A DNA stretch of 64,000 nucleotides from Mytilus trossulus (taxonomy: Eukaryota): assembly GCF_036588685.1 (NCBI RefSeq), contig NC_086384.1:48918001-48982000 (forward strand), in the 5' to 3' direction. Both the position numbers and the translations under genes were made by a program. The notes under the pieces were generated by a model that made no database searches, was not told where the DNA came from, and saw only the letters and a list, made by a program, of their open reading frames with translations. Positions 1-64,000 of the stretch are shown here, piece after piece (position 1 is the stretch's first letter; each line of letters starts with the position of its first letter).

Positions 1-1579
1 GTAATTTTGATGTGCATTTTTACTTATTACTCCGTAAATATTGAACGGTTGTAGAAAATATTGCATATCACAATAGAAAATAGTTGTATATGTATATATA
101 TTCTTCGATATCATAAACAAAATAAGAATATAAGAAGAAACCTATCTGTCTTCTGTCTATTGATGTTCCGTCATTGTCATTAGATACCATCGAGTCCGAT
201 CAAATATTGCCGGTGTGGTTAAGACACAGTGATGAATGTTAATCGACAAATAAAACGTGACACACTTCAAAACAATAGACGTAAGAAAAGGAAATGAAAA
301 CTTCATTTATATTCATTTGCATAGATGACGTTTTTATTTCAAGATCTAATCAGATATAGACTTCATCTTGCCTATCTACCTTTAATGGTTAATTGCAGTA
401 AATGTTGATAAAGAGATCAGCGGTACATTTATACCCGAGAAGAGTGTTTAAAAAGGCATAGAATAGCAAGAGTAAAAGGTATACGATACACGTTGACAAA
501 AGTGAGTATTGCGACTTCTAAGGAAATTTTGACTCAACATTGTTGTATTTTCTTACATCTTATGTTCCAATGTACCGTTGAATTGTCTAGTTGCTTTGTT
601 CTCAGCTCTTTACATTCGTCCTCCATATTTTGGCCACCAAGTCTTTTCACAGCCTATGATATTGGAAAGAAATGATAGTTTGTCTTTGACAGACAATATG
701 AATGCAATAAATACAGGATAATAACGGACATGCGATATGTTTTTGTCCTCAACTGAAATGTGTTTATTTTCTAAATTCAAAATGTTTTGTTGTACATTAT
801 TCAAGATAGACTTCTGTCAACTTTTCTAATTTTTGATATATCAGTTTTTTACACAGACTGTTTTGCTGACTTTCTTTTTGCTGTAACACTGTCCATTTTT
901 GTTCGTTCGAACTGAACTGACCGAAATGTCTCGAGTTACAAAATGTAGAGGAGTTTTCTAAACATTTATGACCAAGGGACTCTCACTATTGTAAATAAAT
1001 ATACTTCTTTTATTTATTATTATTATTTCAAATCTCGATAAACTAGGAGGTAATATCAAAGGTAAAAAAGGGTCTTGATATTCTGGTATTGATATTCTAA
1101 ACAGAGATTCAGTGCTACGTCATTGGGTCATAAGGTCAATTTGAAGAACCGTTATATGCCGATAATATTTGATTTCTATGTTCACAGTGTTACATCACAA
1201 GCCTACTTTCATCGAAATGAAGACAAAAATAAGTATCATAGGTCATGTCACTAAGGACTTGATTGAATATCAATGCATGTACTGTAATATTACAGCACAC
1301 CCCAGATGAGACCATAAAAGTTTGAAATATCTGTCATATTTGATTTTTGCAAATTAATATAAAAATAGATAAGGCTGTAAGTTTTTTGTATTAATTTTTT
1401 ATTTTAAGTCGGGGCTTTTATTATCGAGCAGTATATGTTTTTCTAATGTTAAAGAGCGAAATGTTTTTTTTAATATTTGCTTCATTATACAAAGTGGATA
1501 GTTCTCCCGTTGCGAGTTATACCGTATCTCGTTATCTGTCTAATCACTATGACATAAATAGATTCTTACACTGCAACAA

Positions 1580-1699
1580 GTGTATTACGATATTTCTCCA
1601 CTCGAGACAGTTAAATTTTATTATTTAAAGCGCGAGGCTTGCCGAGCCCTTTAAATAATAAAATTTAACTGTCGAGAGTGGAGAAATATCGTAATACAC
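1580..1699. repeat. Long hairpin, probably the core of a palindromic non-autonomous element (degenerate relative at about 29270-29370)
   Basis: ~50-bp arms gtgtattacgatatttctccactcgagacagttaaattttattatttaaag with near-perfect reverse complement. Confidence 0.75.
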
Positions 1700-2422
1700 G
1701 AGTTATAGTGTCGGAATCTGTTTCTCTAATGCTTTTCATCGTTCTTTTTCAAAGATTTTCAGAAAATTGTGCTCTTTATATGCGACGTCATCAGGCAAGG
1801 TCGTCTTTTTTCATAACGTCACAATAGAAAAATTGAGAAGAAAACAAAACATTTCGACGTCTTAATCAAATTTCGACTAATCATTTGCCGAGAACAGATT
1901 TTTCACTAGTGAGGAGAACTTTTTTTCTCACACCGGTCAGGAAATGTGAAAATAGCACAAAAATTAGAGAAATAAAGAACACAAATTATGTAAAGTAACA
2001 TTTTCTTGGCAGGCACATATAGACTTGATTGATAGTCTACCATATAGATGGATATAACTTAATTTCAAAACATAAATGAAACAATGTGTGAACCACGGTT
2101 CAACGAGATGATGTCTCTAATTGAAACTCACAAAGTAAAACACCGCCCAGTTAACTGTCCTTAAATGGATGTTTGACTGACAACTTATTTGAACAAATTG
2201 GAAAGTTTACAAAAATACACTTTTTACTTAGTCACAACTAAGTTTATAGTAATAAATGGCAATAATCGATGAATATGTCCCTTGTTCTACTCTCAAAATA
2301 CGGTGCACAATTTCAATGTTATTTGCAATCAAAAAATGTCCGTCGTTCACAATGTTCATAACGAATTATTTCATGTTTATGTCATCATAATCTACTAATA
2401 AGTTCAAATATAATGTTCTCAC

Positions 2423-2652
2423 CCCGCTGATATCATCCCAAGCAGTACAAAATGACACATTATTTATCTTTCCATCTTCAAAATCGCCATTATGGGCTAG
2501 CTGGTTTCTGTAATACTTGATTCTTGCTACGTCAGCTGTTGGTGTTATATCAGTTCTCGGTGGTAACTGGTCATATCCACCGGTAGGTTGAGAAAGATTT
2601 GTCAGGTTCCGGAGTAATACTACCATTAAAGTTATATCAAAAGTCTCAGAAC
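2423..2652 (-). CDS. Gene A coding exon 2: C-terminal half of DZIP3-type HEPN domain (gene presumably continues beyond left window edge)
   Basis: Acceptor ttcacag|GT at 2653/2652, donor GGG|GTGAGA at 2423/2422. Reads (G)SETFDITLMVVLLRNLTN...ADVARIKYYRNQLAH...AWDDISG with R-x4-H motif. 230 nt, same length and phases as exon 2 of paralogs B and C. Confidence 0.85.
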
Positions 2653-3193
2653 CTGTGAATGCAATGCATGACTACAATTTTTTTTATGTTCAACATAAAC
2701 ACGTTTCCGTATATCTTAGTATTTCAGTTGATGAATTTGAGAATATTGATGAAAACCATTTATAAATTGATTTTAAATGATGACACACAACATGATGAAG
2801 TAAAATGAATAAATTAAATATGTTATACTATACTTATTTTTTTTTCGCGGGTACTTATTTTTGCGAATTGTGTTTTTTAAGCACGTTCACGGGTATTTAT
2901 TTTAGCGATTTTATAATTTTTGCCTTTCACTTGAAAGATTTGATTTGAATTCGCGTGAATTTTTTTCGCGATAATAAACCAACCGCAAAAATCTTGAAAA
3001 TTAGTACAATTACAGTATTCAAAAGAATAATATTTTTTTTAAAGAGATATAAATAAAAGGAGATTTGAGGTAGACGTCAATGACAGCAATTTAAAGATGT
3101 ACAGTGTACATGCATATATTCTTTTATTAATTTCAGAATTATGAAATATGAAAATAAAACTATGATAAACATTGGTAAAGTATATTTACCTAC

Positions 3194-3416
3194 CATTACA
3201 TGGAAACAGTAATTTCCATTGAGCTGCAGTAATGATACGTTTTGATTTCAAGTCTTTCAATTTTGTATATTCACTTCTTTTAATAGAGGCATTTAAGCAA
3301 GAAGGATGAAATTCTTTATCAAATAGTGCACGTACAGCCCTCGGTGAAATTCCATTCAACAACAGTTGCATTCTCAAAAAATTTTCTTCTTCCTGTGAAA
3401 CATGTGTAGTTGCCAT
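3194..3416 (-). CDS. Gene A coding exon 1: N-terminal half of DZIP3-type HEPN domain
   Basis: MATTHVSQEEENFLRMQLLLNGISPRAVRALFDKEFHP...AAQWKLLFPCNG, phase-1 donor G|GTAGGT matching the paralog B donor position. Probable upstream acceptor (caatttacag) near 3710 implies a 5' UTR portion and an upstream non-coding exon. Confidence 0.85.
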
Positions 3417-4541
3417 CGTGTTATTTAACAGCTCTTGGGCTGATTCTAATCTGTCGTGTTGTCTGCTAATACCAGGTTTTCACGTTTCCTACATCAGGTA
3501 ATGATTGTTTCGTCTCTTTTGTTGTTTTAATTTCCAGCATACAATGATGCGTTAACTTAATAACTTGGTAAGAAGTCCGACTATACACTGCTCAACAGAC
3601 CGGTATTTCGAGTTGTCCAGTGATATAAAATGTGAAATGATTTTTCCTCCTTGTCTCGAAAGTCTTATTGTTGAACTTCTTGAAATTTAGGATTCCAGCT
3701 GCTAGCTGTCTGTAAATTGAAAAAAAGGTATTTTTTTAACTGTTACCTTTGGCTTTCTGCCATTTAAACACTTACAAATTCACTAAATGACATACAATCA
3801 CTATATCATCATGAATTTGTACATCAAAATGTATATAGACAACCCTTAATATTCAATAGTAAATTTCATACTAAATGTTTTGACAGCAGATAGGAAAAAA
3901 GATAACTTTATATTACTTTTAGACGCAAGTTTGCATCGAAATTTTAGGTGAAATTTCAAATTTTGTTATCAATTCATTGATCCTAGGAATTTGAACAGAC
4001 AGATTTTTTAAAGGTATTTGACCGACATAACATCGACCCAGTGAGTAAGCACATCATAATATATAATGGCAAACGTGGAACTTAAAGTTATGAGAAAGCA
4101 ATAGAAATAAGCAACCGAGATGACAGATAATCGCAAATGATTCATTTTCTTTCATCAGAACAAAACTGCAGTAGAGTGCAGGATTTGGTTTATTATTTTG
4201 GAATGGGTTTAACTAAGAATAAAAAAAAAACAGCTGGTGTAAGACATCATTTCAGCTTAAGACAATTTTAGAAGTGACAATACAATGTAATCATATCATG
4301 GAGCTTAAATTAATATATATTATCATACTAAAAGATGTTTCTCACTCAGAATTGTATCTTTAATCTAAATATCATTAGATTTTTGGTATGATTTGTCTAA
4401 ATATAAGCAATCCTTTGCTTTGTCAAATACCATAAGGTAGCAATACACAGTTAACAAAAACAATTAAAATTGACACTCTTAATTTTTTAAAACCCTGTAC
4501 TATACATAAGGCTTAATATTTATGGTATGCATGTATATATC

Positions 4542-6136
4542 TGTAACACTCAGAAACGTGTCCTTCCCCCCAAACGTGTCCGATTCCCCCAAACATGTCT
4601 AGTTGAAAACTACGCCAAAGCGTGTCATTTGTATAAACGCCCAAACGTGTCCATTTCTCAACTAACCCCCAAACGTGTCCAATCCCCAAAACTTGTCCAT
4701 ATCAAGCGTTATTTGGTGATTGCTGTTTCATTAACGTATACTTATTTTACCATTTAATTAAAAATATACATATCGCACGTAACGTTAGTACTTTATCAAA
4801 CCGTAAGAATTAAACTGGGTTAAAGTGGGGGCGTCATTTCGGCCATATCGTATGTAAATTGTAAGCAAACATGTTGAGTTAAACTGTACAGTTAACGGAT
4901 CAAAGTGTCCCTTTCTCTGCGCGTTAAAACTTTAATATTCTCTCTAATTATGCATGAAATATTGACAACTGGACAATTCGCAACAGTTTAAAGTTATTTA
5001 TTCAGTAGAACTGAAAAAACATTAAAACTTCTATGTTTTCTCTAATTTGCATGAAATACTTGCAACTGGACAATACGCAACTATCAGTAAAAAGTTTATC
5101 TTAACAATAGAACAGTAAAAACATTAAAACATATATGTTCAAATGTAAAAAAAATAAAAACATGTTGCCTATGTTCTCTCTAAATAAAACTGCAAAAACA
5201 TTAAAACTTGTATGTTCTCTCTAAATATGCATGACATACTTGCAACTGGACAATACGCGATCATCAGTTTAAAGTTCAGTTTAAAGTTAATTTGTACAGT
5301 ACAACTGTAAAAACATTAAAACTTGCAAAACTATTGCGCGCTCTAAATATGCATAAAGTACTTGCAACTGGACAATACGTAATCAACAGTCTAAAGTTTA
5401 TTTATACACTACAAAATAAAGTTGCAATTAAAACCGACGTTAATCACATAACAGTCATATTCATAAAAAAAGAATCTATATAAAACTTATGAATGAAATA
5501 TTTGGCAGTGGACGTTATGTTTCTTATCTGGTGTGTCCTTAGTGATGGTGGAAACCTAAAATTTATTAAAAAAACGGATAACCAGTTTATGTGATTTAAT
5601 GAGCTTTTGAAATACACACAAACTATTGACAAAATGAAAGAAAATGCTGTTAAAAGCCCGCCGTGCAATATTCGGATAAATATAAAAGGCATCATCGGAG
5701 TTCATGTAAGTACAAAATAATTAACAAAGTTAACGATAAATTCAACTCCATGTGTATGTCCGCTCTAAATGAATATGAAATACTTGCAACTGGACAATAA
5801 GCAACTGCAGTCAAAGTTACTTAATAATAACAGATTAATTTTAACTTAATCTGATAAATGACAACTTCATCACGTGTGTCTCCCATCATAGAATTGCCGT
5901 TAACATTATCAGCGATTTTTTAATTAGGAGATGTATTAGCGCTAAAAGACGTGTGACGTTTTGACGTTAAATATTGAACACGTTTTTGGCGAATAACAAT
6001 TATCGGACACGTTTGGGGGTTATGAAATCGGACACGTTTGGGGAATATTGTGCATTTCGGACACGCTTAGGGAGAAAAGACACGTTTGGGAGAATCGGAC
6101 ACGTTTGGGGGGAAGGACACGTTTGGGAGTGTTACA
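4542..6136. mobile_element. Non-autonomous TIR DNA transposon, Ginger-like termini
   Basis: TGTAACACTC...GAGTGTTACA termini, TATC duplicated at 4538-4541 and 6137-6140, subterminal ccccaaacgtgtcc repeats at both ends, internal degenerate tandem repeats at about 4920-5400. Confidence 0.8.
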
Positions 6137-7080
6137 TATCTATAGAAAGAGAATATTTCATAGATTTGAAATTTTAATGGTCATAATGGAAAAAAAAGTC
6201 CTCTTGGGTGTAACCATGTAAACAATCTGCATTTCTTTGATACAAAATATAGCAAAAAAGGGGTATGAACATGTCACAAAAGTCTCCAAAATTTGGTCCC
6301 AAGGAAAATTTAATCAATTACAGTGATACCTTTCTTAAAACAATAGGTTTATATCTATCAATTGGTTAAAAAAAAATCATATGCATTTCTGCATGTTTTT
6401 CCATAAAATTGAATTGAATTGAGCGCAAAATCTCTGTTGATAAACACTACAATAATCTATGAACCTATGGGCCTATGGGCGGTAAGAATAATGAAATACG
6501 GACTGTCAAACAGAAAAATGGCATATAAAACATGCTAAAATAATCTAAACGTTCATATAAACCCACTAAAACGGTATATCATTCTTCAAGTATCTAAACA
6601 TTAAATTATTGAACAAAACCTCATATTTAACAAGAACTATCTTTAAAAAAGATATCCGACGTATTTAAATTTGAGTACAATTTAAAGCTATCATTTCGAT
6701 AGCCTTCAGAAGCACAATGACTTAATGATGCAGGACCTCTTTAATAAAATCTCCATCTGAATGTAAATGCAAGAAATTCTTTACTAAATCTGGTTATATT
6801 AAGGCAATAATATATAAGAATATTGTAATGACACCTAAAAAAATTATTTGTCAAAAAATCTAGTGCAAATAAAAAGGTACAAATATACATTTACTACTGT
6901 TAACATTAAACTTAATTCATGGTTAACAAAGCTAGAAACTATTGGTAGTATAAGTAGTATCTTTCTGTTAACATTCACCAAAACCCCGCGGAAATCTCAC
7001 ATGCGTAGGTGCGTTCTAAAAGTCATTAACGTTCGTACAAAACAACATGATGAAGTAAAATGAATAAATTAAATATGTTA

Positions 7081-7272
7081 TACTGTACTTAGTTTTTTTT
7101 CGCGGGTACTTATTTTTGCGAATTGTGTTTTTTAAGCACGTTCACGGGTATTTATTTTAGCGATTTTATAATTTTTGCCTTTCACTTGAAAGATTTGATT
7201 TGAATTCGCGTATATTTTTTTCGCGATAATAAACCAACCGCGAAAATCTTGAAAATTAGTACAATTACAGTA
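7081..7272. mobile_element. Small TA-flanked MITE (sister copy at about 2826-3018)
   Basis: TACTGTA...TACAGTA ends with internal tttt(t)cgcg repeats. Confidence 0.55.
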
Positions 7273-7447
7273 TTCAAAAGAATAATATTTTTTTAAAGAT
7301 ATATAAATAAAAGGAGATTTGAGGTAGACGTCAATGACAGCAATTTAAAGATGTACAGTGTACATGCATATATTCTTTTATTAAATTCAGAATTATGAAA
7401 TATGAAAATAAAACTATGATAAACATTGGTAAAGTATATTTACCTAC

Positions 7448-7670
7448 CATTACATGGAAACAGTAATTTCCATTGAGCTGCAGTAATGATACGTTTTGAT
7501 TTCAAGTCTTTCAATTTTGTATATTCACTTCTTTTAATAGAGGCATTTAAGCAAGAAGGATGAAATTCTTTATCAAATAGTGCACGTACAGCCCTCGGTG
7601 AAATTCCATTCAACAACAGTTGCATTCTCAAAAATTTGTTTTCTTCCTGTGAAACATGTGTAGTTGCCAT
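7448..7670 (-). pseudogene. Near-identical duplicate of gene A coding exon 1 (orphan or alternative first exon)
   Basis: 7042-7690 duplicates 2787-3436. Peptide differs only at EENF vs ENKF. Donor retained; the upstream acceptor was not copied. Confidence 0.8.
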
Positions 7671-10600
7671 CGTGTTATTTAACAGCTCTTAACAAAGCTA
7701 GAAACTATTGGTAGTATAAGTAGTATCTTTCATTCATCAAAACCCCGCGGAAATCTCACATGCGTAGGTGCGTTCTAAAAGTCATTAACGTTCGTACAAA
7801 AAAGTTTACATTAAAAATTATATAATTATATAATTGTCCCGAATAAACAGCTGTCATGGATGCAAAAAGCTATTGGAAAAACAATTATTTTAATAAAAAT
7901 ATGAATCTTTGAAAGATCTAGTTCAAATATTTATAGTTTTTCACTTGCTTTCCATCACGATATAATTTTCGAGACGTTTTTTCAAACACAACCAAATCAC
8001 CCACCGTTACAGCATTTTGTCCAATCACAGAAAGGATTTTCGAGCATGCGTAGTCTGTAGCCATAGTGAAGCGTCCTTAAGTTCAAAGTGCACAAACCGA
8101 AAGTATACCGACTACGTCGTAAAAAATTCACAGGGGCCATAATGCGAAACTAAACTTCTAACTGTGTATTGCTATCTTAACTTGTTACCTTTATTGTCGT
8201 GAAAAACAACAATATCAACGTTTTACGGCCTGTAACGCGATGACGTTACCTTTATTTCGACGTTTTGGATTTGGAATGATGGTTACCGTAAAAACGGTCG
8301 GTGACCATATTTTTAATTTGAATCGTTAAAACGGAAATTTAAATATCAACATATATTTTTTTTCTAAGAAACATCTATGCAGTCGAATTAGAGATTTGAC
8401 GATTCAAAGGCAGTTCACCGGTATACCACCATCTTGAATGACAGTAATTATTCAGAATGTTTCAGTGCTCAAATCATCAAATTTGGCGACAGATTTGCAA
8501 TTTATTGGTTTAACTGTTTATGTATACAAAGAAAACTTGGTCATTCCTCGTATTATCAAAAATATTTTAACAAATACCAAGTATTTATGCCTCAATTAAT
8601 TTTTCAAGTAAGCCACTAAAGTGGAGATACCTGTTTTACTACAAAATTTATACTGGACATATAAGGAAATTATCCTTTTTTATTTGTAGCTAGAAAACTA
8701 GTTCGGTGACACCCTTTTTTTGCTTTTTGTTTTCTTAAAATATATTACACAACCTATTTTCTCATATGTATTAGAAAAAATATGTGCATTTTCACGAACA
8801 ATCTACGCAAATTTTGGCAATTTTGAACGACTCGTACCATGAAAAATAACATTTTATCATTTTTTTTTAAGTATAGTAAAATCTTCATTTTTGCAAGGTA
8901 TTAGAAACATTTTTTCTTATACCCCTGAGCTTTTTGAAGACAGATTTAAGTAGTTTTTTCATCGATTTTAACGTGCTTTCTATACTAATGATCATTCGAT
9001 CAGTAAAATTCAAATGATAATTTTGAAATAAATGCATTATTTTTACATTTACTGTTATTTGATCTCAATTCTTGAACCAAATTGTTTAGCTGATATAGTA
9101 ACTATGATAATTTTTATAATACTTTATTTATAACAAATAAAGTAATAATATGAGGCCTACATTACAGACGAATGCAGTCCTAATGTGTACAGCAAGCTAA
9201 TTTGATAACCAGTCATTTGGACTGGTCAAAGTTAACCTCTGACCGGATTTAGGACTGCTCATACCAATCCTAGGACCAAAATCTAGTTAACTTAAAAAGC
9301 GGTCCTTGGACTGTTGTTATGTCTGCTAATACGTTAACTTGGAAACAGGTCCGCTATTGACAGGATTGTTTTAAGTTAACTTCGATCTAGTCCTGTCATA
9401 AGTCAACATAAGTTAACTTCGATACCAGTCCTACCGTAAAGTTAACATAAGCTTACTTCGGAACCAGTCCTGTATAAGGGGACGAAGTCTGTATGAATTA
9501 CTTTCTGTAACTTATAAATCTGTTAAAAAAGAAACAGAAATACCGTAACGTTTCCAAATTTATTGTTCTGTTGTTAGGGATTTCACTTGTGACGTTATTT
9601 AACTGATGACGTCATGTTCAATGTAAACAAAAAAACGCAATACACCAAAACGTTAATTAATATCAAAGACAAAGAATTATTAAAAATGAAATATTGGTAT
9701 TGTGTTCCTTGAGTTCCCATATTTTCCTAGACTACTCAATGTTTCACGACAACGAGACTGGACGAATAAAGTAGATTTCTGCGTTCTGCGCAAATGCGGG
9801 AATTAAAAAAGCTACAATCTTTTTTTAACGATTTTGATTTCATTAGTACAATGAAAATTCGATTTAAAAAAAAAAAAAATTATAATTGATTTTTCTACTG
9901 TAATAATCTACTTTGTTCCCACATATTATAGTATTTGTTTTCTTAAAAAGAAATATCCCATATCTAAAGTAACTCTCAAATTAATTAGGTATATCTATTC
10001 AACTGATACAGTATCTGAGGTAAAAATATGAAAATGCCACATGATCACATGGAGGTTAGTATATCATAACAATACAAATCTGTTTTTTTTTTGGCACTTT
10101 TCATTTTTTTCGCTGTTTAATAATTATCAATCGATTTAGCGACAGCAAACCCAGGTACAAACTAAACCAGAAAGAAACACGTCAATTATAGGAGGCAAAC
10201 AAGAAAACAAACGAAACACTGGCTTGCAACAAAAAATAAACGTCAACACACAAAAAAAATGGACTATATGATAACAACTGAAATAATTCTAACATAATAC
10301 AGGACAATCTAAGACAAATATGGAGGGCTAGGACAATCTACGACAAATATGGAGGGTTGAACCTGGTTTTATGACTTCTAGCCGAACCTCCCGCTAATCA
10401 TGCAATAGTAGATAACCGCTAAAATGACAACCTTACTTGACAAAAATACAGTACAAACAAATGCAAGAACCTTCAGCACAGAGAACACATTAACGAATAG
10501 TATACTAGTTCGTTACAACATGTGAACCGCTGTATCACATGTATCATTCATATAGAGCATCAAAGTTTAGAATGTTCGACACTGAGTAAAGTAAATGTCA

Positions 10601-11302
10601 TCTGCATTTAGTAAATCACAGATGACAGGGACATGTTCATTAACTGTACGGAAATATTTGACAGAAAGAAATGGTTTATATGATAAATCGAAGGTCAAGA
10701 TATTATTATATCACATGATAAATCGAAGGTCAAGATATTATGATATCACATGATCATGTTAATTTGGTTATCAGGTTATCATGGAAATGCATGTGAATGA
10801 ATAGATAAGTGTTATCTTTCTAAATAACACTCAGCAATATGAACACATTCCTCGTAGATACCAGGTTGTCACATGCATATTTCCTTGTGTATCTCGTTAA
10901 GGATCATATATTTATTGGGTATCGAGAAACTAATAATGTCTAAATAAGTAGGGTTAATGTATATGTGTGCGGCAATAAGTCACATTAGACATTATGATTA
11001 AATCCTAGGCAATAATAAAGCTAACGTCTAGGCATTAAGTCATTGCCTGGAATTTTCAGGACTTAACCTTATTTCCTGAAATCTGATGATGATTATTCAT
11101 CCAATTGCCGAACATAATTTTAGGTAATAAGTAAACTGTGGAATGTATGCATATTGGGTGATTTATTCTTGATATTAAGCTGTTTCTTAATTACATTTCT
11201 AATAGTACATGTATAAACATACATCCATTTGACAGATCCTCATGTTGGGACAAGTCAGTATTAATTTTATCATGATTTCTGTCATAAGAACATCTTATAT
11301 TA

Positions 11303-14300
11303 GATGCCTCTGCTGGTGGACTATTAGTCCCCGAGGGTATCACCAGCCCAGTAGCCAGTACTTCGGTACTGGCATGAAAATACGGATTATTTTGTGTTAT
11401 TAAAATTTGCCGTTACAAAATATTAGAAATTATTATTAATTAAAGAATGTATCTCCCTCATGCAAAGCTCTGATTCCTTTCACGAATTTGGCTATACTTT
11501 TTGGACCTTTTGGATTATAGCTCTTCATCTTTTATATATGCTTTGGATTTCAAATATTTTGGCCACGAGCATCACTGAAGAGACATGTATTGTCGAAATG
11601 CGCATCTGGTGCAACAAAATTGGTACCGTTGATTTTATTACTACCACTGGGTCGATGCCTCTGCTGGTGGACTATTAGTCCCCGAGGGTATCACCAGCCC
11701 AGTAGCCAGTACTTCGGTACTGGCATGAAAATACGGATTATTTTGTGCTATTAAAATTTGCCGTTACAAAATATTAGAAATTATTATTAATTAAGGAATG
11801 TATCTCCCTCATGCAAAGCTCTGATTCCTTTCACGAATTTGGCTATACTTTTTGGACCTTTTGGATTATAGCTCTTCATCTTTTATATATGCTTTGGATT
11901 TCAAATATTTTGGCCACGAGCATCACTGAAGAGACATGTATTGTCGAAATGCGCATCTGGTGCAACAAAATTGGTACCGTTGATTTTATTACTACCACTG
12001 GGTCGATGCCTCTGCTGGTCGACTATTAGTCCCCGAGGGTAACACCAGCCCAGTAGCCAGTACTTCGGTACTGGCATGAAAATACGGATTATTTTGTGTT
12101 ATTAAAATTTGCCGTTACAAAATATTAGAAATTATTATTAATTAAGGAATGTATCTCCCTCATGCATAGCTCTGATTCCTTTCACGAATTTGGCTATACT
12201 TTTTGGACCTTTTGGATTATAGCTCTTCATCTTTTATATATGCTTTGGATTTCAAATATTTTGGCCACGAGCATCACTGAAGAGACATGTATTGTCGAAA
12301 TGCGCATCTGGTGCAACAAAATTGGTACCGTTGATTTTATTACTACCACTGGGTCGATGCCTCTGCTGGTGGACTATTAGTCCCCGAGGGTATCACCAGC
12401 CCAGTAGCCAGTACTTCGGTACTGGCATGAAAATACGGATTATTTTGTGCTATTAAAATTTGCCGTTACAAAATATTAGAAATTATTATTAATTAAGGAA
12501 TGTATCTCCCTCATGCAAAGCTCTGATTCCTTTCACGAATTTGGCTATACTTTTTGGACCTTTTGGATTATAGCTCTTCATCTTTTATATATGCTTTGGA
12601 TTTCAAATATTTTGGCCACGAGCATCACTGAAGAGACATGTATTGTCGAAATGCGCATCTGGTGCAACAAAATTGGTACCGTTGATTTTATTACTACCAC
12701 TGGGTCGATGCCTCTGCTGGTCGACTATTAGTCCCCGAGGGTAACACCAGCCCAGTAGCCAGTACTTCGGTACTGGCATGAAAATACGGATTATTTTGTG
12801 TTATTAAAATTTGCCGTTACAAAATATTAGAAATTATTATTAATTAAGGAATGTATCTCCCTCATGCATAGCTCTGATTCCTTTCACGAATTTGGCTATA
12901 CTTTTTGGACCTTTTGGATTATAGCTCTTCATCTTTTATATATGCTTTGGATTTCAAATATTTTGGCCACGAGCATCACTGAAGAGACATGTATTGTCGA
13001 AATGCGCATCTGGTGCAACAAAATTGGTACCGTTGATTTTATTACTACCACTGGGTCGATGCCTCTGCTGGTGGACTATTAGTCCCCGAGGGTATCACCA
13101 GCCCAGTAGCCAGTACTTCGGTACTGGCATGAAAATACGGATTATTTTGTGCTATTAAAATTTGCCGTTACAAAATATTAGAAATTATTATTAATTAAGG
13201 AATGTATCTCCCTCATGCAAAGCTCTGATTCCTTTCACGAATTTGGCTATACTTTTTGGACCTTTTGGATTATAGCTCTTCATCTTTTATATATGCTTTG
13301 GATTTCAAATATTTTGGCCACGAGCATCACTGAAGAGACATGTATTGTCGAAATGCGCATCTGGTGCAACAAAATTGGTACCGTTGATTTTATTACTACC
13401 ACTGGGTCGATGCCTCTGCTGGTGGACTATTAGTCCCCGAGGGTATCACCAGCCCAGTAGCCAGTACTTCGGTACTGGCATGAAAATACGGATTATTTTG
13501 TGCTATTAAAATTTGCCGTTACAAAATATTAGAAATTATTATTAATTAAGGAATGTATCTCCCTCATGCAAAGCTCTGATTCCTTTCACGAATTTGGCTA
13601 TACTTTTTGGACCTTTTGGATTATAGCTCTTCATCTTTTATATATGCTTTGGATTTCAAATATTTTGGCCACGAGCATCACTGAAGAGACATGTATTGTC
13701 GAAATGCGCATCTGGTGCAACAAAATTGGTACCGTTGATTTTATTACTACCACTGGGTCGATGCCTCTGCTGGTCGACTATTAGTCCCCGAGGGTAACAC
13801 CAGCCCAGTAGCCAGTACTTCGGTACTGGCATGAAAATACGGATTATTTTGTGTTATTAAAATTTGCCGTTACAAAATATTAGAAATTATTATTAATTAA
13901 GGAATGTATCTCCCTCATGCATAGCTCTGATTCCTTTCACGAATTTGGCTATACTTTTTGGACCTTTTGGATTATAGCTCTTCATCTTTTATATATGCTT
14001 TGGATTTCAAATATTTTGGCCACGAGCATCACTGAAGAGACATGTATTGTCGAAATGCGCATCTGGTGCAACAAAATTGGTACCGTTGATTTTATTACTA
14101 CCACTGGGTCGATGCCTCTGCTGGTGGACTATTAGTCCCCGAGGGTATCACAAGCCCAGTAGCCAGTACTTCGGTACTGGCATGAAAATACGGATTATTT
14201 TGTGTTATTAAAATTTGCCGTTACAAAATATTAGAAATTATTATTAATTAAGGAATGTATCTCCCTCATGCAAAGCTCTGATTCCTTTCACGAATTTGGC

Positions 14301-14307
14301 TATACTT
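11303..14307 (+). mobile_element. Non-LTR retrozyme-type tandem array: about 8.6 copies of a 351-bp unit carrying a type I hammerhead ribozyme (8 cores)
   Basis: Exact 351-bp period. Eight copies of GCATCA-CTGAAGA-GACA(TGTAT)TGTC-GAA-ATGCGCAT-C^TGGTGC. Confidence 0.9.
11569..11612 (+). ncRNA. Minimal type I hammerhead ribozyme (first of eight; others start at 11920, 12271, 12622, 12973, 13324, 13675, 14026)
   Basis: Core CUGAnGA...GAA...UH, stem I GCAUCA/UGGUGC, stem II GACA/UGUC, palindromic stem III AUGCGCAU. Predicted cleavage after C11606 (AUC). Confidence 0.9.
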
Positions 14308-15609
14308 ATAGGAACAATCTTAGGACAGTTTCGATAAAAATGCCCAATTTCTAAAAATGTTATTATGTAACAAATATATTTTTATTGAAATGAATAAATG
14401 CCTTTTATTTACTCTCATTTATATTTTAGGCATTAAGCTTAATGCCTGCACAGTTTGTTTCATGATTTAAGACTTATGTCTAACATCATTTAGGCAATAG
14501 ACTTACTGCCTAAGCGTTAGCTTATTGCTTAGGATTTACGCGTAATGACTAATTTCAATTATTGCCGATAACATATACAGATTGTGCATACAAATATTCG
14601 AGGATTATAATGAAGTATAACGGACCAGAATAATTTGTGCAACACGTATCAAACCAATAATATAAGAAAATAAAAAATACAAAAAGCATTAAACATGAAG
14701 AAGACGCGTCTTAACCGTAAACAAAACTTCAATATTGTAGTGTGTTATGTACTGTTATTTTCAAATCCGTGTAGAAAAATAGCTTATTTTTCTTCATCTC
14801 TACAACACTTAAGTAAAGAAAAAAGAAGAGACTTCAGAACACATTTATTTTTAAATATGTAAGGTTTATTCCCTTAGATTGCTAAAGCGTCCAATACAAG
14901 TTTAACCACACAAAAAGGAATTGATGCAAATTACCTATAGGTGTATTTGTTAAAAAAACTATTTTCATTAAAAAGTATATCATACTTATCAGTCTGATTA
15001 TTTCTCGTTGTTGATTTACGTCAAAATAAGTCTAACACATTTATTGTATATCCGTACCTGTGATTAATACAATTAATCGAAGGTTACTTTACGATAATTC
15101 CGCACAATGCATCAACTGCAATTATTATATTATAACTACATGTATTCAGAAATTACAGCCTACATGAGTTTTATAGATCATCAATGTTTGGCATGTAGAC
15201 ACGGATCAACGTGAATGTAATCTGCATTTCATAAATCTCATATGACGAGCACATGTTCATACGGTATAAGGAAGTACTTGAAATAAATAAATGATAAACA
15301 TAATCAATCTAAGGTGAAGATATGATAATGTCACATAATCATGTAAATTCGGTTATCAGGTTATCATTGATACGATGACACGTGCTTTAATAGAATGGGG
15401 CTATGTTTCAAAGTTTGACATGTATGCTACTCAGCAATATGAATGTCAAATGCATGCTCGTGAATTTAACACGACGGTCAAGGGTCCAAATAGTATTGAG
15501 TATACAGGGAGATAAATGATTAATGAGATGAATCTACGGTGAATAAGTGATACAAAATCATGTAATCATAGATTATCGCTTGATTTCTAGAACAAATAAT
15601 ATTTTATTG

Positions 15610-17470
15610 TTAATAGTGAACAAAAAGATAAAACTTGCTACATAAAGTTCAAATGATAAGTATTCTGGAATTTCTTATTGGCAAAATATTTGTTAAATTT
15701 GAAGGTAAACTTTTTTCTACAAACTGTCGGCATACCTATACGAATGATTTTTGCATAATTTTGCTGACCTCTTCTCATTTTCACTTACGTCAGAGCTCCG
15801 TCAGACCCTTGTTAAAAACGAGAAAATCAAAGAAGCCAGGTCATTTATTTCATTACGGATATACTGATGATGTTCCATCCAATTAAAGGACATTGGCTAA
15901 TATATTTATGTCCACGACTTTGACTCCAATTCTCAAATTTGATTTATAACATACTTAAACGTATAGTATCTAAATTTCTATCAGTCTAAATTAAACAGTT
16001 ATCAATGCATGTACTCGATCAATAAATCAAAATTTCGTGTGTACTTAAGCCAACTACGAATAAAGAACGAGATGACCCGGAGATAAATAGATAGTGACCT
16101 TGTGTGGTTCGAATTGTCTAGATCTGTTTGATTTTATGTTATAGATTAACTGTATAAGAATACTGTTGTGGATTAAATCAGCAACAAAATGGTTCACCTT
16201 TTCCCATTTTCATTGTTGACATTCATTCCCTTTTAATGGATGAACACTACTAATACATACGCAACCGATCTCTAACAAAAGATTGAATTGAATTCATATG
16301 AATTCGGATTAAATTTCTTTGCTTATTTTGACAAAATAGAAATAATGTGGCTGCTAAAAGTGAATTACTATTTCATTATTTCACGTTTATTAAGAATTGA
16401 TACAAACACAATCATATTCTATTTCATTTCATGTCTTGTAGCTTGTGCCCCTCTGTCAATTAAAACTTTTTTGAATTGGTTCCATTAATTAATCCTCAAG
16501 ACCCAGAACTAAAAGTAAAAAAAACCAAAAGACACGGCTTCCTCTGTCGCATTTTTAGACTTGTACCTCGAATTCGACATATGTAGTCATTTTAGTACCA
16601 GAATCTTTGACAAACTAGACAATTTTAATTTTATTCCCTCGCCCTAGAAGCAATATACCAACATCAATTGCGAATGGAATATTCATTGGTTTTCAAGAGC
16701 ACGCTGCTGCTTCTCGTACTTTGTAAAAAATCAACAGTTTCTGCACAGAGAGTTGTAAAACCAGGGTTATGTCAAAGAACGTCTTGCTCTCTTCCTAAGA
16801 AATGTAATCGGAATATACCAAGACATTAATGATAAATATTCCGTATAATCTTCTCAAGCAATACTCGACGGTCATGAAGTATGGATTATAGATACTGAAG
16901 TTATTTACCATCTTAAGTGCGTGTTAAAGTGTTCTTTTATTTGTCTGTGTAAATTATTACTTTAATTGTTTAGTCTATTTCTGATAATATTCATTTGATG
17001 TGGCTCGGTACTTGTACATCCCGTTAGTGGGATTTGATGCTATAGTAATTTTTTGTGTTCTTCTTTACAGTTATGTCAGCCTCATATCTTGACCTACATA
17101 TAACAATTGACAATGAGGGTCGGTTGAAAACTAATCTTTACGACAAAAGATATGATTTGGGCTTCGCAATTGTGACTTTTCAATTTGTATTTCCAAATGG
17201 TAAAGTTGAAATCATCACTTCGTACATTTTATGGACGCCATCACGAGTTGGTTGAACGTTATGAAATATCACTTTCACAGATGATATCAGATATGCTCTT
17301 TATGTCGTTACTACATTCTTGTTGCCTTGTTACGAATGTGACCTACCGAATTAAACTATTTCCTGGCTAATTTGTAATAGCATGAGCATCACGACGGATG
17401 CAACATGTGAAGCAGGATATCCTTAACTTTCCGGAACATCTGAGACACCCTCTTATATTTTGGTGGGATA
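15610..17470 (+). mobile_element. Decayed Penelope-like RT fragments (two elements; the first interrupted by a ~570-bp insert at about 15887-16455)
   Basis: ILEFLIGKIFVKFEG, YTDDV, DTASSVAFLDLYLEFD, SASYLDLHITIDNEGRLKTNLYDKRYD, LKSSLRTFYGRHHELVERY. Confidence 0.7.
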
Positions 17471-18272
17471 CGTTTTGCCGTGACATTGTTTTTCAACTAA
17501 CTTCTTTCAGTAACTGATATCCTCTATACCTTTGGAATGGGATATTCTAAACATATAAATGATGAAATTCTAAAGAAACACAGGAATGTGTTTATCAAGT
17601 TTTTAAATGGTCAATATTGGCTGTGCAATGAGAAGGTCTGGTAAGGGCTAATCTACGCCTAAAATTCAAAATATATCCTATGAAAGATTTTTGACAATTT
17701 TTCCACACTTGAGTGTTTATTTCATTCGAATCAATTTGTTTGGTCTTGATTTGGACTGACTTGGTGAAAATTATTCACTCTCATTTATGGTATGAATTAT
17801 CATTAAATACAACATATATGAATATTAAGACTGAACAGACTTGAAGACACTTCCATTGTAGACAAAACCGTAAAAGATCAAACTTTATTTTTGGTTTTAT
17901 TTCAGTAATGTTATACAGTGGCTACCACAAAATGTATATGGTTCCAGTGATAACTTGATTATACCTTAATGAAAATTTAGATCATTTATATTCAGAGAAG
18001 GTGCTTTATCTCTCATATTCTTGTTAATGTCTCTCTTGGTTTCTAGTAACAATCGACGGTTATTCTTTATATCAATACTGACAAGCAATAAAAAAGTGAG
18101 ATGTTTAATCATCCTTTCATGTATCTAATTATTTACTTACAGCTGTACTATGCAAAACACAATAATAGGTGGCTTCTTATTGATGAACTCCTCTTTGTCT
18201 GTCTTATACATTACTTTACTATATTTTCATGATTCCTCTAGCAAATAAAATACTGTGGATTTGATCCATTTA

Positions 18273-21200
18273 TTATTTAAACACGTATAAATGTTTTTTT
18301 TCCCTTTCTAGTAACAGCTGTACAATGTTATCATATCCTTTACGACTTGCCACAAACAATGGAGATGATTCATTATCCATACACAAATCACTGTCTGCAT
18401 TGTTGTCTATTAGCATCTTTACTATATATATATTACCTTCCACAAGCCACAAACAAAGGAGAGACTTCACCATACATACACCTATTAATATCTGCCTTGT
18501 TTTCCAGTAACAACTTTACTATATTTGTGTGTCCTTCCTGACAAGCCACAAACAAAGGCGAGGCTTCATCATACATACACTTATTAATGTCTGCCTTGTT
18601 TTCCAGTAACATATTTACTATATCTGTGTGTCCTTTCTGACAAGCTATAAACAAGGAAGAGGCTTCATCATCAAAACACTTATTGATGTCTGCATTGTTA
18701 TCAAGTAACAGCTGCACTATATTTCTAAATCCTTCATGACAAGCAACAAATAAAGGAGATGCTTCCTTATCGTTACACTTATCAATGTCTGCCTTGTTGT
18801 CTAGTAACAGCTTGACTATATCTTCGTATCCTTTTTGACAAGCAATAAGTAAGGGGGATATCTCATTATCCATGCATTTATTAATTTCTGCTTTGTTGTC
18901 TAGCAACAGTTGTACTATATTTATATGTCCTTCTTGACATGCAATAAACAAGGGGGATATCTCATCAACATTACACTTGTTAAAGTCCGCCTTGTTATTA
19001 AGTAACAGATGGACTATATCTTTCTGGTTAAACTCACACGCTACATACAAGGGAGATTTTTCACATGTATTACACTTATTAATGTCTGCCTTATGGTCTA
19101 GTAACTGTTGTACTATATCTGTATGTCCTTGCTGACAAGCAATTAAAAAGGGAGATGCTTCGTTATCCTTACATTTACTGAGGTCTGCATCACTGTCTAG
19201 TAATAGTTGTACTACATCTATATGTCCTTCCTGACAAGCAATAAACAAAGGAGATGCTTCATTATCCTTACATTTATTGATATCTACTTTGTATTTTAGT
19301 AACAACTTTACTACATTTGTTTGTCCTTGCTGACAAGCAATAAAAAAAGGAGATGTTTCATTATCCTTACATTTACTGAGGTCTGCCTCATTTTCTAGTA
19401 ACAAATGTACTATATCTGTATGTCCTTCCTGACAAGCCATGAACAAAGGAGATGCTTCATCATTCATACACTTATTGATATCTGCTTTGTTTTTTAATAA
19501 CAACTGCACTATATCTTTATGTCCTTCCTGACAAGCAATAAATAGGGAAGACGCTTCTTCATCGGTACATTTATTAATATCTGCTGTGTTGTATAGTAAC
19601 AGCCGAACTATAACTATATATCCTCCATTACTAGCTATGAATAAGGGAGAAACCTCATGATCCATACATTTATCAATGTCTGCCCTGCTGTCCAATAACA
19701 GCTGTACTATATCTGTATGTCCTTCCCGACAAGCCATAAATAATGGAGATTGTTCATCATCGTTACACTTATTGATATCAGCTTTCCTTTTTAGTAAAAG
19801 CTGTACTACATCTATATGTCCTTCCTGACAAGCAATGGATAAGGGGGATGTATCATTATCTTTACACTTATTACTGTCTGCATTGTTATCTAGTAACAAC
19901 TCTACTACATCTTTATATCCTTCCTGACAAGCCATAAACAGGGGCGATGCTTCATCATCTGTATACTTATTCATGTCTGCCTTGTTTTCCAATAGCATCT
20001 TCACAACTTTAGTATGCCCTTCTTGTGATGCTACATGTAAAGGACTCAAACCATCATTTTTACACAGATTAATATCAACACAATGATACAAACACCACTG
20101 AATGAAAGAAATGTCTCCTTTAAAACAACACTGTAAAAGAACACTATCGTTGTCAGTGTCATCACATGTTTGTGCTAGTTGTCTCTGATTTGAAATATCA
20201 AGGGTATTTAAATGACACAGAAATCGTCGTCTGAACTTTGGTATATCCATATTGATATTATTAAACACATCAATTACCTTCCCACAAGACCAGTCATTGA
20301 CCATTCTCTGTATATACATTTGGTGGTATTCAGGGGGAACTATAGTGACGAGTTGGTCACTGTCTTTTTCTATCTCTAATAAAAAACGTTCCATAATAAA
20401 TCCACTATTTGCATTCTGGATTAAAAAAATGGGCATTTTTTTTCCAAAATAATACGATAAAATATCAAACAGTTTATCGTGTAAAGTTCTGTAAACACCA
20501 TGTTCCTTTCTTATGAAGGTTTGCTCAAGTGAATCAAGTTCATCTAATAAGATTGACCTAGACGTACTTTTGTCCAGTCTACATGCCTCAAAAGTGTTCT
20601 CAATTATGCGTTTCGTTTTTTCATCTATTTCCTCTGTCAACACTTCGTTTGTAAAATTATTATTAAAAACAATACACAATGCTATTGCACAGTATTTACC
20701 AAAATTTTTATTCTTTTTCAGATGTTCCATCTCTTTTTCATACACTGAAAATGGATTCTGAAAAAAATCTTCAATCTTGAGTTCAGAATTAACATTATAC
20801 AATTTACAGAGCAATGGGAAACAATCATTTAAATCAGAATACTGAATAATCTTAGAAGCGTCATCTTTCAGATATGACTCTGCAATTAACTGTTTTTCCG
20901 TTTTTGACAAGCATAAGTCTGCTGATAACAAGTTGCATGTATTGGTTCTGAAAATTGATAAGGATTCGAAGTGTTCATCTTTGTAGACTTGTAATCTGCA
21001 GGCAACAATAATTTTTGTGAGTTTATTGTTATTTCCAGTTAATTCTTTAATACGTTTTATGACTGATTCCCAGATGTTTACATCGGATTGGTTTATTGAA
21101 AATGTTCCACAAAAGTCATCAATAACAAACAATGTTTTCTGATTTGGATTACAAAACTGAACGATTTCATGAGGATTGGTTACTAGTAATGCATCATACC

Positions 21201-21380
21201 CGTCTCCAATCATTTTCAAAACCACATGCCGGAGGGTTGCTGTCTTTCCAACACCAGAACTAGCAGTAATAGTTACACAACTATGTTTCCTGATTAATTC
21301 TAGCACATGTTTTGCAGCACTAGTTTCCACAAAATTAACATCATCTTTTTTCCACTGATCAAGTATCTGACGGAATTGTA
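18273..21380 (-). CDS. Gene B terminal exon: nSTAND3-type P-loop NTPase, helical region, about 18-19 ankyrin repeats; frameshift near 18440
   Basis: Acceptor tttag|TA at 21381/21380. Walker A variant ASSGVGKT, Walker B LFVIDDFCG, IIVACR sensor-like motif, 33-aa repeats SPLFxACQEGHxDIVxLLLxNxADINKC. ORF stops at 18433 but ankyrin text resumes in another frame to 18273. The ORF-track N-terminus (21381-21537) is intron. Confidence 0.9.
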
Positions 21381-22416
21381 CTAAAATATAAATATATGAA
21401 ATATAGTAATATGAGAAATATCTATACATCAACAAAAACAGAGTTTTGTTTGATTTATTTTCTCCATGAAAATGAGAAGAACGCTGTACGATAGGAAATG
21501 ACACAATTATCAAAAAAAGATGACGTAAGAAAACCAATAATACATGTGTTTACACAAACAAAATATTTAAATTACATTGTTTTGTTGCTCTAGACAATTG
21601 GTTATTTCTTTATTTGTAGTTTCAAGCAACATTTAATTATTCTTGATGTCATTTTGCTTTTAAATCAGGATAGGTGTTTTGGGCATTTCAATACATTATG
21701 ACTTTGTACACTTTTTATGATTTTCTTATATAAAACCTACCTTGAAATACATGCACTGATATTACAAATAAGATCAGTATGTTTTCATATTTCCAAAGTG
21801 TTTAGAACTTTCTACAGTATTCTACATTCTTTGGTACAATGCAGTTTTTTTTAAAAAGTACTGTTTGAACATTTCGTATATTCATGCATTCTGTTTTATA
21901 ATTAACCTGCACTTATCAAATGTTATTATCTAGTTGGTTAAGATCGACGAAACTAGAATGTCATTCCATCAGTGAGAATTGATAAAATCAATCTATTTAT
22001 TTTAACTTTAAGAATTTTGTGTTGATTGAGGTTCTTTGCGAGTCTAAGCAAAAAGCAATTTTAAATATTCGAAAACTTATTTTTATACAAATTAAGACTA
22101 AGAGTCGCGATAATGTAATTGTAATTGAACTAAAATTTATTTGTTCACCAGTTCTTCCGAAAACTGACTGGTAATAATTTATGATCGTATCTCCTCCGTT
22201 GCATGAAACTACAAATTGAACCAATATTTTGTAGGATTGTCCTTTTGCCAATGTAACCTTGAAATAATTCTTACTTGCTCATTATGGAGTAGGTTTCATA
22301 ATTGTACTATCGATTAAGTGATTTGTAATATTTCATTGCCATAGAGTAAATATTGTTATTTGATAGTTTAAAAAATTGCAAGGAAAAGGACATTTGTATA
22401 TTGTTTTTCTCCTAAC

Positions 22417-22513
22417 CTGCAAGGTTCCAAGGTACTGTTGATTGGTCTAAATGTTTTGTTCTTAGCTCGTTACATTCCTCAACTGTTTCTTGATCACCTA
22501 GTCTTCTTATAGC
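22417..22513 (-). CDS. Gene B coding exon 3 (97-nt linker exon)
   Basis: tag|GCT...GCA G|gttagg, AIRRLGDQETVEECNELRTKHLDQSTVPWNLA. Phase 0 in, phase 1 out; homologous to 44443-44539. Confidence 0.85.
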
Positions 22514-23221
22514 CTATTACAATACATGAAAAATGTTTGCACTGTATCAAAATATAATTGGTATAACTGTGAGACATATTTACAAAATATAAGTTGACAA
22601 ACTTGAACATCTTGTCTGTTAAAATGTTTAAATCAAAATTTAAAGAATTTGAGAACTGGTTTCGATTATATTCAATCTGCGCAATACAAATCAAATTAAT
22701 TTAGGTCAAATTATTTTGTTTTCGTTTCCTACATAACTCTACGTAACATATAATCATAAAGTTTACAAGACCCAATTTTCCTTCAATAGGGATCTTTGCA
22801 ACTTTTTGATATACATTGCTGCACGATAATAGATCATAAATAAATAGACGTCAGGTGGCATAGTTCATGTGTTGACGCTTTTTTTTTTGCCTTCCAACGA
22901 ATTACATACGAATAAGAAAAGGCAACAGTAGTATACCGCTGTTCAAAATTCATCAATCGATAGAGAAAAAAACAAATCAGGGTTACAAACTAAAACCAGG
23001 AAAACGTACCAAATAAAAGAGACCTTCGACACAATAGAAACACAATATTAAAATATTACACACACAGAAACGAACTATAATATAACAATGGCTATTTTCC
23101 TGACCTGGGAAAATACATTTTAAGAAGAAAATGGTGGTTTGAATCTGGTTTTATGGCATGCCAAACCACCGGCTTTAATAGCAATGTCAATTATAACATT
23201 AGAATGACAAATTATTATATT

Positions 23222-24405
23222 TTTACTAGATAACATTTTTGTTCGCTTTAGAGATTCCGTTTATCGTCAGGTCATCGGAACTCCAATGTGACAAACTGTG
23301 CACCACTTATTGCGGACCTGTTTTTATTTGCTATGAGTAACAATTTATGACAAAAATCAGCAAAGACCCATCGAAACAACATCTGATACTCAAATTTAAT
23401 AATACTTTTAGATATTTAGATGATATTTTCGCTCTCAATAATGACCACTTCAGTATGTATACTAAAGAAATTTATCCTGTTGATCTTACTTTTAATAAAA
23501 CTAATACTAACAATGACTACTGCCCTTTCCCCGATCGTGATAACTATATCACAAACAGAAAGCTTAATACTAACATTTTTGATTAAAGAGATGACTTCAT
23601 TTGCTATCGTAAATTATCCATTTTTAGATGGTGACGCTCCCTTGTCATCATCCTTACGGTGTTTATATATCTTAACTTGTGCGATTCGCTCGTGTATGTA
23701 ACAATGTTTTAGGTTTCAACGAGAGAAATGTATGTATTACTGAAAAATTATAACACCAGGGTTTTCGATATCACAAACTAGTCAACACATTTACTAAATT
23801 TCATCATCGGTATAAGGACATTATTCGTAAGTATAGCTCAACATGCAGACTTCTTATACGTTCAGGTATTTCACATTCATTTTTTTTATTGAAATATTCT
23901 TTATAAAGCAAAAAAATGACAGTATTCACCTCAATAACTAACAAAACATTTAAATAGAATTATAAAGAAGGGATAAAGTTACGATCATGTTGTCAGGTCA
24001 TTATTAAGATTTCATATTTTGGCGTTAATGTTAATTCACTTAAAGGGTAGTCGCATCTGAACTAAACGCATTTATTAAATAAAAACAGTTGTTGGCATGA
24101 CACAAGGGGGAGGGTTGAGATATCATAAATATGTTTCACTCCGCCGCATTTTAGCGCCTTTCACAAGTCAGGAGCCTCTGGTCTTTGTTAGTAATGTATT
24201 TTTTTAAATTCTAGTTTCTTGTGTACAGTTTGGAAATTAGTATGGCGTTCATTATCACTGAACTAATATACATTTGTTAAGGGGCCAGCTGAAGGACACC
24301 TCCGGGTGCGGGAATTTCACGCCACATGACCTTATGCTGTTGTTTTTTCTATGGTCGGGTTGTTGTCTTTTTGACACATTCCCCATTTCCATTCTCAATT
24401 TTATT
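23222..24405 (+). mobile_element. 5'-truncated Penelope-like retroelement remnant (RT C-half plus 3' non-coding end)
   Basis: Broken frames LLDNIFVRF..YRQVIGTPM..NCAPLIADLF..FNNTFRYLDDIFALNN..FAIVNYPFLDGD. Ends in cccatttccattctcaattttat, shared with the 57861-58620 copy. Confidence 0.8.
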
Positions 24406-25187
24406 ACATGACAGGACTGCAAAACAAACAAATGGGAAAAATTATAGGACAGAGAAATAAACGAATAATAGTCAACAAAAGGCACCAGGCTAAAAATTTA
24501 AAAAACCAGACGCGCCACGTCCACACAAGACAATAAGAATACTTTATTAAATACAATTAAAGGGTAAGTTTCCAAGGATTTAGAGTTATTAATTTTACAG
24601 TATTTAACGATACATAACATTGACAAAAACCAATAAATAAGTTTCCTCCATACAAGATGTTGTTTTAACATGTTTAATGGATATCGGTCAGTAACAAGAG
24701 GATATACTTTGATTAACATATGTTAATGCAAATGAATGGTAAGCCTTCCAAGAACAAAGTCACCAAAATACTAAAATCCGAGAAAATTCAATCGGAAAGT
24801 CCATATTGACACGGCAAAATCAAATGACAATACACATCAAACGAAAGGACAACTGTCATATTTCTGACTTGGTACAGGCATTTTCAAATGTAGAAAATTG
24901 AAGATTGAACATAATTTCATAGCGCTCAACCTCTCACCTGTATTACAATCTCATCAAATTTCGTTATATTTACACATTTACACTGAAAAAAAAAAAAAAC
25001 AAATATGAAAAAAAAATAAAAAAAAAGAAAAAAATATTTACACATTGAACAAAACAGACATGATAAATTGAATAAGAAAAATATGGATACAGCAGTCGTC
25101 ACAACTGTGTTATAATCTTATACAAACAGTTTTACAAAAAAGCACAACAGCAAATGTAAACGTCACAAAGGAAGAAATTGTCGAAAT

Positions 25188-25430
25188 AAGCTTTGGATTT
25201 CAAATAGTTTGGTCACGAGCATCACTGAAGAGACATGTATTGTCGAAATGCACATCTGGTGCACGAAAATTGGTACCGTTAATTTTATTACTACCACTGG
25301 GTCGATGCCTCTGCTGGTGGACTATTAGTCCCCGAGGGTATCACCAGCCCAGTAGCCAGTATTTCGGTACTGGCATGAAAATACGGATTTTTTGTGTTAT
25401 TAAAATTTGCTGTTACAAAATATCAGAAAT
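25188..25430 (+). mobile_element. Solo partial copy of the 351-bp retrozyme unit
   Basis: Close match to the array unit. Hammerhead at 25219-25262 has stem III mutated to ATGCACAT. Confidence 0.85.
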
Positions 25431-26380
25431 TGTATCCTTCAATGTCTACACAAAACAATTTTATAGGTTCATCTAGGGGTAATAACACAATAGCAACTAC
25501 AAAGTCTATACATTCTATGATAGCAATCATCAACAAAAACACCCACTAATGACAGATTCTAATGCAATTTGATGTAACATGTTTTTCATTTGCTAAAGGT
25601 TACCGTCAAATCATTACTATAGTTGACCCGGCGTAACTCAGGAGAGACATGACATCTTGAATAGATCGGATCAACAAATGTTCAGTTCTTACAATTTTAT
25701 CAAAATAAAACAATACCTACCTTTTCCAAATTTGAATTGTAGAGGGAACGTTATAAGCTCTAGTTTGCAAGTTTTCATTTGTATGACGTCACGTTTATCC
25801 AAAAACATTCATATGCTTTCACGAACCTTTTTTGTGTGTCAAAGTTATAAATTTTTTAAATGCTTTAAAGTATTATTTCTTTTTGTACTGCATGAGAATT
25901 GGAAGAACAGTACAGTAGCTGAAGAGTTGTCACCGTCAATTTAGCGCGCCAGTAAACTGCATTTGCGACAATTGACGTGGACACATAACAGTACTGTTAT
26001 TCCTTAATTTTGCAACCTTCGTGTCTGTCCTCCGCTATATTTGTTCACAGCTGGTTATATGTATCATTGGATATCATACCACATTTATTTATGTCTAGAT
26101 TTAAAACACTCACCACAGATACCAGGATCAAAACCCTCCAAGCCAGATGTAAACATAAAGACCGATCAGTGACGCTGAATTAAAACGCTAAAGCCAAAAA
26201 CATCAAAGAAAGTAAAACAAAATGAAGACTATTGAGTGCCAAACAATTCCCAAAACGTTTGCTTAGCATTTCGAAAAACGCAAAACCATTAAACTACAAG
26301 TTATCCTACAGGCATAGATTACCTTAGCCGTATTTGGCACATTTTTTTTGAATTTTGAATTTATAAATATTTTGAAATGA

Positions 26381-26424
26381 GCGTCACTGATGAGTCTTAT
26401 GTAGACGAAACGCGCGTCTGGCGT
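26381..26424 (+). ncRNA. Type I hammerhead ribozyme, second family, intact core
   Basis: GCGTCA-CTGATGA-GTCT(TATGT)AGAC-GAA-ACGCGCGT-C^TGGCGT. Predicted cleavage after C26418 (GUC). Lies in a repeat fragment at about 26310-26460. Confidence 0.88.
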
Positions 26425-26644
26425 AATAAATGTTAATCCTGGTACCTTTGATAACTATTGATATATTTTCCTTCTCTATTTTTCACTACAAGAATCAAGT
26501 ATGATGTTATATTACAAAATGAAGATATGTTTTATTTTGAATTATAAGCAAATTTGGTAAGATAAAGACTTGCAAATATCTTTTAAAATAAAAATGATAC
26601 AATTCATTTATTTTATTGAATGAAATAGCTTATAGTGGAAATTT

Positions 26645-27203
26645 GGTATCACCAGCCCAGTAGCCAGTACTTTGGTACTGGCATGAAAATACGGACTTTT
26701 TTTATTACCAGTTCAGTAGTCAGCACTGCGCAATTTCCTGTTAACAAAACTTGAATTTTTGAAAAACTATGAATTTTCTTATCCCAGGCATATATAACCT
26801 CAGCCGTATTTGACACAACTTTTTTTGGAATTTTGGATCTGAAATGCTCTTCAACTTTGTATTTCTTTGATTTGATATGAACGTCACTGATGAGTCTTAT
26901 GTAGACGAAACATGCGTCTGGCGTACTAAATTATAATCCTGGTATCTTTGATAACTATTTGTATCATTAAAATTTGCTGTTACAAAATGTAAGAAAATAT
27001 TATAAATTATAGAATGTATTTCCCTCATGCAAAGCTTTAATTCCTTTCACGGATTTTGCTATACTTTTTTTAATCTTTTGGATTATAGCTCATCATCTTT
27101 TATAAAAGTTTTGGATTTCAAATCTCTTGGCCACCAGCATCCCTGAAGAGACATGTATTGTCAAAATGCGCAACTGGTGTAGGCAAAATGGTACCGTGAA
27201 TGT
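26645..27203 (+). mobile_element. Decayed 351-family retrozyme unit with a second-family retrozyme fragment nested inside
   Basis: 351-family sequence stops near 26700 and resumes near 26960. The insert carries a hammerhead at 26881-26924; the host hammerhead near 27137-27180 has lost GAAA. Confidence 0.75.
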
Positions 27204-27226
27204 TATCAGATAACTGATATTCTTAC

Positions 27227-27456
27227 CCCAGTGATATCTTCCCATGCCATTGTAAAGAATGGTGTATTCATCTTTCCGTTTTAAAGATGAGCTAACTGGT
27301 TTCTGTAGTACTTGATTCTTGCTAAGTCAGCCATGGGTGTGGTTTCAGTCTTCACTGGTAATTGGTCATATCCATCTGCAGGTTCAGGAAAATTTGCAAG
27401 GTTTCTGAGTAATGTTATCATTAATGTCACGTCGAAAGAATCCGAGCTAGGTGCAC
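27227..27456 (-). pseudogene. Gene B coding exon 2 (HEPN C-half) with in-frame TAA
   Basis: Acceptor ttag|GT, donor GGG|GTAAGA. Reads (G)APSSDSFDVTLMITLLRNLAN...ADLARIKYYRNQLAHL*NGKMNTPFFTMAWEDITG. TAA at 27281-27283 where paralog C has AAA. Not in the ORF track. Confidence 0.85.
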
Positions 27457-28109
27457 CTAATAATGAACAACAATATTATATCAATTTACATATGTTTAAC
27501 ATGTTCAAGGAAACAATTCAATTTATGAATGTTTGTGATTCTTTTAAAGCAATTATACTATACTCATGCTTATATGAACTCCATTTATACACAGAATTTC
27601 TTGATGATTACAGCACATAACATTGGTTGAATCCGAAATTCTCTGATTGAAAGATTTAAGAAATAATGTATCAAGTCACACATCCAGACACTTATAGAAA
27701 TATGAATTAAAGCAATTTGTGTTTTATTGTCAATGGGGGCAAGGGGTACAAACAAACACACAGCTTTTCACAACAGGAAATTACAAATAGAATACATCAA
27801 GTCCTTTGCCTACATATAATTGTTCAAGTTTAAAACGAACATTCAAATATGATATAAAAGAGTACTTAAGAATTTCTACACGTAGGTCATTATATGGCGA
27901 TTTGGCGAGTTTTAACTATCCTTTAACCCTTCTAATTCTCCATTATAATCAGTTTTATCAGTGCACTACTTAATAAAATAGATAAAAGCAAATATAAAAA
28001 CAACTGTTATCTAACGGTTTATTTGCAAACACAGTAATAACAAACCATTATTAACAATGGTATCATGATTACGAGTTGTCGCAGTAACAAAACAAGCTCA
28101 AAAGACTTA

Positions 28110-28555
28110 ACCTGATGATTCACATTCCGATAGCCCCAAAAGGGGACTGGGACATAGAAATCTGGCCACTTGGTCTTCTCTCGACCGGCAGTAAAACGCT
28201 TGCCGAAGTGGGGTGTTCGTTTGGCTATGCGGGATGTATCAAGTTTGCAGTCACGTCCGGTCAGAAGGGGGAAGTTAAATTCGATGTCTCGTGTAAAGAG
28301 AGTGCCACGCTCTGTACACGTAAAGAATCCTTGCAACAATTCTTTTGAGATGTCTGTAGGTGGCCTGTTGCAAGTCAAAATTTATGTTCCTCTCCAAGAT
28401 ACCCTCATTTCCCAGTGAGAGTCAAAATTTCCCCGACCATCATCCCAGATGGCCGCTATCGTATCAACCTACCTATTGTATTTATTGTGATATTGTTCTC
28501 GTACTGAATATGCCTGAAATATTTGCCACTAGACGTTAAGCAACCACCAATCAAC
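28110..28555 (+). mobile_element. Probable SINE body and tail
   Basis: GC-richer island with SINE-like central text (gttaaattcgatgtctcgtgt..cacgtaaagaatcc) and tail tgccactagacgttaagcaaccaccaatcaa. Family recognised from memory only. Confidence 0.45.
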
Positions 28556-29725
28556 TTATTACAGTCCGATAGTATTCGGATGATAAGTGAAAGGTGTGTC
28601 GTTATGTTACGGTCTTATTTCGAAATTGGTTTCTTTTTTATTTGAGTTGCTTCAAAATGCCCGACACATCCTCAATAAGTACAAATGTATGTCATACATA
28701 TCATCATAAAGACTGTAGATGAAAACATATTTCAAACTATGACGGGAAATATGATATTTTTTTTATATTTTTAAGTATCTACTTTCTGTGACGTTACAAT
28801 GACAATCAATTCAAAATTTTATCCATTTTCAAAGAATATAAGCTAATGGACATTTCTTTTCAAGATCAGAATCATATACAGGATGTTTCATGTCAAACAA
28901 ACAACCGAACTTAAATATTTACTTTGTTAAACCCTGTGCTCTGTGTTTTTGTGGCCTAAATTTATGGAGAAATCTACCAGATTCACACACTCTCAGTTTT
29001 GTAAGGGGTGAAAACTTTGTTAGAAACTCATTTCATGATACTTTCTCAGAGTGTCGTACGCCTAATTACAATAATATTTCAATTGAAATAACTAATTTTA
29101 CATTTGGAGCCGAAAAAAGGGCAGTACAGCACTTCATCGTTCTTATATATTCATTCGGTGTTATCAATAAACTGCAAAAGCATTCTACACGGGGTGAAAT
29201 AAAGTTGCTTATATTGTCAGTTTTGTAGGCCTTTTTTAAATTATTCTTTATAGTAAGATCTTTTAATTTCTAAACAGTTGAATTTTAATTATTCAAAAAG
29301 CGCGGCAAGCCTCGTACTTTGATATTTAAATGTAACTGTCTCGAGTGAAGAAATACCGTGATACACTTGCTGCAATTATGGTTTCTGTATATACCTAACA
29401 AATCTAAAGCAAAAATGAATCAGTACTAGTTTCACTATATGCTTATCTGCTATAATGTGTTTGTAAGCAAACTTACTCATTAGCATTTTTTTTCTTTAAA
29501 ATGTTAATGATATACGAAATAATTACGATACGTTTTGAAAAGGGAATTTGGGACCTTTATAGCTTATTGTTTGATGTGAGCAAAGGCTCCGTGTTGAAGG
29601 CCGTACATTGACCTATAATGGTTTACTTTTATAAATTGTTATTTGAATGGAGAGTTGTCTTAATGGCACCCAACCGCATCTTCCTATATCTATTAAGTCA
29701 AGTGGAGTACGCATATAGTACTTAC

Positions 29726-29963
29726 CATCACGGCTAAACAGTAAATTCCACTGAGCTGCGTTAATAACATGTTTCATTTTCAAGTCAGACAGTTTTCTAT
29801 ATTCCTTTTTAATGGATGAATTCAACCGAGAAGGATGAAATTCTTTATCAAACAATATACGCACAGCTTTCGGACAAGTTCCAGCCACCAATAAATGCAT
29901 TCTTAAATAATTCTCCTCTTCCACTGAAACATGTGCCACACATGAAACATTGGCAGTTGTCAT
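29726..29963 (-). CDS. Gene B coding exon 1 (HEPN_DZIP3-like N-half)
   Basis: MTTANVSCVAHVSVEEENYLRMHLLVAGTCPKAVRILFDKEFHP...INAAQWNLLFSRD, donor G|GTAAGT at 29726/29725. Confidence 0.85.
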
Positions 29964-30799
29964 CGTATTTGTATGCTTTCTAAATCTTGAATCAGTTTCT
30001 TTAGGCTTGTATAGTGAAATGCTTACCTTGCTGCAAACTGTCTGGCATTGCTGATGAAAGCAGTGTATTCAATAGTCACTGTGAATTGCAGCAAATAAAT
30101 TGATGCCAACAGTTTTTCCATTATTAAAGTTCATCACCATATTTAATGATATTCTGGACTGTATTTTTTACTTAACGATAATTAGTGTTCATGGCTCTAA
30201 GTAGATTTTGCTCCCACGTTCAATATTAATTGTAACATGTCTTTGCACTTTGCATCATATATATGTTTCTCACTTGCGCTTTGGCAATTCAGTACTTGCT
30301 TATAAAGGAAAACTGTCTGTTATTGTGGCCTTTGCTATTGAAATTTGATTTTCCGCTTATCATTTTCCCATTTATAGTCTGTCCTATTTATCACAGAAAT
30401 TTATATTTTCCATTCAGTTTGAATACCAGTTATTACTGGTTACAAGAAGTGTATTCCATAATGTTTTGATCATGCTAGTTAGGCATTCGCTTATGTACTG
30501 AATTATCCCTACTGCTGCAGTCTATTCGAGAAAAACCTAAAATGTAGGAAAAGCGATTGTAATAAATAACAAAAATATCAAGCCATGGTGTACTATTAAA
30601 GTTGGTTTTATGCAAAACATTCCGATGCCGTAAATGTTCAAGTGTTATGTTGATAATCATAAACTACTTGTATTTATCAGTAAAATACTCACTCAATGCG
30701 TTAGAAATAATAAAAAAAAACACAATATTTTGCAGTGTTTTTTGTTTTATTTTTAGTTTTCATTAGAATGTAACATGACTAGTTGCGTTAATAATTTCG

Positions 30800-31480
30800 A
30801 CTGTTTAAAGACACCAGATTCAAGTGAATCAAAACTTATCATTTCGTCTTGTGATGTTGATACGGAAACATAAAAAAAGTAAAAAGGAGCACGTGTAAGA
30901 TATGTTTTATGTTAATCACGACTCCTGATTTTACCAGTTATTTTCAAAATCAGTCTATTCCTACTGTATCTAACAGTAACACCAAAACCATTATTAATTG
31001 GGATCTTAACATAATTCAACATGAAAATCTCGGAAAGGTGATTGAGCATGGTCCTGAGTTTAGAGAACCCTAACACATCAATTGAAATCATTACTGAAAA
31101 ATGATTATAGATTTAATTAAGGACTACGCCAGAACACGGGCTTAACGAGAAGAAGTTGAACTAGACACTTTGTCAGAAAGGGTCAAAACAATCAGGTCTC
31201 TGTTGAAAAACTGTGTGAATGATGATAGACCAAATTCTGTTTTCAGAGACAAAGAGGCTGTGAAATGTCTATCATCTCTTCATATATAAGTATGTTGTTG
31301 TTCCTGCGGACAAAGCTTCAAATAATGCTGTCTTTGTTTGTAAATCGTATACTACGAATGTCTTGAAAAGAATTAGGAATACAATGAGCACTCAGGTAAT
31401 CCAACATACAAAGACATATCATTTGACAAGGATGACATTCTGGCGAATCATATGTCCTTCATGGTTGCAATGAACATTAC
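30800..31480 (+). mobile_element. Penelope-like element, pre-RT region remnant
   Basis: Broken frames GPEFREP..IKDYAR..REEVELDTLSE..KYVVVPADKASNNAVFVCK (DKxN motif typical of PLE RT N-terminus). Confidence 0.65.
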
Positions 31481-34400
31481 ATTTAGGAGATAACTGTATT
31501 GTATTTTAGGCTCCGACGGCATCAATTACGGATTTTTTGGTCGCAAATAAGTTTACTGGTGACTTCGTATGGTTCTTACAACCTCAATTCATAAATTGTA
31601 CACAGCAATCGTAAATTACTAATTTCTGGGTCTCGTAAACATGAATAAACGCCATGTAAACAAATCAATTTCCCATGACATTCTAGAAATGAACTTAAAA
31701 ATCAGGTGTAAATAAACGGATAAATTAGAATGGAACCAGATGGAATTGAACAGTGGTGTGAATAACGAAATACCTTAACATCAATAAATATTAACAATAT
31801 AACATTTGAGACCATTTTGACATATTTATGAATCATACACGCATATTACATGCATTGAAAAGGAACAGATGTCTGGCCGGCACAACAATACCCTATGCCA
31901 TATTTTGTTTATAGTGGACAAAAGGATAAAGCATGCTGCAATAAATATATTAACGCGATTGCAAGAGAAAAGATATTTAAATTATATGTACTCCTACAGA
32001 TCTAAAGCATTTTAAGTATTAACAACAAGTTATCATCGCTCCTAGAGTAGGTAGTTTAACAACTACTTTAACACCTGTCTGATAAAATTGATGTTTATAA
32101 TTACGAACAGTTTCGTGGAGCACTAAAAAAGCCACATCAAAATAACCTGATTGTAACGACACTTCTCTAGTTTAGGTATAGCACATGATAACGGAAGATC
32201 AAGTTCTTCATTTTTGGTTGACATTCTAAAGTAACATAGAACAGACCTATGATTAATCAGGATTTCTTAGATGTGAAGTGTCTAGGAAATTTATGTAAAA
32301 TTTCAAAGTAAATTGTCACTTCCTTATTCCTTTATCAAGCATGTTATGCTTTATTTGTTTACACACGCTTGTTTATAGATTTTGTTTCCTGAAATTTTGC
32401 TTCTTAAGCAACAGAATCTCTCCAATCATATACAGTTTTCATTATTTGAAGATATACATGTAAATATAACATATCACGGTGAAAAAATTCTCTATCCATA
32501 AACAATATATGTATATTTAACACCCGAACGATTATGCGAAAATTAGTTGTTATTGTTTGTCTTGACCAGGCAGCGGAATATACACGGCGATTAGGGGTCA
32601 CAATATGAACATGAATCAAAAAAAAAAGCAGTACTGTATCCATTAACAGTAAGTTGCAAAAGAGGTCGTTCGCTTGGCATATTTGATATACAATTTGCTT
32701 CACTGGTAAAATGAAAATAAATAGTTATCTTTATGTTTATATCATATGAGGCCAATAATTATCAAAGGTACCAGGATGATAATTCGATACGCAAGATGCG
32801 CATTTCGTCTACACCAGACTCACCAGTCACGCCAAAAAGATGAGTCAAATACGACTATGGTAATTAGATATAAATTAAAAGCAATATTAAAAACTTACTA
32901 TATATTGGTTTGTTGATCTCTAGAGAACAGACTATAAAAAAGAAGGGTTGGTGAAATTCTTTTGAGAGTTCACTTTTCCTCCATTTTGTTAATGTATAAT
33001 TTACACTTGAATTTGGATTATTTGTATACGTCTAATTTACATAACAAATAAGGTTTTAAAAATTAAATACAAAAACATTAGAATGAGTTCTTTGTTTAAA
33101 GTATGTTACAGTGTTTTCATTGTTGAATTCTGTTCACCGTATCGAAAGTTTAACAATTCAAACTTCCTTTTGAAATGTAATTTAAACCATTGTGTTTGTT
33201 ATGTTATCCAGTTAATTGAAACATACCTTTTACTATCTGTCAAACTTAATGCAATAATTGAATATAATTTAGTCAGAAATATACGTTTACCTGTTAATTG
33301 AAATGCGATTCTTCGTATATTTTTCATACTAGTTCAACAGTACAATACTTTTTTAACAGAACAGAAATCACCGTATAGTAGACCTTATTGGTATTTAATG
33401 TGCATTTTTCATTTAACTTTTTCCGAACGCTGAATTGAAATGCACACTTCTAAAGACAATTTGAACCACACACTTTTTCTCGATCACTTAGCGGCGTGTA
33501 GCCACATTCTTATAACAGTAACCATGTGTAGGTTTATGCATAAAGTAGACTAACAATTGAATAAGCTAATCTATTTAGATTGTCAATTGGTTTTCCTTAA
33601 TTGTTTAAAATCATAATTGATAATTATGGTTAATACCGAGAGCATGAAATTTTTATATTTTTTTCGAAAATGGGACAATAAACAGGAATGTAATCGAATG
33701 CTCTGTTGTTATTTTTTTCCATCTTTTTATTACTATCAATAATACAGAAGCATAAAATTAAGACTCGTTCCCAAATTAACCTTTATAAAATAAGAGAATG
33801 TGTTATAGTTTACGATGTAACTATCAAAAAAAGTCAAAATACCTTTGATTTAAGCATGTTATAGCATAGAATGGCTTTCAAAAATAAATAAAAGCGATAT
33901 TGGGCATTTTCTGCTATAAAGGCATTTTCATCACAACATTTAAAAACAATTAAAACGAATATTTTGTTTTCCAGTCTCGATTTTAAAGATTGAAAAGTAG
34001 TATGAGTTGCACCTCACCACAATACTATTCACATTTAAGGTCAGAATATGAGGTAAACAGTTGACACATGTCTTTATAATAAGTTATGCACTTTCAAGTC
34101 TGTTTCAAAATATGAAAACAATATACATTAAAATAAAAACAAGAAGATGTGGTATGATTGCCAATGAGAAAACTCGCCACAAGATCCCAAATGACACAGC
34201 AATTTAAAACAATTTTAGGTCAGTCTTTAACATGGTGGAAAGACCAGACCACTTTTGAACCTCTTTGATGACAGCAATCAAAAATTATTTCATAACTCTC
34301 TAATAATATCCTTCAATTAAGGAAATCAACACTAACACTCAAATTTCCGACTAAAGGGACGGCTTTTTGTTCACTATTGTTTATTTTACTTATTTGGATA

Positions 34401-34729
34401 GTGATTTTTTGGTGGCAAAATCTTACTGTGTATATATCACACCTCGTTCACTATGTCCGTGTCTGTTGTGACGTTTTAGATTTTAATGAACTGAACGTAA
34501 TCTAGTTATTACTGGTAAATTATTAAGAATTGTGTTACCATGAATTACTAAAACCTTTATAGATTCCTAAATAAATATTAAAATTTTGTTTTGAAGTTTG
34601 GTTGTACTTGCAGAAAACTTATTTTAAACGGGATACCAAATCCTCATTATAACGGAGATGTTGTTAACCTTATGCCAGGAAAAACGATCCGTGTAAACTT
34701 AAATAAACTTATTCTAAAAGGTTGAACCA

Positions 34730-35110
34730 AAATCACATTAGACCAAGACCATGCAGATCCCACTACGATCTATAAAAGAATAAGATCATGGTGAGGTCAT
34801 GGTATGGTTGGCGTGTATATTCAATATCGTGTAGTGTTCGCAATCATACTACTACCTTACTATGATCCATATAGTTTCCACGATCATACTACGACCTTAC
34901 TATGATCATGATAAGAATAAGCGAGAATTCCGCTACGACAGTAACACGTTCTAGTTAAGATCTTGTCACGCTCTAACTACGTCTTATAAAAACTCACCAC
35001 AACTCACACGATCTATATACGCTCTATCAAGACCGTCCCGTTCGTATTACGATCTTAATAAGGTTACTACGATTAAATCACGACTCCACTATGTTGTCAC
35101 TACGCTTTTC
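34730..35110. repeat. Degenerate short-period repeat block (cacgatcatactacgaccttactatgatc-like)
   Basis: Repeated ctacga/cacgat/aagatc motifs, likely subterminal repeats of a DNA element. Confidence 0.45.
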
Positions 35111-36721
35111 CTCCTAAAAATATCTTCACTTTCCCAATGTACACACTCGTTTCTTTGAGAAAACATTGTCATTTATTGTATCAAATACACTTAGAGATCG
35201 TGGTTATAAAAGTAGAGACATTTGTAAAGACATTAATCATGTCTTATTTGAATCTTAAGCTTGTCGACGCCTGCGCTCTATGTTTCCTGGTCCTTTATTT
35301 GGGTGAAATCTAGCTGATTTTGTCAAATTTCACCAAAATCCCTTATCTTGACCTTTTTGGGATGTAAAAATCAACGTGTTAGAATTAAACTTTGACAACA
35401 ACAGTTCTGTTTAACTATCCAACATGTCTTTAAGGCAACTTAAAACATTTATTGTCTTGTAAAGATGAACTTTATAATTGGGGCCAAATATGACCCATAC
35501 CGAACTTACTCCTTTGTAAAAACATTTATTGAATCACGATAACAATCAGATATTGTTATTAATGATCTAAAAAACCAAGTCAAATAAGACATCAACCTGT
35601 CAGAAGTTGTTGCAATGCATAGAATACTCATGTATATGGATAAGACGAGGAAGGAACTAGACATCGGTTTGACATATTTGACGACATAAACAAAGACATG
35701 AAAGAATAAAATGTGTGTATAAAATCACTTGAACATGCTTTTTATATTTGTTTGATATTGTCAAGTACTATATATTTTTTTATATCATTCCTGTTCATCT
35801 ATAATTATGTTGTTGCCTACAACACCAACTTGAACCTTGGGATGACATTTGTTTCTCTGTCTCTCATACCAATCAACTATTTTTATTTTGTAACTATTTA
35901 CCGGAAAATAAACGTTTCCTACGTATTTGGTTTGATTTTGAAATACTCATATACCGGTTTGCTGTAAATATACAAATTCAATTATGTACTTCCACAGTTT
36001 ACTCGTTTTTAAACATGAGATTTACACTCAAGCAACTGGGTAATTGTTGCTAAAGTGAAGGATGTCACATACATCAATATCCATGTGTATACAGTATCTC
36101 CATAAACTTAAACATAGATAATCCTAATCATTTGCCAAATTGTGTTTCTCACTTCTGTCTGCACTCGTACATTGAAAATTAAGTCAAGGTAATAAACTTC
36201 TGTCAAGCATATTCTATAGATTAGTCTAGTCAATTTTACTGCGCTTTATTCAATGTTTGCCTGAAATTCAGGCGAAGTGTTATCCTACTTTGCTTATTTA
36301 TTTTGCTTTTGTTTTGTTTTCTACATTTCACTTTACAATTACTGCCATACATCTTAGTATTTCAAAAACACAGATTATTGAATGAACACAGACCTTGCTA
36401 ATTTTTTCAATAGTATTACAGTATCACAAGATAAGTGATATCTGCTATCATCAACATCTGTTATTTATTAATGTTTCCCTTTTATATATATGTTCTGTAC
36501 TTATATGTTTTGTTTTGTACTTTATCTCGTCTATGTTTGAGTGTCCTGTTAATAAATGTATACGTCATCTTTCGGTTTCAAAGATCTGTCCAAAGTGTAC
36601 ATCATGTGCTTATGTTTCACTATATATTCATTATAAGTTTTGATAGTTTCGACTGTTCAATGTTTTAACATGAATCTGTAAATTTGTAAACTATATTTTT
36701 ATACATAACATTATCCTCCCT

Positions 36722-39280
36722 ATAATTATTAAAAATGTTTTTATCCTCAGTAGAATTATACAGTTTTTATTACTGGTTGCTGGAATTGAGCAAAATCCAG
36801 GTCTAGATCAGAGTAACAAAAAGTATTTGAAAATAGAACACAATAATGTGTGTAGTTTACTTCCTAAGTTAGATCTTATTAACAATGAACTAAACGAGTA
36901 TGACATTATTTGTATATCAGAATCTCATCTTGACAAGTCAATTACTGATGACCAAATTAAATTAAATGGGTGTCATAAACCTTTAGGTTAGTTAGTAATA
37001 GACATGACGAAGGTGTGACCATTTATATAAAAATAGCTTACATTTTATCATACGGAATGAAATATATGTAAGCAATCTTGAAATACTTTGGGTTGAAGTG
37101 AAGAATTGTAGTAATGAAAAAATGTTAGTTGGTGTTTTATACCGTCCTCCAAACGCAAATTCTAATATATGGGACTTATCTAATGAGTTAATAGATAAAA
37201 CACATTCTTTGTGGTGATTTCAATTGTGATATGATCTCAAACTCAAGTAACTCTTTTAAAAAGTTACTTAACCGGTTAAACTTGAAAAATGTTGTTTGGG
37301 AGTCTACCAACTTTACAACCGAACTGGTACTTGTATTGATTTATGTGTGACTACTCGCAAAAACTTAATTAAATCAGTAACTGTACTTACACCGATATGC
37401 AGTTCTCATTCTCCTGTTGCAGTCGAAATTTCATTTAAAACTGTTAAACAACACTCGTTTAATAGAGAAATTCGAGATTTTAAGCGTGCAGATTAGGAAG
37501 CTCTTAAAAACCAGTTAAATGATACTGACCGGAATAATGTTGTTTTTAATTCAAATATTATAAATGAGGTTTATATGAACTTTGTCAAAACGTTCGAAAG
37601 TACTGTCAATATATATATACCTACTAAACTATTACAGTTAGACCAAATGATAAACCATTAATGAACAAGTTCATAAGAAACAAGATAAGACATCGTAATA
37701 GAATTCACCACAAAGCGAAAACTTCAAATAATCCAGATCACTGGAAAAAATTAGAGAAATTCGAAATTATCAGTTTAGTTAGAAAGGAAGAAGATGATTA
37801 TAAGTGCAAACTGACATCCCAACTTATTGACAGAATTATTCCCTCTGGTAAATAGTGAGGCATTGCCAAGTCTGTATCATGTCTTACTCAAAACAGAGAT
37901 TCCCCCCTTTTTGGAACATGACGCCAAATTTTGTTTCATCCATTGGACAAATCAGAGATCTTGAACAATCATTATGTTGATATAGCTAATATTGATATAG
38001 AACCCGTAATTCCTGATAATTATGAGCCTTCTCCATGTCATTTAAACAAATTTGTCATCACTTAGAAATACATTTAAGACCAGTTAAAAATTTTGAATGT
38101 TAATAAACCAGCTGGAACTGATGATCCTATTAGTCCTAGAAGTTTAAAAAAGGTTGCTAGCTTTATTTCTAAACCATTAACTAAGTTATTTAATATGTCT
38201 CTATCAGTTAATCAGGTTCCACTGTAATGGAAAATTGCACATGTTAATCCTATTTTTAAAGGGAAAGGTAGTCCACATTCAGCTCTTAACTATCTGTTAC
38301 TAGTGTTGTATGTAAGATTATGGAAAAAAGTTTTTTCTAAACATTTTTATAATTATATGAGGAGTAATAACCTTCAAAGTCAAAGTTTCAATCTAGATTC
38401 CAAGCAGGTGATTCTACTGTTAACCAGTTAATCGAAATATATCATAACATAATAAGTAATATGGATAGTGTTAGGGATGTAAGGTTTGTTTTTTCTGATG
38501 TATCAAGAGCTTTCGATGAAGTTTGACATAAGGGACTTTTATTTAAACTTAAACAATCTGGCTTAAATGACCAGCTCTTATCTTGAATAGAACGTTATCT
38601 TTCGGATCGTCAACAAAAGGTAGTTTCAGAAGGCTTTTCATCAACTCTAAGGGGTATACATGCAGGTTAAGACCCTTTCTGTTTCTTTATTTATATGATT
38701 GCTATAGTAAATGACATTGCTAATGATATTAGACTTTTTGCAGATGACACATCTTTATTTGTCATAGTAGATGATGATCATGCTGTAGCAGCTGCTTCTT
38801 TTACTGCATGATGAATTGGATGTTACCTCAAATTGGGCAAAATCATGGGCTGTTCAATTTAACTCTGAAAAAACTAAAAATATTGTATCAACTAGATGGG
38901 AAAGGGAGCATCCATCTGTATTTTTTTGGATTAATTGCGAAGAGGTTGAGAAAATAAATATTCACTGTCATCTTGGGATAACATTTCAGTCATCAGCTTC
39001 ATGGCACACGCATATTGATATTAATTATAAAAAAACATGCTATCGCCTTTCTGTGATTCGTCAAGTTAAACAATTATTAGATAGGAAATAACTTATACGT
39101 ATTTATTATGCTTTTATTAGACCTATATTAGAATATGGGGATGTAATATGGGGCAATTGCTCCCAGCATGAGACCGAGCTTCTTGAAAATATTCAGATAG
39201 AAGCTGCTAGAATTATTACAGGATTACGACGTAATTCCTCCAGACAAAAACTTTATATTGAATTAGATTTAGAAACCCCC
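36722..39280 (+). mobile_element. Decayed non-LTR retrotransposon ORF2 (APE endonuclease plus RT; CR1/L2-group-like)
   Basis: HNNVCSLLPK..YDIICISESHLD, VGVLYRPPN, CGDFN, FSDVSRAFD, RLFADDTS (38731-38754), AFIRPILEYGDVIW; many stops and frameshifts. Confidence 0.85.
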
Positions 39281-40126
39281 ACTCTTGATTTCTTATTCTT
39301 TAGCAAAAATAGATACAAAAAACATATAGATCAATCACAAACCAACAAAAAACATAGAACTACTAGCTCTTGGCTAGAGACTGGCCAAACAATTTAAGAT
39401 ATTCCATTTTAGCCGTAAAACATACCACTTTATGCAAGACATTACAAGAACGTTTTGGATACTAATTTGAGTGAGCATTTATAGTTAAACATTGCATGTT
39501 TGCAGAAATATACTGATTAAAAATATTTACAAACACATTATATGTAGTAACCACGTTCGTACTAATTTTAAATAGCATTTCAACTGAACTTTTTTTTTAT
39601 TATTATTTTTACAAAAATAAACTCCAAATCTGTTGAATGCCAGTATACATTGAAAGATCAGGAATCCTCTAATTTGTTTCATTTATGTAACCGTTTTAAG
39701 TATAAGGTAGCAGTATTTGTTCAATGTTTTTATACTCTCTTTGACTGGACAGGTATTTCGAAAAGTCAAACATTCATGGAAAAGTGATTATTGAACATCA
39801 ATTATGTTTGGATTTCATATTATGTCTTTCTTATATTGTTGAGGTTTGAGAGTGTTCTAGTACTGTATTAATAATGATCTCAAATTGTCTTATCGTTAAT
39901 GATTATAATCATTGATACTACAGACATAATGAAAATCCACTCCATATAACAAAATTCCGTTTGTAACTTGTTTTCTGTATCCTTTTGAATCAAAAACATA
40001 TTACTAATTTATAGAGCATCAAGAGACATCGAATTGCGCATCTGGTGCGGGACAATTGGTACCGTTAATGCATATTATAATGACTTAGTACAACGACAGT
40101 AATACATATATATATATATATATATA

Positions 40127-40948
40127 TCAACCCAACAATGTTAGATCTGTAAATTTGCTTTCGCAAATTTTTGGTTCTTCCCTCGCCGGGATTCGAACCC
40201 ATGCTACTGTGATATCGTGACACCAAATCGCCTGCACTGCAGCCGTCCCGCTAGACCACACGACCACCTGGGCTCTCAAAAAAAGAGCTTTAGGTGGCCA
40301 TATGTTACCTTTCCACGTCAGTTTTAATCTAGCGGCGTACTACAGTACATGATATATAAGGCATGAAGATGTTATTGTTACAGATCAGCTAAATTATCTA
40401 TAGTAAAGGATCCTACAAATTAATGTAAGATACAGTCACAGAAAATAATCATATTCATAAGTACGTCTGAGTCAGTGACAACCCTACAACAGATGTATCC
40501 ATCGGATCGCCATCAATGATGGTGATACATGGCTGTGTACATAATGTATATACAACTCGTCTAAACATCAACCCAACAATGTTAGATCTGTAAATTTGCT
40601 TTCGCAAATTTTTGGTTCTTCCCTCGCCGGGATTCGAACCCATGCTACTGTGATATCGTGACACCAAATCGCCTGCACTGCAGCCGTCCCGCTAGACCAC
40701 ACGTGTGGTCTAGCGGGACGGCTGCAGTGCAGGCGATTTGGTGTCACGATATCACAGTAGCATGGGTTCGAATCCCGGCGAGGGAAGAATTAAAAATTTG
40801 CGAAAGCAAATTTACAGATCTAACATTGTTGGGTTGATGTTTAGACGAGTTGTATATACATTATGTACACAGCCATGTATCACCATCATTGATGGCGATC
40901 CGATGGATACATCTGTTGTAGGGTTGTCACTGACTCAGACGTACTTAT
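40127..40948. mobile_element. tRNA-headed (SINE-like) 441-bp unit in partial tandem plus a 492-bp fold-back palindrome, bounded by (TA)n
   Basis: tcaacccaacaatgttag recurs at 40127 and 40568. B box GGTTCGAATCCC (minus, 40188-40199) and A-box-like GTGGTCGTGTGG. Palindrome 40457-40948 centred on 40702/40703. Confidence 0.8.
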
Positions 40949-41048
40949 ATATATATCAATATATATCAATTTGCTTTCATTTCTATTCTATAGAGTTATA
41001 AAAAACAGTCGTAACACGTGTTTATCTGCCTCCTTCTGATGCTACAGA

Positions 41049-43353
41049 TTACATGTTGGAATATTTAAGAATCAAAGTCACTATATCATTGTGTCCTTTT
41101 TGAGTGGCTATTTGCATGGGTGTGGTAAAATTAAGTCCGTCTTCACTTGCACAAGTATTGATATCTGCTCCTTTTTCCAGTAATATTTTAACTATTTCTG
41201 TATGACCTTCACGACAACCTGCAAATATAGGAGAAATACTACCTCTACACATATTTATGTCTGCCTTGTTATCCAGTAACACTTTTACTATATCGACATG
41301 ATTATATCGACAAGAAACAAACAATGGAGATTCCCCATTATCTGGACACTTATTTATGTCTGCATTGTTTGCTAGCAACAGCTTCACTATATCTACATGA
41401 TTATATTGACAAGCAATATGTAAGGCAGATTGCAGACCATCTAAGCATTTATCTATGTCTACTTTGTGACGCAGTAAAAGCTCTACTATATCAAAATATC
41501 CCCTTTCACAGGCAGCAAGTAAGGGCGATTCTCCACCATCATCACACATATTTATGTCTGCTTTATTGTCAAGCATGATCTGAACTATATCAATGTTATT
41601 CTTTTGACAAGCCACACACAGTGGAGATGTTTCACTATTACTACTCTCATTAATGTCTGCTTTGTTTTCAATTAACAATTTTATTATACCAACATGATTA
41701 TTTTGACAGGCTAATAACAGAGGAGTATATCCGCAACTGTTACATTCATTAATATTTGCTTGGTAAGAAATTAACATTTTTACGATATCTATGTAACCTT
41801 CTGCACAAGCAACACACAGGGAAGTTAACCTATCATAATTTCTTGCCTGATCAACATTTGCCCGGTTTTCAAGTAATAGTTTTACTATATCTGCATTATT
41901 ATACAGACAAGCCCCAAACAGGGGAGATGTTCTATCAAATTTGCATTTATTAATATCTGCTTTGTTGTCCAAAAGGATTTTTACAACTTGAGTATAGCCT
42001 TCCTCTGATGCTACAAATAAGGGACTTGTACCATCAAACCTACAAAGATTAGCATCAACTTCTTGATCACAACACCATTCAGTATAGGTTTGTCACCTCT
42101 AAAACAGCATTGTAACAAGACAGTATCATTTGAACTGACACAACGGGTATGAGCTAGTTGTCTTTGGTGTGATTCATCAAGTGTGTTCAAATGAATTAAA
42201 AGTGTCTGTCTGAACTTTGATTGTTCCATGTTGTTATTAGCGAAAACATGCATTACATTCCCAATTGACCAATCCTCGACTAATCTTTGTATGTACATTT
42301 TATGGTATTTAGGTGGAACAATTGTGATGAAGCTGTCCATGTCGTTTTCTCTTTCAAATAAAAATCTTTCCATAATAAGATTACTGTCTGCATTCTTGAT
42401 TAAACACTGAATCATCTGTTTTCCAAAATAATAAGATAAAAAATCGAAAAGTTTATCATGTACAGTTTTGTATACCCCGTGTTCTTTTTTTATGAATGTC
42501 TGTTCAAGCGAATTAAGTTCATCTAATAGGGATAATCTCGATGTTCCCTTATCTAATCTACATGCTTCACATGTGTTCTCGATGACTGTTCTTGTTAATG
42601 TACTTATCTCCTCTGTTAACATTTCTTCCGGCAGTGCATTGTTTTTAAGGACACACAAAGCCAGTGCACAGTATTTAACGAAGTGTCCCTTCTTCTTTAG
42701 TTGTTCCAACTCTAATTCATACACTGAGAATGGATTTTTAAAGAATTCAGTATCTTTTAGGTCAGTATTATCATGATACAATTTACACAGTAGTGGAAAA
42801 CAATCATATTTATCACAGTATTGAATTATATCTGCAGCTTCTGTTCCTAGATATAAGTCTGCTATTGATTTCCTTTCCGATTGCAACAAGCATAAGTCGT
42901 CTGATAACAAATTACAAACAGTGGTTCTGAAAATTGTCAAAGATTCAAATTTTTCGTCTCTATACACTTGTAACCGACAGGCGACGATGATTTTGGTCGA
43001 TTTGTTTTGAATGAATTTTTCAACACGCTTGATAACTGTTTCCCAATTGTTAAGGTCAGAATAATTTACGGAATAAGTTCCACAAAAGTCATCCATAACA
43101 AACAATGTCTTCTGTTCTGGATTATAAAACTTAATAATGTCATCTGGATTTGTTACTGGTAGTACATCATAACCATCATTCGCCATTTTCAAAAATGAAT
43201 GCTGGAGTATTGATGTCTTCCCAACACCAGAACTAGCAGTGATAGTAACACAACTGTTTTCCATTATACATTTAAGCACATGTTTTGCTGCTCTGGTCTC
43301 TACAAACAATGCATCATTCTTCTTCCATTGATTCATTATCTGACTGAACTGAA
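41049..43353 (-). pseudogene. Gene C terminal exon: nSTAND3-type NTPase plus about 10-11 ankyrin repeats, split by a 1-nt frameshift near 42085
   Basis: Acceptor attacag|TT, with ASSGVGKT and LFVMDDFCG motifs. After GDKP the frame homologous to gene B continues TEWCCDQEVDANLCRFDGTSPLFVASEEGYTQVVKILLDNKADINKC into ORF 41049..41972. Confidence 0.88.
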
Positions 43354-43383
43354 CTGTAATATCAAAACAAACGTTTTATTTAT

Positions 43384-44082
43384 CAGTCAGGGGCATTACT
43401 TAAACAAGTAATAATTAAAATTACCTATAAAAGTAATGTTGAAAACGAGGCTAATTTAAATATAACTTATATAAGTTATTTTTCTGAATATTATTTTTAT
43501 AGGTGTCCAAGAATACAGATTTTACTAGCTTTCAATAATTTTCACAGTTATCTGGTTATTTTTCCCTTGATATCTAAAAACTAATTCTTCTGAAACACTA
43601 ATTAACTTTCCGACGCACTTATCTTTCATACCGACGCTTCTGGGTCAAAGATTGGTCTCTTGGGACTATTAAATTATCATTTTCCTCTAAAATCTTGAAG
43701 GTAGACTGATATAAATAGATAGATACTTGTGAATTAATTAAGACCTGAAGTTATTTATAATTTGTAACCTAAATCAGTTAAATATGTGCCTTAGATAAGT
43801 GTTATTGCTATTTTTTTTCAAAAATGTTTAAAATAACTTATTCAGGTAATATTTTTGTCATTATTTTCAAAGTTACCCTTAATCTCTTTACTCCTCTCAA
43901 ATCTGATAAAACCTTCATTTTATGATATAAAATGTTGTTTAAAATCATGAAAACTACATTAAGTGTAAGTTTCTGTTGCAAATTAAAATAACTCTATTAA
44001 GTAATTTTATTATTTTTAAAATAAAAAAATACTTATATAAGTAATTAAAAAAAATAACTTGTTTAAGTAAAGCCCCTGACTG
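43384..44082. mobile_element. MITE in gene C intron 3
   Basis: TIR cagtcaggggc(a/t)ttacttaaacaagt at both ends; TTTAT directly flanks both ends. Confidence 0.8.
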
Positions 44083-44442
44083 TTTATCATATAAGATAGT
44101 TTATCACAAATTGGCAATACTATAACTTTCTTTTATACTGAAACGTCTGACACATGTATAAGAAGGTGTTCTGCAATGCTATTATATGTGATGAAAGGTC
44201 AAAGTGTCTAATTCAATTCGGTTTTATACCCTACATTGATTGGATAAAGTAAAGTCCAAATTAACTTTTGAATATTGATGAAAATGATACCTCCCTATCC
44301 TGGGGACCTATTATTTTTGAAAGTTGTATAATAATACTGGGAAGTTTTTTTGGGATTCTGAATTCCAATTAACTCTCATGACTGTTAATTGCATTTATAA
44401 TCATAAAAAAAAGATTTTCGAATTCAATGTTGCTGTACTTAC

Positions 44443-44539
44443 GTCTTATGTTCCAAGGTACAGTTGATTGGTTTAAATATTTTGTTCTAAGCTCCTTGCA
44501 TTCCTCCGCCATTTGTGAACCACCTAGTCTTTCTACGGC
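44443..44539 (-). pseudogene. Gene C coding exon 3 (97-nt linker exon)
   Basis: tatag|GCC...AGA C|gtaagt, AVERLGGSQMAEECKELRTKYLNQSTVPWNIR. Confidence 0.85.
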
Positions 44540-44699
44540 CTATAAAAAACACATTTATAACTGAATTGGCGAAACGCTGAGACATCTACATGGTTATGTA
44601 GGAGCCATAAGACAGGACATATTTAAACAATTGACAGATGCCAAGCTCAATATTGACCTAAATTGACAAATATCGATTTATACCTTATATGTTTATATA

Positions 44700-44980
44700 A
44701 ATAAACTCATCATAGATACCAGGACTAAGTTTAGTATATACGCCAGACACGCGATTCGTCTACAAAAGACTCATCAGTGACACTCGAATCCAAAAAGTTA
44801 AAAATGCCAAATAAACTACGAAGTTTAAGAGCATTGAGGACCAAAAATTCCTAAAAGTTTTGCCAAATACAACTACGGTAATCTATGTCTGAGGTAGAAA
44901 AGCCTTAGTATTTCAAAAAAATCAAAAAAATTTAACAGTAAATTTTAAAAAATAACCATATCAATGACAATTTATGTCAG
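44700..44980 (-). mobile_element. Second-family retrozyme-like copy with mutated hammerhead
   Basis: Minus strand GTGTCACTGATGAGTCTTTTGTAGACGAATCGCGTGTCTGGCGT at about 44740-44783; flanks resemble the 47665-47940 copy. Confidence 0.7.
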
Positions 44981-45107
44981 CACAAAAAGAGAAAGGAAAG
45001 ATACCAGATGGACAGTCATATCATCAATCGAAAATAAGCTGACAACGCAATGGCTAAAAGACAAACAGAAAAAAAACCAATAGTACACTTGACACAACAT
45101 AGCTATA

Positions 45108-45504
45108 CACAGGCAACATTTTCTCACATGAATCTCACATGAATCTCGCATGAATTTCACATGAATCTCACATGAAATTCCCATGAAAAATTTCACGTGA
45201 GATTCACCTCAATTGAGCTTATACATGAAACTCACGTGAATATTTTCATTTGAATTTCACATGAATTGAGATTTACATGAATCTGATGTGAAATTTTACT
45301 CATGAATTTCACGTAAAATTTACAACAAAAAATGGATAGTTTTCATGATTTTAATTAAATTTTAAAATTCATATGTTATTTGAAATACACTATTTCGTGA
45401 GTTTCACGTATAAGCTCGTTTGAGGTGAAATTCATGTGAATTTCACGTGAGATTCATATTAATTTAAATTCACATGAAATTCATGTGAGTAAAATTTGCC
45501 TGTG
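45108..45504. mobile_element. MITE built of CACATGAA/CACGTGA repeats
   Basis: cacaggcaa...ttgcctgtg termini and mirrored internal repeats. Confidence 0.7.
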
Positions 45505-46499
45505 CAGACTGACAGTATATAACTGACAGTTGTTTCATATCTCAAACATATTTGTAAAACAAGAGTTGACATTGATTCTTTTATGTATTGACATTTTATT
45601 AGTAGTCACTGTATTTTGAAATCAACAAAGACGTAATGTTGAACTTTGAAGGAAAACATGGACTTGCTTGAACTAAATTCTTATATTTCTATGTCTTTGT
45701 GCTAACACATATATTAAAAACTCTTCTACGGTTAAGTAACAACAGTTTCATGAAATATTACAGTCAGTCTAAATCTAAACAGTAGCTACCGACTAAGTCC
45801 CATGAAATTTATTTTCGATGATTTTGTTTACAGAATATTCTAAACAAGAATTGTATGACCTGCATTTACTGATTATTATCAATGATCCATGGAAATGATA
45901 ACTTACAATATTGCCATGCACCAAGCATACCTTTTTATGTAAACTATTATTTTGCACATTGAACCTTGAAAATTTTTGAACGGACCAGAGGCATATACAA
46001 GATGAAACCCTTAGCTGATAAGGCATATGTTTCCATGAAATGAAACATGTCGGCATTCGACCTTCTTATTATAAAAGCTTTTAGGCAAATAGTTTTCGCC
46101 ACCGCGGTTGACCTAATTGTATCCAAACCGATTGTATTCTGATGTTTTTTAATCCAAGATTGCGGATGACAACACACTACTGTTTGTTTAGAGTTACTTG
46201 TCTTAAATTTACACTATTTGCTACTGTAATCGCAAACTATTCCGGATGTTACGAAATTACAAAAAAAAATAAGTTCATGATTTTTACAACCAACTGAGCT
46301 ACACAAAACCTTTTTTTTATATACCTAAAGTATCTGTCCTATGGTTACACAAATGTAATTTGTTTTTAATTTAAATTTTGGTCTACCCCAAAAATTTTCA
46401 TATTTATCTGAAAACTTCATATGATCATGATGATATATACATATAAAAAATACAATTACTTTAGACAAAATGCTAGAGAGGACTATACATTATAATTAC

Positions 46500-46729
46500 C
46501 CCTTTTATATCCTCCCAGGCAATCAAGAAGAAAGGAGATGTGATTTTCATATCTTTAATATGAGCTAGCTTGTTTCGGTAGTATTTAATTCTTGCCAGGT
46601 CGTCTGTAGCTGTGATACCTGTTGGCGATGGTAAATTATCATATCCCCCTGCAGGTTGAGGTAAGTTTGTCACGTTCCTGATTAATGCTACCATTAATGT
46701 CACATCAAACGTCTGAGATGTTATAGAAC
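46500..46729 (-). pseudogene. Gene C coding exon 2 (HEPN C-half, RNKLAH)
   Basis: tatag|GT acceptor, GGG|GTAAT donor, 230 nt, open frame (G)SITSQTFDVTLMVALIRNVT...DDLARIKYYRNKLAHIKD...AWEDIKG. Confidence 0.85.
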
Positions 46730-47698
46730 CTATAAATACACTAAGCTTTTAGTTAAATGAATTTATGAAATGATTTATAAATCATCAGCGATAAAAAAAA
46801 ATACAAAAGAGAATATTGAAGCTAATAAGGCAATGAAAAAATTACAACATGTTATGCGAAAAGGCAAGTTAATTTCAACTCCACATTTGACATTCGTTTT
46901 GTTACTCCTAAAATAAGAATTGAAGTTATATCAATTAATCAACTTGATAATCGACACACCTTAAAATAAAACCACAATGACTATTTATATAAATGTAAAT
47001 AATCTATCAGTGAAACTTGGCTTATTATTCAATTTTGAAATAGAAATACGTTATTCGGGAAAGACAGGACTGTTAACCATCAAATCAAAACAAAAGCAAA
47101 ACATATTATATGTAACTTTGTTTAAATTATTAACACATTCAAAAAGTAGAATTTACAATAAACCCAGGAAGGTATTACATGATTGTTTATGATGGAAATA
47201 GAAATTGAAACAAAATTCACCATAGCTTTTGCCTATTTTAAGTGTTTCGATTGTGCCCATTTTGATTGATTTGCAGGAACAAAAAAAATAGGTAATTCAT
47301 AATAGATAGAACAAGGTAAACTTAATATCTGTTAAGTGTGATTGGTGGTTTCTTTCATTCTAATTTTGCCATTCAAATTTCGTTATAAGTCCGATAAAAA
47401 AGGTACATTCGCTGTACGTTTGTTACTTTGTTTTCACTCACCACCTTTTGGTTAACAATTTATCAAACAAATGATTAAAAGGTAATCTCTATATATCGTC
47501 AGTATAGATAAAAATGTAAAATATTTTCGTTTCAAAGCTTTAAGAGAAAAACGAAGACACAACAGACAAAATAATATTTTCCACACGAGAGGCGAAACAT
47601 ACCAAAGGTTGATGAAAACTAATAACTTGAAGTCAAATATAAACGGACAACACGTTGGCTACCAATAGTTTTCAAAGCTACCAGGATTAAAATTTAGT

Positions 47699-47742
47699 AC
47701 GCCAGACGCGCGTTTCGTCTACATAAGACTCATCAGTGATGC
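47699..47742 (-). ncRNA. Type I hammerhead ribozyme, second family, within retrozyme-like copy at about 47665-48025
   Basis: Minus strand GCATCA-CTGATGA-GTCTTATGTAGAC-GAA-ACGCGCGT-C-TGGCGT. Core intact, one stem I mismatch. Confidence 0.82.
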
Positions 47743-49110
47743 TAATATCAAAATATTCAAAAAGCCAAACAAGTACGAAGTTTAAGAGCATTGAGGATTC
47801 AAAATTACAAAAAGGTTGCCAAATACGGCTAAGGTAATCTATTCCTAGGATAAAAAAAAAATCGTAGTTTTTCGAAAAATTCAAAGTTTAGTAAACAGTA
47901 AATTTATAAATATGACCACATATTTAATATTCATGTCAACACCGAAGTGCTGGCTACTGTGCTGGTGATACCCTCGGGGACGAAACGTCCACCATCAGTG
48001 GCATCTACCCAGTGGTGTAAATAGTAACCAAACGGCTTATTGCATTTTCAGTTTGTTGTAATTATTTATGTTTACTCTTGTTATACGTTTGTTATATACG
48101 AAATAAGCAACGTCGTTTAAGATTAAAAAAAAAAAACGATTAACAGATTATCATTATCATCGTACCGACGAAAGCAATAAAACAATTATTTTTGTGATGT
48201 TCAACGATAATCTAAAATTACATATGTATATTTGTATACACAGTTTTGGAAATATGTTTATCCTTCTTCCAAATATGTAGGTTTTTTTATTCCATATATC
48301 TGTTTATCAAAAGATATCAAGACGACATTGACCTAAAGAATTTCAAGAATTTTTATCCGAACGATTATTCAAATAAAAGGTATCATCATCTTGTAAGACG
48401 TTGTGTAGTTGAACCAGCAAACAACTCGTCCATATACAGGTTGCACGAAAGACGATTACAAGAATAAATTATAATATGAAGGAAAAAATCAGCAGTTACA
48501 ATGTATGTGGTATTTCATACTCGCTGTTTTATAGATCTTACTTTAAATATGGGGATCAAATGCATATAAACACTCCCTGCAGTTAATATCAACGGTTAAT
48601 TTTTTATGGCGTACAGTCCACAAATTATGATATTTTTGATAATGCTTAAAATTGCACAGCATTATCAAATCTTGGGTCTACTGTATTCTTATTTAGCTTT
48701 CGTAATTTCTTGTTGGCATGTAGATCTTTTATTTCCTCTAATTTAAATGAGAAAACATTCAAAATAATGTAATATAAGAAACTTTTTGCCAAAAGTAAGA
48801 TAACAAAATACCGAAGCTAGCCAACTCGTTAACCCTCTCAATTTAATGATCATCGCATGAATTTCCGTTATATTGTTAAACAGGTGTGAACAAAACGATC
48901 AGACATAACAGATAAACATTTCCGAAATGGGACTACAGCAGTCTCTATTCTGTTATAATCTAAATCACTATAGAATTAAGCAAATATGGCAACAACAAAA
49001 AAGCATAAAGACAAGGCATATAAGTTAAAAGGAAAACCAAGAACTCAAACATTAACCTTAAGAAAATAACACGATGGCGGGATGACTTAGTTGTAGAATT
49101 TTAAACCAAC

Positions 49111-49350
49111 CTCCACGGGGAAATAGTAACTACCACTGTTCTGCGTTAATAATATGCTTCTTTTTTTTAAGTCATTCAGTTTTTTAAGTTCCTTTTTGAG
49201 TGAAGATGATAAGCAGGAAGTGTGAAATTCTCTATCAAATAGTACACGCACAGCCCTCGGAGAAATACCAATCAGCAACACATGCAGTCTCAAATAATTA
49301 TCCTCTTCCTCTGAAACATGTGATACGGATATGGCATTGCAAGTTGTCAT
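49111..49350 (-). pseudogene. Gene C coding exon 1 (HEPN N-half), frameshift plus stop
   Basis: MTTCNAISVSHVSEEEDNYLRLHVLLIGISPRAVRVLFDREFH. Frameshift in the A-run near 49161-49168; the homologous frame continues KHIINAEQW*LLFPRG with TAG at 49130-49132. Donor G|GTTGGT. Confidence 0.85.
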
Positions 49351-52300
49351 TTTACCGTATCAAGTAAAGTCGTAAGCAGTTTCTTCAAATTTATTATAAA
49401 AAAAAGTCCTGTTGTTGTCACTGTATTCATAAAAAGTATATTCTCTGTCACTTATTTCAAATTTCATTAAAGTGTGTTGTCTACGGTTGTCTCCTTTGCA
49501 GTTAGTAGTATCACTTTACACTACTACTTAGAACTGTATTCTTTTCTATCCAATAATTAAAGATTTACTGGTCCAATGATATACCGTCTTTCTTGTTGTA
49601 TTGTCAGTTACTTTTAATTTATTCTGAATTATTTATTGTCATCCTTGCTATTTGAGGTTTGTGACATTTGCAAGTATATATATATAATGTCTAGCTGTGG
49701 GGTTAACATATTATGCGATGATTAGATCCGCACAGTTTGTGTAGGCAGTGTGTCAACTGTAAGTCCTTCTTATGTGTATAATTGTCTTGTGTACTTTTTT
49801 CCGATTGTAGATCTATTATTCACTTATATTCTGATATACCTGTAAGTAAAATTGAATTTCAGTTTTAATCGGTTAAATTGATTCAGCGATACTGATATTT
49901 CAAACAAAAAAGCGAAAAAAACACTGACTTAAATTAATATGTTATTATATTGTTTTGATGAAAAGTTTAGTTACAGTTTCTATTTATCCATAAAAAATAA
50001 TTTAAACAAAAGATAAAAGTTTTTAAAACTCCGGTTTAAACTAATGGTTCTATGTTTTGCGCTTAAAACGTGTTGTTCAAATTGAACTCGTAAACAATGG
50101 ATATAGAGTTGACAGAAGATCATCCAATCCTAGATTAATTGAAGTTTCAATACGTTTTAACGGTTTGTTTAACTTGTGTTTTTTTTTTAATATCGACAAC
50201 TACGTATACATGTCATATTCAGGATTCTGAAAACGTTGTTTATGAGATAGAAAGAACTTTACATACACAATTTCTTCATATATAGTCTATGTAAATCGTA
50301 CATACTCATTTCAGGGAAAATGGCGACCAATATTTATTTTTATAGATACAGACACAGATCTACCACCACTGATTAACCCATAAAAAAATGGCCCGATATT
50401 TTACAAATTATGGGGAACATTTTTGTAGTATTTCCTCCGTATCCCTCCCTACAAAAGCGAGGAGTAGCACACACAATTGATTATTTATTATTTTTGCCTA
50501 ACCTTAATTTGAAATGCAATATTTGATATAGTAACCCCTTTGCAACTTTCAAAACTAGATGGTTGCTGTCTCATTGAAGTATACCCTTTATCACCTACCT
50601 AGTAATGGTGGCACTTTTAATATATTCTACGGTATAGGAAAATATATTGACCAGTGCACAAGGAAACGAATGTTGCATTACGATAGCTGTTAATCCATGT
50701 TTGAAATGAAACACAAGGATTGTTATTATTTTTGTGTAGCCCATTTTCTTTAACATCCATTCAATCTTTACTAACATCGTTAACGGATGTTTGCATAGCA
50801 AACGAATTCTTTGGCATTAGGAGTGAGATAAATTGTTCAGTGTTATGAAATGTCATTATTTCATTTATTTTCATTCTTTGAATCTGATCATTACAACACA
50901 AACACGTTAACGTGTGTGATTAAGTTACCTATTAAAATGTTATCAGTTCCTATAAAACTTTCAAAGCTATAAAGAAAACATCTATTTTAGCACAAGCTAG
51001 TTATTAATTTATTATTAATTTTTAAAATGATTATGTGACTGCTAATTTCTCCTTTGAGATAATTATGTAAGTTTCATATAAATTCCATTCAATTCAAATA
51101 TTTAATGTCGTATAAAAAGTTAAATCACATTGAACGACATTGTTCCTTTTTGAATGGTGTCGAAATATTCTTCACCGAATAATACAAATAGCTAAATATT
51201 GCCAATTTTGATTACAAAAATTCCTTGAATACATGATTCATATTCTCATATGTTTTTATAGATATGAGGCTTCCATTCCATATTTCTTTTGTACCTACTT
51301 TTCTCTCGAAAATATCCCTTTTACACTTTATCTTATATTCGGTAACCATGTACATAACCATGTTTTTCCAATCATTTCAATATAATTTTATAATGCAATT
51401 GATTTTTATCAATGGTTCTGATTGGATGAATATTAGCATACACTTCTCTACCATTTGATTAAGGACCTTACGTTTTGAATTTTCCTCAGAGTTTAGTATT
51501 TTTGTGATTTTATTTTCTACCTCCACCTCTGTAACTGACAAAAAACGACATTTTGAATTCTGGAATGCATTGACAGGTAATATCCCCTATCAAAACATGA
51601 AAAAGCAAAACAACTAAAATTTGGAACCTAGGAATATTCTTTATCTAACATGTCTAATTTTATTACGTTCTGAGGCGGTCAAGAAGCCTGAAATTGTCCG
51701 GTGTTTACGTTTGACGCCAATGCATACCTGAGACGTCACCTAGTTTAGGGGAAGGCATCATTTTGCTTTTTTGTGTTTGATTGATGCTTCCTTCCCTCCA
51801 AAAATTTATTGAATTGATAACAACCGAAAATTTGTCATAGACCAGATTGTTTGTAATGACCCTGTTCTTTTCATAATTGCCTGATTCATGGATCTAATAA
51901 AAAGGAAAATCACAAAAATACTGAACTTCGAGGTAATTTCATTTTGTTTTTGATGCGTTAATTTTCCTACACTACGTTACATGCGACTGCAATATTATTA
52001 ATGCTTTCTGTTTAGTCCAATTAATTCATAAATCTTGCTTTCATTTGTTTGTTTCAATTTAACGTAAAATATGCATGCAAACGTCAATGAATACATTCGT
52101 GCTAAACAAGTTTTTTTCTGGCCCAATCAAAACGTTTTTAGGTGATATATTTAAGAAAGTTCAATATATTAGATCATACTTTTTTTTATTTAAGTCGTTC
52201 GTTATTACCTTTTCATGTCTAAATGAAGAGAAAAGACCTGAAAAAACGTTTACCTTTCATTGTTTAAATCTTGCGTGACAAAAGTTCATATATTATAATT

Positions 52301-52734
52301 CGTATCAAAACAGTTGATCATAATCATAGTAAAAAAATATTCAAACTTTGTTTATAACCAGTCAGTTATATAATAAATTGAAGAACCCCCCCCCCCCCCC
52401 CCCTCAAAAAAACAAAACAAAAAATTTTAACATGTTAAATATATATTATACATGAACATTCATTAGATTATTTTACAAAATCTCGTCTCTGTGTGCTAAG
52501 AACTACTCATGAAATTAATTTTTCATGCATGGAACAGCTGGCCACATTCGGACCATTTAAATAATATATTCAATAAAGTTTTAATTTGCTGAGAGCGTTG
52601 ATCCATAAAATATACTCTATATGAAAATGAAAAGTCGATCATCGATATTAACATTTTGTTTACAATATAAATCCACGCTATGAAACTGTATTGTTTAAAA
52701 TACTTGAGTTATTGGTATGATCTTCTGTACTACC

Positions 52735-52935
52735 GCTCTCATGGTTTCGTGTGAGGGTGTGTGTCTCGAGGGCGGGAGATCATTTGTTCGAATTCCGACC
52801 GAATCAAACAAAGACGTTTAAATTGGCATTTACTATTTCACCGCTAAACATGTGGCATTATAGAGTAACTGCACAGACTGGTCGGTTCTGAACCGAAAAT
52901 GAGTCCGGGTCGGATGACTGTTTTTTTTCTGCGAA
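52735..52935 (+). mobile_element. Decayed tRNA-derived SINE (Meta-domain-like)
   Basis: B-box-like GTTCGAATTCC followed by aaagacgtttaaattggcatttactatttcaccgctaaaca..gcatta; resemblance from memory. Confidence 0.45.
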
Positions 52936-55900
52936 CTAAACATATAAAGTAACCCTCCACAGTTAGAAAATGAAATTAACAATGAACCACAAAATGTTTT
53001 ATCATCTGCTATTCCTGGATTTCTTATACATTCTAATACATAAATCTAACTGTTTGTGTTTTTCATGTGCATATGTATGTAATCAGAATCGTCCATAGAT
53101 TGTGTTTTCAAAGGTCAATTGAAATGTAATCCATATTTTGTGTATCTATGGCAACATTCTGCATTTATTTACCATATAGTATTTCAAATAAGGGAGTTTA
53201 AAAGTCACATACCCCACAAAATTTGGGTTAAGCTAGAATTTCAATGCCTTTGAGTGATACCTTTTTAGAAACTGTTGACATTAATCTTCCTAATAATCAT
53301 ATGAAAATGGGTGTCTTTCGCCTCATTGTTTCGTAAAATTTAATCACAACTTAAGTTAAGTTCGTGCTACAAAAAGTTGGAAAAAAGCATTACAATAATT
53401 GCCGGACCAATGACCAAATGTGTATATTTGGTATGGATATGCAAATACGGACTGTCATACAGAAAACATCCTATATTACAGACATTAAATTATCATGATT
53501 TTCAAATAAACCCAATATGAAGGCTATTTCAAACCTCAGCTACCAAAAATTAAAAGTTCTTGCACACTAGCTCTCATATTTGAAAAATCCAAAGAGGGCC
53601 AATTGCGAAACTAAACACCTAACTATGGAGTGCGAGCTAACATACGTTCAACAAAAACGGATAAGCGTGTCAGTCTATTAAAAAGCGGGATAAATACTCA
53701 TATTATATTGACATGTTATCGTCCTGAATATTCATTTTATCAGCCACTAGTCGTCATTCATTATCGTCATTTATCTTACCTTTATAGAATACAGTGAAGA
53801 GTTTCTCTTTTATAGGTTAATATTACAACTTCTTAAAATTTTACAGATCAAAATTAAAATGGGGCCGGTGAACGTTTTAAACCAAATACTTGTACTTGTT
53901 AGAATTTTTTTTTATAGAAAATAATTTTAAACCAAATGTGCCTTTTGGAAAATATATATTATAATTGACGGTAGATATTAAATTAAATAAAATTGAGAAT
54001 GGAAATAGGGAATGTGTCAAAAATACAAAAAAAAAACGACCATAGCTATAGAACAGACAACAGCAGATGGTATACTCCGTATAACTATTGTTTGGTCATG
54101 GGGTGGTTTTGAGATTATTATTCTGTATACATTGAATACAATTTTTTTTTCTGGTATTAATTTTTCGATTTTATGACTTCTATTTTAACAGTCTGAGGTG
54201 TAAAGTTATAAATCTTATAAAAGATGAGGGTAGCGTTTGCCAATTGCCATCAATATAATTTCTACCGATTCAACTAAACAAACGTAAACAATTTCTAAAA
54301 ATATATTACAACACGTCTTAGATAAGTACATGTAGAATATATGTCAGAGTTGATTAGTATATAAACAATTCGTATGTGTCTGTAGTTAATCAGTATTCTT
54401 TATCTTTTATATATTAATCATCTGTCAGTGTTTTGAATTTTTTTAGCTGTGTGGCAACATTTCATCTGAAAGTAATTAGTTTCTAAAATTAGAATTAGGT
54501 TGCTTTAAATAACTTTGAAATGTTTGATATATAATTCAAGTATATCTAAAATAGTTGTAAAGCAAATACACTTTTGTTTTAACGTGTCCGAAAAAACAAC
54601 TCAATGAAATTTATAGATTGTATTGTTTGTCAGGTATTGGCTTTTCATCTTTAAAGTTAAAGTTTTTTTTTATCCTTTCCAAAATAACTTTTGTCGGACT
54701 TTTCTTGAATTGCGTATTGTAGTGCATTTACTTTTCTACATTGGCTAGAGGTATAGGGGGATGGTTGATATCTCATAAACATGTTTAACCACGCCGTATT
54801 TCTGCGCCTGTCCCAAGTTAGGAGCCTCTGGCCTTTGTTAGTCTTGTATTATTTTTATTTTAGTTTATTGTGTACAATTTGGAAATTAGTATAGCGTTTA
54901 TTATCACTGAACGTCTCCAGATCCAAAAAATCGTTGATGACATGACGGTCATATGACCAAATTATGCCTAAAAGCTGACACGAATGACGTTCAGCCAATC
55001 AGAAGACGTGTTACATCCAAATTTACTCCATATGCTAATTGAATATACTAGTACTGTAACTATAACAGTCCTGAATATTATACACTTAAAACCGACCACA
55101 GCAACACTTGTAAGAAATGCACAATTCGGAAATTCCTGTATGGAACGAAACAAATCAAATTAAAAACTTAAGGAAGAAATGTTTTTCTTCCATGGAAGGC
55201 CATACTAATCTTAATAGGGATGTTAATGCAGGATATATGGAACAACGTTAAACTGTGTTTTGAAATATAATAAGTCTTTTGATGATTTTCCGAAAAATAT
55301 CGCAACAACCGATAACTGATACAATATAAATATAACCTACATTTGTGCTTTATCTATTTATAATTTGTTTTAACCTAAACATTAATGTAATGCTACAGCC
55401 GATGATTGATACATAACAATATAAATAAAACCAACATTAGTTTTGTACTCTGTAGACCTATAATTTGATTTAGGGACTGATGATTTTTATTACCTGGAAA
55501 AAGGGAGGCTTGGGGATGGTCATTGTGAAATAACACATATAACATATTTATTGATCCCCATAAAATTTATTTTTTATTTTTATTTGACCCCCCCCCCCCC
55601 GTAAATAGTTATCAAAGGTACCAGGATTATAAAACATTTGAAAATGGGACCCCTCTATAAAACCCTTATTTCTTTTTTTGGGCTAGTTGGCGTCTCAGAG
55701 TCATCATTTGTATCAATAGTCATCTGTTTTATGTAGAATATTAGAAAATGTATTGGAAAATTATTTTCTTCTACATACATTTACAAACTTTATCCTTATG
55801 CAGCTCTCACTCCCAGATACAATATGAAAGGTACCTTAACTTACAAAATAATGTATAAAAATAAACTACATTAATTTTGTACTTTATCGATTTATAATAT

Positions 55901-56569
55901 GTTTTAACCTGAATAATAACAATGTTTTCACTTGACGTTTTGTTTTTGCATCATTTGATATAACCTAATTTTTTTTATTCATTACAAATATAATTTCCAT
56001 CAAACATCATATAATCAGATTCCCCAATACTACAGGTTTACCTATTATATGAGGTGCAGATTTTATAGATATTCTTATAAGATAATTATAGATAGCCATC
56101 TGTCATAACCTGTTTTACATATATATCTCAGCTACATATACAATGATCAGCAGTTAAAGCAAACAATTTGTAAAGTTATAAAAGAAATATATATATATAC
56201 ATACAAATAACAGCACAGCAATGTTCGATCTGTAAATTTGCGTTGTGTGTGTATTCATAATTGAAAAGGTTTATATTCAGGTTAAAACAGTGCATTCTGG
56301 AGGTCATGATCCTAATTTTAAAAATGTTGTTTATAGTAGATGATACCGCACAAATTCTATAAATGCACGCACAGCAAAACACGACAAGTATTATCATGGT
56401 ATTGAAAGACGAACTATGTATGGTACTGAGTTTAGGCATGTGTTCTGTTGTTTTAAGTTCACCTGCAATTATCAAAGACGTAATCCAGTTTCTGCTGAAT
56501 GAAATAACCCAGCTAATGTTTAATGTGTTTAATGTTCTTTAGAAAGAAGAATTGGTTAAAAGGAACAAA

Positions 56570-57347
56570 ATGTGGTTGAATGTTTTAACTGTTCTGTCAT
56601 TTATCTGTTTCGGATTTTTATTAGATGTAAGTTCTGGGAATGCTGAATCAATGGATGCTGATCTTGTGAAAAAAATTAACCATGTTAACGACAAATTGGA
56701 AACCATGGTCAGCAATTACCACGAGCTTCTTAAAACAGTTCGAGATGACGGACTTAAACTTGATTCTCTGATTAAACAAAACCAAACTTTAAATCAAAGG
56801 CTTAACAATACTGTGGACAAAATGGAGAAACTAGTTACAAATGAACAATTCTTAAATCTAACGATCCAGGCATTACAAACACTTACCTCAGAACAACAAC
56901 GTGCGATAAATGAAGAAAAAAACATGTCTAAAAAATTGACAAGCAATTACAGCGATCGTCTGTTCAACGTAAATCGCGAAGTTGAATTTCTGAAAAAACA
57001 AAACCGTTATTTAGAACGAACGCTTAATATCACTGTGGAAAAAATGGAGAAGTTAATGTCAGAAAAGGAAACATCAAGTTATAACATTGAGAATTTACAA
57101 AACATTACTTCACAACAAAAACATGAGTTAAAACAAGTAGAAAATAAATCCAAAGAATCGACGATTTCCATAGGATTCTCTTTGACTTTATTGAATGACG
57201 AATTACAGGAACTGACAAATTCCACACGTATTGGCTTTAAAAATGTAAACGGAAAAATTTTAAAGGAAAAGAAATTGCTGAGAACAGAAATGCAGAATTT
57301 TGAGAAACGGATTAAACAAAGGATTAACAAAAAGCTTGAAAAAATAG
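56570..57347 (+). CDS. First coding exon of a secreted coiled-coil protein (C-terminal domain not found in window)
   Basis: Acceptor ttctttag at 56541-56542, ATG at 56570, signal-peptide-like MWLNVLTVLSFICFGFLLDVSSG, ~230 aa heptad-rich region with N-x-S/T sequons, phase-1 donor G|GTAGGT at 57347/57348. Confidence 0.75.
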
Positions 57348-57860
57348 GTAGGTGTATTTTGGGGATTATGTGAAGAGACCCTTATAATAGTTTATACTTT
57401 TTGACTGGATATGAGTGGAATATTGATTTTGTTGTCCCCCGAGGTGCAGCCATTGTAATGAGGCGTTAACTCACTATCCCACGAATATTCAGTCAGTTAG
57501 TGCCTACTTATACCGAAAGAGAAAACAGAAATAAATGTCGGGGCTTAATTAACTAGAAAAAGGAAGATGTGGTATGAGTGCAAATGAGACAACTCTCCAT
57601 CCAAGTCACAATTTATAAAAGTAAACAATTATAGGTCATGGTTCGGTCTTTTACACGGAGCCTTGGCTCAATCCTAACAGCAATTCATAAAGCCCCTCCC
57701 CCCTCCAAAAAATACTAGACCCATTCAAACGGGAAAACCAATTTTTTTTTATCACTATAAAACATGATAAACGAGAAACACTTATGAACCTGACTGTAAT
57801 ATAAAAAGCAGAAACACAAACAAACTGTTAATCTTCCTAATATAAATTGTGAATTCTTAT

Positions 57861-58620
57861 AAAATTGAGAATGGAAATGGGGAATGTGTCAAAGAGATAA
57901 CAACCCGACCATAGAAAAAAACACAACAGCAGATGGTCACCAACAGGTCTTCAATGTAGCGAGAAATTCCCGCACCCGGAGGCGTCCTTCAGCTGGCCCC
58001 TAAACAAATATATACAAGTGAAGTGATAATGAACGCCATACAAATTTCCAAATTGTACACAAGAAACTAAAATTAAAATAATACAAGACTAACAAAGGCC
58101 AGCGGCTCCTCACTTGGGACAGGAGCAAACATGCGGCGTGGCTAAACATGTTTGTGAGATCTCAACCCTCCCCTCTACATCTAGCCAATGTAAAAAAATC
58201 AACGCATAACAACACCAACATTAAAATGCAGTTCAAGAGAAGTCCGAGTCTGATGTCAGAAGATGTAACCATAGAAAATAAACAAAATGACAATAATACA
58301 TAAATAACAAACGACTACTAGCAGTTAACTAACATGCCAGCTCCAGACTTCAATTTAACTGAATGAAAGATTATGATTTCATCATATGAACATCAGGCAC
58401 AATCCTTTTCGTTAGGGGTTAAGTATCATACCATCATAACATATATGAGAAGAACATAACCCGTTTCATGCCAACGACTGTTTTTTTTAATAAATGTGTT
58501 TAGTTCCGATGCAAAGACCCTATAAGTGAATCAATATTAATGCCAAAATATGCAAACTGTAATGACCTGACAACAGCATCGTTATTATATCCCTTCTTAA
58601 TAAGTCTATTCAAAGGTTTA
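57861..58620 (-). mobile_element. 3' end of the same Penelope-like family, opposite strand
   Basis: KPLNRLIKKGYNNDAVVRSL..SLHRN* matches 23940-24065, followed by the same 3' non-coding tail. Shorter tail fragments at about 54700-54910, 53990-54070 and 61820-61860. Confidence 0.75.
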
Positions 58621-58804
58621 AGACTACATCCTTCACATAGGTGAAGCGTGATATCGTAACTACTGCAGTATTCCAAACATCCTCCAATCCTGCACCTCAT
58701 TTGAAATCCGCGTAACAAAATGGTGCTTGCAATCAAATAGTTTCATAGAGCTCCAATAGTATTTAAAAGTGTAACTTGTAACTTAAAGTAGAATATATAT
58801 ATAT

Positions 58805-59405
58805 AACAATAACATCTTCATGCCTTATATATCATGTACTGTAGTACGCCGCTAGATTAAAACTGACTTGGAAAGGTAACACATGCCCACCGAAGGCTCT
58901 TTTTTTTAGAGCCCAGGTGGTCGTGTGGTCTAGCGGGACGGCTGCAGTGCAGGCGATTTGGTGTCACGATATCACAGTAGCATGGGTTCGAATATATATA
59001 TACAACTCGTCTAAACATCAACCCAGCAATGTTAGATCTGTAAATTTGCTTTCACAAATTTTTGGTTCTTCCCTCCAACTCGTCTAAACATCAACCCAAC
59101 AATGTTAGATCTGTAAATTTGCTTTCGCAAATTTTTGGTTCTTCCCTCGCCGGGATTCAAACCCATGCTACTGTGATATCGTGACACCAAATCGCCTGCA
59201 CTGCAGCCGTCCCGCTAGACCACACGACCACCTGGGCTCTCAAAAAAAGAGCTTTCGCTGGCCATGTGTTACCTTTCCACGTCAGTGTTAATCTAGCGGC
59301 GTACTACAGTACATGATATATAAGGCATGAAGATGTTATTGTTACAGATCAGCTAAATTATCTATAGTAAAGGATCCTTCAAATTAATGTAAGATACAGT
59401 CACAG
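58805..59405. mobile_element. Second locus of the same tRNA-headed unit: fragments in both orientations separated and bounded by (TA)n
   Basis: 58805-58992 is the reverse complement of part of the 40127 unit. 58999-59405 matches in the forward sense, with a ~77-bp internal duplication. Confidence 0.8.
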
Positions 59406-60406
59406 TATATATATACATGATATATACATAAACATAATGTTGTTATAATAACAACCTGAGGTGATCACATACGAACAAAGATACCAGGTATCCAGGGCTA
59501 TCACCTGGACAGTGACTAAATATTACGGATGATAAGGAGTAAACGATTACTGGGTACTCGCTTGGAAGGCCGAGTACTCGAATACAGTTTAAGTACTCAG
59601 ATACTCGTTTGTCCTATAGTTCGGTTGAAATGTTCCATTAGTAATACTAAATAAAATGAATTAACAACATAATTATGTATGTTCTGAGGATACTATTTGT
59701 TAAATAATGATGATCCCAGCAACGTCTTTCCCTTCCGAGGGAATGTTTTCATGGTCACTACTTGAAACAAAAAAAAGTTTTTTTACCAGATCATATTTCT
59801 ATCTATACAAGAACAAAGTGACCTGCGGTAAACTCTACGCAGCTAATTAGATACATTTGTAACGGTGTTTGTACACAGATCAACACGTTCCTGAATTAAT
59901 AATTAACCCATTAAACGCGGTGATAACTTACCTTTGTTTGTTAATCAAGACTTCTATATATGTGAACGTGATTGGTATGATATGTACATTTAAATTAATT
60001 TAATTACTCTGTATGTGTAACAAATAAAAACAGAGGATCAAGCCTTTGTCATAGTACGTTGGTCTTTCGTTGATATATGCATGAAAGGTTATAACAAAAA
60101 ACACTGCATCCCAGAATTGCAGAATGTATTGACATGTAATTTATACAATAATAAGCCTAAAAAAATCACATGTTGAACCTTAAATCTTCTGTTCATCAAA
60201 TTTGAAAGCGGACAAGAAGCAAAAAACATTTAAATGTAAACATGTAAACATTTGACGCCGGAAGCATACATATGACGTCCCCTAGTTTAGGGACCAAAGA
60301 AGCTAACATCTTTTCGCGTAATTTTCTTAAATAAAAATTTGAGACTGAAAAGAATATTGAAAATAATTATGAAGTTGTTTTGCATTAGAAAAGAGATACA
60401 TGTAAC

Positions 60407-60537
60407 TATTGTATTTGAAGCTTTGCGGACGTCCATCGGTAGTTTTACTGTCGTAGATACCCGTTTACCTGTCTCCGCTCGGCGTCGCCAGATAAATTAA
60501 ATTTGCGATGGACGTCCGCAAAGCTTCAAATACAATA
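60407..60537. repeat. 131-bp hairpin element with perfect 32-bp arms
   Basis: tattgtatttgaagctttgcggacgtccatcg ... cgatggacgtccgcaaagcttcaaatacaata. Confidence 0.8.
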
Positions 60538-61899
60538 CAGTTGTCTCGTAAGTATCAATTTATTAATTCGATAATTCAGTTAAGTTATTGTTGTAAAAGT
60601 TTCGCGCAGAAATTTAGTATAAACGTTCAGTTAATAGAACCCCCTATTTCACTTTTTCAAAATTTGTGGACCCATTTCAAAATATAAACAAAAGGGAACT
60701 TATGTTAAATAAAGCTTGTACGTGGCACGGGGGAATGGGCGGTGTCATTATTTGTGTGCTGCTGAATATAAAATAAAATTCCCCTTTCATTTATTGCCGA
60801 AGACCAAACATCTGATCCATGTTATAACTCATATGTTTATATAGAAAGTAATCCACAACCAACCCCGTAGTATAGGAAATATTGGATATGGCATATTTAA
60901 ATGTGGTATACGGGACGTTTATTTGTAGCAATCAATTGGTATGACTGTTCCTTTGGGATTTTGGATATTGCTAAAAGTTATGCATATTGTTATAAATGAG
61001 CTATATAAATAAACAGGTTTTGTGTTTACACACACAATACCATCGAAAAGCTTGACGATGCATTTATTATTTTTCAGTTACTATTTTCCAATAAAGAAAT
61101 TACGATTATCAAACAAGAAAAATGCCGGCCGTTGAATTACGATTGTTATACCGAATTTTTCGACGTAAATTTTCTAACCGCTTAGACAATTCGTTTGGTA
61201 AATGCCACAACCTCGTTACTAAAGAAAGTCACATTTTCACGACGTGAAAAAGAAAGTTCAACATGCTGTAAACAATGCAAATTTTATCATAACTGCATGG
61301 ATTAGAATATATGTTGTAAACATCTTAACAAACTATATTATGAATCAATTTCCAAGCCGTAACCCATTATTTAAAGCATACTTGATCATTGCAATCTATA
61401 ATTGGATTGGCTTTTCAAAAGTGCATTTTTTTTTTATTAAACAACATTTGCCAAAAAGTCGTAAGTTAAGTTAACTTTGAATGAAATCTTAATTAAGAAA
61501 GTGCTAGAAAATAGTTTTTCACTATAATTGGTTTTAACATTTCATATATTAATATTTTTTTCTTTAAATTTTCCGCCACAAATTTGTAAAACAAGTTAAT
61601 TCATTTTGGCATTAAAAGTTTAATTTTCTTACAAAATCAAGAAAACAAGTAAAAAATATGATCAAATAAAACCAAGTTTATCATTGAATTATGTTATTCA
61701 TAATTCAATCGGATAACAAGTTGAAGTCATTGCAGTAGCAGACATTATTACTGAGATTCACGCTAGCGTCTATATTGTATAAATGTCACTACATCTACTT
61801 AACCTACACTAAGGTCAGAGTCTCCTGACTTGGGACAGGCGCAAAAATTGAGGCGGGGTTAATATATTTCATTCACAATCAGAGTCAATATCCTCCTCT

Positions 61900-63860
61900 T
61901 CTACATCTGGACTAGAAAAATAATCTTTAACCTTAACATTTGATGACGGTGATTTATAATATTCGAGGTATTCAACTGGGATGATTTTTGTTTACACAAT
62001 ATTAGAAAATCTGTCTTCTTTGCTGCAGATATAGGCTGTTTTCCACTGTATTTTCTGGGTAATTTTATTATCACTATTGGCCTTCCATTCTTGCTCATTT
62101 TTACACACGTCATCTTTCTAAAACTCTCATCAGATGCTTATTTGAATGATATGTAGTCGGTACCGTAACCACTCAATATTAAGCCAATTCACCTTCTCAT
62201 CAGCTGTATCTTTCTTGGTAAGTTTCATGTGGTTTTTTTTTTGGACTTCCTTGAAATCATAGATATCTTCGTATTGCGGTTGAATTGTGGAATAAGGGTC
62301 CTTCCTTCTTGCCATTCTAAAGACAGTTTTCCATTGCTGAGGAACACATATTTCTGTGTTTTTCTTAGCGATTTCTATTGCAGAATGCATACTGTCACAT
62401 TCCATTTGGGTGTGACCACTTTAAAGAAATGTATGGTCAATAATTTTGATGTTGGGTAAAGTTGTGGCAGCATACATTCAACAAGTAGCAGTGAATTAGT
62501 TTCGATTTTGACCAGAACAACAATCTGAGTACAAAATAACATGTTTGTTGGTACTATGCCAGGAAACCATTTGCAGATACAAACATGTCGCTATTTCACC
62601 TGATCCCCGTTTTGCATCAGTCTCCGACCAAATATAGCATGATGCGTTTTTTGTTCCAAGGTTATATATGGATACATTGTAGCAACTTAGTTTTGTCATA
62701 TAATAAATCTGGTTAATAAGAGAATGTGGTGTCTGTTAGACTGCCTGTAAGTCAAATGTGGCAACGAACGAGTCATTTGAAGAACTTGCAATGTAGCTTT
62801 TCCTTTTCCTCTCGTGCTGCTTTTTTTCTGCGTTCATGTGCCTTATATTGTAATCTGTCTTTCTCCGCAAGTTTTTCATTTACAACATCTCTATTGTATC
62901 CTACACAAATGTTGCACTGATCTTTTTTTGGAATAGTTGTATTCTCCATTGAATATTTTTCGATAAACAGGTAAGCTAACAATCTTGTTTTCAGGTAAGT
63001 TTTCTTTGTAGAACTCAATATAAAGCTGGCGCATCTTAGTGATATTGAACTCTGAGCCAATATATTTCCTGTTTGATAATGCTCTTGTATAGTGCCCCTC
63101 AACAGCGGGAAAAGATTATATGTGCTGACTTACGTTTTGCATACTTTCATCACTTGTTTATTTATGCGATACATTTTTACCACGTTTATCAGAACCTGAA
63201 TAAACTCCTCTTGACCTATTTTTCATTGCATTATCAAAATAAGACTCTCCTATGTCTAAAGTTTTCAGAACTAACAGTTTACAAACTGTGACCTAGCTGT
63301 CATCTAATTCAAACGAAAAACATCTATGAACGTCACGTTTCCTTTTCTGCTTTCTTTCATCCATGTTGTTTTTAATATATTTTTTTAAATGTCGTTTTTT
63401 AATATTTGCAATTACGTAATCTTCCTTACGTTCATACGTATCCAGAGACCGAATGTGTCAAAAACATGAGATCTTTCCTCCTGGATGATCTTATTGCTGC
63501 ATTTGTATCGGCACTTAGAGCAGTACATTGGTTGTGTTTGTTTTTATTTAAACAAACTTTCACCTCTGTGACACATATTTTTGACCAGAAATTCTTAAAT
63601 CTTTCTTATTTTTTTTCCCATTCTGATGGAGTAGCTTTACGCTTTCTGAAAAGCTTCTTTCTTACTGGAGTTACATAACATGTTGATTTATTTTTTGGGG
63701 TTCCTTTTAGTCTTCTGTTTTTATTTGTTTGCTTATGAGGTCTGGATGTTACCATTTGTTGATTGTAGTTTGATTGGCGTTGCATGACACTCTTGAACAT
63801 GTTGTTGCTTTTGTCTACTTGAAACATGCTATACGTTGGCAGGATTGTGAGTACCAACCT
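61900..63860 (-). mobile_element. Decayed DDD/E DNA transposase, Sola-like
   Basis: Fragmented motifs in order: PKKDQCNIC, FDLQAV, KLSCYNVSIYNL..CYIWSETDAKRGSGEIATCL, YSDCCSGQNRN, GHTQMECDSMHSAIE, KVNWLNIEWL. Superfamily assignment from recalled motifs. Confidence 0.65.
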
Positions 63861-64000
63861 TTACGCAACCATCATAAAGTGTTGGAATGGTGTCATCATC
63901 AGTTATAACATACGACATTAATATGGTGCAAGTGTCGGATATCATGAGCGTAGGAGTTATATCCAAAATAGATTTTTCAGAGCTGCTTGAAAATATTTTA

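Follow-up and report, generated by a model that had tools for sequence, protein, structure and literature searches.

Three tandem HEPN-nSTAND3-ankyrin paralogues in the mussel Mytilus trossulus, one with all exons open and two damaged: members of a candidate ligand-gated RNase family

We analysed a window of 64,000 nucleotides from the genome of Mytilus trossulus (NC_086384.1, positions 48,918,001 to 48,982,000 of the forward strand). The window holds three old tandem paralogues, here called A, B and C, in which a HEPN domain predicted to cut RNA is joined to a STAND NTPase of NLR-like type and to ankyrin repeats. A four-exon model, on the minus strand throughout, is common to the three. Exon 2 measures 230 nt and exon 3 measures 97 nt in A, B and C alike, the acceptor is AG and the donor GT at every internal exon, and the phases are 1/0/1. 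Splice sites and lengths thus agree with the original prediction of a four-exon gene with these phases; exon 1 of C is the sole exception. Pfam and database searches were run with the exons queried singly, not with assembled spliced proteins. In Pfam, HEPN_DZIP3 is encoded by exons 1–3, and nSTAND3 and the ankyrin repeats are encoded by exon 4, so that the domain assignments made beforehand were correct. Protein identity among the three paralogues is 60–72%, and the number of ankyrin repeats differs between them (about 26 in A, 16 in B and 9 in C).

The short HEPN open reading frames were also considered as separate small genes. This was rejected in favour of one gene on the strength of the phases, the constant exon sizes and the RefSeq model, together with annotated full-length homologues, of which there are dozens.

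The coding part of exon 1 of A (3194–3416, 223 nt, ATG at 3416, donor GTAGGT, phase 1) encodes the N-terminal HEPN helices. Exon 2 (2423–2652, 230 nt, AG/GT) is open and encodes the HEPN core, with a HEPN_DZIP3 match at E 7.9e-23; inside it lies the motif IKYYRNQLAH (2492–2521), an R-N-x3-H motif. The original exon list was right about the 97-nt exon 3 of B and C, but overlooked that of A, which was located by tblastn at 557–653 (97 nt, AG/GTAAGA), below the start of the cluster as first described, and encodes the last HEPN helix. Exon 4 is found outside the window (C12:48902849-48906954, minus strand) as a 1368-codon open frame that scores for nSTAND3 and yields about 26 matches to ankyrin repeats, and its acceptor ends in a T-rich tract. 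The intron between exons 3 and 4 is about 11.6 kb long and contains a sense-strand LINE. A duplicated 650-bp segment, about 98% identical to 2787–3436, carries a copy of exon 1 with the same length and the same donor GTAGGT (7448–7670, minus strand), which may serve as an alternative first exon. Both copies of exon 1 gave a weak HEPN_DZIP3 match (E ~5e-3), that at 3194–3416 covering profile positions 4–35. Each of the four exons of A has an open frame, the splice sites are canonical, and both R-N-x3-H and Walker A are intact. A is the sole open copy of the three, but exon 4, on which it depends, lies beyond the window edge. Searches for database proteins above 70% identity to A or B came back empty, in the case of A with 5.8 billion sequences covered.

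Exon 1 of B (29726–29963, 238 nt, donor GTAAGT, phase 1) has a weak match to the N-terminal part of HEPN_DZIP3 (E ~5e-3). Exon 2 (27227–27456, 230 nt) encodes the HEPN core (HEPN_DZIP3 E 2.5e-17) with the motif IKYYRNQLAH at 27287–27316, and an in-frame TAA (27281–27283) stands two codons past the catalytic-type His. Exon 3 (22417–22513, 97 nt, AG/GTTAGG) was located by tblastn. Exon 4 (18436–21380) is open over 982 codons up to the stop at 18433–18435 and encodes nSTAND3 and a helical/winged-helix region followed by about 16 ankyrin repeats, with Walker A (SSGVGKT, 21241–21261) and Walker B (LFVIDD, 21115–21132). The HEPN exon of B therefore carries a nonsense codon, and a full-length protein cannot be made from B as assembled. 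A second cluster, 99.5% identical, has AAA (Lys) at this codon. Because the stop is one T/A difference from the second cluster, either a segregating allele or a fault of the assembly could account for it. The second cluster's own copies, A′, B′ and C′, are broken too, and the lesions are distinct in each copy of both clusters.

C is a decayed pseudogene with three lesions. Exon 1 (49111–49350, 240 nt) is degenerate, with the wrong phase and a weak donor GTTGGT, and gave no HEPN_DZIP3 match in Pfam; a frameshift in the A8 run at 49161–49168 puts it out of phase, and a TAG stop lies in the conserved frame at 49130–49132. The HEPN core is kept in exon 2 (46500–46729, 230 nt, HEPN_DZIP3 E 3.6e-21), which contains IKYYRNKLAH at 46560–46589. 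Exon 3 (44443–44539, 97 nt) is included in the RefSeq protein (P0006). Exon 4 (41052–43353), encoding nSTAND3 and then about 9 ankyrin repeats, is split by a frameshift near 42075–42090; Walker A is SSGVGKT (43214–43234) and Walker B is LFVMDD. The RefSeq model LOC134692528, whose product is P0006, matches the exon 2/3/4 junctions of C residue for residue. It starts at the Met codon 46692–46694 and ends at the frameshift-derived stop at 42014, which gives a truncated product. A homologue search for transcript-derived proteins joining HEPN to the NTPase gave no hit other than P0006 itself; the one Logan family member found (P0292) begins at exon 4 and is silent on splicing. The RefSeq model may itself derive from homology. 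Tandem paralogy and pseudogenisation, both proposed at the outset, were borne out, although that reading had missed that A alone is open and that the HEPN exon of B has a stop codon.

Exon 2 alone reaches 63–81 bits against the PF18738 gathering cut-off of 27 in A, B and C (E 2.5e-17 to 7.9e-23), and exon 1 of A and B weakly extends the HEPN_DZIP3 match over profile positions 1–37. Full-length homologues also carry PF18738. The motif IKYYRN[Q/K]LAH, reported beforehand for all copies, is located in exon 2 of each, reading RNQLAH in A and B and RNKLAH in C. Family-wide conservation of R-x4-H had been named as a point on which the prediction could fail, and R-N-x3-H was kept in 80 of the 81 HEPN-bearing homologues, an outcome that speaks for the prediction. 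In an alignment of 68 sequences, the motif Arg is invariant, and Asn and His are each at least 90% conserved.

The HEPN fold was examined with an AF2 model (pLDDT 87.7) of the HEPN domain only, taken from a single-exon paralogue of the same genome and not from a window gene. Its best VIA match was Csm6 (4rgp, Z 7.4, rmsd 3.4, 113 aligned), and AbiF, Csm6 (6tug), Swt1, AF0298, sacsin and Cas13 were also matched. HEPN domains held VIA-wide ranks 1–4, 7, 9, 15, 16 and 18 with Z 4.8–7.4, values in a range (below 8) that is commonplace for helical bundles according to the tool's own caution. Foldseek on this model gave no match with E <1. Predicted structure thus points to the HEPN fold more weakly than to the NTPase fold.

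The nSTAND3 profile (PF20720) matched A, B and C with scores of 92–98.6 bits against a gathering cut-off of 27.2 (E ~1e-26 to 1e-28). Walker A reads SSGVGKT in each copy, and in the 68-sequence family alignment G279 and K280 of Walker A and D322 of Walker B are invariant. An AF2 model of a homologue (P0054, mean pLDDT 86) stands in for the window genes. Its top Foldseek matches were the NLRP3 NACHT, the ZAR1 and NRC4 resistosomes, NOD2, Apaf-1, Dark, NLRC4 and Avs4, with E ~1e-5 to 3e-4 and probability 1.00. By this modelling, the region is predicted to be an NBD-helical-winged helix module of NLR/Apaf-1 type with the ankyrin array after it. Pfam scans at E ≤0.1 found no NACHT (PF05729) or LRR families, so the copies do not qualify as canonical animal NLRs. 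The original prediction had also seen a candidate counterpart of Avs proteins here. The nSTAND3 label shared with Avs5 and the structural match to Avs4 agree with it, but none of the PADLOC Avs models matched the NTPase at E ≤0.01. The PADLOC matches were to the candidate system PDC-S73 (E 1e-12 to 1e-14) and, weakly, to mad8. The link to Avs proteins is weak.

The M. trossulus genome yielded 582 HEPN_DZIP3 and 595 nSTAND3 candidate loci, and we counted 289 homologue clusters (50% identity) at E ≤1e-30. Every named cluster that was looked up, including those among the best 150 NTPase representatives, was from a bivalve. Judged by sequence similarity, the window copies belong to a family of tripartite STAND proteins that is very large in Mytilus, and the cluster is probably evolving by birth and death.

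That bivalves have NLR-like STAND proteins with a HEPN effector has already been proposed in published in silico work (PMC3710099, PMC9646362). Fusions of DZIP3-type HEPN domains with NACHT, ankyrin and further modules are expanded in oyster (PMC3710099, Table 1). Pearl oyster HEPN-NACHT NLR-like proteins with Rx4-6H form tandem arrays and show strong copy-number and presence/absence variation between haplotypes (PMC9646362), and cnidarian and coral counterparts have been described (PMC8260672, PMC10236652). Our literature search found no biochemical test of a HEPN-STAND protein from any animal and no paper on the Mytilus nSTAND3-ankyrin branch. The Mytilus copies resemble the HEPN-NACHT proteins in their N-terminal HEPN_DZIP3 with Rx4H, central STAND NTPase and C-terminal repeats, and also in tandem arrays, lineage-specific expansion and haplotype copy-number variation; degradation of viral or transposon RNA is the proposed role for both. 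However, the Mytilus NTPase is an nSTAND3 that lacks a Pfam NACHT match, and the repeats are ankyrin and not LRR, TPR or WD40.

Other known systems share parts of this layout. Avs5 consists of SIR2, nSTAND3 and repeats (bioRxiv 10.1101/2025.07.08.663546), and Avs proteins (Avs5; Avs4, PDB 8dgf) join an effector, a STAND module and a helical-repeat sensor; the likeness is one of layout and label, descent aside. Avs effectors are often of nuclease type, but that of the Mytilus proteins is a HEPN domain, in place of SIR2, Mrr or other Avs kinds, and the Mytilus genes are eukaryotic and intron-bearing, unlike bacterial Avs. RNase L and Ire1 are HEPN RNases activated through ligand-driven dimerisation or oligomerisation, as is proposed for the Mytilus proteins, and RNase L uses ankyrin repeats as ligand sensor, again as proposed here. 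They differ in their reversed domain order, in a pseudokinase or kinase in place of STAND and in a KEN instead of a DZIP3 HEPN domain; they are also single-copy conserved genes, whereas the Mytilus family numbers hundreds. The human RNA-binding E3 ligase DZIP3 (hRUL138) has the Pfam HEPN family PF18738 in common with the copies, but it combines HEPN with RING and other modules and has neither a STAND NTPase nor an ankyrin array. Csm6/Csx1 and AbiF are dimeric R-x4-6-H defence RNases, and in the structure comparison Csm6 and AbiF came out near the top for the HEPN model, at a sequence identity of 8–10%. They are triggered by cyclic oligoadenylate via CARF or by ncRNA, and carry no fused STAND switch.

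HEPN RNases require dimerisation, and STAND NTPases oligomerise upon ligand binding. In intact members, the ankyrin array may, by analogy, bind a pathogen, damage or non-self ligand and so act as the sensor. Ligand binding would free the NTPase switch, and the STAND modules would then oligomerise and bring HEPN domains together. Two R-x4-H motifs could in this way form a composite RNase site, which would cleave RNA of viral, transposon or host origin and give an antiviral or cell-suicide output. We infer this chain from ligand through oligomerisation and HEPN dimerisation to RNA cleavage. As a whole explanation, that the genes are tripartite paralogues of a large family acting as ligand-gated HEPN RNases seems reasonably probable. 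A more specific form of it is possible but doubtful: intact members such as A may be resistosome-type ligand-gated RNases whose nSTAND3 shares Avs5-type ancestry, the roughly 600 loci forming a germline-encoded recognition library with the ankyrin arrays as variable sensor. If true, RNA cleavage as direct output would here be seen for the first time in animal STAND receptors.

The Arg, Asn and His of R-N-x3-H are kept near-universally in very divergent paralogues, as is expected of a catalytic site, and the structures that match the HEPN model best include the active nucleases Csm6, AbiF and Cas13. Both PMC3710099 and PMC9646362 take R-x4-6-H for the active RNase site. These points argue against HEPN being an RNA-binding or homotypic adaptor, as proposed for the sacsin HEPN domain and human DZIP3, with the STAND oligomer signalling via partners. 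Such a role would fit the N-terminal position of HEPN, where NLRs carry their Death, CARD and PYD adaptor domains. For the sacsin HEPN domain on its own, recent work reports that RNA is bound, not cleaved, and in our literature search no DZIP3-type HEPN domain turned up that had been assayed for RNase or shown to have RNase activity. We consider the adaptor role unlikely.

It might also be that the locus is a graveyard, in which no working receptor comes from A, B or C and only the residue of past duplications is left. The nonsense codon of B, the three lesions of C and its truncated RefSeq product, the broken A′, B′ and C′, the absence of database proteins above 70% identity to A or B and the LINE-bearing gap of about 11.6 kb between exons 3 and 4 of A would all suit this. 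However, the open exons, canonical splice sites and intact motifs of A speak against it, the single T/A difference behind the stop of B may be allelic or an assembly error, and exon 4 of B is still open; we think the graveyard reading quite unlikely. The same mechanism as in our preferred reading could instead be directed at internal or conspecific targets, namely retrotransposons, allorecognition or transmissible neoplasia cells. LINEs and satellites are abundant in the genome, even inside these genes, transposons have been raised as triggers (PMC9646362, PMC8195603) and so have infectious tumour cells (PMC8195603), and the haplotype variation in pearl oyster also points this way. NLRs and Avs, however, the nearest STAND systems to have been characterised, sense pathogens, and internal or conspecific targets are very improbable in our view.

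Among the expanded "immune-like" families of bivalves, corals and anemones, HEPN-STAND proteins rank with the largest. The exon and lesion map tells candidates that can be used (A, along with many intact paralogues) apart from dead ones (B and C), and helps in the choice of constructs for RNase, ATPase and oligomerisation assays. The two 99.5%-identical clusters with different null lesions are either retained haplotigs in the assembly or a small case of presence/absence and pseudogene polymorphism, which is thought to shape mussel immune repertoires.

The M. trossulus assembly is 1.30 Gb in size, and the window has a G+C content of about 31% and contains no N. Stop-to-stop translation and tblastn comparisons between the copies showed that four exon types are present in all three copies (A, B and C), and that all cluster-relevant features are located on the minus strand. 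The exact exon boundaries were set from flanking strings. Exon 2 is 230 nt long (A, 2423-2652; B, 27227-27456; C, 46500-46729) and exon 3 is 97 nt long (A, 557-653; B, 22417-22513; C, 44443-44539), while the coding part of exon 1 measures 223 nt in A, 238 nt in B and 240 nt in C. Exon 4 starts at 21380 in B and at 43353 in C, with a pyrimidine-rich tract ahead of each start. The acceptors are AG throughout, the donors all start with GT, and the phases are 1/0/1, with exon 1 of C as the exception. The catalytic-type motif IKYYRN[Q/K]LAH was found in exon 2 of A, B and C. The boundary mapping thus bears out the original prediction of a shared four-exon layout, a 230-nt exon 2 and a motif kept in every copy. 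The 97-nt exon 3 proposed for B and C was also recovered; its counterpart in A lies below the start coordinate of that reading and was absent from it.

We compared the exons with Pfam and found that exon 2 of the three copies matched HEPN_DZIP3 with E-values from 2.5e-17 to 7.9e-23. Exon 1 of A and B showed a weak match to the first 35-37 positions of this profile, and no HEPN_DZIP3 match was found in exon 1 of C. Exon 4 matched nSTAND3 (E about 1e-26 to 1e-28) and ankyrin repeats, with 26, 16 and 9 'Ank' stretches in copies A, B and C, respectively; NACHT and LRR profiles were absent from the Pfam scans of the exons. In PADLOC, the NTPase matched the candidate defence protein PDC-S73 (E 1e-12 to 1e-14) and none of the Avs models. 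The architecture shown is that of a HEPN domain, its catalytic-type residues intact, joined across three conserved splice junctions to a STAND switch, whose nucleotide-binding residues are also intact, and to a variable ankyrin array. Because A, B and C are mutually 60-72% identical in every exon or domain compared, they are, judged by this divergence, old paralogues and not recent duplicates.

The STAND fold was modelled on a database homologue (P0054; HEPN plus nSTAND3, 641 aa, 68-row alignment) in place of the window copies. The model had a mean pLDDT of 86, and its Foldseek matches were STAND/NLR structures: NLRP3 NACHT, the ZAR1 and NRC4 resistosomes, NOD2, Apaf-1, Dark, NLRC4 and Avs4. 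The HEPN fold was likewise modelled on a paralogue from the same genome (L010:707-1318, a single-exon HEPN with a Pfam E-value of 1.9e-31) and not on the window copies. This model (pLDDT 87.7) gave no significant match in Foldseek. HEPN domains ranked top in the exhaustive VIA search, led by Csm6 4rgp (Z 7.4, rmsd 3.4, 113 aligned) and followed by AbiF 8vz6 (Z 5.8), Csm6 6tug (5.6) and Swt1 4pqz (5.3); further matches were AF0298, Csm6 5yjc, sacsin, 1wwp and Cas13. This enrichment of HEPN structures favours a HEPN fold, as support and not as proof, the Z-scores being modest for a helical bundle.

A first-pass search of the M. trossulus genome yielded 582 candidate HEPN_DZIP3 loci (all 150 of those scored exceeded the cut-off) and 595 candidate nSTAND3 loci. 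Annotated proteins with the full-length HEPN_DZIP3-nSTAND3-ankyrin layout occur in M. trossulus, M. edulis, M. galloprovincialis, M. californianus and M. coruscus, under the names 'uncharacterized', 'ankyrin-like', 'DZIP3-like HEPN domain-containing' and 'Novel STAND NTPase 3 domain-containing'. With the B NTPase as the query, HMMER returned 1154 clusters at 50% identity from the full library, 289 of them with E <= 1e-30; the named clusters that were looked up, down to 26% identity, all belonged to Mytilus or to the clam Tegillarca. In the paralogue on C1 (L010, C1:55321501-55328500), the entire HEPN domain lies in one exon (707-1318) with R-x5-H spacing, and some 2 kb further downstream comes an exon with nSTAND3 and ankyrin repeats. 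The family is therefore not uniform in its intron content.

R-N-x3-H is kept in 80 of the 81 matches bearing PF18738. In the 68-sequence alignment, the motif Arg, the Walker A Gly-Lys and the Walker B Asp do not vary at all, and conservation of the motif Asn and His is 90% or higher. Because of this retention and conservation, an objection from family-wide loss of the motif fails. HEPN RNases such as Csm6, Cas13, RNase L and Ire1 form a composite active site across a dimer, and in STAND proteins oligomerisation is released by ligand. From this known behaviour we infer that binding of a ligand by the repeats would lead to oligomerisation, that oligomerisation would bring the HEPN domains together, and that their apposition would activate RNA cleavage. 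RNase L is a functional analogue, since it also combines an ankyrin sensor with a dimerisation-activated HEPN RNase, but it differs from the mussel proteins in architecture and HEPN family. A ligand-gated HEPN RNase is a reasonable, if unproven, reading that we regard as somewhat probable. The main rival is that the mussel HEPN domain is non-catalytic and serves in RNA binding or as an adaptor, which we consider unlikely. The literature searched yielded no biochemical assay of a DZIP3-type HEPN domain.

Exon 2 of copy B carries an in-frame TAA (27281-27283) two codons past the motif His, and exon 4 of B is open over 982 codons. Copy C is damaged in two exons: exon 1 is frameshifted within an A8 run, has a stop (TAG) in the conserved frame and ends at a weak donor, and the reading frame of exon 4 shifts near 42075-42090. 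Exons 1-3 of copy A are open, and its exon 4 lies outside the window, 11.6 kb further on (L005:4849-8954), with a good acceptor and an open frame of 1368 codons; the predicted product has about 1552 residues. Only one of the three copies may be functional; a separate reading, that this particular locus is largely dead, we hold to be quite improbable. The 544-aa RefSeq product of LOC134692528 (P0006) is encoded within the window by copy C. It starts with the Met at 46692-46694, runs through the remainder of exon 2 and through exon 3, crosses into exon 4 at a split Leu codon and ends at the frameshift stop. This composition matches the mapped exons exactly; therefore, the independent annotation has the same exon junctions as those mapped here, but a truncated protein for C. 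Copies A and B apparently lack a coding annotation, and a collection of 5.8 billion sequences contained no protein exceeding 70% identity to exon 4 of either.

The entire cluster has a colinear counterpart about 387 kb away (C12:49305072-49410000, against window 1-47255). The two clusters are 99.2-99.6% identical in non-coding DNA, and they differ in satellite length, in several insertions and deletions, and in their disabling lesions. The counterpart of A is frameshifted in exon 4; that of B has AAA at the codon where B has TAA, yet its exon 4 is broken; and that of C is more broken. Either the second cluster arose by a very recent segmental duplication, or the assembly has retained two haplotypes and the cluster is a haplotig.

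Fusions of the DZIP3/hRUL138 HEPN family to ankyrin, NACHT, CARD, DEATH, LRR and TPR have been described in animals, with lineage-specific expansions in Nematostella and oyster, and the family is listed as 'mostly conserved' for Rx4-6H (PMC3710099, 2013, Table 1). In a pearl oyster, HEPN_DZIP3 and NACHT genes form tandem, haplotype-variable arrays, with an N-terminal HEPN in more than 50 and Rx4-6H in 194 of 202, and the authors proposed NLR-like sensing coupled to degradation of viral and transposon RNA (PMC9646362, 2022). HEPN is the commonest NACHT fusion partner in cnidarian and coral surveys (PMC8260672, PMC10236652). HEPN, STAND and ankyrin modules occur in bivalve lineage-specific expansions in the work that introduced the nSTAND names (PMC8195603), and nSTAND3 has been noted in bacterial Avs5 (2025 preprint, bioRxiv 10.1101/2025.07.08.663546). 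The mussel architecture thus belongs to a type for which in silico descriptions exist; the literature searched included no paper about the nSTAND3-ankyrin branch of Mytilus.

Several other elements were observed in and around the cluster. Intron 3 of A holds a sense-oriented non-LTR retrotransposon on the minus strand (L001:1981-5803; C12:48909981-48913803), whose ORFs match the endonuclease Exo_endo_phos (E 6.5e-12) and the reverse transcriptase RVT_1 (E 1.9e-26); the second cluster carries this element too. A 650-bp duplication (7042-7690 versus 2787-3436) contains an intact extra A exon 1 (7448-7670), 4.25 kb upstream, with the same donor site as the original, which could be an alternative first exon. 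Just downstream of the last exon of C, two adjoining minus-strand ORFs (40068-40789) have in common a stretch of about 40 aa that is almost identical.

A satellite array at 11303-14307 comprises eight monomers of a 351-bp unit, and every monomer has a plus-strand ORF of 72 aa that starts with ATG. Fragments of this satellite lie in the introns of B (near 25166-25340 and 26652-27326), and the second cluster has a shorter version of the array. No Rfam family reached the gathering score in the whole window, or E <= 1 in 11250-12400, so a hammerhead-ribozyme interpretation of the array finds no backing in Rfam models. A 273-aa plus-strand ORF with a TTG start (56552-57373) had no Pfam match at E <= 0.01. 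A short peptide at 57578-57631 resembles sequence downstream of B exon 1, which suggests that it is part of a dispersed repeat.
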